Below, one piece after another: positions 1-64,000 of a stretch of 64,000 bases of DNA (positions are counted from its first letter, which is position 1; each line of letters opens with the position of its first letter). A model generated the notes under the pieces. That model had not been told where the DNA came from. It made no database searches and was given only the letters and a program-made list of their open reading frames with translations. This stretch comes from Nitrospirota bacterium (GTDB taxonomy: Bacteria > Nitrospirota > UBA9217): NCBI GenBank assembly GCA_963751455.1, contig CAVVUN010000002.1, positions 320,001 to 384,000 on the forward strand, in the 5' to 3' direction. A program made the position numbers and the translations under genes.

Positions 1-464
1 CGCTCGATGTTCTGGCCGAACTCGGGATTAAAGGCCCTGATGTAATCGGCCTCGCAAAAGCACGGAGCGGGGAGGAGGGGTCCGTTCGCGAATTCGAACG
101 CGTCTTCCTGCCGGGTGTTGAAGAGCCGATCATTCTTGAGCCAACCGACGCTGCCACACACCTGGTCGCGAGGGTAAGAGATGAAGCGCATCGTTTTGCG
201 ATCACGTATCATCGCACGCTGCGCGACAGGAGGGCTGTACATTCTGAACTCGATGATATCCCGGGCATCGGAGAAGTCAGGAAAAAAGCATTGCTCAGGC
301 ATTTCGCCAGCGTTGAGAAGATCAGGCAGGCGACGCTAGAAGAGCTGTGCGCGGTCAAGGGAATGTCAAAGAAGGCGGCGGAGGAAATATCTAATTACTT
401 CCATGGGAACAGGGGTCAGGGTTCAGGGGTCAGGGGAGTCAAGATACAATCGGAGGGGACATGA
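1..464 (+). CDS. uvrC: Excinuclease ABC subunit C, C-terminal part (5' end outside window)
   Basis: Frame 3 reads IGLAK...RVRDEAHRFAITYHR...LDDIPGIGEVRKKALLRHF (RNase H-like end plus HhH); stop TGA at 462-464. Confidence 0.93.
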   Translation, partial: LDVLAELGIKGPDVIGLAKARSGEEGSVREFERVFLPGVEEPIILEPTDAATHLVARVRDEAHRFAITYHRTLRDRRAVHSELDDIPGIGEVRKKALLRHFASVEKIRQATLEELCAVKGMSKKAAEEISNYFHGNRGQGSGVRGVKIQSEGT

Positions 465-579
465 AAGGGGAAAAATCCTCAATGATCAGTTGGGACACGG
501 AAGAATCGGATTTACCGGATAAAAATCTGATAATTCAATTGCCTTTTGACGAATTTGTGACGAATACAATCGTCACACG

Positions 580-1061
580 GTTAAGGGCTTTCGGGATTTG
601 ATCGTATGGAAACGAGCTTACGATTTGGCCTTGGATCTTTATCGTGCGACAAAAAAATTTCCTAAAGAAGAAATGTATGGAATGACTTCCCAAATTCAAA
701 GAGCGGCAGTCTCGGTGCCCGCCAATATTGCGGAAGGTTATGAACGAAATCATAGAAAAGAATATCTTCAATTTCTGTAATTACTCAGGTCATTTTTTTA
801 TCCGCAGATTACGCAGATTTCGCAGATAAAAACAAAACCAGAATTTCGGTTTTAGAATCTGCGTCAATCTGCGAAATCTGCGGATAGAAGGGCTTTTTCT
901 TAGATTTGTCTTAATGCTGTTCTGAAAAGAAGCTGAATAGTTACCAGTTTCTTTTTATCGCAAAGGGTTCATTGGGAGAACTTGATACGTATCTGTTATT
1001 GGCACGAGACTTGGGTTATATGGGCAAAATGCTTCAAGGACTGATAAAATCTTTGTCATGA
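580..1061 (+). pseudogene. Four-helix-bundle protein (23S rRNA IVS / TIGR02436-like), interrupted by a MITE
   Basis: VKGFRDLIVW...FPKEEMYGMTSQIQRAAVSVPANIAEG...EYLQFL (580-777), resuming at 945 as QFLFIAKGSLGELDTYLLLARDLGY...KMLQGLIKSLS*. Confidence 0.85.
777..944. mobile_element. 168-bp MITE with terminal inverted repeats
   Basis: GTAATTACTCAG (777-788) and CTGAATAGTTAC (933-944) match 10/12 as inverted repeats; flanked by CAATTTCT / CAGTTTCT target duplication; internal CGCAGAT nonamer hairpin at 799-886. Confidence 0.8.
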
Positions 1062-1113
1062 TATTATTTGTTAATCTGGACCCTGAACCCTGAGTATATT
1101 TAAAGGAGTCATC

Positions 1114-1926
1114 ATGACCAACGAACAATGGCTTTCCGTTTTTAAAGAGATAGGGAAACGAATGCGGCAGGAAGTTTCCTCGATTATCGGCAAGGAAGGC
1201 GGCGCGGTACCGCTTGGAAAAGGAGCGGGCGGCGATAAAACGTTCCCGATCGACAAATGGGCCGAGGATATAGTCGTTTCTGCCTTGGAAAAGGTTCACG
1301 GGAATGGCGAGTCGTTCACGCTGATATCGGAGGAACTGGGTATACGCAAGTTCGGCGAGGGAAAGAAGATCGTGCTCGTTGACCCGATCGACGGCAGCAA
1401 CAATGCAAAAACCGGCTTGCCTTTTTTCTCGTTATCAATGGCGCTCCTGAACGGCGATACGCTTTCGGATCTTGAAGCGGCATATGTTGTCAATCTTGCC
1501 ATGGGAGACGAGTTCTGGGCGCTTCGCGGACAAGGCGCGTACAAGAACGGAAAACGGATACGGACCTCCTCGGCTGAAGGAATTACGATCGTTTCGTATG
1601 AGGCCTCTTCTCCGGGAGCGGACATTCCCCGTCTTATGCCTCTCTTCAGCCTGGCAAAGAGGACCCGCTGCTTAGGATCAGTCGCGCTGGACCTGTGTTA
1701 CGTAGCCTCGGGCGCGCTCAGTCTGCTCGTTATAGCGAATCCGGCCCGGAGCTTTGATTATGCAGCGGGAATGCTTATTACCAAGGAGGCGGACGGCGTC
1801 GTCACCGATATAGAGGGAACACCCATAGATTCGGTTGCGGCCGGCCTCCAAAGAACAGTGCCCTTGATTGCGAGCGCCAATGAGCGGGTACACCGGGCGG
1901 CGCTGGAAGCGCTTGCTCGCGCTTGA
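1114..1926 (+). CDS. Inositol monophosphatase / bifunctional FBPase-IMPase family protein
   Basis: SEE, DPIDGSNN, RCLGSVALDL and DYAAG motifs; GAGGDKT is typical of the archaeal-like type. Confidence 0.88.
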   Translation: MTNEQWLSVFKEIGKRMRQEVSSIIGKEGGAVPLGKGAGGDKTFPIDKWAEDIVVSALEKVHGNGESFTLISEELGIRKFGEGKKIVLVDPIDGSNNAKTGLPFFSLSMALLNGDTLSDLEAAYVVNLAMGDEFWALRGQGAYKNGKRIRTSSAEGITIVSYEASSPGADIPRLMPLFSLAKRTRCLGSVALDLCYVASGALSLLVIANPARSFDYAAGMLITKEADGVVTDIEGTPIDSVAAGLQRTVPLIASANERVHRAALEALARA

Positions 1927-2080
1927 TAAAGGCGGCTCAAAGCCCTGAAAACAGAGTGTACATGCAGACAGAAAAATTATTAAGCTTCGCGCCATGCGCT
2001 ATGCTCTTTGCACTTTCATTTTGGCGGCCTGATCCTGAAGTATTGACATAGAATTCTATTTATGTAATTATGGAACAATT

Positions 2081-3004
2081 ATGGCTTTAGTCAATCATAC
2101 TACGCGTGAAATAAACGCCAAGATCGTTTATTACGGACCGGGCCTCTGCGGGAAAACCACCAATATCCATCTCATCTATCACCGGATCGCTCCTGGCCAG
2201 CGTGGAAAGCTCATCTCGCTTGCAACAGAGACGGACCGCACACTGTTTTTCGATTTTCTGCCGGTAGAACTCGGTACGATAAAAAATTACAAAGTGCGCT
2301 TCCATCTCTATACCGTGCCTGGTCAGGTTTTTTATAATGCCACCCGGAAGCTCGTCCTGAAGGGAGCGGACGGCGTGATCTTCGTTGCGGATTCCCAGCG
2401 CGCCATGATCGATGCAAATATCGAGAGCATGGCGAATCTTCGCGATAATTTTGCCGATCAGGGCATCGATCTCAGTACATTTCCCATAGTGATTCAATAC
2501 AATAAAAGAGACCTGCCGGATATCATGTCGATCGAGGAACTGAATGCCGCGATCAATCCCCGGAACGTGCCTTTTTACGAGGCGGTGGCTATGACGGGTG
2601 AAGGCGTGCTCAAAACGTTCACTGCAATTTCCAAACTCGTGCTTCAGGATATGCAGAAGAACCCGGAACGCCATAACTTCACGCTGGGCGACATTATCGG
2701 CAAAGCAGAAAGACAGCCTCTCTCGGGGAATGAGGCCGTGAAGGAGTCAATTCCGGAAGAACCTTCAATGCACGGCGCACCGATGGCAGAAGCGAAGCCG
2801 GAAATGGTTGCGCTCGAAGAAGCAGTGGATGCCGGAATGAAAGTGAACCTTGGCAAGCCGTTCATGGAGGACAGGCAGATAATTCTCCCTTTTGACGTTT
2901 TGACGAATAACAAGGAAGACCAGTTTCAGCTCCGTGTTTCCATTGACATGGAGGCGCCCCTCGCTAAACGCTTTAAAGTAGTCGTCAAGAATTTCAGAAA
3001 ATAA
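2081..3004 (+). CDS. MglA-like small GTPase with ~110-aa C-terminal extension
   Basis: KIVYYGPGLCGKTTN, TDRTLFFDF, YTVPGQV, NKRD. Confidence 0.88.
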   Translation: MALVNHTTREINAKIVYYGPGLCGKTTNIHLIYHRIAPGQRGKLISLATETDRTLFFDFLPVELGTIKNYKVRFHLYTVPGQVFYNATRKLVLKGADGVIFVADSQRAMIDANIESMANLRDNFADQGIDLSTFPIVIQYNKRDLPDIMSIEELNAAINPRNVPFYEAVAMTGEGVLKTFTAISKLVLQDMQKNPERHNFTLGDIIGKAERQPLSGNEAVKESIPEEPSMHGAPMAEAKPEMVALEEAVDAGMKVNLGKPFMEDRQIILPFDVLTNNKEDQFQLRVSIDMEAPLAKRFKVVVKNFRK

Positions 3005-3094
3005 TCAACCGCCGTTTGAGAAAAGCGGCGGGGAAGGCGAGAGAGCGGGAGGAGCCCTTTTCCCGACCCCTTACCGCCTCGGCTTTTTTTTAAC

Positions 3095-3784
3095 ATGTCC
3101 AAGGTAACGGCACTCATACCAGCGGCAGGCATGGGCAGGAGGATGGGACAGGCGGTTGCCAAGCAGTTCCTGCCTCTCGGCGATAAACCTATGCTTGCAC
3201 ACACCCTTCTCGTGTTTCAGCGAGCCTCCGAGATCGACGAAATCATCCCGATCCTTTCCAAGGAAGACATGGAAAGCTGTCTCAGAGACGTAATCGAGCA
3301 ATATCATATTACAAAAGTAAAAACCCTTGTCGTAGGCGGGAAAGAGCGTCAGGATTCAGTAATGAACGGGCTGCAAAAGCTGGAGAAGGACGCCTCGGTC
3401 GTGCTCGTACATGACGGCGTACGACCGTTTGTAACCATTGATATGATCAGCGAAAGCGTGGAGCTTGCAAAAAAAGGCGAGTGTATTGCCGTCGGTGTTC
3501 CGCTGAAAGACACGGTCAAGGAAGTGGACGATAAGCGGATCGTCCGCCACACGCTGGAGCGGAGCAGGCTTTGGGCGATACAGACTCCGCAGACATTTCC
3601 GGTCAAAATATTGAAACGGGCATATGATGAGTCGTATAAGCATCGCGCCTACGGAACCGATGACGCAATGCTTGTGGAGCGGGCGGGCGGCAAAGTCCGG
3701 GTCATCATGGGGAGTTACGAGAATATCAAGATCACGACACCCGAGGATCTTATCCTGGCAGAGGAGATCTTGAAAAGAAGATAG
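3095..3784 (+). CDS. ispD: 2-C-methyl-D-erythritol 4-phosphate cytidylyltransferase
   Basis: IPAAGMGRRM, GGKERQDSV, VHDGVRP, QTPQ, NIKITTPED. Confidence 0.95.
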   Translation: MSKVTALIPAAGMGRRMGQAVAKQFLPLGDKPMLAHTLLVFQRASEIDEIIPILSKEDMESCLRDVIEQYHITKVKTLVVGGKERQDSVMNGLQKLEKDASVVLVHDGVRPFVTIDMISESVELAKKGECIAVGVPLKDTVKEVDDKRIVRHTLERSRLWAIQTPQTFPVKILKRAYDESYKHRAYGTDDAMLVERAGGKVRVIMGSYENIKITTPEDLILAEEILKRR

Positions 3785-3826
3785 CGGAAAAAATCTTAAA
3801 TTTCGAATAACTAATTTCAAAAACCT

Positions 3827-4005
3827 TTATCCGCAGATTTCGCAGATTGCGCAGATAAAAATTCTTCTGAATGAAAATACCAGAATTAAATTTTAATTTT
3901 GAAGGGCGAAAACGGGCTTTCTTGATGTGTTTTTGAGTTCTTCGTGTTTTTTCTCAAACCAGGTGTTTTGCTTTCATCTGTGTAATCTGCGTAATCTGCG
4001 GATAA
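3827..4005. repeat. Nonamer (CGCAGATTn) inverted-arm hairpin element
   Basis: TTATCCGCAGATTTCGCAGATTGCGCAGAT...ATCTGTGTAATCTGCGTAATCTGCGGATAA; same family as 799-886. Confidence 0.8.
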
Positions 4006-4026
4006 TGTTAAAAGAGGTCTTATATC

Positions 4027-4525
4027 GTGATCAGAATCGGAACTGGCTACGATGTCCATCGCCTTGCCGAAGGCAGAAAAACTTATTGTCGGCGGTGTGG
4101 AAATCCCTTTTGAAAAAGGGTTGCTGGGGCACTCGGACGCCGATGTGCTGATACACGCCGTTTGCGATGCGCTGCTGGGCGCAGCCGGCCTCGGAGACAT
4201 AGGACGGCATTTTCCGGATAGTGAACCCAAGTATAAGGGTATATCGAGCCTGGCTCTTCTTGCCGAAGTGCATCATTTGCTGAGCAAGGACGGTTACCGG
4301 GTGAACAATATCGATTCCACGATCGTGGCTGAACGTCCGAAAATGGCGCCTCATATACCGGCGATGGAGGATAACATCGCATCTACGATCAAGATCAACC
4401 GGACCGCCGTTAATGTTAAAGCCACGACCACAGAAGGGCTCGGATTCTGCGGCAAGGGGGAAGGCATCGCGGCCTACGCTGTATGTACCATAAGTCAGGA
4501 CGATCAGCGGGATTCACGGAAATAA
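4027..4525 (+). CDS. ispF: 2-C-methyl-D-erythritol 2,4-cyclodiphosphate synthase (apparent +1 frameshift near 4077-4081)
   Basis: [15 protein letters not shown] in one frame; LIVGGV..GHSDADV..DIGRHFP..VKATTTE in the next; extra A in an A-run. Confidence 0.9.
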
Positions 4526-4546
4526 GCAATTCCAAATGAGGAACCG

Positions 4547-5116
4547 ATGCGCATTATCAATAGCGCAGCGATTTTATTGCTGCTTGCAATTTCGTCATCT
4601 TTTGCCGTGGACGGCTCGGAAACCGGAGACAACGCTCGGAAGAAGTATTTCTATCAATGGGTTGACAATAGCGGCGAAGTCCACATAAACGACGATCTCG
4701 GCAAAGTACCCGAACAATACCGTGAACAGGCGCGAAAAATAGAGAATGCGAAGATTGATCAAGCTTCTCCCTCAGTACAGCAAGCCCCGGAAAAGTTTCA
4801 ACCATCCGCGGGAGCCGATGCAAAAGCCGACGAGGCTGCCAGATCGGAATGGAAGGGGCGGCTTGGCGACTGGAAAGACCGGCTGCTGGAAGCAAAGACA
4901 CAGTACAGGGACCTTGACCGGGAATACAAAGAATTACTGGGACGATGGGGCTCGCTTGCCCTTGCCCCTGGTCAGGACAGGCTGAAGGCGCAACAGATAG
5001 AGCAGCGCATGAAGGAAGTTCAGAAGGAGATCGACGAGGCGAGAAACATGATTGAAGTAGTTATTCCGGAAGAGGCGCGAAAGGCCGGAGTGCCGCCGGG
5101 GTGGCTGAGGGAATAG
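4547..5116 (+). CDS. Secreted DUF4124-like coiled-coil protein
   Basis: Signal peptide, YQWVDNSGEVH.ND...VPEQYR, C-terminal ARKAGVPPGWLR. Confidence 0.7.
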   Translation: MRIINSAAILLLLAISSSFAVDGSETGDNARKKYFYQWVDNSGEVHINDDLGKVPEQYREQARKIENAKIDQASPSVQQAPEKFQPSAGADAKADEAARSEWKGRLGDWKDRLLEAKTQYRDLDREYKELLGRWGSLALAPGQDRLKAQQIEQRMKEVQKEIDEARNMIEVVIPEEARKAGVPPGWLRE

Positions 5117-5209
5117 GATATGCGAGCAGATGCGGACCGTGGATTGGCGTTCCGGACGGCGACGCGGTCGCCTTGATCCACAAAGGCGAGACTGAAGAGA
5201 GTTCTGCTG

Positions 5210-5870
5210 ATGAAGGAAACGTGTCGAAAAATAAAGATGGATTTTCAGGCCGCACTTGCGATGGACCCTGCCGCGACGAGCAGGATCGAAGTCGCCCTTA
5301 CCTACGCGGGATTTCACGCACTCCTTTTCTATCGGTTTGGACATTGGATGTGCAAGAAGCGCATTCCGTTCATTCCGCGCGCTCTGTCTCAATTCGCGCG
5401 GTTTATAACCGGCATCGAGATTCATCCTGCAGCAGTCATCGGCTCCGGCCTGTTCATCGATCACGGCATGGGAGTCGTTATCGGTGAAACGACGGAGATT
5501 GGTGACAATGTAACGCTTTTTCAGGGGGTAACGCTCGGCGGGTACCGGGAAGCAGCGTGGAAAACGCCATCCGACTCTGGGGAACCACGTCGTAGTGGGC
5601 GCCGGAGCAAAAGTGCTCGGCCCGATCAGGATAGGGAACTACGTCAAGATCGGAGCGAATTCAGTCTTGCTTCAGGATGTGCCTGACCATTCGACTGTTG
5701 TCGGGTATCCCGGGAAAGATCGTGAGGATCAAGGACGAGCGCGTAGCCGACGAAGCGCTTATGGATCACATCCATATCCCTGACCCGATCGCAGACCGCT
5801 TTATCGATCTTCAGCTTCAGATCGACAATTTAAAAAAGGAATTAGAGAGAGCCAGAAAGAGCAGCATAGA
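5210..5870 (+). CDS. cysE: Serine O-acetyltransferase (two apparent +1 frameshifts near 5540 and 5704; 3' end uncertain)
   Basis: [36 protein letters not shown] / [26 protein letters not shown] / GIPGKIV..PDPI spread over three frames. Confidence 0.85.
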
Positions 5871-5936
5871 AATAACGCATGATCCGGAATCGTCACAGGA
5901 TCTGCCTCCATCATGTATCTTGTATCGTGCATCATA

Positions 5937-6355
5937 TCATCTCTCTACGATTTTGAAGCTGTGTGTAATAGTGCCGGTTTTTGCGAGCGTTGCTCCTACA
6001 GCGCAGTATTTTTCAAGCGAGAGCAAAATGGCGCGTTCCACGGCTTCCTTTTCGACGCCTTTGCCTTTTACGATATACTCGATATGAATTTCCTTGTATA
6101 CCTTCGGGAACGAATCGGTTTTTTCGCCCTTTACATTGATTTCCATGCCCGTAATTGACTGGCGTTTCTTTCGCAGGATTGAAATTACATCCATCCCCGA
6201 GCACCCTCCAAAACCCACAAGGAGCAATTCGGTAGGACGGAAACCGGCATTATTGCCGCCGATTTATCATCCGCGTCCATAGAAAGGGTATGACCTGATG
6301 TTGCAGTTCCGATAAAATGCATGTCCCGGACAAGATTAACTTTAGCTTCAACCAT
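5937..6355 (-). CDS. OsmC/YhfA family protein (apparent frameshift near 6262)
   Basis: MVEAKV..GTATSGHTLSMD then GGNNAGFRPTELLL..GGCSGMDV..SLEKYCAV. Confidence 0.82.
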
Positions 6356-6717
6356 TTATTGTTCTCCAATCTGCGGGCAAATAGTAACAGATGTTTCTAA
6401 AACAGTCAATCCAGCAGTAAAAAATTATATTGGTGGAAAATATTGTTAAGAAAAAAGTATGATGAATTAGGGTTTTGCCAATACATGGCCCTCATATTAA
6501 AAAATATAAAATTAACATTTAATGCAACTTTATTAGTTAATAACTTGTTTAATATTGAAACTTTGAGTTTGTCGCCGGATAAAACCTGATTCCGATCAGT
6601 AAAACAAATTGTATTAGACTTATTTTTATACCTTAAGTCTCTGTATTTATTTAATGTTATTTATATATTCTAAAAAGTAAAATTATAGATGGTTATGGTT
6701 CAATTAGTTTTTTTAAT

Positions 6718-6746
6718 TTGACTAAAAATTGTAGTGAACATACAAT
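6718..6746 (+). promoter_or_regulatory. Sigma70-type promoter of the dsr operon with an overlapping palindrome
   Basis: TTGACT-17bp-TACAAT; ATTGTA-N7-TACAAT inverted repeat at 6728-6746; very AT-rich upstream DNA. Confidence 0.6.
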
Positions 6747-7009
6747 CGGATGTCTGAAAGTGACTTAATTTTATTTCACTCTCGGCTGATGTTTTTTCTG
6801 ACCTGCCCACCTCATTTCATAATAAAACCTTTTGAAAGAAAGGGGGACCGATCTGACACTTGATGGGAGTAGTTCCCGGATGATTTTATCTTCCGTGAGG
6901 AAGTTGTTCACGGAACCATGAATGAATCCACGACAAGATACACAGCGAGATTTTATGATCTTAGACTTGACGACGACAAGTGAAATAATTTTATAAGGAG
7001 GATTTCCTA

Positions 7010-8189
7010 ATGAGCAAAGATGGCAAGACACCGATGCTTGACGAACTGGAAAAAGGCGCATGGCCGAGTTTCGTAAAAGAGATCAAGAAGGCCGCAAAGA
7101 AGAGTAATACGGCCCAAGATCTTCTCAACATCCTTGAGAGATCATACAGGGATAAAGTTACCCACTGGAAGCACGGCGGTATCGTGGGCGTCCTTGGTTA
7201 CGGCGGCGGCGTTATCGGCCGTTACTGCGACCTTCCCGAGGAATATCCGGGCGTCGCTCACTTCCACACCGTTCGTATCAACCAGCCCGCCGGCTTCTAC
7301 TATACGTCGAGCGCGCTTCGTGAGCTCATGGATATCTGGGACAAATACGGCAGCGGCCTGACGAACATGCACGGGTCCACCGGCGACCTCGTCCTCCTCG
7401 GCACGCAGACCGACAAGCTCGAGCCCATCTTCGCGGAAACAACGGCAAAGGGCTGGGACCTCGGCGGCTCCGGCTCCTGCCTCCGTACCCCGAGCTGCTG
7501 TGCCGGCAAATCCCGCTGCGAGTTCGCGAACATCGACACCATGGAGATCTGCGATACGCTCACCCATAAGTTCCAGGATGAGCTCCATCGTCCCGCGTTC
7601 CCCTACAAGTTCAAGATCAAGGTCTCGGGCTGCGCCAACGACTGCGTTGCCTCCATTGCCCGCGCTGATATGTCCATCATCGGCACGTGGCGCGACACCA
7701 TTCGCATTGATCAGGCCGAGGTGAAGAACTACATCCAAGAGCATGAATATCGCCGAAGAGATCGTCGGCATGTGTCCGACAAAATGCATGAGCTTCGACG
7801 GCAGCACGCTCAAGATCAACGACAAAGACTGCAGCCGCTGCATGCACTGTATCAATCAGATGCCCAAGGCGCTGCGCCCCGGAAAAGAGCAAGGCGCGAC
7901 CATCATGCTCGGCGGCAAGGCCCCGATCGTGACCGGCGCTCTCATGAGCTGGGTTATCGTTCCTTTCATGAAGCTTGAAAAGCCGTATGATAATCTGGAA
8001 GAACTCATCCGCAAGTTGTGGGAATGGTGGGATGACCACGGCAAGAACCGCGAGCGTATCGGCGAACTTGTCGACCGTCTCGGCATGAAGTCCATGCTTG
8101 ACGCAACCGGTCTCCAGGCAGTACCCCAGATGGTGAAAGCCCCCAGGTCGAACCCGTACGTATTCTGGTCACCGGAAGACGTGAAATAA
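7010..8189 (+). CDS. dsrA: Dissimilatory sulfite reductase alpha subunit (apparent +1 frameshift near 7735)
   Basis: [11 protein letters not shown], siroheme CLRTPSCC and [13 protein letters not shown]; ferredoxin part CPTKC..CSRCMHC..RERIGE..PRSNPY in the second frame. Confidence 0.95.
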
Positions 8190-8208
8190 CTTAAGGAGGA
8201 TAACTTAG

Positions 8209-9282
8209 ATGGCTGACAAACCGAAGAGAATAACCGATATAGGAGCTCCTCACTTTAGCAAATTTTTGCCTCCCGTGATCACCAAGAACTACGGGAAATG
8301 GAAATACCATGAAATTATCAACAAAGGCGCGATGAAGCATGTCTCCGAGACCGGAGACGAGCTTTATACGGTTCGTATGGCATCACCCCGTCTCGTGAGC
8401 AGCGATTTTATCCGCGAGTTATGCGAAATCGCCGATAAATTCTCGGGAGGGCATCTGCGCTTCACGACGCGTAACAACGTCGAGTTCTTTCCTGCCAAGG
8501 ATCAGGTAGCGCCTCTCCAGGCCGAACTCAAGAAGCGCGGCCACCTGTCCGGCGGTATCGGCTACGGCATCAGCAACGTGGTGCACACCCAGGGCTGGAT
8601 CCACTGCCATACCCCGGCAACGGATGCTTCGGGCGTCGTGAAAGCCGTCATGGACGAACTCCATGAATATTTCACGACCAAGACGCTCCCGGCCCGTGTA
8701 CGTATCGCGCTCGCCTGCTGCCTGAATATGTGCGGCGCGGTTCATTGTTCCGACATCGCAATTCTCGGCATTCACCGCAAGCCCCCGAAGGTGAACGAGA
8801 AGACGATTGGCAACCAGTGCGAAATTCCTACGACTATCGCTTCCTGTCCCACGGGCGCCATCAGCCCGAACCCGGCAGCCAAGTCGGTGAAGATCAAGGA
8901 AGAGCGCTGCATGTATTGCGGTAACTGCTACACGATGTGTCCGTCTCTCCCGCTCGCTGATGCAACCGGTGACGGCATCTCGATCTGGGTCGGCGGCAAG
9001 GTGTCGAACGCACGCGGCCCGGCGCGTATGTCCAAGCTGGCCATCCCGTTCCTCCCGAACAATCCTCCGCGCTGGCCGGAAGTCGTTAATGCGGTGAAGC
9101 ATCTTGTTGAAGTTTACGCCAAGGATGCCCGCAAGCACGAACGTGTAGGCGAGTGGATCGAGCGCATAGGCTGGGAGCGTTTCTTCAAAATAACAGGAAT
9201 CGCGTTTACTCAGATGCATATCGACGATTTCACCTTTGCACGCGATACGTTCAGAATGACCCCGACCTTCAAGTGGGAATAG
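8209..9282 (+). CDS. dsrB: Dissimilatory sulfite reductase beta subunit
   Basis: [45 protein letters not shown]. Confidence 0.97.
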
Positions 9283-9367
9283 TGGAATAACGTCATGTCG
9301 GCCCCGGTTATTATGGACCGGGGCCGGCTTTTATGATGACCTGAGCAACTAAATGGAGGGGACGAAT

Positions 9368-9604
9368 ATGGATGCTGAAGAACTGCAGAAAAAAGTATAT
9401 GCGCTGGTTGAAAAGAGCCAGGGCAAAAAAAAGCTGAAACCCAAGGACATCAGCAATGCCATGGAGGCCGAAGGCGCGACACAGGCTGAGACAAAAGCCG
9501 CGCTCCGCGAACTGATAGACGGCGGCAAACTGGTGTATTCGTATTTCGGCGGTACCGCCGTCGAGATTCCGCACACTGAAGGTTCGGCCAATCCGCAATC
9601 CTGA
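9368..9604 (+). CDS. dsrD: DsrD (winged-helix activator of DsrAB)
   Basis: 78-aa gene between dsrB and dsrN; KKKLKPKD..LIDGGKLVYSYFGG. Confidence 0.75.
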   Translation: MDAEELQKKVYALVEKSQGKKKLKPKDISNAMEAEGATQAETKAALRELIDGGKLVYSYFGGTAVEIPHTEGSANPQS

Positions 9605-11016
9605 TGCAGGCCATACCGAGGCTGGTAATTTCAGCCACGCGGGGAGGGCTCGGCAAGACCACCCTCGCAATCGGCATCACCGCAGCCTGGCGCAAGCAAG
9701 GCAGGCGGGTAGCGGTTTTTAAAAAAGGTCCCGATTTTATAGACGCCGGATGGCTCGGCGCTGCAGCCGGCACTGCATGCTATAATTTGGATCTTTTTAT
9801 GATGGCAAAAGAGCAGATACTCCGCTCGTTCGTGACGCACTCGGCAAATTCAGACGTAGCGGTCATTGAAGGCAATCGCGGCCTCTTCGATGGCATGGAT
9901 GAAACCGGAACATACAGTACAGCGCGCCTGGCGAAGCTGCTCAAAGCACCGGTTATCATCATTGTAGACTGCACCAAGGCTTCGAATACAGTGGGCGCCG
10001 TGGTACTGGGATGCCGCAACTATGATCCCGAAGCAGATATACAAGGCGTCATTCTTAATAACGTATCGTCCGGCCGGCATGAAACGGTGATACGGAAGTC
10101 AATTGAACGAAGCAGCGGTCTGCAGGTTGTTGGAGCGGTACCGCGGCGGAAAAAGGGTGAATTCCCGGAACGCCATATGGGACTGACACCCTTTCACGAG
10201 CACCCGCAGGTTGAACAAGCGATAAGCGCAGCGGCGGCTGTAGCGGAACAGTATCTTGACATTGACGCACTATGGAGTATTGCAAGCGGTATTTCGGACC
10301 TCGATATTCCGGCAAGCTTGGAACCGGTCGTTCACCAGGAGAAATATGACGAACAGCCGGTCATCGGGGTTATCCGAGATACTGCTTTTCAGTTTTACTA
10401 TCCTGACAATCTGGAAGCGCTTGAGCGACACGGCGCGCGTATAGAAATCATAAACGCCCTCAGGGATGAGACGCTGCCGGCAATCGATGCTTTATACATA
10501 GGCGGGGGGTTTCCGGAAACCCAGGCCGCGGAGCTGGCAGCGAACGAAAGCTTCTGCCGCTCGATCAAAGCCGGCGTCGAGCAGGGTCTGCCGGTATACG
10601 CGGAATGCGGCGGGCTTATATATCTTGGCAGGAGTTTGAAAACGCAGGATCGGGAATATGCGATGACCGGCGTTCTTCCTGTCGATTTTGTTCTCGAAAA
10701 TAAGCCGCAGGCCCATGGCTACACGGTTTTGAAAGTGGGTAATAACGGAATTTTTCTTGGCGAAAGTGTTATAATAAAAGGCCACGAATTTCACTATTCC
10801 CGGGTGGAAGGCGGAACCCCGCTTCCCCTGGCATACGAGGTAACACGCGGAGGTGGAATCGACGGGAAGGGCGATGGCTTCGTATATAAGAACGTAATCG
10901 GTTGCTATACCCATCTGCATGCTCTCGGCACGCCGGAATGGGCCGAGGCCATGGTCAGAAAAGCATACGAATACCGTAACCAGAAAATAAGATCGGGAAA
11001 GCAGGTTTTAAGTTGA
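9604..11016 (+). CDS. dsrN: Siroheme amidase DsrN (cobyrinate a,c-diamide synthase family)
   Basis: GKTT, FKKGPDFID, IEGNRGLFDG, AECGG, GHEFHYS; dsr context. Confidence 0.9.
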   Translation: MQAIPRLVISATRGGLGKTTLAIGITAAWRKQGRRVAVFKKGPDFIDAGWLGAAAGTACYNLDLFMMAKEQILRSFVTHSANSDVAVIEGNRGLFDGMDETGTYSTARLAKLLKAPVIIIVDCTKASNTVGAVVLGCRNYDPEADIQGVILNNVSSGRHETVIRKSIERSSGLQVVGAVPRRKKGEFPERHMGLTPFHEHPQVEQAISAAAAVAEQYLDIDALWSIASGISDLDIPASLEPVVHQEKYDEQPVIGVIRDTAFQFYYPDNLEALERHGARIEIINALRDETLPAIDALYIGGGFPETQAAELAANESFCRSIKAGVEQGLPVYAECGGLIYLGRSLKTQDREYAMTGVLPVDFVLENKPQAHGYTVLKVGNNGIFLGESVIIKGHEFHYSRVEGGTPLPLAYEVTRGGGIDGKGDGFVYKNVIGCYTHLHALGTPEWAEAMVRKAYEYRNQKIRSGKQVLS

Positions 11017-11375
11017 GGTCTGATGCAAGGGAAGGCGTGGAGCTTGTATGTCCGTTTTGCAGGTCGAAACTGGCGCGGCCGAAGGAAATGCGGATTAACT
11101 CCATGGAAACTGTCCCGGGCGGAAAATGCGGTTCATGCGGAGCATTGTATATCCTTGATCCCACCAGCAAAAATGTGGGCCAGGTCATGATGCAGGGCCT
11201 TGATATGGCTGCGGCCGAGTTGTCCAAGGACAGCACAGATCTGGTTGCAGGCGAGGATTACGAAGATATTATATTAAGCTACGACTGGCGGACTCACCGT
11301 TCTGCCGGTGTGCCCAAGGGTTTTATGGACGGTCATGGACGGCTCTATGTAATAAAAGTAATAAAGTCTGGTTGA
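11013..11375 (+). CDS. Zn-ribbon-like hypothetical protein
   Basis: CPFC...CGSCG; overlaps the dsrN stop codon. Confidence 0.7.
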   Translation: MRSDAREGVELVCPFCRSKLARPKEMRINSMETVPGGKCGSCGALYILDPTSKNVGQVMMQGLDMAAAELSKDSTDLVAGEDYEDIILSYDWRTHRSAGVPKGFMDGHGRLYVIKVIKSG

Positions 11376-11512
11376 TGACGGGAGGGGAAAAGCGGAAGAC
11401 GGAACGGACTTAAGTCCCTCACACCTTTCGCTGTGCCGCCTTCCGGAAGTTAATACTCAGCGGGACGCTCAGGGACGTGCCCGAATAAAATTCATGAAAG
11501 GGGAAACTAACA

Positions 11513-11848
11513 ATGGCAACAATTGAGGTAAAGGGAAAAACGATCGAAGTAGACGAAGACGGTTTTTTGGCGAACCTGGACGACTGGAACATGGATGTAG
11601 CGAATTACTTCGCACAGGTTGAGGGAATTGATATGACCGATCAGCACTGGGAGGTCGTAAATTTCCTGCGCGACTATTACAAGCAGTATCAGATTGCGCC
11701 GATGATCAAGATCCTCGTGAAAGAAATCGGCAAGAAGCTTGGGCCTGAAAAGGGAAATACCAAGTATCTCTATGAGCTCTATCCGGGCGGTCCGGCAAAG
11801 CAGGCATGCAAAATTGCCGGTCTTCCGAAGCCGACCGGCTGCGTATAG
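11513..11848 (+). CDS. dsrC: DsrC sulfur carrier with both C-terminal Cys
   Basis: GPAKQACKIAGLPKPTGCV. Confidence 0.96.
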   Translation: MATIEVKGKTIEVDEDGFLANLDDWNMDVANYFAQVEGIDMTDQHWEVVNFLRDYYKQYQIAPMIKILVKEIGKKLGPEKGNTKYLYELYPGGPAKQACKIAGLPKPTGCV

Positions 11849-12008
11849 ATTTTTTTCTAACGTCGAATACCGGATCCGGTCTAAACTCTGCGGATTTCGA
11901 TGCGAGGAAGACCGGGAATAGGCCGCGGCCGACAGCCGTATCAATCGGTCAATGCTTGAGAACGGTAATTGACGGTCAGGATATCTCTGTAAGGAGGAAC
12001 GCGGCACC

Positions 12009-12194
12009 ATGATGATGGTAACGATCGACAAGGCAAAGTGTGATGGTGACGGCACTTGCGTGAATATGTGCCCGCAGGCGGTTTTCAAGGTTGAGGGCGG
12101 CAAGTCCGAACCGGTAAATGTGTCCGAATGCATCAACTGTCTGACCTGCGTTGAGAATTGCCCGCAGCAGGCAATCACGGTCACCGAGATATAA
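12009..12194 (+). CDS. Dicluster ferredoxin (CxxDxxC type)
   Basis: CDGDGTCVNMCP...CINCLTCVENCP; RBS AGGAGG. Confidence 0.9.
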   Translation: MMMVTIDKAKCDGDGTCVNMCPQAVFKVEGGKSEPVNVSECINCLTCVENCPQQAITVTEI

Positions 12195-12215
12195 ATGTGG
12201 TAACAGGAATCGATA

Positions 12216-12256
12216 ACAAAGGGGAATAGTTGAATGACTAATCCCCTGTTTTTTAT
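12216..12256 (+). terminator. Possible intrinsic terminator after the ferredoxin gene
   Basis: GGGGAATAGTT/GACTAATCCCC stem followed by a T-run. Confidence 0.5.
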
Positions 12257-12282
12257 TAAATCGCGCTCTGGGAGGTGAAAAG

Positions 12283-12582
12283 ATGAAGCTGGCAGTATTT
12301 TTGAGCGACTGGAGAAGGTCCGAATGCACACTCGAGAAAATGAAGGCCGATAAAATGGCAATTATCCTCGTGGGCAACGGAATTTATCATGCCGTGACGA
12401 AGGAAGAAGGCAGGGATTCGCCGGTGCTTTCAAAAGCGGGCGCCAATTTTTATGTCCTCTCGGACGATCTCGAAACCCGGGGATATACCGCAGCGAATGT
12501 AAACTCCAAGGTCAAAGTAATCGGCTACGGCGATATCGTTGACCTCATTATGAACGACTACGAGAAAACGGCCTGGATGTAG
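12283..12582 (+). CDS. DsrH/TusB-like sulfur relay protein
   Basis: GNGIY..YVLSDDLETRG..IGYGDIVDLI..W. Confidence 0.82.
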   Translation: MKLAVFLSDWRRSECTLEKMKADKMAIILVGNGIYHAVTKEEGRDSPVLSKAGANFYVLSDDLETRGYTAANVNSKVKVIGYGDIVDLIMNDYEKTAWM

Positions 12583-12591
12583 GCAAATCAT

Positions 12592-12710
12592 GAGGGACGA
12601 GGATGAAGGACGAGGGACGAGAAGAACTGGAACCGATTCGTCCATCGTCAGAGCGAATCCCGATTTTCATCGGGATAAACTGCGTGAGCGCTCGCCCATC
12701 GTCCATCGAA
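12592..12710. repeat. Heptamer (GGACGAn) inverted-arm element
   Basis: GAGGGACGAGGATGAAGGACGAGGGACGAG ... TCGTCCATCGTC ... TCGCCCATCGTCCATCG; internal CCCGAT-N4-ATCGGG palindrome. Confidence 0.65.
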
Positions 12711-12729
12711 ATCTGAATAGGAGGATATT

Positions 12730-13089
12730 ATGGGAGAATTAACACTGGGAGTTTTTCCCTCTTTGGTTGGCTCGATGTCGCTCGACTTTGCTTTTAAGCT
12801 GGCTGAAGCGGGAATGGCCAAAGGCCATAAGGTGAATATGTGGCTCTCCGGCAATGCCGTGATGATGGCCAAAAAGGGGCAGAAGGCATTCAAGGATTAT
12901 TCGCATCTTGAAAAGCGCATGAAGGAGATGATCGGTAAAGGCATGGAAATTACCGTCTGCGAGGCGTGCGCCGAAGCGAGGGGCTATCATAAGGAAGACA
13001 CGCCCGAGGGCATGAAACGGGCGAGCATGGACTGGTATCTCGCAAAGACCGTCAAGACCGACAGGTTACTTCATATCGGAGGTGAGTAA
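12730..13089 (+). CDS. DsrE/TusD-like sulfurtransferase
   Basis: GHKVNMWLSGNAV..VCEACAEARG (conserved active Cys region). Confidence 0.82.
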   Translation: MGELTLGVFPSLVGSMSLDFAFKLAEAGMAKGHKVNMWLSGNAVMMAKKGQKAFKDYSHLEKRMKEMIGKGMEITVCEACAEARGYHKEDTPEGMKRASMDWYLAKTVKTDRLLHIGGE

Positions 13090-13502
13090 TGGGCGCCGTT
13101 AATTTATTGTTCGTAGTGCAGAGACCCCCCTATAAGAGTGAGAACCCCCGCCTGGCCCTCACGCATGCAATTGCAAGCCAGACAGCGGAAATTTACATGG
13201 ATGACGGAGACTCGGTCGTACCCACGATGGTGTTTGTCGGCGACGGGGTGCTGAATGCCGTGAAGAACCAGCAGGCCATGAAGGTCTATGGCGTGACGAG
13301 CACAGAAAACCATATTAAGAGCTGTTTGATGATCGACTTGCCGGTTTGGGTCTGCAAGGAGGACATGCAGCGGTTGGGCCTCACCGAGGACCAGATGATC
13401 ACGGAGGCCGCGGACATGGGCGCTGATCTCAAGACCAAGTTTGTCTCGTTTGCCGACATTCAGAAGGAAATGGACTCGGTAAAGCACCTGCTCTTCTTTT
13501 AA
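13089..13502 (+). CDS. DsrF/TusC-like protein
   Basis: LFVVQRPPY..FVGDGV..KNQ..VCKEDMQRLGL. Confidence 0.78.
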   Translation: MGAVNLLFVVQRPPYKSENPRLALTHAIASQTAEIYMDDGDSVVPTMVFVGDGVLNAVKNQQAMKVYGVTSTENHIKSCLMIDLPVWVCKEDMQRLGLTEDQMITEAADMGADLKTKFVSFADIQKEMDSVKHLLFF

Positions 13503-13527
13503 CCGGCAACGCCTTTAAAGATTATTT

Positions 13528-14049
13528 ATGGATATAGATCTCAAAAAACACCTGATAGAAAAAAAACCGGCTATTCTCAAGAAATGGTTCGAAGCTGTTA
13601 CGGAAACATATCCCGAAAACACTTCTGCTTTTTTGAAGCAGCAAAAGGCGCAGTTTGCAAATCCTGTCGGCTACAACCTGGCCGAAGGGTTAGAAGGCCT
13701 TTTCGAGGCGTTGCTCCAGGGAGTAATCCTCGACAAGGTTTCCACCTTTCTTGACAGCATTGTCAGGATAAGGGCAGTCCAGGCTTTTACGCCTTCCGAA
13801 GCCGTTGCGTTTATCTTTCAGCTGAAGAAGATAATCCGGCAGGAACTCGGCACCGAGGTCCTGCAGCAGCACCGGATGATTGAGGAATTTATCGCCCTCG
13901 ACGCAGCCATCGACGACCTGGCCCTCTTCTCCTTTGATATCTTCATAAAATGCCGGGAAAAAATCTACGAAATCAAGGCGAATGAAGCGCGAAACATGAC
14001 CTTCAGGCTCTTGCAGCAGGCGAAGCTCATTGTCGACGATCAGGATTGA
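13528..14049 (+). CDS. dsrT: DsrT (RsbRD N-terminal domain)
   Basis: W..TYP..F..QFANPVG..RIRAVQAFTPSEA..CREKIYEIK; lies upstream of dsrM. Confidence 0.9.
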   Translation: MDIDLKKHLIEKKPAILKKWFEAVTETYPENTSAFLKQQKAQFANPVGYNLAEGLEGLFEALLQGVILDKVSTFLDSIVRIRAVQAFTPSEAVAFIFQLKKIIRQELGTEVLQQHRMIEEFIALDAAIDDLALFSFDIFIKCREKIYEIKANEARNMTFRLLQQAKLIVDDQD

Positions 14050-14100
14050 ACCTGGGCGGAGATATTGACGCTGCTAACCTTAACGAAAAGAGGTAACGAA

Positions 14101-15102
14101 ATGAGAGCATTATTCTCCTTTATCGCAGTATTGCTCCTGGCAGCAGTTGCCTATATAGGGGTGGCGGTCTTGAAGATGAACGTCCTCTTCGGCGTCGTCC
14201 TCCCCTATGCGGCAGTCGCAATATTCATCGTGTTCATGATTGCAAAGGTCTTGAAATGGGGGAGATCTCCGGTCCCCTTCAGGATCCCGACCACGTGCGG
14301 GCAGCAGAAATCCCTTCCGTGGATCAAGCAGAACAAGATTGAAAATCCCTCCGGGACGCTCGGCGTTCTCGCGAGGATGGCCCTTGAAGTTCTGTTTTTC
14401 CGCTCGCTTTTCAGGAACCTGAAAACTCAGAGATATGACGGCGGCAATCAGCTTGCCTACGGTGAGGCGAAATGGCTTTGGGCTGCCGGCCTTGCGTTTC
14501 ACTGGACCTTCCTGATCATTCTCATCAGGCATCTGCGGTTCTTTACGCAGAAGGTTCCAACGCCCGTTCTGATGATCGAAGGGCTCGACAGCTTCCTCCA
14601 GATCGGCACTCCGCTTCTTTACATGACGGACGTCATCTTCCTTGGAGCTGTTGTATATCTGTTCATCCGGAGAATCGGCATTCCGCAGGTACGGTATATC
14701 TCCCTGATCGCGGACTATTTCCCGCTGTTTCTGATCCTGGGCATCGGCACCACCGGAGTGCTCATGAGATATTTCACCAAGACGGACATTGTGAGCGTTA
14801 AAATGCTTGCCATGGGGCTGGTCAGTTTAAATCCGTCCATTCCCCAACCGAACGGAATCGGCGCTGTCTTCTATATTCATCTGTTTCTTCTCAGTGTTCT
14901 GTTCGCCTATTTCCCCTTCAGCAAACTCGTACACGCAGGCGGCGTCTTTATGAGTCCCACCCGGAACCTGGCTAACAACAGCAGGATGAAGAGGCATATC
15001 AACCCCTGGAACTATCCGGTGCATGTCCACACGTACGAGGAGTACGAGAACGATTTCAGGGATAAAATGAAAAAAGCCGGTCTGCCGGTAGAAAAGGAGT
15101 AA
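14101..15102 (+). CDS. dsrM: DsrM membrane cytochrome b
   Basis: SPVPFRIPTTCGQQKSL, FHW, RHLRFF, YFPFSKLVH. Confidence 0.95.
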   Translation: MRALFSFIAVLLLAAVAYIGVAVLKMNVLFGVVLPYAAVAIFIVFMIAKVLKWGRSPVPFRIPTTCGQQKSLPWIKQNKIENPSGTLGVLARMALEVLFFRSLFRNLKTQRYDGGNQLAYGEAKWLWAAGLAFHWTFLIILIRHLRFFTQKVPTPVLMIEGLDSFLQIGTPLLYMTDVIFLGAVVYLFIRRIGIPQVRYISLIADYFPLFLILGIGTTGVLMRYFTKTDIVSVKMLAMGLVSLNPSIPQPNGIGAVFYIHLFLLSVLFAYFPFSKLVHAGGVFMSPTRNLANNSRMKRHINPWNYPVHVHTYEEYENDFRDKMKKAGLPVEKE

Positions 15103-15104
15103 TC

Positions 15105-16724
15105 ATGGCGAAACTTCCGAAACCAGAAGAACTGATGAAGATTGATGACACTCCGCCGAAGACGGAGTGGATGGATACGCCTGTTACGATCAAAGAGGGC
15201 ATGTTCTGCCACGGGGTAAAGCCGAAAAGCCTCGACATCGTCGGATTCCCCAACCCGCGCGACTGGCGGCCTATGGACGCGGATTGGAAATTGCCCGAGA
15301 ATTGGAAGCAGATACTCCTCGAAGGCATTGCTGACCGCCTCAAAAAATACCGCTCCTTCCAGCTCTTTATGGACATCTGTGTCCGGTGCGGCGCCTGCGC
15401 GGACAAATGCCACTTTTTCATCGGCACGGGCGATCCGAAAAATATGCCGGTGCTCAGGGCCGAACTGATCAGATCGGTCTATAGGAAAGAATTTACAACG
15501 GCAGGAAAGATTTTCGGCAAGATGGCAGGTGCGCGCGAGCTCACCGTGGACGTGCTGAAGGAGTGGTGGTACTACTTCTTCCAGTGCACTGAATGCCGGC
15601 GCTGCTCGGTATTCTGCCCGTACGGCATCGACCAGGCCGAGATCACAATTATCGGACGCGAACTGCTGAATCTCCTGGGCCTGAACATCGAATGGATCGG
15701 CGGCCCGGTCTCGAATTGCTATATGAAGGGAAACCACCTGGGACTGGAGCCCCACACCATAACAGGCAACCTCGAGTACATGCTCGATGATATCGAGACG
15801 ATCACTGGCAAGAGGATTAAACCGACGTTCAACCGCAAGGGCGCTGAAATCCTGTTCGTAACCCCTTCGGGCGACCTCTTCGCAGACCCGGGCACGTACA
15901 CATGCATGGGATACCTTATGCTGTTCGAGGAACTCGGGCTGGACTATACCTGGAGCACGTACGCTTCAGAAGGCGGCAACTTCGGCTTCTTCACCTCTAA
16001 CGAGATGGGAAAACGGCTGAATTCCAAGATATATGCGGAAGCCAAGCGCCTTGGCGTGAAGTGGATCCTCGGCGGAGAGTGCGGCCACATGTGGAGAGTC
16101 CTGAACCAGTATATGGATACCTGGAACGGGCCGGCTGATTTCCTGGAAGTCCCGAAATCGCCGATCACGGGCACGGTCTTCGAGAACGCAAAATCAACCA
16201 AGATGATCCATGTCGCGGAATTTACCGCTGACCTGATCAAGAACAACAAGCTCAAGCTGGATCCAAAGCGCAACGATCACCTCAACGTTACCTGGCACGA
16301 TTCCTGTAATACCGCCCGCGGCATGGGGCTTCTCGAGGAGCCGCGGTACGTCCTCAAAAACGTCGTCAACAACTTCCATGAAATGCCCGAAGACACTATC
16401 CGGGAAAAGACCTTCTGCTGCGGCAGCGGAACCGGTTTGAATGCCTCGGAAGATATGGATCTAAGGATGAAGGGCGGCTTCCCCCGGGCGAACGCCGTCA
16501 AATTCGTTGCCGACCATCACGGCGTCAACATGCTTGCCAACGTCTGCGCCATTGACCGGGCAACGCTCAAGGCCCTTATGGAATACTGGGTACCCAGCGT
16601 GAATGTTTGCGGCCTCCATGAACTCGTGGCAAACGCCCTTGTCATGAAGGGTGAGAAGGAACGAACAACCGACCTGCGCGGTGAACCCCTTCCTTCAATA
16701 GAAAAGAAGGAGGAAAAAGCCTAA
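15105..16724 (+). CDS. dsrK: DsrK Fe-S / CCG-domain subunit
   Basis: CVRCGACADKC, CTECRRCSVFCP, GECGH, HDSC, CCGSG. Confidence 0.96.
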   Translation: MAKLPKPEELMKIDDTPPKTEWMDTPVTIKEGMFCHGVKPKSLDIVGFPNPRDWRPMDADWKLPENWKQILLEGIADRLKKYRSFQLFMDICVRCGACADKCHFFIGTGDPKNMPVLRAELIRSVYRKEFTTAGKIFGKMAGARELTVDVLKEWWYYFFQCTECRRCSVFCPYGIDQAEITIIGRELLNLLGLNIEWIGGPVSNCYMKGNHLGLEPHTITGNLEYMLDDIETITGKRIKPTFNRKGAEILFVTPSGDLFADPGTYTCMGYLMLFEELGLDYTWSTYASEGGNFGFFTSNEMGKRLNSKIYAEAKRLGVKWILGGECGHMWRVLNQYMDTWNGPADFLEVPKSPITGTVFENAKSTKMIHVAEFTADLIKNNKLKLDPKRNDHLNVTWHDSCNTARGMGLLEEPRYVLKNVVNNFHEMPEDTIREKTFCCGSGTGLNASEDMDLRMKGGFPRANAVKFVADHHGVNMLANVCAIDRATLKALMEYWVPSVNVCGLHELVANALVMKGEKERTTDLRGEPLPSIEKKEEKA

Positions 16725-17143
16725 TGAAACTCTATGACGGCGGTAAAATAATCATCGGGCTGATCATATTTGTCGCTTTCGCGACGTTCCCCTTTTACTA
16801 CAACATCGGCAAGGTAAACGCCAAGCCCGAGCCGAAACTGGATACTCCCGAAATTCTGAAGATGCCGGAGCAGGAGAGGAAGTGCGTGGAGCCCAAGGCA
16901 TTCATGCGGGCCGAGCATATGCAACTCCTCAACAACTGGCGCGACTCCGTGGTCCGCGAGGGAAACCGGCAGTACATCAGCAGCACCGGAAAGCATATCA
17001 ACATGAGCCTCCAGAACGAATGCATGCGGTGCCATGCCAACAAGAAAAAATTCTGCGATGAATGCCACAACTATATGGCGGTCAATCCCTATTGTTTTGA
17101 TTGTCATATTGCCCCCAAGGAGAAGGAGGACCAAAAATCATGA
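16724..17143 (+). CDS. dsrJ: DsrJ triheme cytochrome c
   Basis: Three CxxCH motifs, HMQLLNNWRD. Confidence 0.95.
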   Translation: MKLYDGGKIIIGLIIFVAFATFPFYYNIGKVNAKPEPKLDTPEILKMPEQERKCVEPKAFMRAEHMQLLNNWRDSVVREGNRQYISSTGKHINMSLQNECMRCHANKKKFCDECHNYMAVNPYCFDCHIAPKEKEDQKS

Positions 17144-17970
17144 GCATGGATAGAAGAAAATTCCTGAAGATAGCAGGCATCTCCTCCATCCTGGGGCTCG
17201 GCGCCTCGGCCGCATCGGCAACGCATAATATCTGGGCGCCCGGTTTGTCGCCGGACCAGGTCGAAAAGAATAAAGAGGCGTTGACAGGCAAGCACTGGGC
17301 CATGGTTGTGGACATGAGCAAGTTCAAAACCGAAGAAGACATTCAGAAAACGGTCAGTGCCTGCCACTCCACTCATAACGTACCCGATTTCGGGAACATC
17401 AAGGACGAGATCAAGTGGATATGGAAAGAGACGTACGAGCATTCCTTCCCGTCTCAGGAAAACCCGTACATGGAAGAGAAGATCAAGGACATGCCCTTCC
17501 TCGTGATGTGCAACCATTGTGAAAAGCCGGCCTGCGTACGGGTCTGCCCGACCCAGGCCACGTTCAAGCGCAAGGAGGACGGCATCGTCATGATGGACAT
17601 GCACCGCTGCATCGGGTGCCGGTTCTGCATGGCGGCCTGCCCGTACGGCGCACGGAGTTTCAACTACCGGGATCCCCGGGGCAAAGACGCCCAGGGACAG
17701 CCGTTCATCAAGAACGAGAACAAGGAGTATCCGACCCGCACCAAGGGTGTGGTCGAAAAATGCACGTTCTGCACCGAACGGCTCGTTGTCGGTAAAATGC
17801 CGGCCTGTGTCGAGGCTGCGCCCGCAGGCGGGCTCATCTTCGGCGACCTGGAGAACAAGGAATCAGAGGTCCGGAAAATCATAGAGACGCGCTATACGAT
17901 CAGGCGCAAGCCGGAACTCGGGACCGGACCGAGCGTTTACTACCTGATAGGAGGTAATGAGCATGCTTGA
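17140..17970 (+). CDS. dsrO: DsrO Tat-exported Fe-S protein
   Basis: DRRKFLK Tat motif; CNHCEKPAC, CIGCRFCMAACP. Confidence 0.94.
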   Translation: MSMDRRKFLKIAGISSILGLGASAASATHNIWAPGLSPDQVEKNKEALTGKHWAMVVDMSKFKTEEDIQKTVSACHSTHNVPDFGNIKDEIKWIWKETYEHSFPSQENPYMEEKIKDMPFLVMCNHCEKPACVRVCPTQATFKRKEDGIVMMDMHRCIGCRFCMAACPYGARSFNYRDPRGKDAQGQPFIKNENKEYPTRTKGVVEKCTFCTERLVVGKMPACVEAAPAGGLIFGDLENKESEVRKIIETRYTIRRKPELGTGPSVYYLIGGNEHA

Positions 17971-19135
17971 GAAAGGGTTGGAAGGAAGTAAGAAATACTG
18001 GGCATGGGTGTTCTTCCTGGGCGCCCTGGCGCTTTCAGGAGTTTACTATTACCTCAGGCAGTTCAATTACGGCCTCGGCCTGACCGGGTTGAGCAGGGAC
18101 GTTTCCTGGGGCCTCTATATCGGACAGTTTACGTTCCTCGTCGGTGTCGCGGCTTCTGCCGTGATGCTCGTGATACCGTACTATCTCCATGACTATAAAA
18201 AATTCGGAAAGATCGTGATCCTGGGCGAATTTCTCGCGATCTCGGCAGTCACAATGTGCATTTTGTTCATCTTCGTGGATATGGGCCAGCCCATGAGGAT
18301 CATGAATGTTGTGCTGCATCCGACGCTCAACTCGGTCATGTTCTGGGATTCGATGGTTCTGGCAGGATACCTGTTCCTGAACCTCATGATCGGCTGGGTA
18401 ACGCTCGGTTCTGACCGTAAGGGTGTGGCGCCGCCCAAGTGGATCAAGCCTTTTATCTACCTGTCCATACCCTGGGCCGTCAGTATTCACACAGTTACTG
18501 CGTTCCTCTATGCCGGTCTTCCCGGGAGACATTTCTGGTTAAGCGCCATCATGGCAGCACGCTTCCTGGCTTCTGCTTTCGCCGGCGGCCCAGCGCTCCT
18601 GATCATACTGGCGCTGATCGTCAGAAAAGTTACGAAGTTCGATCCGGGCAAAGAGCCGATACAGACGCTCGGCAAAATCGTAACCTACGCCATGTTCGCG
18701 AACGTGTTCTTCCTCGGACTCGAGTTCTTTACGGCCTTCTACAGCAATATCCCGGGCCACATGCATTCGTTCGTCTATCTCTATGCCGGACTTGACGGAC
18801 ACAGCGAACTCGTGCCGCTGATGTGGACCTCGACGATATTTGCAGCCGTATCGCTGGCGATGCTCGTGATCCCCGGCATTCGTAAAAACGAGGGCGCGCT
18901 CGCTTTCGCCTGCGTCCTGCTGTTCATCTCTCTCTGGATAGACAAGGGTTTCGGGCTTGTCATCGGCGGCTTCGTCCCGAACATGCTGGAGCAGGTACGG
19001 CCTTATTGGCCGACCAGGTTGGAGTCAGTCATAACGCTCGGCGTATGGGCAATCGGCCTCCTTATTCTCACCTTCCTGTACAAAATAGCTATCTCGGTGA
19101 GGGAAGAAACAAAGGGTGTCGAAATAGAACATTAA
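17957..19135 (+). CDS. dsrP: DsrP NrfD-family membrane subunit
   Basis: SWGLYI.QFTFLVGVAA, WAVSIHTVTAF, multiple TM helices. Confidence 0.94.
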   Translation: MSMLEKGLEGSKKYWAWVFFLGALALSGVYYYLRQFNYGLGLTGLSRDVSWGLYIGQFTFLVGVAASAVMLVIPYYLHDYKKFGKIVILGEFLAISAVTMCILFIFVDMGQPMRIMNVVLHPTLNSVMFWDSMVLAGYLFLNLMIGWVTLGSDRKGVAPPKWIKPFIYLSIPWAVSIHTVTAFLYAGLPGRHFWLSAIMAARFLASAFAGGPALLIILALIVRKVTKFDPGKEPIQTLGKIVTYAMFANVFFLGLEFFTAFYSNIPGHMHSFVYLYAGLDGHSELVPLMWTSTIFAAVSLAMLVIPGIRKNEGALAFACVLLFISLWIDKGFGLVIGGFVPNMLEQVRPYWPTRLESVITLGVWAIGLLILTFLYKIAISVREETKGVEIEH

Positions 19136-19155
19136 AGCAAAAACTTTTTTTAAAC

Positions 19156-19193
19156 AAAGGCTTACCTCCAGAACCGGGGGTAAGCCTTTTTTT
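19156..19193 (+). terminator. Intrinsic terminator of the dsr operon
   Basis: AAAGGCTTACC...GGTAAGCCTTTTTTT. Confidence 0.8.
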
Positions 19194-19284
19194 GTGATAT
19201 TTTTATTGATTTTATCGTTCAGGATTGGTAGTATGTGCGCGCTCCAGGGCAGCATACATTTCATTCGAGGAGGAAGTAGATCGC

Positions 19285-19470
19285 ATGTACATGGTAACAG
19301 TGGATAGAAACAAGTGTGACGGCGACGGGACCTGCGCAAACGTATGCCCGCAGGCTGTGTTCAAGGTAGAAGGCGGCAAAGCTGATCCGGCAAACATGTC
19401 GGAATGTATCAATTGCCTGACCTGCGTCGAAAATTGCCCGCAACAGGCCATTACCGTAAACGAAATCTAA
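19285..19470 (+). CDS. Dicluster ferredoxin, paralog of 12009-12194
   Basis: CDGDGTCANVCP...CINCLTCVENCP; RBS GAGGAGG. Confidence 0.9.
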   Translation: MYMVTVDRNKCDGDGTCANVCPQAVFKVEGGKADPANMSECINCLTCVENCPQQAITVNEI

Positions 19471-19493
19471 GTATCTTCAATGACGCATTCATT

Positions 19494-19530
19494 AAAGGGG
19501 ACCGGTACATAGCCGGCCCCCTTTTCTTTT
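19494..19530. terminator. Probable bidirectional terminator
   Basis: AAAGGGG.CCGG...CCGG.CCCCCTTTT between convergent genes. Confidence 0.65.
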
Positions 19531-19561
19531 GTACGCCAGCCGGGCGACGTCACTTTTACCA

Positions 19562-20335
19562 CTAATCCTTTTTACTTAAAAACTTCTGAAAAGCGGTGAC
19601 AAGATCGATTGGCAACGGGAACACTATCGTGGTGTTCTTTTCCGTTCCTATCTCGCCCAAGGTCTGCAAATACCGGAGTTGAAGCGCAGTCGGGTTCCTG
19701 CTGATAACATCTGCCGCTTCGGACAGCTTCGCTGATGCCTGGAGTTCCCCTTCGGCGTGGATGATCTTTGCCCTGCGTTCACGTTCCGCCTGCGCCTGGA
19801 TCGCGATTGCGCGCTGCATCTCGGCCGGCAGATCCACGTTTCTTACTTCCACCGTGGTAACCTTTACACCCCACGGTTCGGTTTGCTCATCGATCACTTT
19901 TTGCAGTTCGGCGTTGATCGCCTCACGGTTCGACAGGAGATCGTCGAACTGGTTCTGGCCGAGGATGCTCCTGAGCGTTGTCTGGGAAATCAGCGATGTT
20001 GCATAATAGAAATCTTCCACTTCGACAATGGCCTTTCGCGGGTCCATGACCCTGAAATAGACTACGGCGTTCACTTTAACGGTAACGTTGTCCTTGGTGA
20101 TAACGTCCTGGCTCGGCACGTCCATGGTTACGGTTCGAAGGCTCACCCGCACCATTTTTTGTATGCCGGGAATCAGGATGATCATGCCGGGACCTTTTAC
20201 CCCTCCTTCAGCCGGGACTCTGCCGAGGGTGAAGATAACACCCCGCTCATATTGCTTCAATATCTTGACGGTATTGACGATAAACCAGGCGACAATAACG
20301 ACCGCAACAATTAAACCAAGAAATACTGGATGCAT
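19562..20335 (-). CDS. SPFH/slipin (stomatin-like) protein
   Basis: [35 protein letters not shown]. Confidence 0.92.
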
Positions 20336-20354
20336 AGCTGAACCTCCTTTTGGT

Positions 20355-20495
20355 AAGCTCCAAATAACAAATAAATTCAAAGCAACAAGAATCAAATTCC
20401 CAAACGGCTTCAGCGAATTCAGTCGCTCGTTTTGGTCATTCGATTTTGGGATTTGGAAATTATTTAGGATTTGTTATTTGTAACTTGTAATTTTT
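20355..20495. repeat. AT-rich heptamer inverted-arm element
   Basis: CAAATAACAAATAAATT..CAAATTCCCAAAC versus TTTGGGATTTGG..GATTTGTTATTTG. Confidence 0.65.
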
Positions 20496-20497
20496 AT

Positions 20498-21853
20498 TCA
20501 TCTCGTTTTCTTTACCTTCAGTCTCAGGCCTTGAATGGCCTCTACCTTCACTCTTTCTCCCTTTTTGACAGGCTCCTCGCTCCAGGCACTCCATGTTTCG
20601 CCGTGGACCAGTACCTGTCCTCGCTCGTGGATATCCGTCCTTGCTTCACCCTCGAGCCCGAGCATTCCTTCCATGCCGGTATCCGGTTTTTGTCTATGCA
20701 CCCGGACCGCGAGGGTCACGGTGATGATGAAGAAGAGCGCCGAAAGCGCGACAACAGGCAATATTACGGCCCAGGAGATCCTGAGTCCGGGTAACGGCGA
20801 ATCTATGAGCATCACCGAGCCGAAAACCATCGCAATTGCACCGCCGACGCCCAGAACTCCGTGGCTTGCAACGAACGCCTCGGTTATGAACAGGGCAATG
20901 GCAAGGATGATGAGCAGGAGGCCTGCGTAGTTGATCGGCAGCGTGTGCAGCGCGTAGAAGGCCAGGATCAGGCAGATAGCGCCCGCTACTCCGGGGAAAA
21001 TCGCTCCCGGGTTAGAAAGCTCGAAATAGAGTCCGTAAAAACCGAGGATCATGAGAATATAGGCGATATTGGGATTGCTGATAAGCTCCAGTAATTTATA
21101 CCGGAAACCCATCTCCATGCGCACCAGCGCCGCATTTGATGTATCAATTGTTTTTTTCCCCATTACCAATTCTACGGTTTTCCCGTTTATCTTCTTAATG
21201 AGAGAAGGTATATCCCCAGCAACAAGGTCGATGACGTTTTCCTTGATCGCCTCGGTCTCCGTTATGGACACGCTTTTGCGGACTGCTGCCTCCGCCCACT
21301 TCGGATTTTTGCCCCGCCTTTCCGCTATGTTCCGCGCCATGGCCGCCAGATCGTTGACAACCTTGGATTCCATAGTCTTGTCCATTTTGCCCTGCATGGT
21401 AACCGGATGGGCTGCGCCGATATGCGTGCCCGGCGCCATAGCGGCGATGTGGCCCGCCATGGTGATGAATACTCCGGCTGAAGCCGCCCGGGCCCCTGAG
21501 GGGGACACGTAAACAACGATCGGCACTTCAGCAGCCATCATCTTTTTGACAATTTCCCTGGTTGAGTCCACGAGCCCGCCGGGCGTATCAAGCTGAATAA
21601 TAATAGCCTGTGCATTGTTCTTTGCAGCCTTATCAATCGATTTAATGATGTATTCCGAAACCACCGGTGTAATCGGGGCATCTATGGTTATGAGGTAAAT
21701 TGTTTTTTCAGGAGACGGAGGTTTCGCAGCCTGTTTTTTGTCAGTCGGTGCAGGTGTAACGGCGGAGACGGGCGCGTCATAGCAAAGTGCGGGAAAGGAC
21801 AACAACAAGACCAGAAGCAATGCCGGCAGCAACAAAATCGATTTTATTGTCAT
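20498..21853 (-). CDS. NfeD membrane-bound serine protease
   Basis: LDTPGG, RAASAG, GAAHPV, TM region and C-terminal OB fold; paired with SPFH gene. Confidence 0.92.
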   Translation of the reverse strand: MTIKSILLLPALLLVLLLSFPALCYDAPVSAVTPAPTDKKQAAKPPSPEKTIYLITIDAPITPVVSEYIIKSIDKAAKNNAQAIIIQLDTPGGLVDSTREIVKKMMAAEVPIVVYVSPSGARAASAGVFITMAGHIAAMAPGTHIGAAHPVTMQGKMDKTMESKVVNDLAAMARNIAERRGKNPKWAEAAVRKSVSITETEAIKENVIDLVAGDIPSLIKKINGKTVELVMGKKTIDTSNAALVRMEMGFRYKLLELISNPNIAYILMILGFYGLYFELSNPGAIFPGVAGAICLILAFYALHTLPINYAGLLLIILAIALFITEAFVASHGVLGVGGAIAMVFGSVMLIDSPLPGLRISWAVILPVVALSALFFIITVTLAVRVHRQKPDTGMEGMLGLEGEARTDIHERGQVLVHGETWSAWSEEPVKKGERVKVEAIQGLRLKVKKTR

Positions 21854-21944
21854 TACTATCTCCCTCCGAAAAGTATATACGCAATGCAATTAAGTGTCAA
21901 GAAGGGCTTGACTTAAAAGGGTTTTTTCTGTAGCATCAAAAAAG

Positions 21945-22490
21945 ATGAGAGTCACCGGAGGTACAGGCAAAGGCAGGACACTGAAAGTGCCGGCCGGATC
22001 GCGGGTAAGACCGACATCCGATAAAGTAAAACAGGCCCTGTTCAATATTCTCGGTGAAAAGGTACTGAACGCGGTATTTCTCGACATCTATGCGGGCACC
22101 GGAGGCATAGGTATCGAGGCTCTCAGCAGGGGGGCCGCACGGGTTGTATTCATTGACGATTCGCGAGTCTCTTTGGATACGGTCCGGAAGAATCTGGAAC
22201 AGACCGGATTCGTTGATCGGGCACAGGTAGTCCCGTCGAAGGCCGAGACGTTTATCAGGAAAACATCGGAGCAATTTGATGTCGTTTTTCTCGATCCGCC
22301 CTATACCGTTGAGCAACTGCCCTTGCTGAATAGTGTGAGCGAATCGAAAATTTTGAAGCATGATTCAGTTGTGATTTTCGAACATTTCAAAAAACAAAAA
22401 TCGCCGGATGGTGCCGGCAAACTGTCGCTCTACCGTGAAGCGCACTATGGGGATACTGTGTTGGCGTTTTATAAAATCAGGAGTGAGTAA
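21945..22490 (+). CDS. rsmD: 16S rRNA m2G966 methyltransferase
   Basis: RPTSDKVK.ALFN, YAGTG.IGIEALSRGA, DPPY. Confidence 0.93.
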   Translation: MRVTGGTGKGRTLKVPAGSRVRPTSDKVKQALFNILGEKVLNAVFLDIYAGTGGIGIEALSRGAARVVFIDDSRVSLDTVRKNLEQTGFVDRAQVVPSKAETFIRKTSEQFDVVFLDPPYTVEQLPLLNSVSESKILKHDSVVIFEHFKKQKSPDGAGKLSLYREAHYGDTVLAFYKIRSE

Positions 22491-22567
22491 CCGAAAGTCC
22501 GGGAGAGGATGGTCCGCTGTCTTCGTCCTTCGAAGTTCGGTTTTCGCCCCTTCATAGAGGAGCTTTC

Positions 22568-23050
22568 ATGAAACACATAGCTGTCTATCCCGGCACCTTC
22601 GATCCCGTGACCAACGGTCATTGCGACCTGCTCGAACGGACGCTGCGCATTTTTGACGAAGTTATCGTCGCGGTGGCCGAGAATCCTAAAAAAGCCCCGC
22701 TTTTCTCGCTCGAAGAAAGGATCTCCATGTTTAAGGCGGTTACGGCTGATTACGAAGAAGTCGTGATCGAGGGTTTCGATGGTCTATTGGTTGAATATGT
22801 CCGGAAAAGGCATGCTGTTGCAATCGTGCGCGGACTCCGGGCGGTTTCCGACTTCGAATATGAGATGCAAATGGCGCTTATGAACCGGCGGCTCGACAAC
22901 GATATAGAGACCGTATTCATGATGCCGAACCAGGAATACTCGTTCATCACATCGACGATAGTGAAGGAGGCCGCAAGCTACGGCGGTGACATCTCAAGCC
23001 TTGTTCCTCCGTTTGTGGTCGGGAAACTGAAACAGAAGTATGGCAGGTAG
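22568..23050 (+). CDS. coaD: Pantetheine-phosphate adenylyltransferase
   Basis: YPGTFDPVTNGH, RGLRAVSDFEYE. Confidence 0.96.
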   Translation: MKHIAVYPGTFDPVTNGHCDLLERTLRIFDEVIVAVAENPKKAPLFSLEERISMFKAVTADYEEVVIEGFDGLLVEYVRKRHAVAIVRGLRAVSDFEYEMQMALMNRRLDNDIETVFMMPNQEYSFITSTIVKEAASYGGDISSLVPPFVVGKLKQKYGR

Positions 23051-23122
23051 GAAATACTCATTCACGGAGAAAATCGCTTTTCCCCTTCAGAATAAACCGC
23101 GCTATCTTGCTTTCCAATACCG

Positions 23123-23938
23123 TCACTTTTGTCTCTGCCTCATCACTTCATAAAGAATCACCGCTGCGGCGGTTGCCACGTTGAGAGAATCGATTGTTTT
23201 AGCCATCGGGATGCGAATCCGGAAGTCGATGTCCGCAACGATATCCCGCTCAAGACCCGCTCCTTCCTGTCCCAAAATAAGCAGAGTCGGCCCGGTGAGG
23301 TCGACATCGAAATGCGTCTTTTCTCCAGTCAAGACGGTTGCGATAGCCTGGAACCCCTTTTCTTTGCATTTCCTCACAAATTCCGTCAGATTCTCTGTAT
23401 GCACTATCGGCACACGAAGAATGCTTCCCATGGATGCGCGAATTGCTTTCGAATTGAAAGGATCCACAGTATTCGGAGTGAGGGCCACCCCGGACGCACC
23501 GACTGCTTCGGCTGTTCTGATTATGGTGCCCAGATTGCCGGGGTCTTGCAGGTGATGCGCCATCACGATCAGGCCGGCATCGTTTGCAAGCAGACCTTGC
23601 TCGGAATGCTCTTTGATGTGGACAACCGCCATTAAAGGCTGTGGAGTTTTGCTTTCGGATAGAAAGTCCATTAATCGTTCCGAAATCCAGACTATGTTCA
23701 CAGCCCTGTTCTCTGCAAGTTTCAGCACTCCCTTGCCGTGATGCTGAGTCAGTGACGGAGCAGCGGCCAGCATTGTGACGCCAAGGTTGTCCCTGACGGC
23801 CTCTTCAACCATCTTGACGCCTTCGATCAAGAAAGCCTTCTCTTTTTTCCGGTATTTAGCTTCGGACAGGGAACGGAGATATTTTACGGTAGCGTTGTCT
23901 TTGCTGGTGATGGGATTGTGCGGACTTGTTTGCTGCAT
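23123..23938 (-). CDS. TrmH/SpoU family RNA methyltransferase
   Basis: QDPGNLGTIIRTA, GQEGAGL, IPM..DSLNVA. Confidence 0.92.
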   Translation of the reverse strand: MQQTSPHNPITSKDNATVKYLRSLSEAKYRKKEKAFLIEGVKMVEEAVRDNLGVTMLAAAPSLTQHHGKGVLKLAENRAVNIVWISERLMDFLSESKTPQPLMAVVHIKEHSEQGLLANDAGLIVMAHHLQDPGNLGTIIRTAEAVGASGVALTPNTVDPFNSKAIRASMGSILRVPIVHTENLTEFVRKCKEKGFQAIATVLTGEKTHFDVDLTGPTLLILGQEGAGLERDIVADIDFRIRIPMAKTIDSLNVATAAAVILYEVMRQRQK

Positions 23939-24019
23939 AAAAGCGAGTATAAGGCGAGAATAAAATTATGTCAACCGCAGACGTTTGAATAAGCTTAGAG
24001 CCGTCCCACATGGTTTACT

Positions 24020-24292
24020 TTATATATTTCTCTTCCGGGGTCTGGCTTCATATTCGCGTTCCAGTTCTTCCCATTTCTTCAGCGATTCATAGCTGTTTTC
24101 CCATGATTCATAATCATCCTTTAAATCAGGAGGAACAGTAAGTTTTCCGGTTTTCAGTTCCGCAATAAAGGTGTCCGTGGTCTTTCCGTGTTTTCGCTCA
24201 AAAATTCCGAGTGTTTTCTTTATTCTCTTAATGGTGTTTTCGCAAATGTTCATCTCCCCTGAACCCAGCAGTTCGAATTCATCGTTATGCAT
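24020..24292 (-). CDS. Small hypothetical protein
   Basis: Charged 90-aa ORF after AAGGGG RBS; FERKHG.TT..F..DDYESW. Confidence 0.55.
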   Translation of the reverse strand: MHNDEFELLGSGEMNICENTIKRIKKTLGIFERKHGKTTDTFIAELKTGKLTVPPDLKDDYESWENSYESLKKWEELEREYEARPRKRNI

Positions 24293-24362
24293 CGCGGACG
24301 CCCCTTTCTTCTTACAACCTTTTGTTATTATAGCAGGATTCGAGAAAAAGCGAAAACACAAT

Positions 24363-24387
24363 ATTCTTGACAAAATTGGTCAAGTTT
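24363..24387 (+). promoter_or_regulatory. IscR type-1-like operator overlapping a -35 TTGACA
   Basis: ATTCTTGAC-AAAATTG-GTCAAGTTT palindrome upstream of the rrf2-iscS-iscU genes. Confidence 0.7.
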
Positions 24388-24471
24388 GATATTGTGGTCC
24401 TAATCGATGATGAGGATAGATTAAGTCCTGTTTACCGTCGTTAATAAGTACCGGTCTATTATCCGGCGAGT

Positions 24472-24936
24472 ATGAAACTATCAACTAAAGGAAAATACGG
24501 TGTACGCGCGGTATTCGAGATCGCCCGGCACTATGGAAAAGGACCTATCACGATCAAGGAGATCGCTGAAAGGCAGGGCATTTCCTTTTCCTACCTGGAG
24601 CAGATCCTGCATCGCCTGGGCAAGGCCGGGCTGATTGACAGTGTACGGGGCCCGTCCGGAGGGTACCTGCTGGCGAGGACCCCGACCAAACTGACGATCG
24701 GGGACATCGTCCGGGCGCTGGAAGGCCCGATCGCCCTGTCCCATTGTCTTGAGCCGGGTGATTCGGGCGATTGTAACCAGGCGGATGATTGCGTGGCGCG
24801 TATGGTATGGGCGAGAGTAGGGGCAAAGATCGAGGAGGCTCTCGACGGGATCAGCTTTAACGATTTGCTTCACCAACAGCAGGAAGGGCTGAAACCGAAG
24901 AAAAAGCTGCTAACCGCAGGGAAGGGAGGATGTTGA
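24472..24936 (+). CDS. iscR: Rrf2-family Fe-S regulator (IscR-like)
   Basis: MKLSTKGKYG, YLEQI, RGPSGGY, three Cys. Confidence 0.85.
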   Translation: MKLSTKGKYGVRAVFEIARHYGKGPITIKEIAERQGISFSYLEQILHRLGKAGLIDSVRGPSGGYLLARTPTKLTIGDIVRALEGPIALSHCLEPGDSGDCNQADDCVARMVWARVGAKIEEALDGISFNDLLHQQQEGLKPKKKLLTAGKGGC

Positions 24937-24937
24937 A

Positions 24938-26122
24938 ATGAGGAAAGTTTATCTTGATCATTCGGCCACAACGCCGGTCCACCCAAAGGTGCTTGAAGCG
25001 ATGTTGCCCTATTTCTCGGTCAAATTCGGCAATCCCTCAAACCTGCATGACGTCGGAAGGGAAGCGAAGAACGCAATCGAGGAAGCCCGCGCTAAAACGG
25101 CTGCGCTCATCGGTTCGAGTCCTGACGAGATCTTTTTTACATCGAGCGGCGCAGAGTCGAACAATTTCGCGATTAAAGGTCTGGTCCAGGCAAACAGCCA
25201 AAAGGGCAATCATATTATTGTTTCTCAGATCGAACATTTTTCAGTCCTTCATCCAGCTAAGACGCTCGAAAAAACAGGCTTCAAAGTAACCTATATAGAG
25301 ACTGACAAGACCGGTCTGATTGATCCAGGCGATGTAGCGAAGGCAGTTACAAAGGAGACAATTCTTGTTTCCATAATGCATGCCAACAACGAAATCGGGA
25401 CGATAGAGCCGATCGAGGATATCGCTAAAATTACAAAGGAGAGAGGTGTACTCTTCCATACAGATGCCGTTGCGTCCGTGGGATGGGTTCCGGTGGACGT
25501 GAAAAAACTCGGTGTGGACGCTCTTTCACTCGCCGGCCATCAGTTTTATGGTCCGAAAGGATCGGCGGCCCTGTACGTGCGCAAAGGGGTAAGAATCAAA
25601 CCGCAGCTCGAGGGCGGAATCCAGGAAGACGGCAGACGAGCGGGCACGGAGAATGTTCCTGCGATCGTGGGTCTGGGCCGGGCCGCCGAACTGGCTGCCG
25701 CCGAAGTCGGGCATCGTGTAACGTATCTCGCATCTCTTCGGGATCGTCTTCAGACCGGTCTTGCGGCCAAGATAGAGCAGATGATCGTGAACGGGCATCC
25801 GACACGCAGGCTGCCCCATAATTTGAACGTCTCAATGTGGTATGTTGAGGGAGAATCGATGCTCCTGTTCCTGAACATGGCCGGAGTATCGGTCTCGAGC
25901 GGTTCTGCCTGTACGTCCCGGGCACTGAAGGCTTCGCACGTTCTGGTTTGTATTGGAACGGATGCTGCCGTGGCGAACGGAACGCTGCTGATGACGCTCG
26001 GCATGGGCAATACAGCGGAAGATATCGACTATGTGATAGAGAAGCTGCCTCCTATCGTGCAACGACTTCGGGAGATGTCGCCTCTCTATGAGGACATGAT
26101 GAAAAAAGAAAAAGCTCGATGA
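24938..26122 (+). CDS. iscS: Cysteine desulfurase (IscS/NifS)
   Basis: YLDHSATTP, HTDAV, SSGSACTS; GHQFYGPKG at the PLP-lysine motif. Confidence 0.9.
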   Translation: MRKVYLDHSATTPVHPKVLEAMLPYFSVKFGNPSNLHDVGREAKNAIEEARAKTAALIGSSPDEIFFTSSGAESNNFAIKGLVQANSQKGNHIIVSQIEHFSVLHPAKTLEKTGFKVTYIETDKTGLIDPGDVAKAVTKETILVSIMHANNEIGTIEPIEDIAKITKERGVLFHTDAVASVGWVPVDVKKLGVDALSLAGHQFYGPKGSAALYVRKGVRIKPQLEGGIQEDGRRAGTENVPAIVGLGRAAELAAAEVGHRVTYLASLRDRLQTGLAAKIEQMIVNGHPTRRLPHNLNVSMWYVEGESMLLFLNMAGVSVSSGSACTSRALKASHVLVCIGTDAAVANGTLLMTLGMGNTAEDIDYVIEKLPPIVQRLREMSPLYEDMMKKEKAR

Positions 26123-26132
26123 GGAGGATTAT

Positions 26133-26561
26133 ATGGAACAGTACAGTTCGAAGGTGATGGAGCATTTTGCGCAACCCCATAACGTCGGTGAAATTCCTGA
26201 TGCGGACGGTGTGGGCACTGTAGGGAATCCCGTGTGCGGCGACGTCATGCGGCTCTACATAAAGGTCGAAGGCAATGTGATAACGGATGCAAAGTTCAAA
26301 ACGTTCGGCTGCGGCGCAGCGATCGCGACGAGCAGCATGGTCACGGACCTGGTTAAGGGCAAGAGCATCGAAGAAGCGCTCAAGATTTCCAATGCAGCAG
26401 TCGCGGAAGCATTGGGAGGACTGCCCAAGGTAAAGATGCACTGCTCGGTTCTGGCAGAAGAGGCGCTCAAGTCCGCGCTCAACGATTATTATAAGAAAAA
26501 AGGGATTGCTTCGCCGGTAAAAATGCCTGCTGAATCAGGACATGAACACGACATGGAATAA
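26133..26561 (+). CDS. iscU: Fe-S scaffold IscU/NifU-N
   Basis: GNPVCGD, FGCGAAIA, LPKVKMHCS. Confidence 0.93.
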   Translation: MEQYSSKVMEHFAQPHNVGEIPDADGVGTVGNPVCGDVMRLYIKVEGNVITDAKFKTFGCGAAIATSSMVTDLVKGKSIEEALKISNAAVAEALGGLPKVKMHCSVLAEEALKSALNDYYKKKGIASPVKMPAESGHEHDME

Positions 26562-26608
26562 TCGAATGCGGATTCTGACAACGGGAATCTGCTTCAGGGG
26601 AAGGTTTT

Positions 26609-26851
26609 ATGGACAGTAATGAAATTAAACCGGACGAAATACTGGACTGCGTCGGGATAGCATGCCCCCTGCCGATTTTCAAGACCTCCACCAGGATAAA
26701 GGATATGAAGCCGGGACAGGTACTTGAAATTCAATCCGATGACGACGGCATCCAAAAAGACATGCCTGCCTGGTGCAAACTCACCGGACACGAATTCGTC
26801 GGCATTATCAAGAAGAACAATGAGTATCGTGTGTATGTTCGTAAGAAGTAG
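26609..26851 (+). CDS. tusA: TusA family sulfur carrier
   Basis: LDCVGIACPLP..DMPAWC..GH. Confidence 0.85.
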   Translation: MDSNEIKPDEILDCVGIACPLPIFKTSTRIKDMKPGQVLEIQSDDDGIQKDMPAWCKLTGHEFVGIIKKNNEYRVYVRKK

Positions 26852-27054
26852 ACCAGTTTAGATTGTCCATGTCTCCCCGGCCCTATTTCGCTGTGATATA
26901 CTTCTTACAGAAGAAAACGAGCGTCCGGTCTGCGACATGCCGGCGGATCAGTTGGAAACGCATTTCGAAAGCAGCAAATCAAAACTATCAACCTTCGTTC
27001 GGATCACTAATTCAACAATGTAAAACAGAACGCTCGAGCCCTCATTAGTTCTTC

Positions 27055-28089
27055 ATGGATACTCGCTACTACACATACATGACGCTTCTCCTTGTCGCCA
27101 TCATGGTCGCGGTGCTCCTCGTTTTTCGCAGGATTCTGTTCGGAATACTAGGCCGAACGGGCCTGAAGGAAGGAGCCGGCGGCATTGTTGTGACTGCCTT
27201 GCAGGGGCCGTCGACCCTCCTGATTCTCGCTTTCGCGCTGTATCTGGTACTGCGCCTTTCCGACCTCCCGCAGGAGAAGGTTAATTATGCCGTAAGAGGC
27301 ATATATCTTTTTATTATCCTGACAGTAACCGCGGCCCTCGCCAACGTCAGTGGCCGCGCGCTTGCTTTTTTTCTAAAAAAAGTCGATCTCCCGATATCCG
27401 TTACCAGTCTTATTGATGCTGTAACAAAGGTGGCGGTTTACGCAGTCGGTATTCTGGTAATGCTTAACTTTGTAGGGGTTTCGATCACGCCGATCATCAC
27501 GGCGCTCGGCGTAGGCGGCCTGGCCATGGCGCTTGCGCTCCAGGACACGCTTTCGAACCTTTTCGCCGGAATCCATATTCTCGCTGAACATACGATCCGC
27601 ATAGGCGATTTTGTCCGTATTGAAAGCGAGCAGGAAGGCACAGTGGTTGATATTGGATGGCGTACAACGAGAATCCGTACACCTCAGAACAACATGGTAA
27701 TTGTACCGAACAGCAAGCTTTCGCAGAGCGTCGTGACGAATTATCATCTGCCCGAACACCGTGTTGCGATAGCGGTTCCGATCTCCGTCGGCTACGATAC
27801 CGATCCTGATCTTGTGGAGCGGGTGCTCAAAGAAGAGGCGGCAAAGGCCTCCGGAGAAATCGCGGGTCTCTTGAGAGAGCCGCCGCCGTCCGTATCCTTT
27901 GTTCCGGGTTTTGGCGCTTCTTCCCTTGATTTTACCCTTGTCTGCACTATCAGCAATTATCTGGAACAGCAGAGTGTGAGACATGAACTCCATAAACGCC
28001 TGTTCAAGCGATTCAAGCGCGAGAATATCACTATTCCTTTCCCTACACGGACGGTATATGTCAAAAACGCTGAATCGGAAAAACCGTAA
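27055..28089 (+). CDS. MscS small mechanosensitive channel
   Basis: GLAMALALQDTLSN, IGWRTTRI, IPFPTRTV. Confidence 0.92.
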   Translation: MDTRYYTYMTLLLVAIMVAVLLVFRRILFGILGRTGLKEGAGGIVVTALQGPSTLLILAFALYLVLRLSDLPQEKVNYAVRGIYLFIILTVTAALANVSGRALAFFLKKVDLPISVTSLIDAVTKVAVYAVGILVMLNFVGVSITPIITALGVGGLAMALALQDTLSNLFAGIHILAEHTIRIGDFVRIESEQEGTVVDIGWRTTRIRTPQNNMVIVPNSKLSQSVVTNYHLPEHRVAIAVPISVGYDTDPDLVERVLKEEAAKASGEIAGLLREPPPSVSFVPGFGASSLDFTLVCTISNYLEQQSVRHELHKRLFKRFKRENITIPFPTRTVYVKNAESEKP

Positions 28090-28171
28090 AAAGTGGACGT
28101 TCACTGCTTTCCGCTTTCCTGTTTGACAATGCAGAAACGATAGTTTATTATCTCGCAGTGAGAGGGATAGA

Positions 28172-29224
28172 ATGCAAACAATAGCTTCATTAAAAGAAGG
28201 CGACTGGGTAGAAGCGATCTACCTTGTCACATCAAAGCAGGTATCGACCGCAAAAAACGGCGTTACGTATCTATCGCTCAAGTTAGCCGATAAAACCGGT
28301 GAGATTGACGGCAAACTTTGGGACAATGCCGATGAGGCTGCCGGCAGATTCGAGCGTGAAGATTTCGTCAAGATCAAGGGTATTGCCGCTATTTACCAGG
28401 GTTCCATGCAGGTCAAAATGAAGACGATTGAAAAAATCGACGATGCCAAAGTCGATTTTGTAAATTTTATTCAGACCTCCACCCGAAATCTCGACGAAAT
28501 GGTACAAGAGCTCAAGACTGTGGCTTCGGGTATCTCAAACGTATACCTGAAACAGCTTCTCGAAGGTTTTCTGAACGACAACTCGTTCATGGAATCATTC
28601 AAGAGGACACCGGCCGCAAAAACGCTGCATCACAACTATATAGGCGGCCTGCTTGAACACGTGATCGAGTTGATCTCGCTGGCGCATGACGTCGCCCGGC
28701 ATTTCCCCTCCGTTGACAGGGATCTTGTGACAGCAGGAGCTTTCCTCCATGACATCGGAAAAACGCAGGAGCTCTCGGTCCGAAAATCCATCGAGTATAC
28801 CACCGAGGGCCGTCTGCTCGGCCACATATCCCTCGGGTATGAAATGATAACAGACAAGATCAAGGGAATTGCCGGCTTCCCGGCGGAACTCACGATGCTG
28901 CTCAAACACATCATGCTGTCGCATCACGGAGAATACGAATACGGTTCCCCGAAAAGGCCGAAGATCCAGGAGGCGATCATCATCAACTATCTGGACGACC
29001 TATCCGCAAAAATAAACAATTACCAGGCAACAATCAGGAAAGAGAACATTGCGGAAGGAGAGTGGACGAGCTTCAGCAAAATGCACGATCGCTATCTCTA
29101 CCGACAGTCGCAATGCGAGGGATCACCGTCAGTCCGCGAGCTCGAAGAGCGCTCTTCGGAGAAAAAAAAGGCGCCACTCAATACTGAGGCTGATTCTTCC
29201 GGCAAACTGCCGTTGGATATATAA
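28172..29224 (+). CDS. YhaM/Cbf1-like OB-fold + HD 3'-5' exoribonuclease
   Basis: LADKTGEIDGKLW, PAAKTLHH..GGLLEH, LHDIGK, SHHG..YGSP. Confidence 0.9.
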   Translation: MQTIASLKEGDWVEAIYLVTSKQVSTAKNGVTYLSLKLADKTGEIDGKLWDNADEAAGRFEREDFVKIKGIAAIYQGSMQVKMKTIEKIDDAKVDFVNFIQTSTRNLDEMVQELKTVASGISNVYLKQLLEGFLNDNSFMESFKRTPAAKTLHHNYIGGLLEHVIELISLAHDVARHFPSVDRDLVTAGAFLHDIGKTQELSVRKSIEYTTEGRLLGHISLGYEMITDKIKGIAGFPAELTMLLKHIMLSHHGEYEYGSPKRPKIQEAIIINYLDDLSAKINNYQATIRKENIAEGEWTSFSKMHDRYLYRQSQCEGSPSVRELEERSSEKKKAPLNTEADSSGKLPLDI

Positions 29225-29225
29225 T

Positions 29226-29490
29226 AAATGCAAGCGCACGAAATTCTAAGATCTAAATCCTAACCCGGACAAGCCGGAACCAAAACCGTTGAACCGCCAG
29301 GGCGCAATGGTCGCGAGGAAAGACTCAAACCAAATACTGGATTTTTAATATCAAAAACGTTTTCCGGTTTCCTCGCGTCCCTCGCGTCTTCGCGGTAAAT
29401 ATTTTCTTGCCTTTTTGAGAAGATTTTCACTCGTAACTGACTAAAGAGAGCCGGGGTTGGGCTTTAGTGTTTCGGATTCGGATATGGGGT
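29226..29490. mobile_element. Nested non-coding elements: heptamer arms > 177-bp insert flanked by CTAA > nonamer hairpin
   Basis: CTAA at 29260-29263 and 29441-29444; left end CCCGGACAAGCCGGAACC; inner arms 29292-29320 and 29369-29396. Confidence 0.55.
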
Positions 29491-29494
29491 AAAT

Positions 29495-30400
29495 ATGCTG
29501 GGTGTTTTTCGCAGCCTGACCGACGGTCTGGCTAAGACCAGAAAAAATATTTCCGATAAAATAGGCTCACTGATCCTTGGTGAGAAGATTGATGAAAGTT
29601 TTCTTGATGAACTCGAAGAAGCGCTCATCTCTGCCGACGTGGGAGCGGAAACAGCTTCCTTCGTTCTGAAAGACCTTAAAGAGCGCTTCAGCCGCAATGA
29701 ACTCTCGTCGGCTGTCGACATCAAGGAACGGCTCAGGAGGGTCCTCTTTGAGATATTGACGAAAGACAGTTCAAAACCAATTCTTACTGCGAACCCGGCC
29801 GTAATACTGGTTGTCGGTGTAAACGGTACGGGCAAGACGACCACCATCGGTAAACTCGCATACCGGCTGCATGCGGACGGAAGTAAAGTGATGCTTGCTG
29901 CAGCGGACACATTCAGGGCGGCCGCCTCAGAACAACTTTCTGTCTGGGGAGAGCGTGCCGGTATACCGGTCATTAAACACAAGGAAGGCGCTGATCCGGG
30001 CGCGGTTGTATTCGACGCGGTATCAGCAGCCAAGGCACGATCGGTCGATCTGCTTATTGTAGACACTGCCGGAAGACTCCATACGAAGTCTAATCTTATG
30101 GATGAGCTCAAAAAAGTTAAACGGATCCTGTCCCGGGAATTGCCGGGAGCGCCGCATGAAGTTTTCCTGGTTCTCGACGGAACCACGGGCCAGAACGGCC
30201 TGCTGCAGGCCCAGATGTTCAAAGAGGCTGTGGGCGTTACCGGTATTGTAGTCACCAAGCTTGACGGCACTTCAAAGGGCGGTATCGTGTTCGCCATCAC
30301 AAGGGAACTTTCCATCCCTGTCAGATTCATCGGCATCGGGGAAGGGATCGAGGATTTAAGGGAATTTGAACCCAAGGAGTTTGTGGAGGCACTGCTGTAA
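29495..30400 (+). CDS. ftsY: SRP receptor FtsY
   Basis: GVNGTGKTTTIGKLA, DTFRAAA, DTAGR, TKLDGTSKGG. Confidence 0.96.
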   Translation: MLGVFRSLTDGLAKTRKNISDKIGSLILGEKIDESFLDELEEALISADVGAETASFVLKDLKERFSRNELSSAVDIKERLRRVLFEILTKDSSKPILTANPAVILVVGVNGTGKTTTIGKLAYRLHADGSKVMLAAADTFRAAASEQLSVWGERAGIPVIKHKEGADPGAVVFDAVSAAKARSVDLLIVDTAGRLHTKSNLMDELKKVKRILSRELPGAPHEVFLVLDGTTGQNGLLQAQMFKEAVGVTGIVVTKLDGTSKGGIVFAITRELSIPVRFIGIGEGIEDLREFEPKEFVEALL

Positions 30401-30404
30401 ATGC

Positions 30405-30480
30405 GTCTGTTTGGTTTGTATGGGTTTATCTGGTTTGTTTGGTTAACAACTAGACAAACCAAATCAACTAAACAAACCTA
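30405..30480. repeat. Nonamer (TTTGTnTGG) inverted-arm element
   Basis: CTGTTTGGTTTGTATGGGTTTATCTGGTTTGTTTGGTT versus AACTAGACAAACCAAATCAACTAAACAAAC. Confidence 0.7.
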
Positions 30481-30508
30481 AGAACGAGACAAATCATAAA
30501 ACAAAACC

Positions 30509-30790
30509 ATGGAGAGCGTTCAGGTAGAAATATTCGGCCAGGTATACAGTATAAAGGGCGGAGAAGACCCTGCCCATATCCGCAGTCTTGCAGCTTTTCT
30601 TGATGCAAAAATGCATGAAGTACAGAAAGGCACGGGTACAGCGGACCCCCATAGGGTCGCTATTCTAACCGCTCTTACCATTACCGACGAACTCTACAGG
30701 CTTCGTGAGAAGACAAAATCATTTGAAGTAACCGCGGAAAGTGCGCTGCATCGTCTTCTGGAGCTGACAGAATCCAAACCGGCAAAATAA
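30509..30790 (+). CDS. zapA: Cell division protein ZapA
   Basis: VEIFGQVYSI..LA..LD.KM..VAILTAL.I.DEL. Confidence 0.88.
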   Translation: MESVQVEIFGQVYSIKGGEDPAHIRSLAAFLDAKMHEVQKGTGTADPHRVAILTALTITDELYRLREKTKSFEVTAESALHRLLELTESKPAK

Positions 30791-30917
30791 TCATGTGGCG
30801 GATGCGTCTTTGCGTAACTCGATGTAACGCACGGGAATCTCAAGCGTTGCGACGCATAAGCCTTTATAACTAAAAGGTTTTATTTGACAAGCACGCGGAT
30901 GTTACAGTTTTTTGTTC

Positions 30918-30946
30918 TTGCCATTTTTGGGCCATTCTGGTATAAA
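30918..30946 (+). promoter_or_regulatory. Promoter for 6S RNA
   Basis: TTGCCA-17bp-TATAAA. Confidence 0.55.
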
Positions 30947-30970
30947 GTACACAGATATCAAAAGCGGAAT

Positions 30971-31148
30971 TTCCCCTGCTTTGCGCGTGATTGATATAAC
31001 TTGTTCCTCGTGAATTAAAAAAATAGGGAGCTGTCTCCGGGAAAGGGTGTGCAAGCCCAGGCAAGACTGGGAAGCCTGAACTTTCCTGTATGGCGCCCAC
31101 CTGGTTACGATCAGGAATCAAGTTAATCCACACGGCAAGGCGGGGGAT
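30971..31148 (+). ncRNA. ssrS: 6S RNA
   Basis: Downstream of zapA; 5' CCCCTGCTTTGCGCGTG pairs with 3' CACACGGCAAGGCGGGGG; internal GGGAGC...GCCCACC; ~180 nt. Confidence 0.82.
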
Positions 31149-31616
31149 CTTTAATATTTCTGAAAGCTCATCTTTATCGTATTCATCCAAATATTCATTT
31201 TTTTAAATTTTAATGTTTTCAGCGCATGAAAGGAGCTAAGGAAGGAAGGCTCCGGCGCTTGCGATAGTGTTATGTACTAGCGGCATTCTGAGGACGTACT
31301 ATCATCTCTGATTTGAAGTTTCCCGGCCTTCTCAGTTCCCGCACAAGATTGAAGATTGTAAACGAGCAGGACAGTAAACTTCGATAATGGGGAGAAGTGT
31401 TTGATACATATGCGGAAGGAATGGAAAGCCGGGGAACCGGTTTCTGCTAAATATGGACGCAACAATATGACACTATCAGCGACATATGAGGCCAGGGAAG
31501 AATTGCATTTTCCCGGATTCCCCGAACAACCACCCCGGATTTACTGGAACTGCACGTAGTATTTTCTTTTTTCTTGCACTATCACGCTCGCTCGCCCTCC
31601 TTGCTCAGTCATTCCA

Positions 31617-32957
31617 TTGGGTCTTAAAAATGTAAAAAAACCGGCCGCAGCTGAGCCTGCGCCCCCGGAACCGTTGGAACCGCCTCTTGCCTGGAGAATG
31701 AGGCCGCGCGATCTGTCCGAATTTGCAGGTCAACAGCACATTCTGGCTCCCGGGAAGCTTTTACGGAGATCGATCGAGACGGACCGGTTCATGTCGCTGA
31801 TCCTCTACGGTCCGCCGGGGACGGGAAAAACCGCGCTCGCGCACCTGATTGCCGAACGAAGCCGGGCATATTTCGTGTCGCTGAATGCAGTGACTGCGGG
31901 AGTTGCCGACATTCGCAAGACGGCACACGATGCAGCCCTTGAGCGAAGCGGGACCGGGCGAAGGACGCTTCTCTTTATCGACGAAATCCATCGTTTCACC
32001 CGTGTTCAGCAGGACGCGCTCCTGCCGGATGTGGAACGTGGAAACATAACGCTTATCGGCGCCTCGACGTCGAATCCCTTCTTCGCGATTATCCCTGCCC
32101 TTTCATCGCGCTCGCAGATATTCGAATTTAAACCGCTTTCAAAAGAAGACGTCAAAGCGATCATTCTTCGTGCTGTCGCGGACAAGGAGCGCGGGCTCGG
32201 CAATCTTGCCGTCACGATCGCGCCCGATGCGCTTGATTTTATCATAGCACGTTCGAGTGGCGACGCCAGGCGCGCCTTGAATGCGCTTGAACTGGGCGTC
32301 CTTTCTACTGCACCGGGAGCGGACGGCGTCATCCGGTTCGATCTTCAAATAGCCGAAGAATCGATTCAAAAAAAGGCGCTGGTCTATGATGAAGACGAGC
32401 ACTACGATACCATTTCCGCGTTTATCAAGAGCATGCGCGGCAGCGATCCTGACGCGGCCCTCTACTGGATGGCAAAGATGATTTACGGTGGAGAGGACCC
32501 GCTCTTTATTGCGCGCAGAATCGTGATTGCGGCAAGCGAAGATGTGGGAAATGCGGACCCGCGGGCGATCATGGTTGCAACAGCCGCCTATCAGGCAGTC
32601 GAGCGCATCGGAATGCCGGAGGGAGCGCTTCCCCTGGCTCAAGCGGCGGTGTATGTGGCTTCCGCGCCCAAAAGCAACGCGTCCTACCTCGGAATCAAGG
32701 AAGCAATGAAAGACATTCAAGAAGGAACATTTTTACCCGTGCCCGATCACTTGAAAGATGTGCATTACAAGGGAGCGGAGAGACTCGGCAGAGGCAAAGG
32801 GTACCGGTATCCGCACGATTATCCGGGTCATTATGTTGCACAGGAATACCTCCCGCAGAAGCGGGAATACTACCGGCCCACGGAGCAGGGCGAAGAGAAG
32901 CGAATCAAGGAGCGTCTTGCCGGGCTGAAGAATAGAGCTCAGGAGGAAAAGGAATGA
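31617..32957 (+). CDS. rarA: Replication-associated recombination protein A (start uncertain)
   Basis: [43 protein letters not shown]. Confidence 0.93.
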
Positions 32958-34510
32958 TCGAGTATGCTGTCATATTAATTGCAGGACTGGCGGGCGGATT
33001 CGGCCTGGGCCTGCTCATCAAGGGAAGGATGGCGGCAGGAAAGATCCGTGACGCCGAAGCAGAAGCTGCCAGAATCATTGCGAATGCCGAGCGTGAAGCG
33101 GAAACCAAGCGCAAAGAGGCGGTCCTTGAAGTAAAGGACAAGCTTTATCAGGCCCGGGCGGATTTCGAAAAAGAAAACCGTGAAAAAAGACAGGAACTCC
33201 AGAACCAGGAACGACGGCTCTCGCAGAAAGAAGAGAACATCGAGAAAAAAGTCGATGGGATCGAAAAAAGGGAATCCGATATCGTGCGCAGGGAACGGGA
33301 ACTGACGGCACGGGAAAAAGTTGCGATCGAAAAGGAGGACCGGTTCGAGAAGGGACTCCGCGAACAGCGCCTTATGCTTGAAAAGATCGCAAACATGACA
33401 GCCGAAGAGGCCAAACGGCAGTTGATGGTGTCCATGGAGGACGAGGCCAAATACGAAGCGGCCAAGTCAATAAAACGGATCGAAGACGAAGCCAAAGAGG
33501 AAGCCGACAAGAAGTCCAAGAACATAATCAGCCTGGCGATCCAACGGTATGCAAGCGATTACGTGGCCGAGGCGACCGTATCGGTGGTAAATCTGCCGAA
33601 CGACGAGATGAAGGGCAGGATCATCGGGCGGGAAGGACGCAATATCAGGGCGCTTGAAGCGGCCACCGGGATCGACCTGATCATCGACGACACGCCGGAG
33701 GCGGTCATCCTGTCATGCTACGATCCGCTGAGGCGCGAGATCGCACGGCTTACCATCGAGCGGCTGATCCTGGACGGACGGATACACCCGGCCCGGATTG
33801 AAGAAATCGCAGAGAAGGTCAAGAAGGACCTCGACATGGCAATGAAGGAAGAAGGCGAGAAGGCGGCCTTTGACCTGGGCATACATAATATGCACCCGGA
33901 AATCATCAAGCTGATCGGCAGGCTGAAGTTCAGGACGAGCTACGGGCAGAATGTGCTCATGCATTCCCGCGAGGTCGCCTATTTTGCCGGCATCATGGCG
34001 GCAGAATGCGGCGTGGACCAGAAACTGGCCCGTCGCGCAGGCCTGCTCCACGATCTCGGAAAAGCCATCGACCATGAAGTAGAGGGCACGCATCCGCAGA
34101 TCGGCGGCGACCTGGCCAAAAAATACGGCGAGTCGGTTAAAGTGATCAACGCCATTCTGACGCACCACGGAGACGGAGAACCGAACTCCGTCGAATCGGT
34201 GCTCGTCGCGGCCTCCGATGCCCTGTCGGCAGGGAGACCCGGGGTAAGGCGTGAAACGCTCGAGAGCTACCTCAAGCGCCTGGAACAGCTCGAGAGCACC
34301 GCCAATTCATTCAAAGGCGTTGAAAAGTCATATGCTATACAGGCAGGCCGTGAGATCCGGATCATTGTTAAACCCGAGGACCTCTCCGATCTGCATTCGG
34401 CCCAGCTTTCGCGCGACATTGCCAAGAAGATAGAGCAGGAGCTTTCCTATCCCGGGCAGATAAAAGTGACCGTCGTGCGCGAGAGCAGGTACGTAGAATA
34501 CGCGAAGTAA
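32954..34510 (+). CDS. rny: Ribonuclease Y
   Basis: N-terminal TM helix, coiled coil, [23 protein letters not shown]. Confidence 0.96.
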
Positions 34511-34520
34511 GTACAGACCC

Positions 34521-34609
34521 GATACAGGATGCATGATGCAGGATGTACGGTTGAACGCCGCCCCTATCCGGAGTCCCATCATGAATCATGCATCGTGCAT
34601 CATGCATCA
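34521..34609. repeat. Heptamer (GATGCAn) inverted-arm element
   Basis: GATACAGGATGCATGATGCAGGATG ... CATCATGAATCATGCATCGTGCATCATGCATC; related partial copy at ~5876-5941. Confidence 0.75.
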
Positions 34610-34615
34610 GGAGGG

Positions 34616-35398
34616 GTGTTGAGGGTTTTATTCATCGGCGACATTATCGGCGAACCAGGCAGAAAAATGGTGCGGGCGAATATGAGGTCGCTCGTAGAGA
34701 AGCACGCGCCTGACCTGATCATCGCAAACGGAGAAAACGCAGCCGGCGGGTTCGGGATCACGCCGGAGATCGCCGAAGAACTTTTCTCGCTCGGTATCCA
34801 TGTTCTTACATCCGGCAATCACGTATGGGATAAAAAAGAAATAGAGCCCTATCTCGTGAAGCAGGACCGGCTGATCAGGCCGGCGAACTATCCCAATGGA
34901 AGTCCCGGTTACGGCAGCGTGGTTATATCTACGCCCGCCGGCAAGGCGGCTGTCTTGAACCTCGAGGGCAGGGTGTTTATGTCTAATCTGGACGATCCTT
35001 TCCGGGTAGGCGCTCGCGAGGTCGACACGCTCAGGAAAGAAACGCCGGTCGTGATCATCGACTTTCATGCGGAGGCGACATCAGAGAAGAATGCGCTTGC
35101 CTGGCACCTGAACGGCAAAGCGAGCGCGCTCATCGGGACCCATACGCACGTTCAGACATCGGATGAACGCATCCTGACCGAAGGCACGGCATTCATTACC
35201 GATGTGGGCATGACCGGCCCCTCCGATTCAGTAATCGGCGTCAAGAAAGAACAGGCCATTGCCCGTTTTTTATACCAAACCCCCCACCGGTTCGAGATAC
35301 CCAAAGGCCCCGTTCATTTGAACGCCGTTGTCATTGAGGTCGACGAGAAGAGCGGCAAGGCGGTATCCATAGAGAGAATATATATAAAATCGTCGTGA
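34616..35398 (+). CDS. YmdB/TIGR00282 metallophosphoesterase
   Basis: FIGDIIG, NGENAAGG, GNHVWD, DFHAEATSEK, GTHTHV. Confidence 0.92.
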   Translation: MLRVLFIGDIIGEPGRKMVRANMRSLVEKHAPDLIIANGENAAGGFGITPEIAEELFSLGIHVLTSGNHVWDKKEIEPYLVKQDRLIRPANYPNGSPGYGSVVISTPAGKAAVLNLEGRVFMSNLDDPFRVGAREVDTLRKETPVVIIDFHAEATSEKNALAWHLNGKASALIGTHTHVQTSDERILTEGTAFITDVGMTGPSDSVIGVKKEQAIARFLYQTPHRFEIPKGPVHLNAVVIEVDEKSGKAVSIERIYIKSS

Positions 35399-35666
35399 TT
35401 GCGGATTGCGGAATTCAGCCTTCACTCGCGCGTAAGCACTCGTAGTCGCTGGCCGCAGGCGGATTGCGGAATGTGACTACAGGTATAGCTACTGCGCTCT
35501 CGCTCAAGAGAGCCAAGGGCTGTAAGCAGGAACTTTACGTTCCCCATCCTCTCAATCAGCACATCCGGGCAGTTACCCATAATGGATTCAAATCCGAAAT
35601 TCGCAATCCGCCCGCACCCAGTCGCGTACGAGTGCATAGCGCGAGTGCAGGGTGAAATCCGAAATT
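35397..35666. repeat. Heptamer (GCGGATT) element with a ~48-bp inverted insert in each arm
   Basis: GATTGCGGATTGCGGAATT..; CAGCCTTCACTCGCGCGTAAGCACTCGTA is the near reverse complement of TACGAGTGCATAGCGCGAGTGCAGGGTG; ..AAATCCGAAAT. Confidence 0.7.
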
Positions 35667-36905
35667 ATGAAGACCCACATTCTCACTGTCACTCAGTTAA
35701 CCCATCAAATAAAGAATCTGCTGGAAGGAACCTTTCCCGATGTATGGGTAGAAGGGGAGGTTTCGAACCTTTCCATCGCCGGTTCCGGTCATGCCTATTT
35801 CACACTGAAAGACGCTCAGAGCCAGGTCAGGGGCGTCCTGTTCCGGTCTTCGCTTCGCTTCCTGAAGTTTACGCTCCAGCACGGAATGACGGTGATCTGC
35901 AGGGGACGGGTAAGCGTATACGAGCCGCGCGGAGAATACCAGTTCCTTGCTGAATACGTAGAACCCAAGGGCGTTGGAGCGCTGCAACTCGCCTTTGAAC
36001 AATTGAAGGCGAAGCTTGAACAGGAGGGGCTGTTCGACGCAAAAGGCAAGAAGCCAATTCCGCTTTTGCCGTCGCGGATCGGCATCATTACCTCTCCAGC
36101 CGGCGCCGCGATCCATGACATCCTTCGCGTCATCAGACGCCGCCATCCCAGAATGCGAATCCTGATCTATCCGGTGCCGGTACAGGGTCCTGAGGCGGCG
36201 CCTCGAATTATTGAAGCGATCCGGTATTTCAACAAAGAGCAAAACGCCGATGTCATAATAGCAGGCCGAGGCGGCGGTTCCCTCGAAGACCTCTGGGCCT
36301 TTAACGAGGAAAGCCTGGCGCGGGCCATCTTTGCATCGAAAATACCGGTCATCTCCGCTGTTGGTCACGAAACCGACTACACTATTGCGGATTTTGTCTC
36401 GGATCTCCGCGCACCCACGCCCTCGGCTGCCGCCGAAATGGTCGTGAAAACCGAAGAATCGTTCAGGGACCTGTTCTGTTCGTTGGAATCCGCGGCCGTC
36501 AATGGCATTCGCAGGAAGCTTGATGTGATACGGTCATCCTTGCGCGAATACAACAGCCTGCTCCGCGACCCCCGCAGAGCACTTGAGCAGTATACGCAGC
36601 GGGTCGACGATTTGAACGGCAGACTGACCACGGGAATCAACCACCATCTCAAGCGGGACAGGGCGATAATTGCGTCGCTTGCGTCGGCTCTCGGTCATCT
36701 CAATCCCCTGAGCATCCTGTCCCGAGGCTACAGCGTCACACGAAAAATCCGGACCGATGAAGTTCTGAAAGAGGCTTCAGGCGTGGAAGTAGAAGAGTTG
36801 ATCAGCACCACGCTTTTTCGGGGTGTCGTTTTTTCGCGAGTCGAGAAGATAGAAACTGAAACGGAAAGCAATAACTTCGGGAAACCGCAGTACGACAAAC
36901 TGTAA
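35667..36905 (+). CDS. xseA: Exodeoxyribonuclease VII large subunit
   Basis: SGHAYFTLKD, GRGGGSLEDLWAFN, SAVGHETD, RAPTPSAAAE. Confidence 0.95.
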   Translation: MKTHILTVTQLTHQIKNLLEGTFPDVWVEGEVSNLSIAGSGHAYFTLKDAQSQVRGVLFRSSLRFLKFTLQHGMTVICRGRVSVYEPRGEYQFLAEYVEPKGVGALQLAFEQLKAKLEQEGLFDAKGKKPIPLLPSRIGIITSPAGAAIHDILRVIRRRHPRMRILIYPVPVQGPEAAPRIIEAIRYFNKEQNADVIIAGRGGGSLEDLWAFNEESLARAIFASKIPVISAVGHETDYTIADFVSDLRAPTPSAAAEMVVKTEESFRDLFCSLESAAVNGIRRKLDVIRSSLREYNSLLRDPRRALEQYTQRVDDLNGRLTTGINHHLKRDRAIIASLASALGHLNPLSILSRGYSVTRKIRTDEVLKEASGVEVEELISTTLFRGVVFSRVEKIETETESNNFGKPQYDKL

Positions 36906-37003
36906 AGCGGGACGGATGAGCCGGCTATTCCGCTGCGCTTTCCATTCATCCCTGCATACTCTTTTTTGACATAGAAACTTTGGTATGCTAATCTCAGGGC
37001 CAA

Positions 37004-39076
37004 ATGCAGACATCTGATAAAAGAGAAGACATACCTGCCCCGCACATCGAGGACCTGATGCGTGTCCTCGTTTCGGCTATCAGGGCAGTTAAGCTTTACC
37101 CCCCTAACAATCCCGTTTACTCCCAGTCTGTGTCGAAATCGTGCCAGGCACTCCAACAATTCCTCGCAGAAACCGGGAAGGAACTGCGGATCAGCGTTCA
37201 AAAAACATTTTTTTCCTACCGGAACCAACCTCTCGGAAAAGACGGACAACTCAACAAAACCATCGCCCAGGATCTATATGCCAAAGGAATGCGTGAAATA
37301 ATTTTCACGAACGGTTTTCAGGAAACCCATTTGCTCGAGTTCCTTACCGCCCTGGCGCTTCCCTCTGAAGAACTGGCGATGAGAAGCGGAATCTCTTCCA
37401 TTCTTTGGCAAAAAGGCGTTTCCCATATCAAGGTGATCGAAGCCGGTCTGGACGACGTTTTAACCACGAAGGCGGAGGGCGATGAGGAGATTGAGGCGAT
37501 TGCGAATGGCGCCCCCCATCAGAAGCAGCACTCAGGCGAAAATACGAACGCGACAGGCCGCACTGTTATGATCGAGGATCTTATGAAAGACCCGGCCGGA
37601 TTCGCCGCCGGTCTCGTCAAAATCGCATCCGAAAATCAAAGTGATACTGAAAGTACGGATGACCGGCTCCTTTCTCTGTACCAGGAAGCAGGCCGGAAGA
37701 TCCAGGAGAAGCATGCGGATCAGAGTGATGTCCTTTTCGAACGTCTGGCAAATTCGGCGCTTTCTCTGGAGCGCGCTCACCGTCAGGGGCTGATTGCCGG
37801 CAAGCTCTATAAAAATATGGATTCCGACATCGTTCGTGAACAAAATCTGGAACTGGAAGAACAGCTGCCCAACAAAGTACAGGAAATTCTGACCGGCCGA
37901 TTTGCGGATTCATGGAATTCCAAGCAGGTTGCAGTTCTTCTGAAAAAAGCCGCTGAAAAGAAGGCCGTGGAGACCGGGCCGATAGTGGCCGATTCTCTCA
38001 AGGTGGAACCCATTCCCCCCGATATCATTGAATCTGTAAAAAATTTTTCCGAATACACTCCGGAAGAAATGGAGACGCTTAAGGCGGTCAGCGAGGCTGG
38101 CATGGAGTCGGATATTATTGAGGCTGCTACGCGCACACTCCTGTTCCTGCTCCCCCTCGTAAAGAGTTCCAGTCAATCAAAGCCGAGCGAAAAGGATATT
38201 CAGCTTTTCTCGAGCGTCGTACGACAGCTTGAAGACATGGTGATCTATCTTCTGCAGAAAAAAGATTATGATCTGGCTACGTTGATCATGCGCGCCCTGC
38301 GCATTCCCGTGGATGCCTCATTTAAGCCGAGAATGACGGAAGCGATGAGGAAGACGGCCTCGAAGACTGCAATTGCCGCCGCCATCGGGGATCTGAAGAA
38401 ATACACAAAGGATTCCGCCAAGTATCATTCGGTACGCTCGTATCTCGTCCTGCTGGAGCGGGAATCAACGGAGTCATTGCTGGAACTTCTTGCCGATGAA
38501 CAGGACCGGATGGCAAGGGATTTTCTGCTCAACGTGTTAAAAGACATCGGCAAAAACCAGATAACGTTCATAGGAGAGCATCTTTCAGACACGCGTTGGT
38601 ATGTGGTGCGAAATATCGTAAGTATCCTGGGTGAGAGCAAGGCAGACCAGGCAGTCGCCTTCCTGAGCAGGGTTGCCGACCATAAGAGCGTGCAGATACG
38701 CCAGGAAGTGATCAAGGGTCTGATCACGATCGGAGGAAAAAAGGCCGCTGCGCTCCTCGTTAAATTTCTGAACGACAAAAATCAGGATATCAGGTTCCAG
38801 GCCGTCCGCGGTTTTACAGAAATATCCGGCATCGGGCCCGAGGACGTAAAGGCTCTTGCGGTATTCTTGATGAACCGGCCGGTCAAAAGAAAAGGACAGG
38901 AACTTACCTTCGAGGCGATCAGGGCGCTCGGCAGAATCGGAAACAGAAGTTCAGCAGAATTTCTTGCCCGTTATGACAGGATACGCTGGTGGAAACCCCG
39001 CAAAATCCAGGTCGATCTGCGGGAGGCGGCTTTACGGGCCAGGGAAGAAATCGAAAGGAGAGAAGCCAATGGCTGA
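37004..39076 (+). CDS. HEAT-repeat protein
   Basis: N-terminal LYPPNNP domain; RWYVVRNIVSILG and further HEAT-like repeats. Confidence 0.8.
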   Translation: MQTSDKREDIPAPHIEDLMRVLVSAIRAVKLYPPNNPVYSQSVSKSCQALQQFLAETGKELRISVQKTFFSYRNQPLGKDGQLNKTIAQDLYAKGMREIIFTNGFQETHLLEFLTALALPSEELAMRSGISSILWQKGVSHIKVIEAGLDDVLTTKAEGDEEIEAIANGAPHQKQHSGENTNATGRTVMIEDLMKDPAGFAAGLVKIASENQSDTESTDDRLLSLYQEAGRKIQEKHADQSDVLFERLANSALSLERAHRQGLIAGKLYKNMDSDIVREQNLELEEQLPNKVQEILTGRFADSWNSKQVAVLLKKAAEKKAVETGPIVADSLKVEPIPPDIIESVKNFSEYTPEEMETLKAVSEAGMESDIIEAATRTLLFLLPLVKSSSQSKPSEKDIQLFSSVVRQLEDMVIYLLQKKDYDLATLIMRALRIPVDASFKPRMTEAMRKTASKTAIAAAIGDLKKYTKDSAKYHSVRSYLVLLERESTESLLELLADEQDRMARDFLLNVLKDIGKNQITFIGEHLSDTRWYVVRNIVSILGESKADQAVAFLSRVADHKSVQIRQEVIKGLITIGGKKAAALLVKFLNDKNQDIRFQAVRGFTEISGIGPEDVKALAVFLMNRPVKRKGQELTFEAIRALGRIGNRSSAEFLARYDRIRWWKPRKIQVDLREAALRAREEIERREANG

Positions 39077-40502
39077 GGAGCGGGCCGACAGCCGGGGTGA
39101 GGCGAGACAATCGTTTTTTGCGAAACAGCAGCTTATCAATTCCGCGAGGAGCGCATTTCAGCAGTTGTCCGCGGTGCTGAAGAACTCGGCACTTTACCCT
39201 GTCGGCCACCCTTATCTGCTTTCAACCGCAGCAAAGTTTGTGGAAACAATCGAGGGGCTGGCCATAGGCCGCAAGGAAGCGGCTTTCTATATCGTTGCCG
39301 GAGAATTGTTTTTCGATACCTATTCCGTACCTATTGATCAAAGCATCTCTGCGCTTATTGAAGAATTTGCGGCCCGGGAACTCGGGGGGGTCATGTTCAA
39401 ACCCGGGCTCACTCCAGGAGAAATCATCTCCTTTTCGGCCCTCCTGCGCAGGGACGCCAGGTCATTCGTTGACCAGGCCGATATTAATAAAGCCATCGCA
39501 GACGAGCACATCGCGCATATTGACGTACACCGGGTTGTTGTGGTTGACAGGAAGGCCGAGGGCGACGTGAAAGAAGAAGGCAGAAAAGCCGCTGAAATAT
39601 TCATGGACGCCGTCGAGGCCGTGAAGGAAATGGCTCTCGCGGTCCGCGGTCACAAGGCAGCGAACCCGCGTAAAATAAATACGGTGGTTCAAACCATGAT
39701 CGACAGTATCCTTGACAACCGGGACGCCTTCCTGGGATTGACCAGCATCAAGATGTATGATGAATATACGTTCGCCCACTCGGTCAATACGTCGATACTG
39801 GCTGTTTCCCTGGGAGTATTTCTGTCCTTTGAGAAACCCCAAATCGCAGCACTCGGGGTTGCAGCGCTTCTGCACGATATAGGAAAGCTGAGCGTTCCTA
39901 TCGATATTATCAATAAACCAGGCGAACTCACCGCTGATGAATGGGAGCTTGTGAAACGACACCCGATCGAGGGCGCCCTGATTCTCTCTGATATCCCGGC
40001 TGTGAGTAAACTGGCGATGATCGCGGCCTTCGAGCATCATCAGCATGGAGACACCAGGGGCTATCCTGTTATAGATGATAGAACTCAGCTTCATCCATAT
40101 TCGGAGATTGTGGCGCTCGCCGACGCATATGAAGCGCTCACCGCAGCCCGGGTCTATTACAGTGCGCAGATGCCGCCGGATCAAGCGATCCGGATACTGA
40201 TCAAGAAACGTGGTACCAAGTTTGAGCCGACGCTCGTGAAGGCCTTTGTGAACATGCTCGGGCTTTTCCCCGTCGGAACCGTTCTCAAAATGGACACGGG
40301 CGAGATAGGGCTTGTCGAGCATCAGACAGGCGACCTTTTGCGTCCCAGAGTTCTTCTCCTGAACAAGTTCGATGGATCGGAAAAAGGGACCGGAATACGG
40401 GTGAGCCTTTTGGAGACTGTGCGTGGACAGTATAAACGCACTCCCGTGGGAACCATCGACCCATATAAAGCACGGATCGACGTTAAAAAATACCTCGCTT
40501 AA
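39069..40502 (+). CDS. HD-GYP cyclic-di-nucleotide phosphodiesterase
   Basis: HSVN, LHDIGK, HHQHGDTRGYP, ADAYEA. Confidence 0.88.
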   Translation: MAEERADSRGEARQSFFAKQQLINSARSAFQQLSAVLKNSALYPVGHPYLLSTAAKFVETIEGLAIGRKEAAFYIVAGELFFDTYSVPIDQSISALIEEFAARELGGVMFKPGLTPGEIISFSALLRRDARSFVDQADINKAIADEHIAHIDVHRVVVVDRKAEGDVKEEGRKAAEIFMDAVEAVKEMALAVRGHKAANPRKINTVVQTMIDSILDNRDAFLGLTSIKMYDEYTFAHSVNTSILAVSLGVFLSFEKPQIAALGVAALLHDIGKLSVPIDIINKPGELTADEWELVKRHPIEGALILSDIPAVSKLAMIAAFEHHQHGDTRGYPVIDDRTQLHPYSEIVALADAYEALTAARVYYSAQMPPDQAIRILIKKRGTKFEPTLVKAFVNMLGLFPVGTVLKMDTGEIGLVEHQTGDLLRPRVLLLNKFDGSEKGTGIRVSLLETVRGQYKRTPVGTIDPYKARIDVKKYLA

Positions 40503-40556
40503 TTTCCGACAGCGAAAACCTGATTTTGCAGTTATAGACAGCCCTTTTTATAGCCA

Positions 40557-43091
40557 GTGACCCCCTATCCCATTGATACCATTCTTCCCGCGATTCAAGA
40601 AGCCGTACTCCGGAATCCGTCCGTAATTCTGGGCGCGCCTCCGGGGGCCGGAAAAACGACCCGGGTCCCTCTCGCATTGCTCCAAACGATACCTCCCGAA
40701 CGTGGACGTATTGTAATGCTTGAACCCAGAAGGATAGCCGCTGTTTCAGCAGCTCGCTGGATGGCTAAGTCTTTGAACGAGCAGCCGGGAGAAACAATCG
40801 GCTACACAATACGCTTTGACAGCAGAAAGTCAGAAAAGACACGGATCGAGGTCGTAACCGAAGGTGTCCTCACCCGGAGATTCCAATCGGACCCGGGACT
40901 GCAAGGCGTCGCATTGGTGATCTTCGACGAGTTCCACGAGCGCAGCATCCATGCTGACCTGGCTCTGGCGCTCTGTCTCGATGTCAGGAAACAGCTGCGT
41001 GAGGACTTGAAGATCATGGTCATGTCCGCTACCCTGGATCCCGGTGCTCTCATTTCTCTGCTCGGCAATCCAAAAGTGATATCGTCGGCCGGAAAATCGT
41101 TTTCTGTGGAAGAACGCTATATCTCAAACGGAGGGACAGATAGTGCGGGATCGAGGGTCCCCGCAGCGATCAGAACCGCTCTCAGGGATACGAATGGAGA
41201 TATCCTGGCGTTTCTTCCGGGCAGCGGCGAAATCCGGGCCTGCGACAGGGATCTTCGGGCTTCGTTGAATCTGAATGAAGAACGAATCGAGCTCCATCCT
41301 CTTTACGGCGACCTGCCGTTTGAAGAACAGGAGCGCGCACTTACACCATCAAAAGACCGGCGAAAGATCGTACTTGCCACGAACATCGCCGAGACGAGCC
41401 TTACGATCGAAGGCGTACATGTGGTTATCGACTCTGGTTTGACCCGGATGCTTCGATACGACCCGTCTACCGGAATGAACAGGCTGGTTACCGTACCCGT
41501 TTCAAAAGCATCCGCCGAACAGCGAAAGGGCAGAGCAGGCAGGCAGGGGCCCGGCGTTTGCTACCGTCTCTACGGCAGGCATGAATTTCAAGGAATGGCG
41601 TCTTTCGGTCAGCCTGAAATCCTTGTTTCCGATCTTACGTCGCTCGCCCTCGAACTGGCAGTCTGGGGTGTGAAGGAACCGGAGACGCTGTCGTGGCTCG
41701 ATGCGCCGCCGGCCGCGGCCTGGCATTCGGGCAGGAAACTACTCATGGAACTTGGCGCGCTCGATGCAAACGGTTCTGTCAGCCGGATAGGGCGGGAAAT
41801 GGCGGCTTTGCCGCTTCATCCGCGTCTCAGCCGGCTTCTGCTCAAGGCAGCTGAACTTGACTGTGTGGGTATCGGAGCCGATCTTGCTGCGATCCTGAGT
41901 GAACGTGAAATTTTTACGCGGCACGCGAGCAGCGAGTATGGCCGGCCTGAGCCGGACCTTTCCGAAAGAATAGAAATGCTGTGGGGATGGAGAGAGACGA
42001 AACTGAACAATGACAGGTTGGATATTTCTGCGGCAAAAGCCGTGGACCGAACCTCAAAACAGCTTCTCAAAATAATGCCGCGTGCGTCAGTGCGGCGCAA
42101 CGTTTTAAAAGTAGACGATCAAACTTTGGCGCGGCTGGTTCTCTGTGCGTATCCGGACAGGATATGCAAACGGCGGGAAGAAGGCGGCGGGCGTTTTGTA
42201 AGCGGCACGGGAAGGGGCCTTCGCCTTGCCGGGAACAGTCATCTCGCAGCAAGCCCGTATATAATAGCGGTCAAGGTTGATGCGGGAGAGAAGGCGGAAG
42301 GCTTCATTCATATCGCTGCCTCCGTTCCGGAAGAAACGATCCGTATCGAGTGCAGGGACCGCATCCGAACCATCAGGAGAGTAGAGTGGGACCATAAGGA
42401 ACGCAGGATAACGGCCGCAATCGAAGAGCGGCTCGATAGCCTGATCCTGTCTCAAAGGCCGTTTACGCCGTCTGACGAGGAAGCAGCGCCGATTCTGTGC
42501 GAAGTCGTCAGAGCGAATCCGGGCATCATCACCATAACGAAAGAGGTACGTCAGTTTCAGGCCCGCACACTGCTTATGAAGAGAAGCTTTCCCGAGGAAG
42601 ACTGGCTTGATCTTTCCGGCGAAGAGCTTCTCAGGAGACCTGAAGAATGGCTCGTGCCGTGGCTGCAGGCAATCCGTACTGCGGACCGCCTGACTGCGCT
42701 TGACATTCTTCCCGCTGTAAGGGCGCGGTTTTCCCGTAAGCAGATCAGCCTGCTCGATGAACGGCTTCCGCTTTTAGTTCCCGTACCCAGCGGAAATCGC
42801 GCGAAGATCGATTATACCGCCGGAGAACTCCCTGTATTGGCCGTTAAACTGCAGGAAATGTTCGGACTTGCCGATACGCCGGTAATGGCAGGAGGACGAG
42901 TGAAAGTACTGCTTCATCTCCTTTCGCCTGCAGGCAGACCCGTACAGATTACGCATGATCTCAAAAGTTTCTGGAACACCGGCTACCCGCTCGTAAAAAA
43001 AGACCTGAAGGGCCGTTACCCCAGACATCCCTGGCCTGACGATCCCTGGAACGCAGTTCCGACCCGCCGAACCAAACCGCGAGGAAAGTAA
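40557..43091 (+). CDS. hrpB: ATP-dependent helicase HrpB
   Basis: GAGKTTRVP, DEFHERS, MSAT, QRKGRAGR, GRYPRHPWPDDP. Confidence 0.95.
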   Translation: MTPYPIDTILPAIQEAVLRNPSVILGAPPGAGKTTRVPLALLQTIPPERGRIVMLEPRRIAAVSAARWMAKSLNEQPGETIGYTIRFDSRKSEKTRIEVVTEGVLTRRFQSDPGLQGVALVIFDEFHERSIHADLALALCLDVRKQLREDLKIMVMSATLDPGALISLLGNPKVISSAGKSFSVEERYISNGGTDSAGSRVPAAIRTALRDTNGDILAFLPGSGEIRACDRDLRASLNLNEERIELHPLYGDLPFEEQERALTPSKDRRKIVLATNIAETSLTIEGVHVVIDSGLTRMLRYDPSTGMNRLVTVPVSKASAEQRKGRAGRQGPGVCYRLYGRHEFQGMASFGQPEILVSDLTSLALELAVWGVKEPETLSWLDAPPAAAWHSGRKLLMELGALDANGSVSRIGREMAALPLHPRLSRLLLKAAELDCVGIGADLAAILSEREIFTRHASSEYGRPEPDLSERIEMLWGWRETKLNNDRLDISAAKAVDRTSKQLLKIMPRASVRRNVLKVDDQTLARLVLCAYPDRICKRREEGGGRFVSGTGRGLRLAGNSHLAASPYIIAVKVDAGEKAEGFIHIAASVPEETIRIECRDRIRTIRRVEWDHKERRITAAIEERLDSLILSQRPFTPSDEEAAPILCEVVRANPGIITITKEVRQFQARTLLMKRSFPEEDWLDLSGEELLRRPEEWLVPWLQAIRTADRLTALDILPAVRARFSRKQISLLDERLPLLVPVPSGNRAKIDYTAGELPVLAVKLQEMFGLADTPVMAGGRVKVLLHLLSPAGRPVQITHDLKSFWNTGYPLVKKDLKGRYPRHPWPDDPWNAVPTRRTKPRGK

Positions 43092-43256
43092 TTCCGGAGT
43101 GAGTGCATTCCGAGCAGCTTTCAGCTTGTCCAACAATTGCTACGCTAATGGAGTATTATTCGCAAAATTGAATAAATCAGAGCCTGTTTTATCCTTGTTT
43201 CTTCTTAAAAATGTTCTCCCATGGAAAAGGAATGCGGGGCCGTGTGGTCAAGTAGT

Positions 43257-43730
43257 TTACGGCTTATAGCACCAATGAAGATTACAATCGCTCCCACCCC
43301 AGTAAATCCTCACGACCTTTTCGTTAAAGCCGTCTGGGCAAGCAGCAGTATCGCCTTTATAGGGATTTGTTGTGTCTCCGTCGCAGCCATAACCTGTAAA
43401 ATACATTCCGCCAAAGCCATAGGTCGCACCGCTGATTGTTCCGCTGATGTTTGCGTTTCCCACCACAGCCAAATTCGTTTGTGAGCTATTCGTACCAACG
43501 CTAAGTTTACCGTTAACAGTACTGTTGCCGGTTACAGTCTCGCCGTTACTGGTAACTGTGCCGTTGACCTTTAAATTGCCATTGATCTCCGCTCTAGGCG
43601 TGGGGGCAGTACCCGTACCAACTCCGAAATTGCCGTATACAATCAAATCGCCGGGTGCCGCATAAATATTTTCCGTGGTAAGAACCAAAACCGCTAAAAC
43701 GACCATAACCATTAAGACGCTAATCTTCAT
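43257..43730 (-). CDS. Secreted protein with fibre-like beta repeats and a Cys-rich tip
   Basis: Signal peptide; NFGVGT..EINGNLKVNG repeats; GGMY..C..NP..CP.G..C..WC C-terminus. Confidence 0.65.
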   Translation of the reverse strand: MKISVLMVMVVLAVLVLTTENIYAAPGDLIVYGNFGVGTGTAPTPRAEINGNLKVNGTVTSNGETVTGNSTVNGKLSVGTNSSQTNLAVVGNANISGTISGATYGFGGMYFTGYGCDGDTTNPYKGDTAACPDGFNEKVVRIYWGGSDCNLHWCYKP

Positions 43731-43808
43731 TGTTCCCTCCTTTTAGAGATTATCCATAAAGTGAGCTGCTGAATTGAAAAATAATTTGCGTTGCCCCGCC
43801 TGCTTTTG

Positions 43809-46064
43809 CTACCGAGCAACTGCCGTGGCGACGGCAGAGCCAGTGGACTCATTTCCTACCGAATCAACGGCGGATACAACATAGTAATACACTGTGCCTG
43901 CAGTAAGCCCGGAATGCGCGTAGTTCGTAACATTGCCAAATGGTATCTTTGTGCCGGTCAAGGGCGAGACATTTGACTGCGTTGACCAATAGAGATTGTA
44001 ATATGAAGCGCCCATAGAGGCTGTCCACGTCACGTTTATCATAGCTGAACCGACAGTTCCCGCCGTTGCAGCTAAACCGGACGGAGCTAAAATCGTTTCT
44101 CCTGCTGAAACAAGCGACTGAACGGGAATACTGCTGTCGGCCGTGCTGTTGTTCCCAAGTTCGCCTGAGTAATTATATCCCCACGCCCAGACCGTGCTGT
44201 CATTTCTGAGCGCTACGGTGTGAAGATGTCCCGCTGCTATTGCCGTTATGCCGGTAAGGTAGGTGCCGCAAGCGCCCGGTGAGGCACCGGCGCTGGCGCA
44301 GACCTTAACGGGAATAGTGCTATCGGTCGTGCTATTGTTCCCAAGCTGGCCAAAGCAGTTAGATCCCCACGCCCAGACCGTGCCGTCGTTCATAAGAGCC
44401 AGAGTGCGGTACAATCTCCCTGCTATTGCCGTTATGCCGGTAAGGTAGGTGCTGCAGGCTCCCGCTGATGCGCCTGCAGTTGCGCAGACCTGAACGGGAA
44501 TAGTGCTAAGAGCCGTGCTATTGTTTCCGAGTTCGCCATTATCATTATCTCCCCACGCCCAGACTGTCCCGTCATTCCTGAGCGCGATGGTGTAGAAATC
44601 TCCGGCTGCCAATGCGGTTATGCCCGTAAGGTACGTGCCGCAGGCGCCCGCTGATGCGCCTGCAGTGGCGCAGACCTGAACGGGAATACCGCTGTCAGTG
44701 GTCGTGCCGTTTCCCAGCTGCCCGTAGTTGTTGTATCCCCATGCCCAGACCGTGCCGTCATCTTTGAGCCCTACGGTGTGACCATATCCCCCAGCTATTG
44801 CCGTTATACCCGTAAGATACGTGCCGCAGGCGCCCGCCGATGCGCCGGCAGTCGCGCAGACCTGAATGGGAATAGCGCTGTTGGCCGTGGTATTGTTCCC
44901 AAGCTGACCATTGTAGTTTCCTCCCCAAGCCCAGAGTGTGCCGTCATTTTTGAGCGCGACAGTATGAAAATTTCCCCCTATTGCCGTTATGCCTGTAAGA
45001 TACGTGCCGCAGACGCCCGGTGAGTCGCCGGCAGTGGCGCAGGCCTGAACGGGAATAGTGCTGTCGTTCGTGCTGTTGTTCCCAAGCTCGCCACCTGAGT
45101 TATATCCCCACGACCAAACCGTGCCGTCATTCTTGAGTGCAACGGTCTGAAGAGCTTCCCCTGATATTGCCGTTATGCCGGTAAGATACGTGCCGCAGGC
45201 GCCCGCCGAGGCGCCGGCAGTGGCGCAGACCTGAACGGGAATAGTGCTATCGGACATACTGTTGTTCCCAAGCTGGCCAATCGAGTTAAATCCCCACATC
45301 CAGACCGCGCTGTCATTCTTGAGCGCGACAGTATAACCAGATCCCCCTGCTATTGCCATTACCACTCCAGGAGTGGCAGAAACGATGCTTGACTCCACAC
45401 TTTCCCCATAAGCGTTCACTGCTGTTACAACGTAGTAATATGTTGTTTTATTGGTAAGGCCTGTCTGCGTGTAGGGGCTTGTCGCGTTCACGATTTTCGT
45501 TCCGGTTGACTTTGTGACAGTGGACTTTGTTGACCAGTAGATGTTGTACGACGTCGCGCCCGTAACAGTGTTCCAGCTTATGATGTTCTGTCCATTGCCG
45601 GCTAATACGGTAAGACCGATCGGGGCAGATGGAAACACTTCTGCTGTTGCGGGCGTTGCGCTCACCTCACTCGACTCTTCGCTCTCCCCATTGCTATTCT
45701 CTGCCGTTACCACATAATAGAAAGTCGTATCGTTTGACAGGCCGGCATGGATGTATGGACTTGTTATATTGGAAATCGTTGTCCCTGCCGTATTTGTAAC
45801 ACCTGATGTTGTTGACCAGTAGATATTGTACGACGTTGCGGCGGTAACACTGTTCCAGCTTATGATATTCTGTTCATTACCCGCGGCTGCGATAACGCCG
45901 GTCGGAGCAGATGGAAGCGTTGTTCCTGAAGACGTTCCGCTGCTATGTCTCCCGCCCTTGCAAGCCGACAACAGCGCCAGGAATAAAACAGCACCAAGAA
46001 GCAGTTTGTAAGAGGCTTTCCCTGTGCATATCACAACGAACCTCCTTCTTATCACATGCACCAT
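43809..46064 (-). CDS. Lipoprotein with FN3 domains and an RCC1-like beta-propeller
   Basis: LLSAC lipobox; three FN3-like units (SYNIYWS..YYVVTA); seven VWAWG.N..GQLG blades with a ~186-bp DNA period. Confidence 0.85.
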   Translation of the reverse strand: MVHVIRRRFVVICTGKASYKLLLGAVLFLALLSACKGGRHSSGTSSGTTLPSAPTGVIAAAGNEQNIISWNSVTAATSYNIYWSTTSGVTNTAGTTISNITSPYIHAGLSNDTTFYYVVTAENSNGESEESSEVSATPATAEVFPSAPIGLTVLAGNGQNIISWNTVTGATSYNIYWSTKSTVTKSTGTKIVNATSPYTQTGLTNKTTYYYVVTAVNAYGESVESSIVSATPGVVMAIAGGSGYTVALKNDSAVWMWGFNSIGQLGNNSMSDSTIPVQVCATAGASAGACGTYLTGITAISGEALQTVALKNDGTVWSWGYNSGGELGNNSTNDSTIPVQACATAGDSPGVCGTYLTGITAIGGNFHTVALKNDGTLWAWGGNYNGQLGNNTTANSAIPIQVCATAGASAGACGTYLTGITAIAGGYGHTVGLKDDGTVWAWGYNNYGQLGNGTTTDSGIPVQVCATAGASAGACGTYLTGITALAAGDFYTIALRNDGTVWAWGDNDNGELGNNSTALSTIPVQVCATAGASAGACSTYLTGITAIAGRLYRTLALMNDGTVWAWGSNCFGQLGNNSTTDSTIPVKVCASAGASPGACGTYLTGITAIAAGHLHTVALRNDSTVWAWGYNYSGELGNNSTADSSIPVQSLVSAGETILAPSGLAATAGTVGSAMINVTWTASMGASYYNLYWSTQSNVSPLTGTKIPFGNVTNYAHSGLTAGTVYYYVVSAVDSVGNESTGSAVATAVAR

Positions 46065-46232
46065 CTCTCGCTTAAGGTCCCTATATATCTATCTTGCACT
46101 TTCTTCTTGTGCGAGGTTCATCTGTTGTAATGCTGCCAAGCGCTGAACGCGTGCAATAAGTTCCTTGAAGACGCAGAGCGATAACGAAATCCCTATACGT
46201 TCATTGTGCAATTTTCTCACCGTTGCCGAAAA

Positions 46233-47213
46233 TTAGAAACGCGCAGCCAGAGTGAAGTTAAATGAGTTTGCGTCTCCAAAACCGAGGTTATTATCGGTCA
46301 GATGGAAACGGCCATAAGCACCGGTCAGAGAAAGCCGGCGAGTAAAAAAATACTCGAAATTCGCCGAATAAGTTCTACCTCCCGGGATAGCTGAATAAGT
46401 TCTACCTCCCGGAATAGCTAGTGACTTGCTTGAACTGTTTTCAAATCCTATTCCCGCACTCATGCGTCGGGTCCAGTAATAAACAAGCGACACCGATTCA
46501 GTAGTGTTTATTGGTTGTGCACTATGTACTGATCTCGTCTGGTTGATTCTTGATTGGAAACTTACGCTCCTGTCGCGGTTCAGTTGACGCACGTATTTTG
46601 AAACAACGCCATAGCCAAGTGTTTCCGAATTTAGAAAAAACATATCTGGATTGACATTAATCATATTTATCGCTTCTGCGTAATTATAGGCAATCTCGAT
46701 ACCTACTAGTAAGGAATTCGTAAGATAATTTCCGATGCTTATTCCTGACTTATACTCCCTAGTTTCCCCCTGGCCAGAGTCATAGAAACGAAGTCTAGAC
46801 TTGTCAAACGATATTGCAATGGCAAGAGGGAACCCAGGCCTTGCATAATTAAGCACGAATTGTTGCTCCGGTCCGGTCCCATGCCGTATTCCAGATCTGA
46901 AGTCCATGTGCTGCCAACTAAAAAAAGCGCTGCCGATATGCTCAAGAAATGCAGCTTCTGCATAAGGATGGTCTACAGTGCTTACGGGAGCAAAGAATAT
47001 TTCTCCTGAAAATCCGTACGAAATCGTCCTGTTATCTGTCGGCTCTTCCGGCATCAAAGAAATGAACGTTGCCCTGCTATCCCGAGAGTCAATCCATTGG
47101 TAAATGGTTGATATCTGCGCCTGGTACTGGTCCTCACCAAATGCTACGTTGATACAAAGCACAAACGAAATCAATGCAACCATGCTGCTCTTTTTTTTCA
47201 TGCGCTTCTCCAT
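46233..47213 (-). CDS. Putative outer-membrane beta-barrel (porin-like)
   Basis: Signal peptide, PYAEAAFL motif, amphipathic strands, C-terminal Phe; 27-bp tandem duplication at 46366-46419. Confidence 0.6.
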   Translation of the reverse strand: MEKRMKKKSSMVALISFVLCINVAFGEDQYQAQISTIYQWIDSRDSRATFISLMPEEPTDNRTISYGFSGEIFFAPVSTVDHPYAEAAFLEHIGSAFFSWQHMDFRSGIRHGTGPEQQFVLNYARPGFPLAIAISFDKSRLRFYDSGQGETREYKSGISIGNYLTNSLLVGIEIAYNYAEAINMINVNPDMFFLNSETLGYGVVSKYVRQLNRDRSVSFQSRINQTRSVHSAQPINTTESVSLVYYWTRRMSAGIGFENSSSKSLAIPGGRTYSAIPGGRTYSANFEYFFTRRLSLTGAYGRFHLTDNNLGFGDANSFNFTLAARF

Positions 47214-47572
47214 GCTCTAGCAGATAGGTTTCATGGATATTCTTTCTTGGATAAGGCTCATCTCTGTGGTAATTGCTGCTAAACACTGCAACGCGTGCAG
47301 GAGGCTTAACTGTTACATCTTATTATTTAAAAAATCGCCTAATCTCGCCTCTCAAATAAATTTGTTGAGGTGGTGTGGCACTCTCGAAAACGATACTATA
47401 TTAAGCAACTATTATCAGCCTTAATTTCTCCAATTTTTGTCAATTCAATTTTTTGATTGAGAACGCCCGTAAAGCCACCTGCCCGCAAATTTTTAATTAC
47501 CTCAGTACGGTCAAATTCTAAATTATTATTTTCACATTCTTTGATGTTTGCATTAGAAAAATTATTAAGTAC

Positions 47573-47603
47573 GTAGGTTGGGCTGAACTACGTGAAGCCC
47601 AAC
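47573..47603 (+). repeat. REP element (GTAG + hairpin)
   Basis: GTAGGTTGGGCTGAA..GAAGCCCAAC. Confidence 0.8.
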
Positions 47604-47615
47604 TTCTTCTTCCAC

Positions 47616-48154
47616 TCATTCACGTCCAATCGCGTCGTTAAACACTATATCCTTTGCACCCCAATCAGAATGATATTTACCCTGCTTCACATATCTGTGA
47701 AAACTCGAATATCTCCATTTCAATGGCGCTGTCGTTAAACCATGTTTAACGGGATTGTAATGTATGTATTCGACATGCCGTATATAATCCATATCATCTT
47801 GTGTCTGATGCTCCCAAAACGTCGCTGCCAGATATATTGTTCACGTTTCGCTGTCCTGCTCGCGCGTTGCCTGCTTTCAAACGGATCATGACAGATCCTT
47901 GTAAAATTGCTCTTGATCAGCATCCACCGCTTTGAATATTCATTGTCGCCTGGAGGCAATGTCCAAAGGCAATGAAGGTGATCCGGCAGCAACACGATTG
48001 CATCCACAATCAACGGATACTTCGCTTTGACCGTCTCAAATGCCTGCCTCAGGAGCCTCGGATTCTCACCCAGGCACAATATCTTTTTCCGCTCATACGT
48101 TACGACCGTAAAGAAAAAAGTTGCTCCTGGTGTTTGCGAACGTCTATAGCGCAT
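47616..48154 (-). mobile_element. REP-associated tyrosine transposase (RAYT, TnpA-Y1), frameshifted near 47818
   Basis: MRYRR..GATFFFTVVT, LPDHLH (HUH), WQRRF then WEH..YIHYNPVKHG..WRYSSF in the shifted frame. Confidence 0.88.
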
Positions 48155-48182
48155 CTGTTTTCCATCATCACTCACAATATGT

Positions 48183-48211
48183 GTTGGGCAATAAACCTCT
48201 GCCCAACCTAC
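48183..48211 (-). repeat. REP element, inverted relative to the one at 47573
   Basis: Reverse complement reads GTAGGTTGGGCAGAGG..TGCCCAAC. Confidence 0.8.
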
Positions 48212-48218
48212 CGGCTGA

Positions 48219-48306
48219 TATTGCCATAACGACTCCAGGGAGTGGCAGAAATGATGCCTGTCCCCGAGCTCTCCCCATAAGCATTCACTGCTGTTACAAC
48301 GTGGTA
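48219..48306 (-). pseudogene. Degenerate copy of part of the FN3-RCC1 lipoprotein gene
   Basis: Aligns by eye with 45351-45437 (TATTGCCAT..CTCCAGG.AGTGGCAGAA..CCCCATAAGC.TTCACTGCTGTTACAACGT). Confidence 0.75.
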
Positions 48307-48389
48307 TTTCCCTTGCCGCCATAATAATAATCGTAGCCAATGGACATAAGCCGGTGCTCATAATCAAAGGTATACCTGCTGCCATACTT

Positions 48390-48764
48390 TCAAGGTCCGA
48401 CCCCGCTCCCGCTTTTTTCCGCTTGCTTCTTGTTCTTACTGCCAACGAATGGAAGCCATGCATCTGTATTTCCAATCAGTATCATTTCGGGCTTTGTGCT
48501 TTTCTTCTTCGGCACGACTACTTCAACACCAATTGGAACACGTTTGAAATCCATCGCAATCCATTTGTAACTCTTTAAACCATTCTGACGGCTTTCAATT
48601 ATGGGAGCAGCAAATAATTTACTATCGATTCCATATTCAAAAAAATAATCTTGGTACATTTCATTTGCAATTTCGAACATCTCTTTATCTGAGCGATCAC
48701 TTTGAGTTGTGCAACCTGCAAGCAGAACAATTACTGCACTAATTTCAATAAGTTTATTCATCAT
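48390..48764 (-). CDS. Lipoprotein, putative periplasmic immunity protein
   Basis: LLAGC lipobox; low GC; directly downstream of a toxin-tip remnant. Confidence 0.65.
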   Translation of the reverse strand: MMNKLIEISAVIVLLAGCTTQSDRSDKEMFEIANEMYQDYFFEYGIDSKLFAAPIIESRQNGLKSYKWIAMDFKRVPIGVEVVVPKKKSTKPEMILIGNTDAWLPFVGSKNKKQAEKSGSGVGP

Positions 48765-48773
48765 GACAGCGCC

Positions 48774-48941
48774 CTATTGCCTCGGCCCAAGCGTGGCAGT
48801 CCCTCTAAATTCTATACGATAGGGCGTATCTGGGCCTGCGTAAATTCCACCAATAATCGTTTCGACGTTTCTCGCGAAAGTATTTGCAGACCAAGGCTTT
48901 ATGTCAAAGTTGTTGTAATCAAAACAAATATGCTTATCCAT
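48774..48941 (-). pseudogene. Orphan toxin C-terminal remnant, colicin-M-like
   Basis: Manual translation MDKHICFDYNNFDIKPWSANTFARNVETIIGGIYAGPDTPYRIEFRGTATLGPRQ*. Confidence 0.45.
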
Positions 48942-49133
48942 TTTATCATGCAAGTTTCCTTACACTAAACGGAGTTCCAGTCCTTCTTGACTGCCTGGCG
49001 TGCAATTCTATCTATGTAATCGCGGACAACCTTAATACAATGATCGCGCGATTCACCATTAGACAAATCGCCTAATGTTCGATAATCTATTTTCCTAAAC
49101 AAGGAGATCGCGTAAGAAAAATAAGGGAATTGG

Positions 49134-49748
49134 TCAAGGTCTCTTCCCGGGAGTGAGAGTCCCTTCCTCACCCGAACCAATAAGATCCGCTGTTGGAATT
49201 AACCTGCAATTCTTTAGCTTATTCTTCTCAATAAACTCTTTCACTCTTTCTGTAACTATTATGAACTTCGGCAATGGCCATATAGTAAAAAAATCAGAGC
49301 CATCCCATTGCGATTCATCTACAAACAAACCTTTTCCAAAGTCTGTATATATTTTGTGACCGCATGCGGTGCACTCGTACTTTAACTTGATTTCTGATTT
49401 CGGATGTGCATTGCCGCCATTACCTATCACAATAAACTCCCACAACGGAGGCACCGCGTATTTGCTCCCTCTTCCAACCTTATCGACGCCAATAGGCTTC
49501 AGCGTGTAGCCGGTAAAACCTGCCTCTTCAAACAGTGTTGCCACTTCTTCCGTGATTATCCAATCACTCAGGAAAGTCGTTATAAAATGAGGTACCTTTG
49601 CAGACTTCAAGTCGATTTTTAAATCCCCGATTCTCGTGCCTGCACGCTGATGTCCTTTGTCGATAGGACATTTTATTCCTTCCCAGTCAGTTCCCTCAGC
49701 GAAATCTGCCCTACTATAATCTTTTATAGACAATTTATAAAAAATCAT
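49134..49748 (-). CDS. Immunity protein, double-CXXCG / Imm11-like
   Basis: CPIDKGH and CTACG; IITEEV..F..GFTG; DESQWDGSDFF; IIVTERVK; follows the toxin gene. Confidence 0.7.
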   Translation of the reverse strand: MIFYKLSIKDYSRADFAEGTDWEGIKCPIDKGHQRAGTRIGDLKIDLKSAKVPHFITTFLSDWIITEEVATLFEEAGFTGYTLKPIGVDKVGRGSKYAVPPLWEFIVIGNGGNAHPKSEIKLKYECTACGHKIYTDFGKGLFVDESQWDGSDFFTIWPLPKFIIVTERVKEFIEKNKLKNCRLIPTADLIGSGEEGTLTPGKRP

Positions 49749-49806
49749 TTAAATTCCCGAATTTCTAATGTACTTCCATTGCAAGATCAGCAATTGCTTT
49801 AGATTA

Positions 49807-51063
49807 CTATTTTAACCTTCGCCATGGTATGCCAAATTGTATCACCATTGTGTCAAGGTGTTCTAATATTTGTCTATCATTAGCAGTGGGGTTTTTCTCA
49901 AAAAACTGATACCAAGCTTTATTCCAGTTATTCTGCCCGGTGTGGATACCATATGGCTTAAAGATGTGAGCATCTGTTGCGAGGTTAACAGTGAATTCAT
50001 TTATGTTGAGACCTGCTTTTTCAAAATGTGGAGCAAGTGTTCTTGCCTGTGGTAAAAGATGGTGGACTTGATATCCCGGTATCCTTGCCATCTTCACCGG
50101 CATAAACATCAATGGCATTTCATAGAAAGAATGCGGTAACAGATAATTCGTAGTTTGAATGCCTAACCAATCAATACCAGCAGCTATGTAATTCCCAGCT
50201 TCCCAATTTTCGTCGCATCTACCCTTGATATAATCTCGAAATCCACTGAATAAGCCGCTTGACTCTCCTGTTATATCAGAATTATATCCTACTGTGCTGT
50301 TCCCCCATTCACTTCCCCAACTCAACGATGAATTGCCACTGTTTGAGTCATACGGCACAAAGCTACTTGATGAGTAGGGCGACGATAGCTGGTCATAATA
50401 ATTAAAATAACCATAATCCCTATTATAGGGGTCTGCATAAAAGGTAAGCGAGGTATCATATTCATCATACCCGCTGGGGTCAATATAGCGAAGCGGACTA
50501 TTCAAAACATAGCTGAACCGATTGAGCGCCTGTGGATTGGTAGGATCAGAGACTACTGGATTAGCGCTGATAAACCTTCCAATCGACGGATTATAGAACC
50601 GCGCATTGTAATTGTACAGCCCCGTCTCGGCATCAAACTCCTGTGAGGTGTACTTATGGTTCACGGACAGGAGTCCGTAATCGCTCAGTGTTTCTCCGAA
50701 AGGACGATAGCGGATGGTATACACTTTCTCCTTGGCGTAGCTTCCCGCCATGACCTCGAAATTCCCCATGGTCACGGTGCCCTGGCTGATTATGAGGCTG
50801 TTTACGAGCACGGAATTTTCGATCTGCTTCGTGTAGCCACAGTCGTATCCCCCCTTGATCGTTACGTTGACCGGGCGGTTGAGATTGAGTGGGATTGGCT
50901 CGGAGGTAAAGTTTACTGCGCGCGCCTGGATGATGTCGCCATTGACCGCTACATTATAGGCCACACGAAGCAACGAGTAATAATTATAGACCGATGTTCC
51001 GCGCAATATGCGGACAGGCGGTTTGGAACATGCGCTGTTCTGGATGGCCCCCGTCTGGGTCAC
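49807..51063 (-). CDS. Orphan Rhs core + DUF2380-like (HH-motif) toxin tip
   Basis: Rhs core LYNYNARFYNP..DPSG; tip HHLLPQ..F..GLNI..H..IH..WN..W..FF. Confidence 0.78.
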   Translation of the reverse strand: MTQTGAIQNSACSKPPVRILRGTSVYNYYSLLRVAYNVAVNGDIIQARAVNFTSEPIPLNLNRPVNVTIKGGYDCGYTKQIENSVLVNSLIISQGTVTMGNFEVMAGSYAKEKVYTIRYRPFGETLSDYGLLSVNHKYTSQEFDAETGLYNYNARFYNPSIGRFISANPVVSDPTNPQALNRFSYVLNSPLRYIDPSGYDEYDTSLTFYADPYNRDYGYFNYYDQLSSPYSSSSFVPYDSNSGNSSLSWGSEWGNSTVGYNSDITGESSGLFSGFRDYIKGRCDENWEAGNYIAAGIDWLGIQTTNYLLPHSFYEMPLMFMPVKMARIPGYQVHHLLPQARTLAPHFEKAGLNINEFTVNLATDAHIFKPYGIHTGQNNWNKAWYQFFEKNPTANDRQILEHLDTMVIQFGIPWRRLK

Positions 51064-52879
51064 GACCTGGGTGCGCCACCTTAATAGTTGCTATTCAATT
51101 TTCAAAGAACATCTGTGCACGATATCGTGGAAGTAACATTTGTGCCTATCGAATCCCAACCGCTTTGAGGAACTGGCCCATAATCAACTGAACTGCTAAA
51201 TAAACACATAGACATAAAAAGAAGCAATCATATATAACAATACTAAAACGCTGTTTATATTTCTCTGTTTCAAAGTTTCCATTTTATAATTCTCTTCGAT
51301 GATTTTGTATTTGTCGTGATAGACAAACGAAAAGTAAAGTATAATTGTGACCATGAATAACAGAAATAGCTGGACAACCTTGGGCAAGTGCTGAACATCA
51401 ACATTTATCAGACCTAGTTTTCGTAATAAAAGAACTATCGTAAGCACATTCAAAGACGCGAATATCGACACAATAAACATGGCCTTGTATTCAGGGACGT
51501 CTTCAGCTCCCCATTTTTTTAACTGCCACGTGTAAGTTCGGTAAAAAATATATTTATAAATATTCATCATATATCTCCTGGCACTCCCGGCATATTGTAT
51601 ATGACCGGAATGGGATACACTATTACAGGTGAAGGAGGACCTTCAAACCCACCCATCAAATCTGCGGCCCAGTAACCCACCCCGGCACCCACACCGAATG
51701 GCCCACCGATGAGTCCATAAAATCCAACACCCACATCCAGCGCTGATTTACTCGCTTTATCATAGTCACCCATTTGGTAAGCATTACGATACTGTCCGAC
51801 TGAGAGAAAAGTAGAAGACATAAAAGTCGCGTAGCCGCCCATCCTGAATAATTTTGCGTTTCTCAACGCAATAGAACGAGCGCTGGTCCATTGATTACCG
51901 CCCCAACGGTTAGAATACCATTTCGCGTTTATACCGCGCCAATAACCTTCAAATTCATTACTGTATTCGCCTGCCGCAGCCCCTGTACCTAATAGATTTA
52001 AAACACTCCCGGCAACGAAAGCAGTGTTATTATTCCACCGGCTTTCATTTTCATTACCAGTCGCGTCTGTGTTTGGCCAGGGTGTACTCGTATCATATCC
52101 GAAAGTGTAGGACGGCCAATTATTGCTTGCTAAGCTATGCAAGTCATACGGCACAGAGCTGTTTGATGAGTACGGAGAAGAGATCTGATCATAGTAATTG
52201 TAATAACCAGAACCACCCCAATCAGAATAGCCAATATTGTGCGAGTAAGCATAATAGGAGTCATATTCATCATACCCGCTGGGGTCAACATAGCGAAGCG
52301 GACTATTCAGGACATAGCTGTAACGGTTTAGCGCCTGAGGATTGGTAGGATCAGAGACTACCGGATTAGCGCTGATAAACCTTCCAATCGACGGATTATA
52401 GAGCCGGGCATTGTAGTTGTACAGCTCCGTATCGGCATCAAACTCCTGAGAGGTGTATTTATGGTTCACGGACAAGAGTCCGTAATCGCTCAGGGTTTCT
52501 CCAAAGGGACTGTAGCGGATGGTATACACTTTTTCCTTCGCATAGCTGCCCGCCATGACCTCGAAATTCCCCATTGTCACGGTGCCTTGACTGATTATAA
52601 GGCTGTTTACGAGCACGGAATTATCGATCTGCTGAGTGTAGCCGCAGTCGTATCCGCCCTTGATTGTTACGTTAACGGGGCGGTTAAGATTGAGGGGGAT
52701 TGGCTCGGACGTAAAGTTTACTGCACGGGCCTGGATGATGTCGCCATTGACCGCTACATTATAGGCCACACGAAGCAACGAGTAATAATTATAGACCGAT
52801 GTTCCGCGCAATATGCGGACAGGCGGCTTGGAACATGCGTTGTTCTGGATGGCTCCGGTCTGGGTCACAACCTGGGTGC
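50456..52879. repeat. ~620-bp direct repeat of the Rhs core (50456-51074 versus 52261-52879)
   Basis: Near-identical DNA at a constant offset of 1805 bp; differences mostly synonymous. Confidence 0.9.
51196..51570 (-). CDS. Membrane immunity protein for the main Rhs toxin
   Basis: Three hydrophobic helices; overlaps the toxin stop codon; AT-rich. Confidence 0.7.
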   Translation of the reverse strand: MMNIYKYIFYRTYTWQLKKWGAEDVPEYKAMFIVSIFASLNVLTIVLLLRKLGLINVDVQHLPKVVQLFLLFMVTIILYFSFVYHDKYKIIEENYKMETLKQRNINSVLVLLYMIASFYVYVFI

Positions 52880-55800
52880 TGCCGAGATGGTCGCCGTGGT
52901 AGTAAAGAACATCGGACCCGGTCTTCGTTGCTATGCGCGTGTCTCCGGCGAAGATGGCCTTGGCGCACGTATTCAATACGCACTCGTACAGTTTCCCAAG
53001 ATAGATGTTTTCGCCGCTCGAAGTAGATTTCTTGACCCGCGTACCCGCGCCATCGTACACGAAACTTGTGGTCGCGTTGTTTAGAGTGACGGACTGCGGC
53101 ATGTTGTCATAATCATACGTAATCGATCTGTAAACCGTTGAACCAGTGCTTTCTGTTATCAAATTCCCGTTCAGATCGTAGGAATACGTCATGCCGGTTG
53201 TAATGTTAGATTTAACAGCATGGGGATGGAGACCCGTGCTGTCAGTGTGGTCATAAGTGATGCCTTCTTTATAGCTGATATTACCAGTTTGGGAATAGTT
53301 ATAGAAAAGGTCGCTCACGCCTCCAAAGCTGGCGGCGTTCGGGGTCTGTGCATGCTGAATGCGGCCCAGACCGTCATACTCAAACCACTGAGTCATTGAG
53401 TAATCGACACTGTCGACAATGTTCTTAATATTTCCCCCTGGGTAATAATCATAGGCGAGATTAATGAGCGTCTGGTTCGTAGTCCCGGTGACGATTGATT
53501 GTAGGTCGTAGTTTGACGTGCTATACATGTAATTCGTAATAATGCCGTTGCCGTATGTAATCGTCCCGGGCTGGCCTATTGCATTATACCCGTTGTACGC
53601 CGCGTAATTAACAGCGGTGCCGGTTACAGACGAAAGGACGCCGGCAGTATAGGCATAGCTGACTGTTTCGTTATCAGGATAAGTAAGGCTTGCAGGCCTT
53701 CCGAGCGCATCATAGGTCGTCTTGAACGTATAAGAGGGAGTGACGTTGACGACTGATTTTGTTGTTTGGGATGTTCTGCCCAGCATGTCATAGTAATACT
53801 TTGTGGTGCCCGAGGCGTCGGACATTATTGAGAGTCTACCGACAGGATATGTGGTAGCTGCGTCATCTGGTGCGACATCGTAGGTGTAGTGAACGTCGGT
53901 CATGTTTACCGGTCCGTTTTTCGGATACTCTTTCCAGAGGAGCCTGTTCAATGCATCATAATGGAAGTATATGGGGTTCGTGCCCAAGCTATTAGCGTTA
54001 GCGTCCGTTTGGGAGGTAAGATTGTTGTTGGCGTCAAAGGAGTAGCTCCATTGGCCCATATCCGGATCTTTCATGTAATATTTTCTGCGGAGTGAATCGT
54101 AGCGCATTTCTGTTTGGTTGCCTTCGGCGTCCGTTACATAGCGGAGATTGCCGAGCACATCGTACTGGTATATGGTCGTCGCATAGGGCGCTCCTTGATC
54201 GGTCGTGCAGGAGGTGAATGCTGTACCAGGATTATATTCATCGACCTGTATAAGGCGGCCGAAGACATCTCTTGTTTCGCGCTTCTTATTGCCATCAGGG
54301 TCGATCCACGCCGTAACGCCATTCAGGTAGCAGGACTTTACAATCGTTCCATCAGAATTGGTTTTCTGCGTAACCCGGCCAACGGCATCATACTTTAACA
54401 CCTGTGTAGGATAGCTTGCAAGACCCTCGAAATAGGGGAGAGAAGAGATATAAACAGCGCCTCGAGCATCATAGGTTCTGTCGGTGCTGATCACTTTGTT
54501 GTCGGGTGCTTGGGAAAGGGTCTTGATGGTTCTTCCGAAGCCATCAAAGAAGACTTTTTTCCAGATAGTAGCGCCGGTTGAATAATCGATGGTTGAAGTG
54601 ACGGTTACATGCTGCTGTCCGACCGACCCAAAGCTATTATAAGAATATGACACCGTCCCATTTGAAGATGCAATCCCGTATGGATCAATTACCTTTGTTT
54701 TGCGGCCCAGAGCGTCATATTCGGTAGTGGTAGCGACGAGATTAGGGTCAATTACACTCGCCACCTGGCCATACAGTCCTTTGTCGGTCGATGCATTGAT
54801 CCCATAATATTGAATCGTTGTCCATTGGTCTTTGTCGTTTGTTTTACCTATAGGGTAAGTGTTTGTTGCTGTGTCATAGAAAATACGGGATTTTTTTCCA
54901 TTGCCATCGCGTGTGCAGACGAGGTTGCCGTATCCGTCCGAATCATAGGACATATTAATTTCGGGATCTGTTGCTCCTGTGGGCTTAGAATTGAGCCATC
55001 CGACGATTGTAGTAACATTACCGTGGGTTGGAATCTGGTTCGTGTACCCGGCCGGCATGGAACGTGTTTCACAGTCAGACGGATCATCATAATAGTATGT
55101 AGTAGAAGAGACTAGTTGTCCAGAAGAATCATATATCTTCTCGTACTTGGGCAGCCCGACTATGTAATTTTCGGTACTGTCCGTCGTGAAAGCCCTGGCT
55201 ATAGTCCGGTAAGGCGCTGATGCATTTGCAGAATTATACTCTTGTTCAGATGTTACGTTGCCATAGCCATCGTAGGAATAGTTTGTTTTTTTGTTCTGGC
55301 CGCTTGTGGAATCGTTGCACGTTGTCGTTGTGCTGCCGTCGCAAATATAGGTCTTAGTTGTATCAACTGCATTAAAATATCCGCCATTAGCGTTTATAAA
55401 GGAGTGGTAAATGATTGCCGATTCACTGTATATTGATCCGTTAGCATCAGTTACTCGTGTGTGATATGGCTTACCCTTTAAATCGGGTACTGGGGGATAG
55501 CATGCACATGGTTTGCCGGGTTCTGGTGAGCACGGCGTACAAGGTAAACCGGTAAGCACATTATAGTATTCAATCCCCTGGTGGAACCAAGTCTCAGTTA
55601 TTTTCCGCTCGTCATATGGGTCAGCAGGGCCGGTGACTGTTACATGATTGAAGCCTCGGAAGTCGCGCTCGGTGATGTGGTAGTAGCCACCTTCGTAGCC
55701 ATATTTTGTCTCGGCAAGATTGCCATTGCCGTCATCTCTTATAACAGAGCTGACGGTTTGAACTGAAAAAGGAAGCTGCACATTCGAATATTGTGTAGAT

Positions 55801-57986
55801 GGCGTATAGCTAATTCCCACGCTACCACCGATACTATTGAAAATCTTTATGAGGAGATTGCTCGCTTGGTCCGGATTGTCCGGATTGTCTGCCGGCCCAA
55901 CAGCTGTCGCAACCACCGGAATTCCCTGTGACGAAAACAAGTATCGGCCGCTGAGGAAAACAACATCAGTTCTGCCGTCGCCATTGAAATCGCCGATATG
56001 ATACCGTTTGATATTGTCGTTGCCCCATGTCATTGTGCCCCACGGCGATGAAAAGGTTTTAAAATTGCAACCGGCAGAAAGAGCTACCGAGAGGTTTCCA
56101 GATTGATCTATGAAAAGAATATCGGTCATGCCGTTTCCATCATAATCAGCAAACTTATACCGAGTAATATCGCCATTGCCCATTGAAATGGAAGGCATCG
56201 CAGTGATAAAAGCAGAACCCGTAGAGAATTCCGTTTGTATATTGCCGTTAGAGTCAATATAGATAATATCCGCCTTGCGGTCTCCATTAATATCACCAAC
56301 AGCGTACTGAGCCGGAATATCTCCATGACCCGAAGTTGCCCAGGGGTTTGAACTAACAACAAAACCTATTTCTGAATATGTGGCAACTTGAAGATTCCCA
56401 TCGCTGCCAATATAAAGAACATCTGCCTTTCCATCACCATTGAAGTCCGCAACTCTATACCTCGCCTCTTCACTATTACCCAATTTTGACGCAAACGTAT
56501 CAGAAACAAAACCGGCTGTTGAAGATCCTGTAGACAAATAAACATTCAACGTACCAGTCTGTACAGATAAAATATCAGCCTTTCCATTTCCGTCAAAATC
56601 TGCAACAAAATTCTGTTCAGGATTATATGCATTCACTGTAAGCCATTGTTCAACTGATCCAAAATTGGCGCCCGTAGATAGTGCAACATCAAACACACGC
56701 ACACCACTTATATAATCACGGTAGGATAAAAAAATATCTGCTTTACCATCTCCATCAAAATCTGCTGGATAAATTATCGTGTTGTGGGTATCGCCGATCC
56801 TGCCCCAAAGAGTCGTTATAAAATCAGATCCGGTCGATGAACCAACCGTCGCATATTCATTTCCCTGTGAATTAAGATAATCAATCCTAAGAATATCGCT
56901 GCGTCCATTTCCGTCAAAATCACTAATCTTATAATGACGTGACTCGACAAGATGGCCGAGACTTGATTTCGTACTGACGATAAAACCGGTGCTCTCCGGT
57001 GAGTAATCCATAATTGTTTCAGGCAATGGGCTCGTGCCATCTTTGCCTAATTGCTGGATGCCTCTTAAAAGAGTCCGAAAAGTATTGGCACTCTCTCTAT
57101 AGTTAAATTTATACGATCGAACGAGATTATTATTGGCAGTTATATCTATCCGGTCAAGGCGATACACGGTCTTGACCCCAAAATTCGGCGTGTATATTGT
57201 CACAGCATCCTGGCGTGCGCCGTCATCTCTTACGAACGTTATTCTGTTACTCGACATAATCGACGTGCTAGGCCATGTATAGTCTATATGATCCAGATAA
57301 ATATGTCCTTGATCTTTAAAATAATAATATTTTATATAATTGCCATTCGCGTCCATTTCTTGATCAAGGCACCATTTGAATACTTTACTCGCGTCGGCCG
57401 CAATATTATGGGCCGGATCGTCCGGTTGATCCTGTCTTGACTCGGAACTCTGGCCGAAGAAATAATGCGTGCCTGACTTGTCAATGACTTCCCAGGACGT
57501 AGGTCTTCCTGTTGTACTGTCCGTGGAAACCTTAAATTTTAAAAAACCAGTTTCTATTGTAGCGCGGTATTCGCCGTTTCCGATATTCGTCAGTCCTATA
57601 GTGTTTCCACCGGTTTTGAAAACGTAGCTATTTTTATCATAATTAACGCCGTTCTTTGTGCTACGCTCTATGGAGTCCACTTCAAGCTGCCATCCTAATC
57701 CAAGCCAACTATTTGACTGGTTGTTTTTATAAGTCAGGGTAAGTTTCGGTTCCATTCCGTTGCGTCCTGTGGGGACAAGAATGGGCATCAAATGTTTCAT
57801 CGCTCCCGTAAATAGGTCGGGAGTTGCTCCATCAAATTCTGAGGATGCATTATTGTCTTCGATTATTGATGATTTAAAAGATAGAGATGAATTGTCGTCA
57901 GCATCTTCTTCTCCAAATGCTGGAAAACGGAAGACTGTAGATATGAGAAGGATAAATAGGGAGAAAAGACAAAGCAGCTTCTTCAT
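51567..57986 (-). CDS. Secreted SpvB/FG-GAP/TcdB-mid/YD-repeat Rhs polymorphic toxin
   Basis: Signal peptide; SpvB-like GRNGMEPKL.L.Y..G.GW; DF.GDG..D repeats; RDFRGF; YD repeats; DHLGS..YSPFG..DPSG; Gly/hydrophobic tip. Confidence 0.9.
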   Translation of the reverse strand: MKKLLCLFSLFILLISTVFRFPAFGEEDADDNSSLSFKSSIIEDNNASSEFDGATPDLFTGAMKHLMPILVPTGRNGMEPKLTLTYKNNQSNSWLGLGWQLEVDSIERSTKNGVNYDKNSYVFKTGGNTIGLTNIGNGEYRATIETGFLKFKVSTDSTTGRPTSWEVIDKSGTHYFFGQSSESRQDQPDDPAHNIAADASKVFKWCLDQEMDANGNYIKYYYFKDQGHIYLDHIDYTWPSTSIMSSNRITFVRDDGARQDAVTIYTPNFGVKTVYRLDRIDITANNNLVRSYKFNYRESANTFRTLLRGIQQLGKDGTSPLPETIMDYSPESTGFIVSTKSSLGHLVESRHYKISDFDGNGRSDILRIDYLNSQGNEYATVGSSTGSDFITTLWGRIGDTHNTIIYPADFDGDGKADIFLSYRDYISGVRVFDVALSTGANFGSVEQWLTVNAYNPEQNFVADFDGNGKADILSVQTGTLNVYLSTGSSTAGFVSDTFASKLGNSEEARYRVADFNGDGKADVLYIGSDGNLQVATYSEIGFVVSSNPWATSGHGDIPAQYAVGDINGDRKADIIYIDSNGNIQTEFSTGSAFITAMPSISMGNGDITRYKFADYDGNGMTDILFIDQSGNLSVALSAGCNFKTFSSPWGTMTWGNDNIKRYHIGDFNGDGRTDVVFLSGRYLFSSQGIPVVATAVGPADNPDNPDQASNLLIKIFNSIGGSVGISYTPSTQYSNVQLPFSVQTVSSVIRDDGNGNLAETKYGYEGGYYHITERDFRGFNHVTVTGPADPYDERKITETWFHQGIEYYNVLTGLPCTPCSPEPGKPCACYPPVPDLKGKPYHTRVTDANGSIYSESAIIYHSFINANGGYFNAVDTTKTYICDGSTTTTCNDSTSGQNKKTNYSYDGYGNVTSEQEYNSANASAPYRTIARAFTTDSTENYIVGLPKYEKIYDSSGQLVSSTTYYYDDPSDCETRSMPAGYTNQIPTHGNVTTIVGWLNSKPTGATDPEINMSYDSDGYGNLVCTRDGNGKKSRIFYDTATNTYPIGKTNDKDQWTTIQYYGINASTDKGLYGQVASVIDPNLVATTTEYDALGRKTKVIDPYGIASSNGTVSYSYNSFGSVGQQHVTVTSTIDYSTGATIWKKVFFDGFGRTIKTLSQAPDNKVISTDRTYDARGAVYISSLPYFEGLASYPTQVLKYDAVGRVTQKTNSDGTIVKSCYLNGVTAWIDPDGNKKRETRDVFGRLIQVDEYNPGTAFTSCTTDQGAPYATTIYQYDVLGNLRYVTDAEGNQTEMRYDSLRRKYYMKDPDMGQWSYSFDANNNLTSQTDANANSLGTNPIYFHYDALNRLLWKEYPKNGPVNMTDVHYTYDVAPDDAATTYPVGRLSIMSDASGTTKYYYDMLGRTSQTTKSVVNVTPSYTFKTTYDALGRPASLTYPDNETVSYAYTAGVLSSVTGTAVNYAAYNGYNAIGQPGTITYGNGIITNYMYSTSNYDLQSIVTGTTNQTLINLAYDYYPGGNIKNIVDSVDYSMTQWFEYDGLGRIQHAQTPNAASFGGVSDLFYNYSQTGNISYKEGITYDHTDSTGLHPHAVKSNITTGMTYSYDLNGNLITESTGSTVYRSITYDYDNMPQSVTLNNATTSFVYDGAGTRVKKSTSSGENIYLGKLYECVLNTCAKAIFAGDTRIATKTGSDVLYYHGDHLGSTQVVTQTGAIQNNACSKPPVRILRGTSVYNYYSLLRVAYNVAVNGDIIQARAVNFTSEPIPLNLNRPVNVTIKGGYDCGYTQQIDNSVLVNSLIISQGTVTMGNFEVMAGSYAKEKVYTIRYSPFGETLSDYGLLSVNHKYTSQEFDADTELYNYNARLYNPSIGRFISANPVVSDPTNPQALNRYSYVLNSPLRYVDPSGYDEYDSYYAYSHNIGYSDWGGSGYYNYYDQISSPYSSNSSVPYDLHSLASNNWPSYTFGYDTSTPWPNTDATGNENESRWNNNTAFVAGSVLNLLGTGAAAGEYSNEFEGYWRGINAKWYSNRWGGNQWTSARSIALRNAKLFRMGGYATFMSSTFLSVGQYRNAYQMGDYDKASKSALDVGVGFYGLIGGPFGVGAGVGYWAADLMGGFEGPPSPVIVYPIPVIYNMPGVPGDI

Positions 57987-58102
57987 GATAGACTTCCTCC
58001 TTTAGCACAGGTTATTCTTAAAACAAACTTGACCAAAATATCTAAAGCCTCTATACGGACATTTTCCCGTGATGGCCATCTCAATAGAGATAAAAAAATA
58101 CA

Positions 58103-60499
58103 TTAATTATTTGACTCGTTACCATTCCTGTTCGTGCACTGGCTCCTGCCCGGCTGCAGGTCCCAGTACCCGAGGGAGTAATACTGTTCGTTGATATAGG
58201 ATGCAATTTCATTGGCCTTGGTGAAGTTGCCTTCGAGGAAGAGATCCAGAACAATGTGCAATGCCTCTCCCGGATTGGTGAATTCCGCGGTGTCTGCGGA
58301 GATAGAAGGGTCTGTTCCATCGCTTGTGTAAATCAGGCTGTTGGAATAACTGCTGTTATAGAAGACGTTGCTTTCTTGATAAGCATCGCTTGCGCTGCGT
58401 GAACCGTCGAGTTCAATGCCCACAGAAAACGTGCCGCCGGCGGCCGCTGTGAGGTCCGTAAAAAATCCGTTGCCAAGGCTGACATTGACGTTTGAATTCT
58501 GTGCGAGAAGCGTAGTGTCTGCATAGAGAGCGCCGCTGCCTGCGCCATCGAATATGGTCTGCGCAGAAGCGATTTGCGGATCGTCTTTCAGGGCGTGTAT
58601 CTTGATGAAGAAATCTCCAGTATCCGGGCTGCTGGAGCCCGAGTAGATCACGAGGTCGGCGCTTACGATTGCTGCACCTTGGGGTATCGATTGCAGGTTA
58701 AAGGTGTAAAAGGGGCGGGTTTCGATCAGTCCATGCATGTAATAATTATCCGTATTGCTTTGATAGGTATACTCGTATTTACTCGCATACGAGTATGAGG
58801 TTAAAAATTGATCATAATAGTCCTGCTGGTACTGAACTCCGTTCTCCTGTGTCTCATAGAAATCCCGGTACACGTATCCTCCGGTGGCGTTTATGGTGAC
58901 CGTTTTCCGGGCTCCATCGATTCCGAAATAGGTGAGGTTCAAGGAAGTCGTTATTGCCCCGCTCCCGATATTGCGCGCGAGAGCGCGGATCTGGCGAACT
59001 GCTGCCTGGGAATGTTTATACGAAGCCAGGTCGGTTCCCGTCATATCTTGTTGAACCATTACTGAAACGGGTAAATAAGTTGGACTTGGCTGATAAGTGG
59101 CACTATTTCCGGAAAGTTCGTATATAAGTGTGGGATTAAAAACGTAAACACCAGGTGACGTGTCGCACGATATCGTGATGGCGGCAACGACTGTGACGGT
59201 CCCGCCGGGTTGAACCGATGTGGACGCGGTCCACGGCGCTCCGTAGTTTCCTGCATCGGTAAATTCTCCGCTCCATCCTGCCGGGAGATTTGCTATTTTC
59301 AGTGAACCCGATTTTGTTATATATGCCGTGCTGCTGCCGGTGTTCATAAGCGTTATATAGGCGAGGAACGTGCCGCCGGGGAGCATAGATGTCGGATTAA
59401 CAACGGCGGACGTAATTTCGGCGGACAGCGGCGGGCTGAGCGCTCCTACCAGAAGCTGCGTTACAGCCTGACCAAGGGTGCCGGATATAGCGGAGATGTT
59501 CTGGCCGTCCATTGCATAGACTATGCCTGTCCCTTGCGCACCGATATTCTCCGGGGGTTCCCCGGTCCCGAAGAAAAGAGTGGTGCTGTTCGCAACCATC
59601 GACAAGACTGCGCCGGAACCTGAATCCGCCTGTTCCCACACGAGCGCCATCGCGCCGTTGTCCCATCGGTATAGCTGCTCTTTGTGTCGATTGTCGACCG
59701 TCGTTGCCATGCCGATATACAAGTTGTCACCGTATGTTTGCATTGACCGGATGGTCGAAAAGTCAATTCCCGAAGTTTGTTGAGTAAAATTGATCCCGTC
59801 AGTCATTTGATATATCGAACTATCGAAAGAACCTGCAAAAAGCTTGGTCTGAAATACTTCCATGGCTTGAATGCCGTTTCCGCTCGCGTAGCTCACTTGT
59901 TCAATTCCAGTCCCGTCAAAGCGGGCGATGAAGTCAGTATTTGAGTCGCCGATATAAAGGTAGTCGTTCCATGGATAAAGAGTTTTGAACCCCTGCCATC
60001 CTGATGAAAGTGAACTGGAATCCGCGACTTTGGTCCATTGCATGTCTCCGTCGAATCTGAAAAGCTGTCCGACACCCGCGTTAACGTTTCGAGCGGAGGC
60101 ATAGAGCTGTTCCTTGTATACGGCAAATTTTTCTACTTTAGCATCAAAAGGCGATGAAACGGGACTCCATGAAGTGCCCCCAGCATACCGGTAGATAATG
60201 GAAAGTCCGTCCCACGCATTCTGGGAGGCTGCGGCATAAAGCTGTCCTTGAAAGATTATGATGGCATCTACCGATACACCCAATTCGCCTGAGATAGCTT
60301 CCCATGCAGCCACGATGCTCTCGGCGTTTTCTTGATATCTGTATACTTTACCGGGCTTAGAGGTGGCGGCATAAAGACTGCTCTGCTGAGATGAGGAATC
60401 GCTGATCAGGGTCGGGGAAGAGGTTGTGCAGGAAAGGAGTCCGACAGAAATGAGCACAATGATGAACGTTGCGAGCAGTGTATATTTATTGGTGCGCAT
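58103..60499 (-). CDS. Large secreted lipoprotein (beta-propeller + Ig-like + beta-sandwich)
   Basis: LLSC lipobox; repeated F/Y..LYA..YR.DG blades; FNLQSIPQGAAIVSADL. Confidence 0.65.
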   Translation of the reverse strand: MRTNKYTLLATFIIVLISVGLLSCTTSSPTLISDSSSQQSSLYAATSKPGKVYRYQENAESIVAAWEAISGELGVSVDAIIIFQGQLYAAASQNAWDGLSIIYRYAGGTSWSPVSSPFDAKVEKFAVYKEQLYASARNVNAGVGQLFRFDGDMQWTKVADSSSLSSGWQGFKTLYPWNDYLYIGDSNTDFIARFDGTGIEQVSYASGNGIQAMEVFQTKLFAGSFDSSIYQMTDGINFTQQTSGIDFSTIRSMQTYGDNLYIGMATTVDNRHKEQLYRWDNGAMALVWEQADSGSGAVLSMVANSTTLFFGTGEPPENIGAQGTGIVYAMDGQNISAISGTLGQAVTQLLVGALSPPLSAEITSAVVNPTSMLPGGTFLAYITLMNTGSSTAYITKSGSLKIANLPAGWSGEFTDAGNYGAPWTASTSVQPGGTVTVVAAITISCDTSPGVYVFNPTLIYELSGNSATYQPSPTYLPVSVMVQQDMTGTDLASYKHSQAAVRQIRALARNIGSGAITTSLNLTYFGIDGARKTVTINATGGYVYRDFYETQENGVQYQQDYYDQFLTSYSYASKYEYTYQSNTDNYYMHGLIETRPFYTFNLQSIPQGAAIVSADLVIYSGSSSPDTGDFFIKIHALKDDPQIASAQTIFDGAGSGALYADTTLLAQNSNVNVSLGNGFFTDLTAAAGGTFSVGIELDGSRSASDAYQESNVFYNSSYSNSLIYTSDGTDPSISADTAEFTNPGEALHIVLDLFLEGNFTKANEIASYINEQYYSLGYWDLQPGRSQCTNRNGNESNN

Positions 60500-61125
60500 G
60501 GTCCCTCCGATCAAAGCAAGATTGGCACATTATTTTTATCCTTTTTAAAGAATGGGCGGCAAGAAAGGGCAGAATTTTGCCGTTTCTACAAAACTAATAC
60601 TTTTGTTTGAATAAGTATAAGAATAGTTAGAATTAAAAAATTATTCAAGAACTAATTCGGGTTATTTTAAGGGTATTGCACAGTGTTGCGATAAGTTGCT
60701 AATGAAGAATAAAGGATAAACAAATAAGGAGGTTGGACGATTTAAGGTGCTAATTCCGGATCATTCTTGTCCTGTAGTTTATCTAAACTTTGAATTTTAT
60801 GTGTCAAATTTTATGTGAGGGAAACAGGGAACATCTTAGAAGGTCTTTCTCCTCGCACCCAGCCTGCACGTCCCAACCTGGCGAACCACTCCGCGAGGGA
60901 AGTGATTCCAATTCAGATCTAGTTGCCTCCGCAAGCGATCACCGTTTATTCTGCTATATGTTTTAAAACACTTATGCACTTATGCATTTATTTTATCCGT
61001 CAGTTTGTGGCAGGCCCCTCTGTGTTTCGCCGAAGAAGTTTCTCTCGAGGTTTCGAGTCTGTTGAACCGGCGGTATAGCGCCTGCTCAAGCTCCGGAAGC
61101 AGCAACGGCTAAACCCTCTGATGTC

Positions 61126-62370
61126 GTGAAGCCGGAAGCCGAACCGAAGATTACGAAGACCATAAGTGCGGAAACGACAGTAACCCGGGAACAAGCCGAA
61201 AAGATATGGGAGTTTCTGAGGGCCAACGGCAAAGATCAGCGCGAAGAGATAATGGAGACTGTTCAGTTCCAGCTCTCGCAGTTTTTGAAATCGAATTCGG
61301 ATTGGGACTTTTCGGACGAAGCGCTGCTGCTCCTGTCAGACCTCCAGATAAGGCGGGGAGAACATAAAGCCGCAGTTATGACAATCCTCCAGCTTATTTA
61401 TGAATATCCTGACTCGAAGTCTGTTTTTCCGGCGAAGAGGACCCTTGCCGAACTGCTCGATAAAAAAATCGACAAAAAGGTGAAACAAGTGCTTTCCGAA
61501 GCTGCCAGGGGATCCGATGCCAGGGAAAAATCGGAAAGGCTTGCCCACTTGTTGAAGAAACTCTCGGAGCAGACCGGTGATTTGCTGTATGAACCCCTCG
61601 TGGCCGGATTCGACCTGTTCTTTAACCGGTTTCCTTCCTATTCCGGATCGGATGAGTTGAGCCTCTTATTCGGAGATCTTCTGACTAAAAAGGGCAAACA
61701 TCTCTCGGCCTTGACCTACTATCGAAAATTACTGGCGCTCTATCCTGAGAGCGATTTCAGGGCCAGGGCACAGCGATCCATCGGAGACCTTTTTGTCAAC
61801 CATCTGAAAGACGTGAACGAGGCCGTGAACGCGTACCAGGAAGTCATTAACCAGTATCCAAAATCCGAGGAAGCCGGCTATGCTTATGAGCAAACCGCCA
61901 GGCTCGAAGAACAGTTCAAGCATTACGATCTTTCAGTGGAACTGTACGATAAGATCATAGCGCTGTACCCTAATAAAGAAATAGCGATGAGGGCTTTCAA
62001 TAACGAAGCACGGATTTTAAGGGATCTCATGGACAGTTCCGCCGAGGCAATCAAAGCCTACGGTCGGCTTGCCGATATGTTCAAGGGATCCGAAGGGGCA
62101 GCGGAGGCGCTCAAGGCCGCGGCTGCGACAGCGAGGAAAAAGAAGGACTACGATACGGAAGTGTCCATGTACCAGCGCTTTGTCAAGGAATGTTCGACGA
62201 ACAAGGAAGCGCCGGAAGTCCTGTACCAGGCCGCGGAGGTTACCGAGGAGGATCTAGCGCGGCATGACAAGGCGGTGGAGCTGTACGGAGAAGTTGCGGA
62301 GAAATTTCCCGAAAGTAAGTCCGCCAAGAAGGCCAAAAGCCGGATAGAATCGCTTACCAAGAAAAAATGA
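61126..62370 (+). CDS. TPR protein (BamD/YfiO-like repeats); 5' signal-peptide region appears out of frame
   Basis: Repeated Y..L...YP.S motifs; upstream 60970-61070 encodes ..LWQAPLCFA-EE in another frame. Confidence 0.75.
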   Translation: MKPEAEPKITKTISAETTVTREQAEKIWEFLRANGKDQREEIMETVQFQLSQFLKSNSDWDFSDEALLLLSDLQIRRGEHKAAVMTILQLIYEYPDSKSVFPAKRTLAELLDKKIDKKVKQVLSEAARGSDAREKSERLAHLLKKLSEQTGDLLYEPLVAGFDLFFNRFPSYSGSDELSLLFGDLLTKKGKHLSALTYYRKLLALYPESDFRARAQRSIGDLFVNHLKDVNEAVNAYQEVINQYPKSEEAGYAYEQTARLEEQFKHYDLSVELYDKIIALYPNKEIAMRAFNNEARILRDLMDSSAEAIKAYGRLADMFKGSEGAAEALKAAAATARKKKDYDTEVSMYQRFVKECSTNKEAPEVLYQAAEVTEEDLARHDKAVELYGEVAEKFPESKSAKKAKSRIESLTKKK

Positions 62371-62448
62371 TATTTCGGCATCAAAGAGACAGAAAGCCCG
62401 CTCCCTAAGAAAACCGGCGGCTGTACGTACATCCTAGATTTATACCGA

Positions 62449-62481
62449 GCAGGTCGCGCTCCCCTTCAGGGGGCGCGACCT
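62449..62481. repeat. REP-like GC hairpin or terminator
   Basis: GCAGGTCGCGCTCCCC-TTCA-GGGGGCGCGACCT. Confidence 0.5.
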
Positions 62482-63054
62482 CGTCATTTACGCCCAATAC
62501 ATGCCTTAAATTGCCTTGCTTCTCATCGCCTATCCACAGGTCCTCAACTTTAGCAAAATAGAATTAAATTAAAAGAATGCGACAAATAAATATAGAACTA
62601 AAGAAGACATACACAAAGGAGATTGCTCATACATATGTTTACACGTTTAGTAAGGGCATATGCGAATGCATGAAACTGAACATAATTTCAATGCAGCTAA
62701 CTGTTCATATATTAAAATTTATCTGGTAAAATTATCCTAATTTAGTTGACAAAGCGGATTTAAGAGGTACTGTTATATAAAGACTAAGTATTCTGCATTA
62801 AAGAATTACCTTCTAATTATTTAAGAATATAGTTCTAAATTCTTACAAATCAATGATCCTCCTGTTCTGGTCTTTCCCTGTTTTGAAGATTTATCTTCGC
62901 TTCATTGCTTAATGTGAAGCAGTAAAGTGAAAGAATGTGATTATCTTTACGATATATCTCCAGTTATAGCTTCGGATAGAAATAATCTGTGCAATCATTC
63001 CCGGCGGTAAGAGTCCATATTAAAGGCGATATAGAAATTTCTGCGGAGGACAAA

Positions 63055-63537
63055 GTGAAACATACGCAAAATATAAAAACGCTATTATTCGTCGTTGCTG
63101 CCGCGACACTAATCTCCTTTCCTTGCGTGATGGCATATGCTGCTGAGAATGTCCTTCACTTTTATGATCATCTAAATCGCCTGACAGAGTCTCGATATTC
63201 GGACGGGACGACAGTAACCTATGGTTATGATAAATTAGGTAATCGCATATCAAAGAAAAAATTATACAGCCCTCATGTACTAACGATTCAAAAAACAGGG
63301 TTGGGGACCGGTACAGTTTTAAGCAGCCCATCCCGAATAAATTGCGGACTGGACTGCTCAGATAAGTTTAGTGAAGGGACGGACATATCCCTCACTGCTA
63401 TACCTGATTCGGGATCTTCGTTTAGCCAATGGTCCGGCGGCGGATGCGGTGGAACAAATCCATGTCCGCTCACACTGACAGCGGATACGACAGTTACGGC
63501 TTTATTTTCCTGCCTGGTCCGCAGAATCTATGGATGA
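63055..63537 (+). CDS. Secreted YD-repeat + InlB B-repeat-like protein, probably truncated
   Basis: GGAGG RBS + GTG; signal peptide; YDHLNRL..YDKLGNR; GTGTV.S.P..INCG..C..LTA.PD.GS.F..WSGGGC. Confidence 0.7.
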   Translation: MKHTQNIKTLLFVVAAATLISFPCVMAYAAENVLHFYDHLNRLTESRYSDGTTVTYGYDKLGNRISKKKLYSPHVLTIQKTGLGTGTVLSSPSRINCGLDCSDKFSEGTDISLTAIPDSGSSFSQWSGGGCGGTNPCPLTLTADTTVTALFSCLVRRIYG

Positions 63538-63629
63538 GATAAGAGGATACATGCAATAAGGAGCAAAGCTTTCCAAATCAGTGTAGGATAATTTTCGCGA
63601 AGAGATCACCACACAGAGAAAGGAAAGCA

Positions 63630-63878
63630 ATGCTCATTAAGACGTTACTGAATCGGACAGAGAATGTCAAGCCGTTCATTTTTGGAGTAGCTCGGTTTGA
63701 GGTCGTAGAGGGGCATGACGCATTGGTTGTGGAGGTCGCGTTCCGGAAGAATTCGCGACCGCTCTGTCCCATTTGCGGGCTCAAGTGCACTGTGTATGAT
63801 ACCCAGCGGCCCCTCGAGGTAGCCTCAGGATCTTCCGGCGCTCTTCCGGTGCGCCGCGGCCGATCTGATAGGATTTGA
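63630..63878 (+). pseudogene. ISL3-family transposase N-terminal fragment
   Basis: MLIKTLLN..LVVEV..RKNSRPLCPICG....YD zinc ribbon, then similarity is lost. Confidence 0.65.
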
Positions 63879-64000
63879 GCCGACTCTTGAGGTGGCGCAG
63901 CGTCCCTGCAGTCGGTAGTTGTCGCGCGTTTCTGACTTTGCCTAATTTCAAAAAAGGAGGAAAACTCGGATGTCGCTACACAATGTGCTGCTTATTATAG

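Follow-up and report, generated by a model that had tools for sequence, protein, structure and literature searches.

How Rhs cocoons that leave the cell by the Sec route and have no needle find and enter other cells is a question posed by a class that was predicted in 2012 and occurs in many phyla. The window analysed here (64,000 nt of contig CAVVUN010000002.1 from a Nitrospirota bacterium, whose 5.7-Mb genome is ∼100% complete) encodes one such toxin. A first-pass annotation had placed it in a co-oriented array of genes on the minus strand, and all the ORFs of this array were found there. The same annotation had taken the host to be sulfur-respiring, and the presence of dsrAB and dsrMK-OP in the window supports a sulfite or sulfate reducer.

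The toxin gene (51567..57986, minus strand) encodes a Rhs polymorphic toxin of 2139 aa with a signal peptide (read from the sequence; among 88 full-length homologues, 74 show a hydrophobic stretch at the N-terminus), a SpvB domain (aa 60–227, E-value 4e-22), an FG-GAP propeller, a TcdB_midN domain (aa 633–802), a YD shell, RHS repeats, a Rhs core and a variable C-terminus. These domain matches agree with its earlier description as a signal-peptide Rhs protein with SpvB, FG-GAP and YD parts. Tips differ among its paralogues and homologues, an immunity gene is found downstream and an orphan cassette is present at the locus. The protein falls into a known class of polymorphic toxins ('TcdB/TcaC', with the layout signal peptide–SpvB–propeller–RHS) that is defined in Table 1 of Zhang et al. 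2012 (PMC3482391), and shares with it the signal peptide, SpvB, integrin-like propeller, RHS repeats, variable tip, immunity gene and orphan cassette. The table names 'tail-fiber' among the repeats of this class; the insert in the Rhs core and the separate pair of adaptor and fibre genes described below belong to the family in the window, and go unmentioned for the class in the excerpted text of that paper.

The predicted shell is closest to the TcB–TcC cocoon TcdB2–TccC3 of the Tc (ABC) toxins (4O9X/6H6G; PMC7861908, in part) by Foldseek best TM-scores (TMq 0.70), and the two also share domain order and a PxxxxDxxG-type end of the core. Unlike the Tc toxins, the Rhs protein of the window is a single chain with a Sec signal, has an immunity gene, an insert (domain X) and antibacterial-type tips, has the first Asp of the core replaced, and no TcA was found for it. 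The first catalytic Asp, to which the excerpted text of PMC7861908 assigns an autoprotease role, is Asn1874 here (codon at 52365..52367, minus strand); the second, D1901, is kept. The first Asp is kept in 96 out of 97 parsed homologues (23 more were unparsed), the window Rhs alone having Asn, and the orphan copy at the same locus has Asn with the same codon. Toxin release by this protein is therefore uncertain. Its C-terminal toxin domain (235 aa starting after DPSG; 51567..52274, minus strand) had no family match, and the Gly/Ala-rich end of this tip gives a weak lead to pore-forming colicins. The cognate immunity protein (124 aa; 51196..51570, minus strand) has three predicted TM helices and a Bfi1-like match (E-value 2e-15) that is below the family cut-off.

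An orphan Rhs module (49807..51063, minus strand) consists of a copy of X, a Rhs core and a SitA6/DUF2380-like toxin tip, and is 92% identical to the main gene over 623 bp (X copy and Rhs core). Its immunity protein (204 aa; 49134..49748, minus strand; weakly SitI6-like) is 64% identical to the product of the gene that follows a full Rhs gene with a related tip in another genome (G029). Several orphan toxin/immunity pairs had been proposed; one is present, and 48390..48764 (minus strand) is a lone small lipoprotein gene, possibly an orphan immunity gene, with no family match and no toxin remnant found in a search upstream. Between the main and orphan copies there are 39 synonymous and 9 non-synonymous codon changes (16 and three within X), as judged by which both copies, and X itself, are under purifying selection, strong for the copies as a whole. 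A broken REP-associated tyrosine transposase gene (47735..48475, minus strand; NF047646, E-value 6e-36) does not belong to the system.

No VgrG, PAAR or TcA had been noticed in the window, and this absence extends to the genome: VgrG, VipB, PAAR and tail sheath had no match genome-wide while their positive controls matched, with neither T6SS nor eCIS genes turning up, and TcA (PF18276, PF20220) had no match genome-wide in a search whose controls lacked the family, a weaker test than that for T6SS. CdiB/ShlB (PF03865) had no match genome-wide (no control matched either), and TPS and FHA domains are absent from the Rhs toxin. The genome does encode a T2SS-like cluster, with its gspD spread over two reading frames. 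The earlier view of a Sec-exported Tc-BC-like toxin thus holds in that a Sec-exported polymorphic toxin independent of T6SS and TcA is supported, but the class had already been defined (PMC3482391, in part) and is not a Tc-BC cocoon whose TcA was lost.

Domain X (aa 1716–1811; 52554..52841, minus strand) is an insert of ∼100 aa that interrupts the final hairpin ahead of the Rhs core plug, between YHGDHLGS and RYSPFG. Alignments indicate that the insert is real: three C15 paralogues align across the X site without a gap, and the spacing from DxLG to YxPFG among the 120 Rhs homologues listed is 16 aa in 83, 116 aa in four and 121 aa in the query, these five long-spacing sequences being the only ones of the 120 that match the X profile. 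X had no family or model in searches of Pfam, NCBIfam, PDB sequences and the ESM Atlas. Its predicted fold (pLDDT 91) is a helix cap and about two beta-helix coils, truncated and uncapped. Foldseek returned nothing at E ≤ 0.001 from PDB and BFVD: the nearest structural match, to the beta-helix of a PL6 (alginate) lyase, is non-significant (TMq 0.54, E-value 4), and the top viral one, in BFVD, is a cyanophage tail-fibre-like protein (E-value 0.34). No residue pattern marking a binding face could be assigned on X. In the shell model X is flanked by paired shell strands and is itself at pLDDT <50, so that the model does not place it inside or outside the shell (hairpin geometry is not covered in the excerpted text of PMC11067744).

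In most relatives X belongs to a secreted stalk protein with a gene of its own, which lies between the Rhs/immunity genes and a fibre gene; the stalk protein often starts with one YD hairpin. Fusion of X into Rhs is seen in the window and in five or more further genes or loci. Two genomes (G025 and G027, E-value about 9e-4) were removed from the X count, their matches being partial ones within full beta-helix proteins. The window also has a truncated stalk gene (62989..63537, plus strand; signal peptide, one YD hairpin and an InlB-B repeat), which stops where X would start and is 59% identical to the YD–stalk–X gene upstream of Rhs in genome G033.

The predicted receptor-binding partner of X is a fibre of 157 aa with a Sec signal read from the sequence (43257..43730, minus strand), encoded 9 kb from the Rhs gene, beyond the transposase and two other genes. 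The mature protein starts with APGDLIVYG, after which comes GNxGVGTxxP, a motif of trimeric fibres of the phage/MAT kind. Across the fibre family the tips vary and the start of the mature protein (AxGDLxVxG) is conserved: conservation is limited to the first ∼10 mature residues, even with unrelated fibre bodies, which fits a docking motif. Phage Collar or Peptidase_S74 domains occur in related fibres; the window fibre has neither Pfam domain. The fibre profile matches the Bdellovibrio MAT fibre structures 8OND, 8OJN, 8OL4 and 8OML (E-value 1e-6); a 'geopilin' match in PDB was rejected as a match to the signal peptide. As far as the excerpted description of MAT fibres goes (PMC10769870), both kinds are Sec-exported and phage-like, with a GxxGxGTxxPxxxL motif, S74 and non-S74 forms and mosaic tips. 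MATs, however, start with a ∼130-aa N-terminal domain, whereas the window-type fibres, which are associated with X and Rhs toxins, have the GDL motif of ∼10 residues at their start; because of this short start we did not file the family as MAT.

Genes for the fibre-linked subfamily of X immediately precede those of phage/MAT-type fibres with a Sec signal, and in most cases only tens of bases separate the stop of the X gene from the start of the fibre gene. Three counts, of loci mostly selected by X and not independent (shared genomes, duplicates), describe this linkage: in 33 out of 77 genome loci the X gene has a fibre gene downstream at ≤750 bp, with Rhs in 15 out of 33 X loci with a fibre versus three out of 44 without (Fisher p 1e-4); an independent metagenome scan gave three new Rhs loci with embedded X, all three in the order Rhs–X, immunity, fibre; and 22 SpvB-family Rhs loci comprise 15 with X and fibre, five with neither, two with X only and none with the fibre only. 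The last count leaves out G015, G063, G057, G001 and G029:C260 (contig end inside the gene, or low similarity). Two SpvB-family loci flagged as 'embedded' proved to have no core insertion (L172 has a separate stalk, L095 a C-terminal X). A fibre gene is downstream in all five Rhs-with-embedded-X loci seen with context, versus none of five close X-less Rhs loci (from four genomes). Of 64 genomes of the class, 10 have X; these 10 and one more, 11 in all, have the fibre, as detected with a fibre profile built from X-adjacent fibres, five of which come from these genomes. In one genome (G002) the sole X is the one inside Rhs, and the sole fibre gene lies two genes away from it. When GDL-type fibres were fetched regardless of X, eight out of 14 had no adjoining X gene.

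The neighbouring surface proteins had been proposed to form a dedicated receptor-binding apparatus. This survives for the fibre only, and by way of X inside Rhs, which the first-pass annotation had not seen. The porin-like beta-barrel (46233..47213, minus strand; Porin_7 E-value 3e-4, below cut-off) has three paralogues elsewhere in the genome and no homologue in any fetched related Rhs locus, and is probably a bystander outside the toxin module. The FN3-RCC1 lipoprotein gene (43809..46064, minus strand) occupies the place of the X-bearing stalk gene of related loci, but has no X and no YD start, and has only generic repeats in common with it.

X recurs beside secreted phage-tail-like fibre genes in many anaerobes, so that it is likely to attach a replaceable fibre to the toxin and thereby direct it at rival cells with no injection needle. 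Our preferred reading, toward which genomic context and fold logic tip the balance slightly, is that X docks the conserved N-terminus of a trimeric fibre, which selects the target cell without T6SS or TcA. The Rhs protein and the fibre would both be exported by Sec, given their signal peptides, and would pass the outer membrane probably via the T2SS-like system of the genome. The YD shell, by its predicted TcB–TcC-like fold, would enclose the C-terminal toxin, and X would jut from the last shell hairpin, in line with the outer position of the domains inserted in the Rhs shell of SGS1 (PMC9935623), and bind the AxGDLxVxG start of the fibre, perhaps by extending the open beta-helix. The fibre, presumably trimeric, would then carry the cocoon to the target cell as a receptor-binding tip that can be exchanged, with the target range set by its variable tips (phage collar, S74-chaperoned or small Cys-rich).

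X may alternatively be an export or surface-retention tag (a T2SS C-terminal sorting domain or a surface anchor), with the fibre coupled to it by a shared route and no contact; X would have moved into a loop because the C-terminus of Rhs is taken by the toxin, and the fibres would share the operon because the same export route is used. X is indeed C-terminal as a rule (81 out of 96 domain hits, and 67 out of 91 in a second set), usually as the end domain of a secreted stalk protein, and is found on unrelated secreted proteins that include a subtilase; a large set of X domains comes without a fibre (44 out of 77 loci have none adjacent, and 17 out of 30 such genomes have no fibre match at all); and some X genes precede proteins with basic ends, which we take to be PEP-CTERM-like. 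We nevertheless consider a tag unlikely: the 5.7-Mb genome has only six copies of X and dozens of large secreted proteins, two full-length C15 paralogues have no X, and X is also found N-terminal, internal, and in two or three copies per protein. In addition, in a quick tree of X (92 columns) the fibre-linked X domains are a clade of their own across four phyla (SH-aLRT 92), with 40 fibre-adjacent rows, five Rhs-inserted rows inside it and no non-fibre rows; labels change seven times on this tree versus 36 when shuffled.

Beta-helices often bind polysaccharides, and X could be a glycan- or receptor-binding domain that decorates the shell, the fibre being a separate adhesin inherited in the same island. 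The alginate lyase match, non-significant as it is, points in this direction, and there is a precedent in mosquito SGS1 (PMC9935623, in part), where receptor domains (CBM/lectin) are inserted on the outside of a Rhs shell, although mid-shell and unrelated to X. This reading is distinctly improbable, as X is merely a cap and about two coils, the fibre start mostly follows the X stop so closely, and conservation of the fibre is confined to the putative docking motif.

A further reading concerns the window copy alone, and is compatible with docking in the rest of the family: with its autoprotease site altered, this copy would not be a released toxin but a surface protein of teneurin-like type, tethered by the adjacent lipoprotein and serving contact or kin recognition, or else a gene in decay. 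That lipoprotein (58103..60499, minus strand; 803 or 798 aa, lipobox LLSC) has an Ig-like and a DNRLRE-like domain and a repeat region read as a beta-propeller; it is found where it had been described, its 'propeller' resting on the repeats and one weak Kelch match (E-value 0.009). It adjoins all three full-length paralogous Rhs genes of its genome, but is absent from 63 out of 63 related genomes (11 of them with a match to the N-terminal half of Rhs). No related lipoprotein loci were found in GTDB genomes, and there are only two full-length non-self homologues, both without context and one without the lipobox Cys pattern. The lipoprotein is a genome-specific companion of SpvB-Rhs genes; that it is a genome-specific surface anchor is weakly supported. 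Tethering or decay would also agree with the Asn at the first catalytic position in both copies, with the transposase remnant and truncated stalk gene, and with bacterial TLPs (bioRxiv 2025.11.11.687626, in part), which are Sec-exported YD shells with toxin and immunity, predicted to be surface-anchored, but have FN-plug/NHL in place of SpvB and the anchor in the same chain. Strong purifying selection, intact immunity genes, an exchangeable orphan tip related to a real Rhs tip/immunity pair in G029, and the Asp kept in four other full Rhs–X proteins (other Rhs–X members retain both aspartates) make it very unlikely. That a cognate delivery system elsewhere in the genome (TcA, T6SS or eCIS) serves the toxin, with incidental neighbours, is already largely refuted and highly improbable: the TcB–TcC-like shell and the lack of a positive control for TcA speak for it, but the ∼100%-complete genome has no VgrG, VipB, PAAR, sheath or TcA domain, and the Sec-type signal peptide and immunity gene are unlike Tc toxins.

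With docking of the fibre by X as the preferred reading, we tentatively suggest, at somewhat short of even confidence, that Nitrospirota and Desulfobacterota use a modular particle against other bacteria that has not been described before. It would consist of an Rhs cocoon exported by Sec and T2SS, a truncated beta-helix adaptor (in the shell, or on a clipped-on YD-hairpin stalk) and interchangeable phage-derived tail fibres, with toxin and targeting tips shuffled independently. The umbrella particles of Streptomyces (PMC11062931, in part) are a works-like analogy, being secreted polymorphic toxins with a repeat scaffold that bears separate variable receptor-binding proteins, but they are built from an ALF-repeat ring and lectin spokes in Actinobacteria, versus a YD cocoon and a predicted phage-type fibre in diderm anaerobes here. 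The link between X and the fibre offers a small, directly testable model of receptor binding, and a Gram-negative counterpart of those particles. X, a domain without a name, is common in the secreted proteins of anaerobes that reduce sulfur or metals, and is a candidate answer to what docks secreted phage-like fibres, a question left open for the MAT fibres of Bdellovibrio. If the modular particle is real, the X–GDL pair would be a general plug and socket for hanging trimeric fibres on secreted proteins.

The 2139-aa Rhs toxin (51567–57986 of the window) lies in a minus-strand gene array, whose genes we found as the first-pass annotation had described them. It opens with what looks like a Sec signal peptide, followed by SpvB (residues 60–227), FG-GAP repeats, TcdB_midN (residues 633–802), RHS repeats and an Rhs core that terminates in DPSG (residues 1901–1904). 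Overlooked in that first reading was an insert of ∼100 aa, here called domain X (residues 1716–1811), between YHGDHLGS (1696) and RYSPFG (1824); three paralogues on contig C15 of the source genome (G000) lack the insert and are uninterrupted there. Among 120 listed of 270 homologues, 83 have 16 aa between the two motifs, four have 116 aa and the query has 121 aa; the spacing differs from these in 17 more and is unparsed in 15. The insert profile matches the query and the four 116-aa homologues only. The orphan module (49807–51063) also bears X, and X is under selection: of the 202 codons that the main copy shares with the orphan, 39 differ synonymously and nine non-synonymously (16 and three, respectively, within X).

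Outside Rhs, X mostly forms the end of secreted stalks built of PKD, InlB-B, FN3 or RCC1 repeats, and it is C-terminal in 81 of 96 matches. That X is a sorting tag, a reading to be weighed with both this position and the internal one in Rhs, appears unlikely. In 33 of 77 X genome loci, the X gene is followed within 750 bp by one that encodes a signal-peptide protein with the mature start AxGDLxVxG, homologous to the 157-aa fibre gene of the window (43257–43730, minus strand). Rhs is present in 15 of these 33 loci versus three of the 44 others (p = 1e-4), and in 14 of 19 versus three of 24 among loci with at least 6 kb of upstream sequence. The fibres carry a GNxGxGTxxP motif as in Bdellovibrio MAT fibres (PMC10769870), have PDB matches down to E = 1e-6, and differ in their tips, which include phage collar and S74 chaperones. 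Among 64 genomes of the class, X is found in 10 (excluding two weak partial matches); these ten and the related genome G053 have the fibre (11 in all), and 53 have neither, an agreement that is partly circular because the fibre profile was built from X-adjacent genes, five of them from the surveyed genomes. G000 has five fibre genes, every one of them in an X locus.

In a quick tree built from 98 X domains, one clade (SH-aLRT 92), covering four phyla, holds 40 fibre-adjacent and all five Rhs-inserted domains and none other (7 label changes over the tree versus 36 in shuffles). A separate metagenome scan gave three further Rhs genes with embedded X, all ordered Rhs-X, immunity, fibre; this order is also seen in the related genome G002 and in the window (there with the fibre 9 kb off). 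X and fibre are both present in 15 of 22 SpvB-family Rhs loci and both missing from five; two have X only and none the fibre only. Nine of the 22 were picked by Rhs, not X, and of these four have both and five neither. The pairing is not strict: of 30 genomes whose X has no fibre next to it, 17 gave no fibre match; eight of 14 independently fetched fibres of the GDL type lack a neighbouring X gene; and an adjacent fibre occurs in 29 of the 69 assessable X loci of the metagenome scan. The X–fibre pairing belongs to one X subfamily and is employed also without Rhs.

Several of these loci have further genes. In two Rhs-X loci (L160:3321–3650 and L161:3606–3950) the fibres are preceded by a short gene whose signal peptide resembles that of a fibre but which lacks the GDL motif. 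X-less fibre genes (L143, L147, L153) adjoin membrane or glycosylation-type genes that belong to a single recurring family. Downstream of fibre-less X genes (L095, L109, L113, L120, L141) come small secreted proteins whose basic ends may be PEP-CTERM-like.

X matches no family in Pfam, NCBIfam or PDB sequences. Predicted alone (pLDDT 91), it has a hairpin, a helix cap and about two beta-coils, with a weak likeness to the region where a PL6 beta-helix begins (E = 4, rmsd 2.1), and may be a truncated, open-faced beta-helix; that it is a glycan-binding domain, which this resemblance and the fibre linkage both bear on, we consider quite unlikely. Residues 1201–1904 form a confident YD shell in the predicted structure (nearest by TM-score: TcdB2–TccC3, 0.70). 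X lies between two paired strands of this model but has low confidence itself, because only five of 56 alignment rows contain it, so the model does not fix its side of the shell; those inserted in SGS1 are on its outer side (PMC9935623). A YD hairpin after the signal peptide opens ten X stalks, six of them beside Rhs (p = 0.02). It could extend the shell edge, in which case separate stalk-X and fused Rhs-X would be two forms of one design.

Directly after Rhs comes a 124-aa three-helix membrane protein, Bfi1-like (E = 2e-15, below the cut-off), then the orphan module with its immunity gene, a small lipoprotein, a broken REP transposase, the porin-like gene, the FN3-RCC1 lipoprotein and the fibre. 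Orphan toxin/immunity pairs had been proposed in the plural; one was found. Its tip is SitA6/DUF2380-like. A full Rhs in the related genome G029 has a tip 43% identical to this one and is followed by a gene whose product is 64% identical to the orphan immunity protein, so the pair is real. The main tip matched no family; an Atlas lead to pore-forming colicins (score 0.89, below the 0.9 line) would, if correct, suit a membrane immunity protein. At position 1874, where Tc/Rhs cores have their first autoprotease aspartate (PMC7861908), the main and orphan copies have Asn; Asp is found there in 96 of 97 parsed homologues, among them the four other full Rhs-X proteins. Toxin release from the window copy may be slow, different or lost, and with the codon differences also in view it is very unlikely that this copy is tethered or decaying.

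Beside Rhs homologues the fibre recurs (the 15 of 22 SpvB-Rhs loci), but the 798-aa lipoprotein (absent from 63 relatives) and the porin-like gene (no homologue in any fetched locus) do not. This lipoprotein adjoins all three full-length paralogous Rhs of G000, head-on or in line, has two full-length homologues in the database, and is a local Rhs partner that may serve as an anchor. The FN3-RCC1 lipoprotein, which lacks X, stands where the stalk would be with respect to the fibre (G029 shows the same arrangement), and a truncated stalk (62989–63537) stops where X would start. Between lipoprotein and truncated stalk is a TPR protein (61126–62370; YbgF/CpoB and BamD-like matches), not found in related Rhs loci. 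The window also carries dsrAB and dsrM, K, O and P (7010–19135, together with a cobB-like gene); dsrA, a 322-aa ORF matching profile positions 1–243 only, appears shortened or frameshifted. Related loci are chiefly from Nitrospirota and Desulfobacterota.

G000 has a second complete module (C15:1230155–1246136), whose Rhs begins with a papain-like protease and ends in a tip that is very short and hydrophobic, along with an immunity-like gene, a lipoprotein, a YD-stalk-X gene and three tandem fibres of 620–670 aa. At C9:222329–229508 a fibre gene and a transposase-like gene precede an RCC1 protein with N-terminal X. Paralogous Rhs at C15:117918–126716 and C15:1093731–1107912 are each divergent from a near-identical lipoprotein copy; the latter locus has a 1216-aa orphan Rhs and adjoins gspF/gspE/pseudopilin-like genes. 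More SpvB/YD proteins (3401 aa; split 1530 + 1952 aa) at C1:85759–128749 each follow a ∼500-aa lipoprotein of a different family. At L094, L091 and C15:318773–327442, proteins that start with a YD hairpin precede a secreted protein with a conserved ‘FxSGSTGADGAFNP’ sequence and an Rhs of another type; a YD-start accessory seems to be shared by several Rhs families.

The absence of T6SS and TcA genes, claimed for the window, extends to the whole genome (5.72 Mb, 100% complete, 5.4% contaminated): VgrG, VipB, PAAR and tail-sheath gave no match while positive controls were detected, and TcA and ShlB domains gave none in a weaker search without a detected control. A hidden TcA or T6SS delivering the toxin is extremely improbable. 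There are five secretins, and a T2SS-like cluster is present (C15:917293–929945; gene names besides gspD assigned by sequence reading); gspD (C15:918274–920314) is split over two reading frames, possibly an assembly error. The architecture is not new: signal peptide–SpvB–propeller–RHS toxins without TcA are the TcdB/TcaC class in Table 1 and accompanying text of Zhang et al. 2012 (PMC3482391), where the table gives tail-fibre repeats for this class. Searches of the open full-text literature turned up no account of X, an insertion in the Rhs core or the X–fibre pair, on which the supplements of Zhang et al. may bear.

TLPs are likewise Sec-exported (bioRxiv 2025.11.11.687626), and umbrella particles (PMC11062931) also pair a repeat scaffold with separate binding proteins, a works-like analogy. 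On balance we lean towards a mechanism in which Rhs and fibre would be exported by Sec and then probably T2SS, X would bind the conserved start of the fibre, the fibre, presumably a trimer, would select the target cell through its tip, and the shell would deliver the putative toxin tip into that cell.

What the first reader, a model, noticed from the sequence alone, without database searches (positions are those of the whole stretch)
52525..52862. ~105-aa extracellular domain inserted inside the Rhs core
Seen: only ~12 residues usually separate DHLGS-x-VVT from YxPFG in Rhs cores. Here ~115 aa intervene (CSKPPVRILRG..YSLLRVAY..GDIIQARA..F..LNLNRPV.VTIKGGYDC.Y..LIISQGTVT..NFEV). The orphan copy (~50725-51045) retains the insert in frame. 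From recall (unverified), the PVRI/AY/GGYDC module resembles a domain found at the extreme C-terminus of many secreted surface proteins of Geobacter- and Nitrospirota-type anaerobes. Inference: because the C-terminus is taken by the exchangeable toxin tip, a secretion or surface-sorting domain was moved into a core loop. This would define an undescribed Rhs export route.
Basis: partly seen in the sequence, partly recalled or inferred. Interest (0 to 1): 0.85.

Follow-up and report, generated by a model that had tools for sequence, protein, structure and literature searches.

The report
Fibre socket inside an Rhs toxin
A bacterial toxin-shell protein carries an extra 105-residue domain spliced into a loop of its core, and because that unnamed domain travels with separate genes for phage-like fibres it likely serves as the socket that attaches a targeting fibre to the toxin, rather than as an export tag.

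Summary
The insert is real: 105 extra residues between DHLGS and YxPFG of a signal-peptide SpvB/FG-GAP/Rhs protein, kept in the orphan copy and at the same site in seven other Rhs proteins. An export signal is doubtful: same-family Rhs proteins lack X, even in X-less genomes, and X also occurs internally, N-terminally and in several copies. Its best correlate is a signal-peptide, phage-like fibre gene starting ANGDLIVNG: 18 of 19 genomes with this fibre have X; among 31 Rhs loci, fibres occur at 5 of 6 with the insert, 3 of 3 with a separate YD-X gene and 0 of 22 without X. Best reading (0.55): X docks a trimeric targeting fibre onto the toxin shell, here in cis, elsewhere through a separate adaptor. 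Binding is inferred from gene context only; the complex predictor was unavailable. Most X copies have no fibre gene nearby, so export or surface-anchoring roles stay open.

The parts
51567..57986 (-). Rhs polymorphic toxin, 2139 aa: N-terminal signal-peptide-like stretch, SpvB, FG-GAP propeller, TcdB_midN, RHS repeats, core, variable tip
   Evidence: signal peptide read from the sequence, no predictor run
52539..52853 (-). 105-aa net insert in the DHLGS...YxPFG hairpin; folded domain X is aa 1718-1811 (52554-52835), a predicted mini right-handed beta-helix
52275..52514 (-). Rhs repeat-associated core directly after the insert
   Evidence: TIGR03696 at aa 1825-1904, E 5.5e-19
52365..52367 (-). 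Asn1874 at the position where other cores have the first catalytic Asp; the orphan has the same Asn
51196..51570 (-). 124-aa hydrophobic protein overlapping the Rhs stop; likely immunity protein
   Evidence: no Pfam hit; role inferred from position
49807..51063 (-). Orphan module: X (50749-51036) + core + alternative tip (DUF2380 / SitA6-like)
49134..49748 (-). Likely immunity protein of the orphan tip (weak SitI6 double-CXXCG match)
   Evidence: TIGR02264 E 0.02, below cut-off; a homologue follows the G018 Rhs
43257..43730 (-). Signal peptide + 'APGDLIVYG' fibre-family protein, 157 aa; proposed partner of X
   Evidence: family members with the same start carry Collar or S74 domains
62989..63537 (+). 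Signal peptide + two YD repeats + Flg_new_2; homologue of the separate YD-X adaptor genes, cut short where relatives continue into X
   Evidence: 58% identical to L041:7565-8161 up to the start of its X

Best explanation
The insert is a predicted miniature beta-helix that likely acts as a socket for a separately encoded, likely trimeric phage-like fibre, giving this signal-peptide Rhs toxin shell a targeting arm. Shown: the domain, its position and its tight gene linkage to fibre genes whose mature chains all start with one conserved strand (ANGDLIVNG, or [AST]D[KR]LIV in a second class). Inferred: both proteins cross the inner membrane by Sec; X sits outside the shell; the fibre's N-terminal strands stack on the uncapped end of X; the variable fibre tip binds the target cell and the Rhs tip is delivered. 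Three layouts would give the same coupling: X inserted in the core loop (this window), X at the end of a separate signal peptide-YD-YD-stalk gene beside an insert-less Rhs, and X at the end of a plug-less shell whose core and tip are separate signal-peptide genes.
For: Genome level: in 401 genomes of the phylum X is in 33 and the fibre start (model A3) in 19, and 18 of the 19 have X. Gene level: 27 of 31 full fibre-start hits lie within 11 kb of an X hit and 14 begin within 150 bp of an X end; for the 21 not used to build the model, 17 and 11. Rhs loci: fibre at 5 of 6 loci with the insert (the sixth ends 1.2 kb downstream), 3 of 3 with a separate YD-X gene, 0 of 22 with no X, 10 of which have 3 kb or more downstream. 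In G011 the only X hit is the insert and the only full fibre-start hit lies 1.7 kb downstream. A second fibre class with a similar first strand follows X genes in X-rich genomes, while S74 fibres from three X-negative genomes start differently and have another neighbour. Fibre identity: Collar and Peptidase_S74 hits in 4 of 9 X-linked fibres scanned. Fold: pLDDT 91.5, best match the first 92 residues of pectin methylesterase 1xg2 (Z 6.6, rmsd 2.2, 73 aligned). Plug-less shells leave the barrel for surface domains about 20 residues before the insertion site, which fits an outward loop.
Against: Only 41 of 112 X hits have a fibre-start or S74 hit within 11 kb, and 5 of 33 X genomes have neither; 2 of the 5 X loci in this genome have no fibre gene. 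Linkage could reflect co-inherited surface-protein islands, and related genomes are not independent. Several loci were fetched because they had X, and the window, G011 and G018 fibres were seeds of model A3. The fold match is below the Z 8 that the tool calls clear. The window's own fibre has no S74 or Collar hit, so its trimeric state is inferred. The model of the Rhs C-terminal part gave no coordinates and a low-confidence core, so an outward position is not shown. S74 fibres occur in 22 of 368 X-negative genomes.
Confidence: 0.55

Rival explanations
1. X is a folded secretion or sorting signal read by an outer-membrane export machine such as a type II system; fibres lack X and ride out on X-bearing neighbours.
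For: C-terminal in 131 of 153 proteins with very diverse passengers: subtilases, papain-like and M4 proteases, glycosidases, LamG, RCC1. Up to 13 hits per genome. Five secretins and no T6SS VipA or VgrG hit in this genome. 71 of 112 X hits have no fibre nearby.
Against: Same-family signal-peptide Rhs genes lack X in this genome and in near-complete X-less genomes. X is also N-terminal, internal and repeated. Some X proteins end in a dockerin-like domain instead (label recalled). X is patchy: 33 of 401 genomes, often one copy.
Confidence: 0.2
2. X binds a surface glycan, S-layer or matrix and so retains or aims the protein, like the carbohydrate-binding domains inserted in the SGS1 shell; fibre genes are neighbours only because both belong to surface-display islands.
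For: Structural neighbours are polysaccharide-active beta-helices and the first half of X is homologous to the cap of a full-length beta-helix protein (E 9.8e-6, probability 82.5%). Repeats in one protein suit avidity. Inserted exterior binding domains are known in SGS1 (PMC9935623, passages).
Against: X has only about two coils, short for a beta-helix binding groove (inference), and its most conserved positions in 222 domains are Gly, Ala and Tyr. It does not explain why fibres begin within 150 bp of X ends so often, or why 0 of 22 X-less Rhs loci have a fibre.
Confidence: 0.2
3. The insert is a tolerated passenger picked up by recombination with a neighbouring YD-X gene and has no role in the Rhs.
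For: YD-X genes lie next to Rhs genes and share YD repeats; the six insert-bearing Rhs tested form one group, support 83/92, unstarred, so one event suffices.
Against: The insert is kept in frame with its Cys pair and GGY motif across proteins only 43-61% identical in this region, and fibre genes follow these Rhs genes.
Confidence: 0.05

Closest known systems
SpvB/propeller/RHS polymorphic toxins ('TcdB/TcaC-like' class of Zhang et al. 2012, PMC3482391, passages read) and the fused Tc B-C shell (TcdB2-TccC3, 4o9x)
   Same: Signal peptide, SpvB, integrin-like propeller, RHS repeats, core, variable tip, downstream immunity and orphan module.
   Different: A 105-aa domain splits the last hairpin before the core; no TcA hit in the genome (control silent); a linked fibre gene; Asn at the first catalytic position in this copy.
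T6SS Rhs effectors (RhsA 7q97, Tse15 8uxt) loaded by PAAR on the VgrG spike
   Same: Same shell and core fold. The logic of a small single-chain domain joining an Rhs shell to a trimeric beta-helical partner is the PAAR-VgrG logic (recalled, no call).
   Different: No PAAR or VgrG domain in the protein, no VipA or VgrG in the genome; both partners have signal peptides; X is a beta-helix near the C-terminal core.
Bdellovibrio MAT fibres (PMC10769870, passages read)
   Same: Chromosomal signal-peptide phage-like fibres, with or without S74, conserved N-terminus and variable tips; the paper says the N-terminal domain presumably binds an unidentified surface element.
   Different: The MAT conserved N-domain is about 130 aa, here the conserved part is a short strand; homology to MATs was not tested; here a candidate partner is named by gene linkage.
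Mosquito SGS1 and bacterial teneurin-like proteins (PMC9935623 passages; PMC13018210 part 1 of 11)
   Same: RHS/YD shells decorated with inserted or flanking binding domains on the outside.
   Different: Their domains are Ig-like, propellers or N-terminal adhesins in other positions; none is described as a socket for a separate fibre in what I read.
Right-handed parallel beta-helix caps (pectin methylesterase 1xg2, PL lyases, DUF1565)
   Same: Cap helix plus first coils superpose; DUF1565 clusters appear at 0.85-0.86 in the Atlas (lead only).
   Different: X stops after about two coils, carries a C...GGYDC pair and acts as a stand-alone repeatable module.

Membership tests
SpvB/RHS polymorphic toxin | Signal peptide + SpvB + propeller + RHS repeats + Rhs core | tested here: met
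   Pfam and NCBIfam hits; signal peptide by inspection
SpvB/RHS polymorphic toxin | Variable tip, adjacent immunity gene, orphan core-tip module | tested here: met
   88% repeat ending after the core, DUF2380 tip, SitI6-like gene; toxicity itself untested
Rhs aspartyl autoprotease core | [quoted passage not shown] | tested here: not met
   Arg1861 and Asp1901 present, first Asp position is Asn in both window copies; 30 of 30 other rows, some duplicates, have Asp
T6SS-delivered Rhs | PAAR/VgrG link and T6SS genes | tested here: not met
   No PAAR hit in the protein; VipA and VgrG 0 in a genome listed 100% complete, controls rang
Tc toxin (ABC) | A TcA component in the genome | tested here: inconclusive
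   PF03538 0 hits but control genomes silent
T9SS C-terminal sorting domain | TIGR04183-type Ig-like tail, strictly C-terminal | tested here: not met
   X has no NCBIfam hit, a beta-helix model and internal/N-terminal copies; the genome search for TIGR04183 was itself inconclusive
Secretion signal of any kind | Needed and sufficient for export | not testable with these tools
   Only indirect: X-less relatives exist
Right-handed parallel beta-helix (pectin lyase-like) | Cap helix followed by parallel coils | tested here: inconclusive
   Top five structural rows are all beta-helices but best Z is 6.6; profile match to a beta-helix cap E 9.8e-6; Foldseek none at E<=0.001
Fibre adaptor (PAAR-like function) | Direct binding to the trimeric fibre end | not tested
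Phage-like trimeric fibre (partner gene) | S74 chaperone or tail collar | tested here: inconclusive
   4 of 9 X-linked fibres hit S74 or Collar; the window's own has neither

The most novel reading that the evidence does not exclude
X and the signal-peptide fibres form an undescribed extracellular plug-and-socket system: any secreted cargo that carries X, including Rhs toxin shells, proteases and glycosidases, is snapped onto an exchangeable phage-derived fibre, giving needle-free, T6SS-independent targeting. Rhs toxins join it in three ways: core-loop insertion, a YD adaptor that binds the shell in trans, or a split shell and plug exported separately.
Probability: 0.4. Interest if true: 0.9.

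Novelty: new variant of a known kind. Interest (0 to 1): 0.72.

Why it matters
How signal-peptide Rhs toxins that have no T6SS and no Tc A component find their target is open, and so is what holds chromosomal phage-like fibres such as the Bdellovibrio MATs in place. This locus names a small, soluble candidate pair (a 95-residue domain and a 133-residue fibre) that can be tested by one pull-down. It also shows a permissive loop next to the Rhs core and defines a large unnamed domain family.

Tried and rejected
Named-family matches for X: none in Pfam, NCBIfam, PDB sequences, Foldseek PDB or BFVD at E<=0.001; no relatives in viral contigs. Complex prediction of X with three fibre chains was not available, so binding has no structural test. 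Homology between X and the fibre repeat: rejected (probability 1%). Inside/outside placement from the Rhs model: not obtainable. X subtypes cluster by neighbouring fibre class, but kin share labels, so this is not counted as co-evolution. The genome-contig scan with one protein gave a single locus, so other phyla, including Geobacter, were not surveyed by name. Sequencing runs: none was listed. Atlas hits for X (best 0.89) and the fibre (best 0.84) are leads only. Literature: six searches listed no paper on this domain or an Rhs-fibre adaptor, judged from listings; the library lacks most subscription papers and I read no supplements. Earlier scan notes: none on this sequence or genome; eight on other signal-peptide fibres.

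Full report
Observation. The window gene 51567-57986 (-) is a 2139-aa SpvB / FG-GAP / TcdB_midN / RHS / core protein with a signal-peptide-like start. DHLGS and YSPFG are 126 residues apart against 21 in the 8 other genuine motif pairs of this genome, a net insert of 105 aa. The orphan module 49807-51063 repeats the insert and core (738 bp, 88%) and ends in a DUF2380/SitA6-like tip followed by a SitI6-like gene. Seven other Rhs proteins have the same insert at the same site: P0007, P0096, P0094, P0134, P0090, P0060 and L083; L084-L086 match P0060, P0094 and P0090 in the core. Six insert-bearing Rhs tested form one group on a tree of the flanks, with modest support (83/92).

The domain. X has no Pfam, NCBIfam or PDB sequence match yet matches 6,405 cluster representatives at E<=0.001 and 2,924 at E<=1e-10 (the weak tail may include ordinary beta-helix caps). 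AlphaFold2 on 61 sequences gives pLDDT 91.5 with a hairpin, one helix and parallel strands. The best structural matches are N-terminal caps of right-handed beta-helices (1xg2 residues 10-101, Z 6.6, rmsd 2.2, 73 aligned), below the tool's clear-match level but backed by a profile match to a beta-helix cap. It keeps this fold inside a model of the Rhs C-terminal 743 residues, whose core was low-confidence and whose coordinates I could not see.

Position. In this genome X occurs six times: two Rhs inserts, three exact C-termini and one directly after a signal peptide. Of 153 proteins examined, 131 have a C-terminal copy; among the 106 single-copy ones 89 are C-terminal, 11 internal and 6 N-terminal, two of the last being truncated Rhs fragments. 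In 80 metagenome loci, 42 of 58 domains end at a stop codon, 15 are internal and 1 is cut. Passengers are diverse surface proteins and hydrolases.

Against a plain export signal. Three same-family Rhs genes of this genome have neither insert nor X gene nearby. SpvB hits occur in 15 of 64 family genomes, 7 of them without a strong X hit; L067 and L068, from genomes listed 98% and 100% complete, are signal-peptide Rhs with spacing 21. X is present in only 33 of 401 genomes of the phylum, with 1-13 hits each. The genome has five secretins and no T6SS VipA or VgrG, so a type II route across the outer membrane is possible but not tied to X.

The partner. X loci repeatedly hold small genes with a signal peptide followed at once by ANGDLIVNG and then variable sequence; the window's is 43257-43730, 7 kb downstream on the same strand. 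Four of nine such X-linked proteins scanned hit Peptidase_S74 or the phage Collar domain. A model of the signal peptide plus this start hits 19 of 401 genomes, 18 of which have X; the exception lies on a 5.8-kb contig. Of 31 full hits, 27 are within 11 kb of X and 14 start within 150 bp of an X end; of the 21 non-seed hits, 17 and 11. In 31 Rhs loci, fibre genes were found at 5 of 6 with the insert, 3 of 3 with a separate YD-X gene, and 0 of 22 without X, 10 of those with 3 kb or more downstream (some of the 22 are more distant Rhs types). X-rich genomes lacking this class have a second S74 fibre class starting [AST]D[KR]LIV directly after X genes; 9 of the 42 C-terminal X genes in the metagenome loci are directly followed by a fibre of either class (many contigs end soon after). 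S74 hits are in 17 of 33 X genomes and 22 of 368 others; fibres from three X-negative genomes start with a different motif and sit beside a different protein. Against: only 41 of 112 X hits have a fibre within 11 kb, and 5 of 33 X genomes have none. Related genomes are not independent and some loci were chosen through X.

Three layouts. (1) Insert in the core loop. (2) Insert-less Rhs beside a signal peptide-YD-YD-stalk-X gene and a fibre (L023, L040, L041, L004); the window's own gene of this type (62989-63537) stops where the G060 homologue enters X. (3) Plug-less shells that end at 'LVAKV' and run on into FN3/PKD and X (P0009, P0020, P0033), with separate signal-peptide genes that start at the YFYHTD hairpin and carry core plus tip (L021). 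Layout 3 shows the chain leaving the barrel about 20 residues before the insertion site, the main reason to place X outside. SGS1 gives precedent for inserted domains on the outside of an RHS shell (PMC9935623, passages).

Mechanism. Most likely (0.55): Rhs and fibre are exported by Sec, the fibre trimerises, its conserved first strands stack on the open end of X, and the variable tip aims the shell; this resembles PAAR on VgrG (recalled). Shown: architecture, predicted fold, linkage. Inferred: outward position, trimer state of this fibre, binding, targeting, toxicity. Rivals: export signal with fibres as passengers (0.2), surface or glycan binding with incidental linkage (0.2), neutral passenger (0.05). 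The first two are not fully exclusive of the socket reading. The complex predictor was unavailable, so no structural test of binding was made.

Caveat on this copy. Both window cores have Asn where 30 of 30 other rows (some duplicates) have the first catalytic Asp; the PDB title of 8uxt names Asp-to-Asn changes as a cleavage mutant. This copy may not release its tip, which does not affect the family argument.

Novelty. The chassis is a known class (PMC3482391, passages). The domain, its core-loop insertion and the fibre linkage were not found in six literature searches (listings only). Bdellovibrio MAT fibres are the nearest described chromosomal fibres, with an unidentified anchor (PMC10769870, passages). 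Verdict: new variant of a known kind, interest 0.72; 0.9 if the socket is confirmed as a general system.

Noticed in passing
window 52365-52367 and the matching codon of the orphan: Asn at the first catalytic Asp position of the Rhs core in both copies; the closest relative L083 keeps Asp.
   Followed up: partly
L021:8813-17505 (G010); also P0009, P0033: Split Rhs: a plug-less shell ending in surface domains plus X, and separate signal-peptide genes encoding only core and tip. May be an undescribed way to swap toxins.
   Followed up: partly
L004:4583-6052, L023:3010-6180, L040:5877-7097, L070:1273-5541, window 62989-63537: Signal peptide + two YD repeats + stalk proteins beside Rhs genes; the YD pair may add strands to the shell in trans. 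L070's has no X and no fibre nearby.
   Followed up: partly
L079-L082 (family f17): S74 fibres with a different N-terminus sit beside signal-peptide proteins starting with a conserved WD-rich motif (STWDGMTWD-like) and a PT linker; possibly a parallel fibre-adaptor pair.
   Followed up: partly
P0009, P0028, P0058 C-termini: These X proteins end in a dockerin-like duplicated motif (label recalled, not scanned as such).
   Followed up: no
L050:9170-10630, L056:3380-4486, L057:3390-5096: Genes after X genes end in a VPT[ML]xEWG-type hydrophobic tail resembling IPTL-CTERM (recalled).
   Followed up: no
L020:12924-13481 (G011): Pseudopilin-like gene directly upstream of an insert-bearing Rhs (recalled from its N-terminus; no Pfam hit at E 0.01). 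That Rhs is in two ORFs.
   Followed up: partly
window 43809-46064 and 46233-47213: FN3/RCC1 lipoprotein and a weakly porin-like beta-barrel gene lie between the orphan module and the fibre gene.
   Followed up: partly
window 58103-60514: Upstream lipoprotein-like gene; genes with a similar start lie divergently upstream of the L005 and L006 Rhs genes.
   Followed up: no
window 47735-48475 and 63630-63878: Transposase-like fragments (REP-associated tyrosine type and ISL3 type, both recalled, not scanned).
   Followed up: no
L022:6630-15524, L019:5976-8849, L038:6658-10569: Non-Rhs cargo proteins with internal X copies and an adjacent fibre gene, so the pair is not limited to Rhs.
   Followed up: partly
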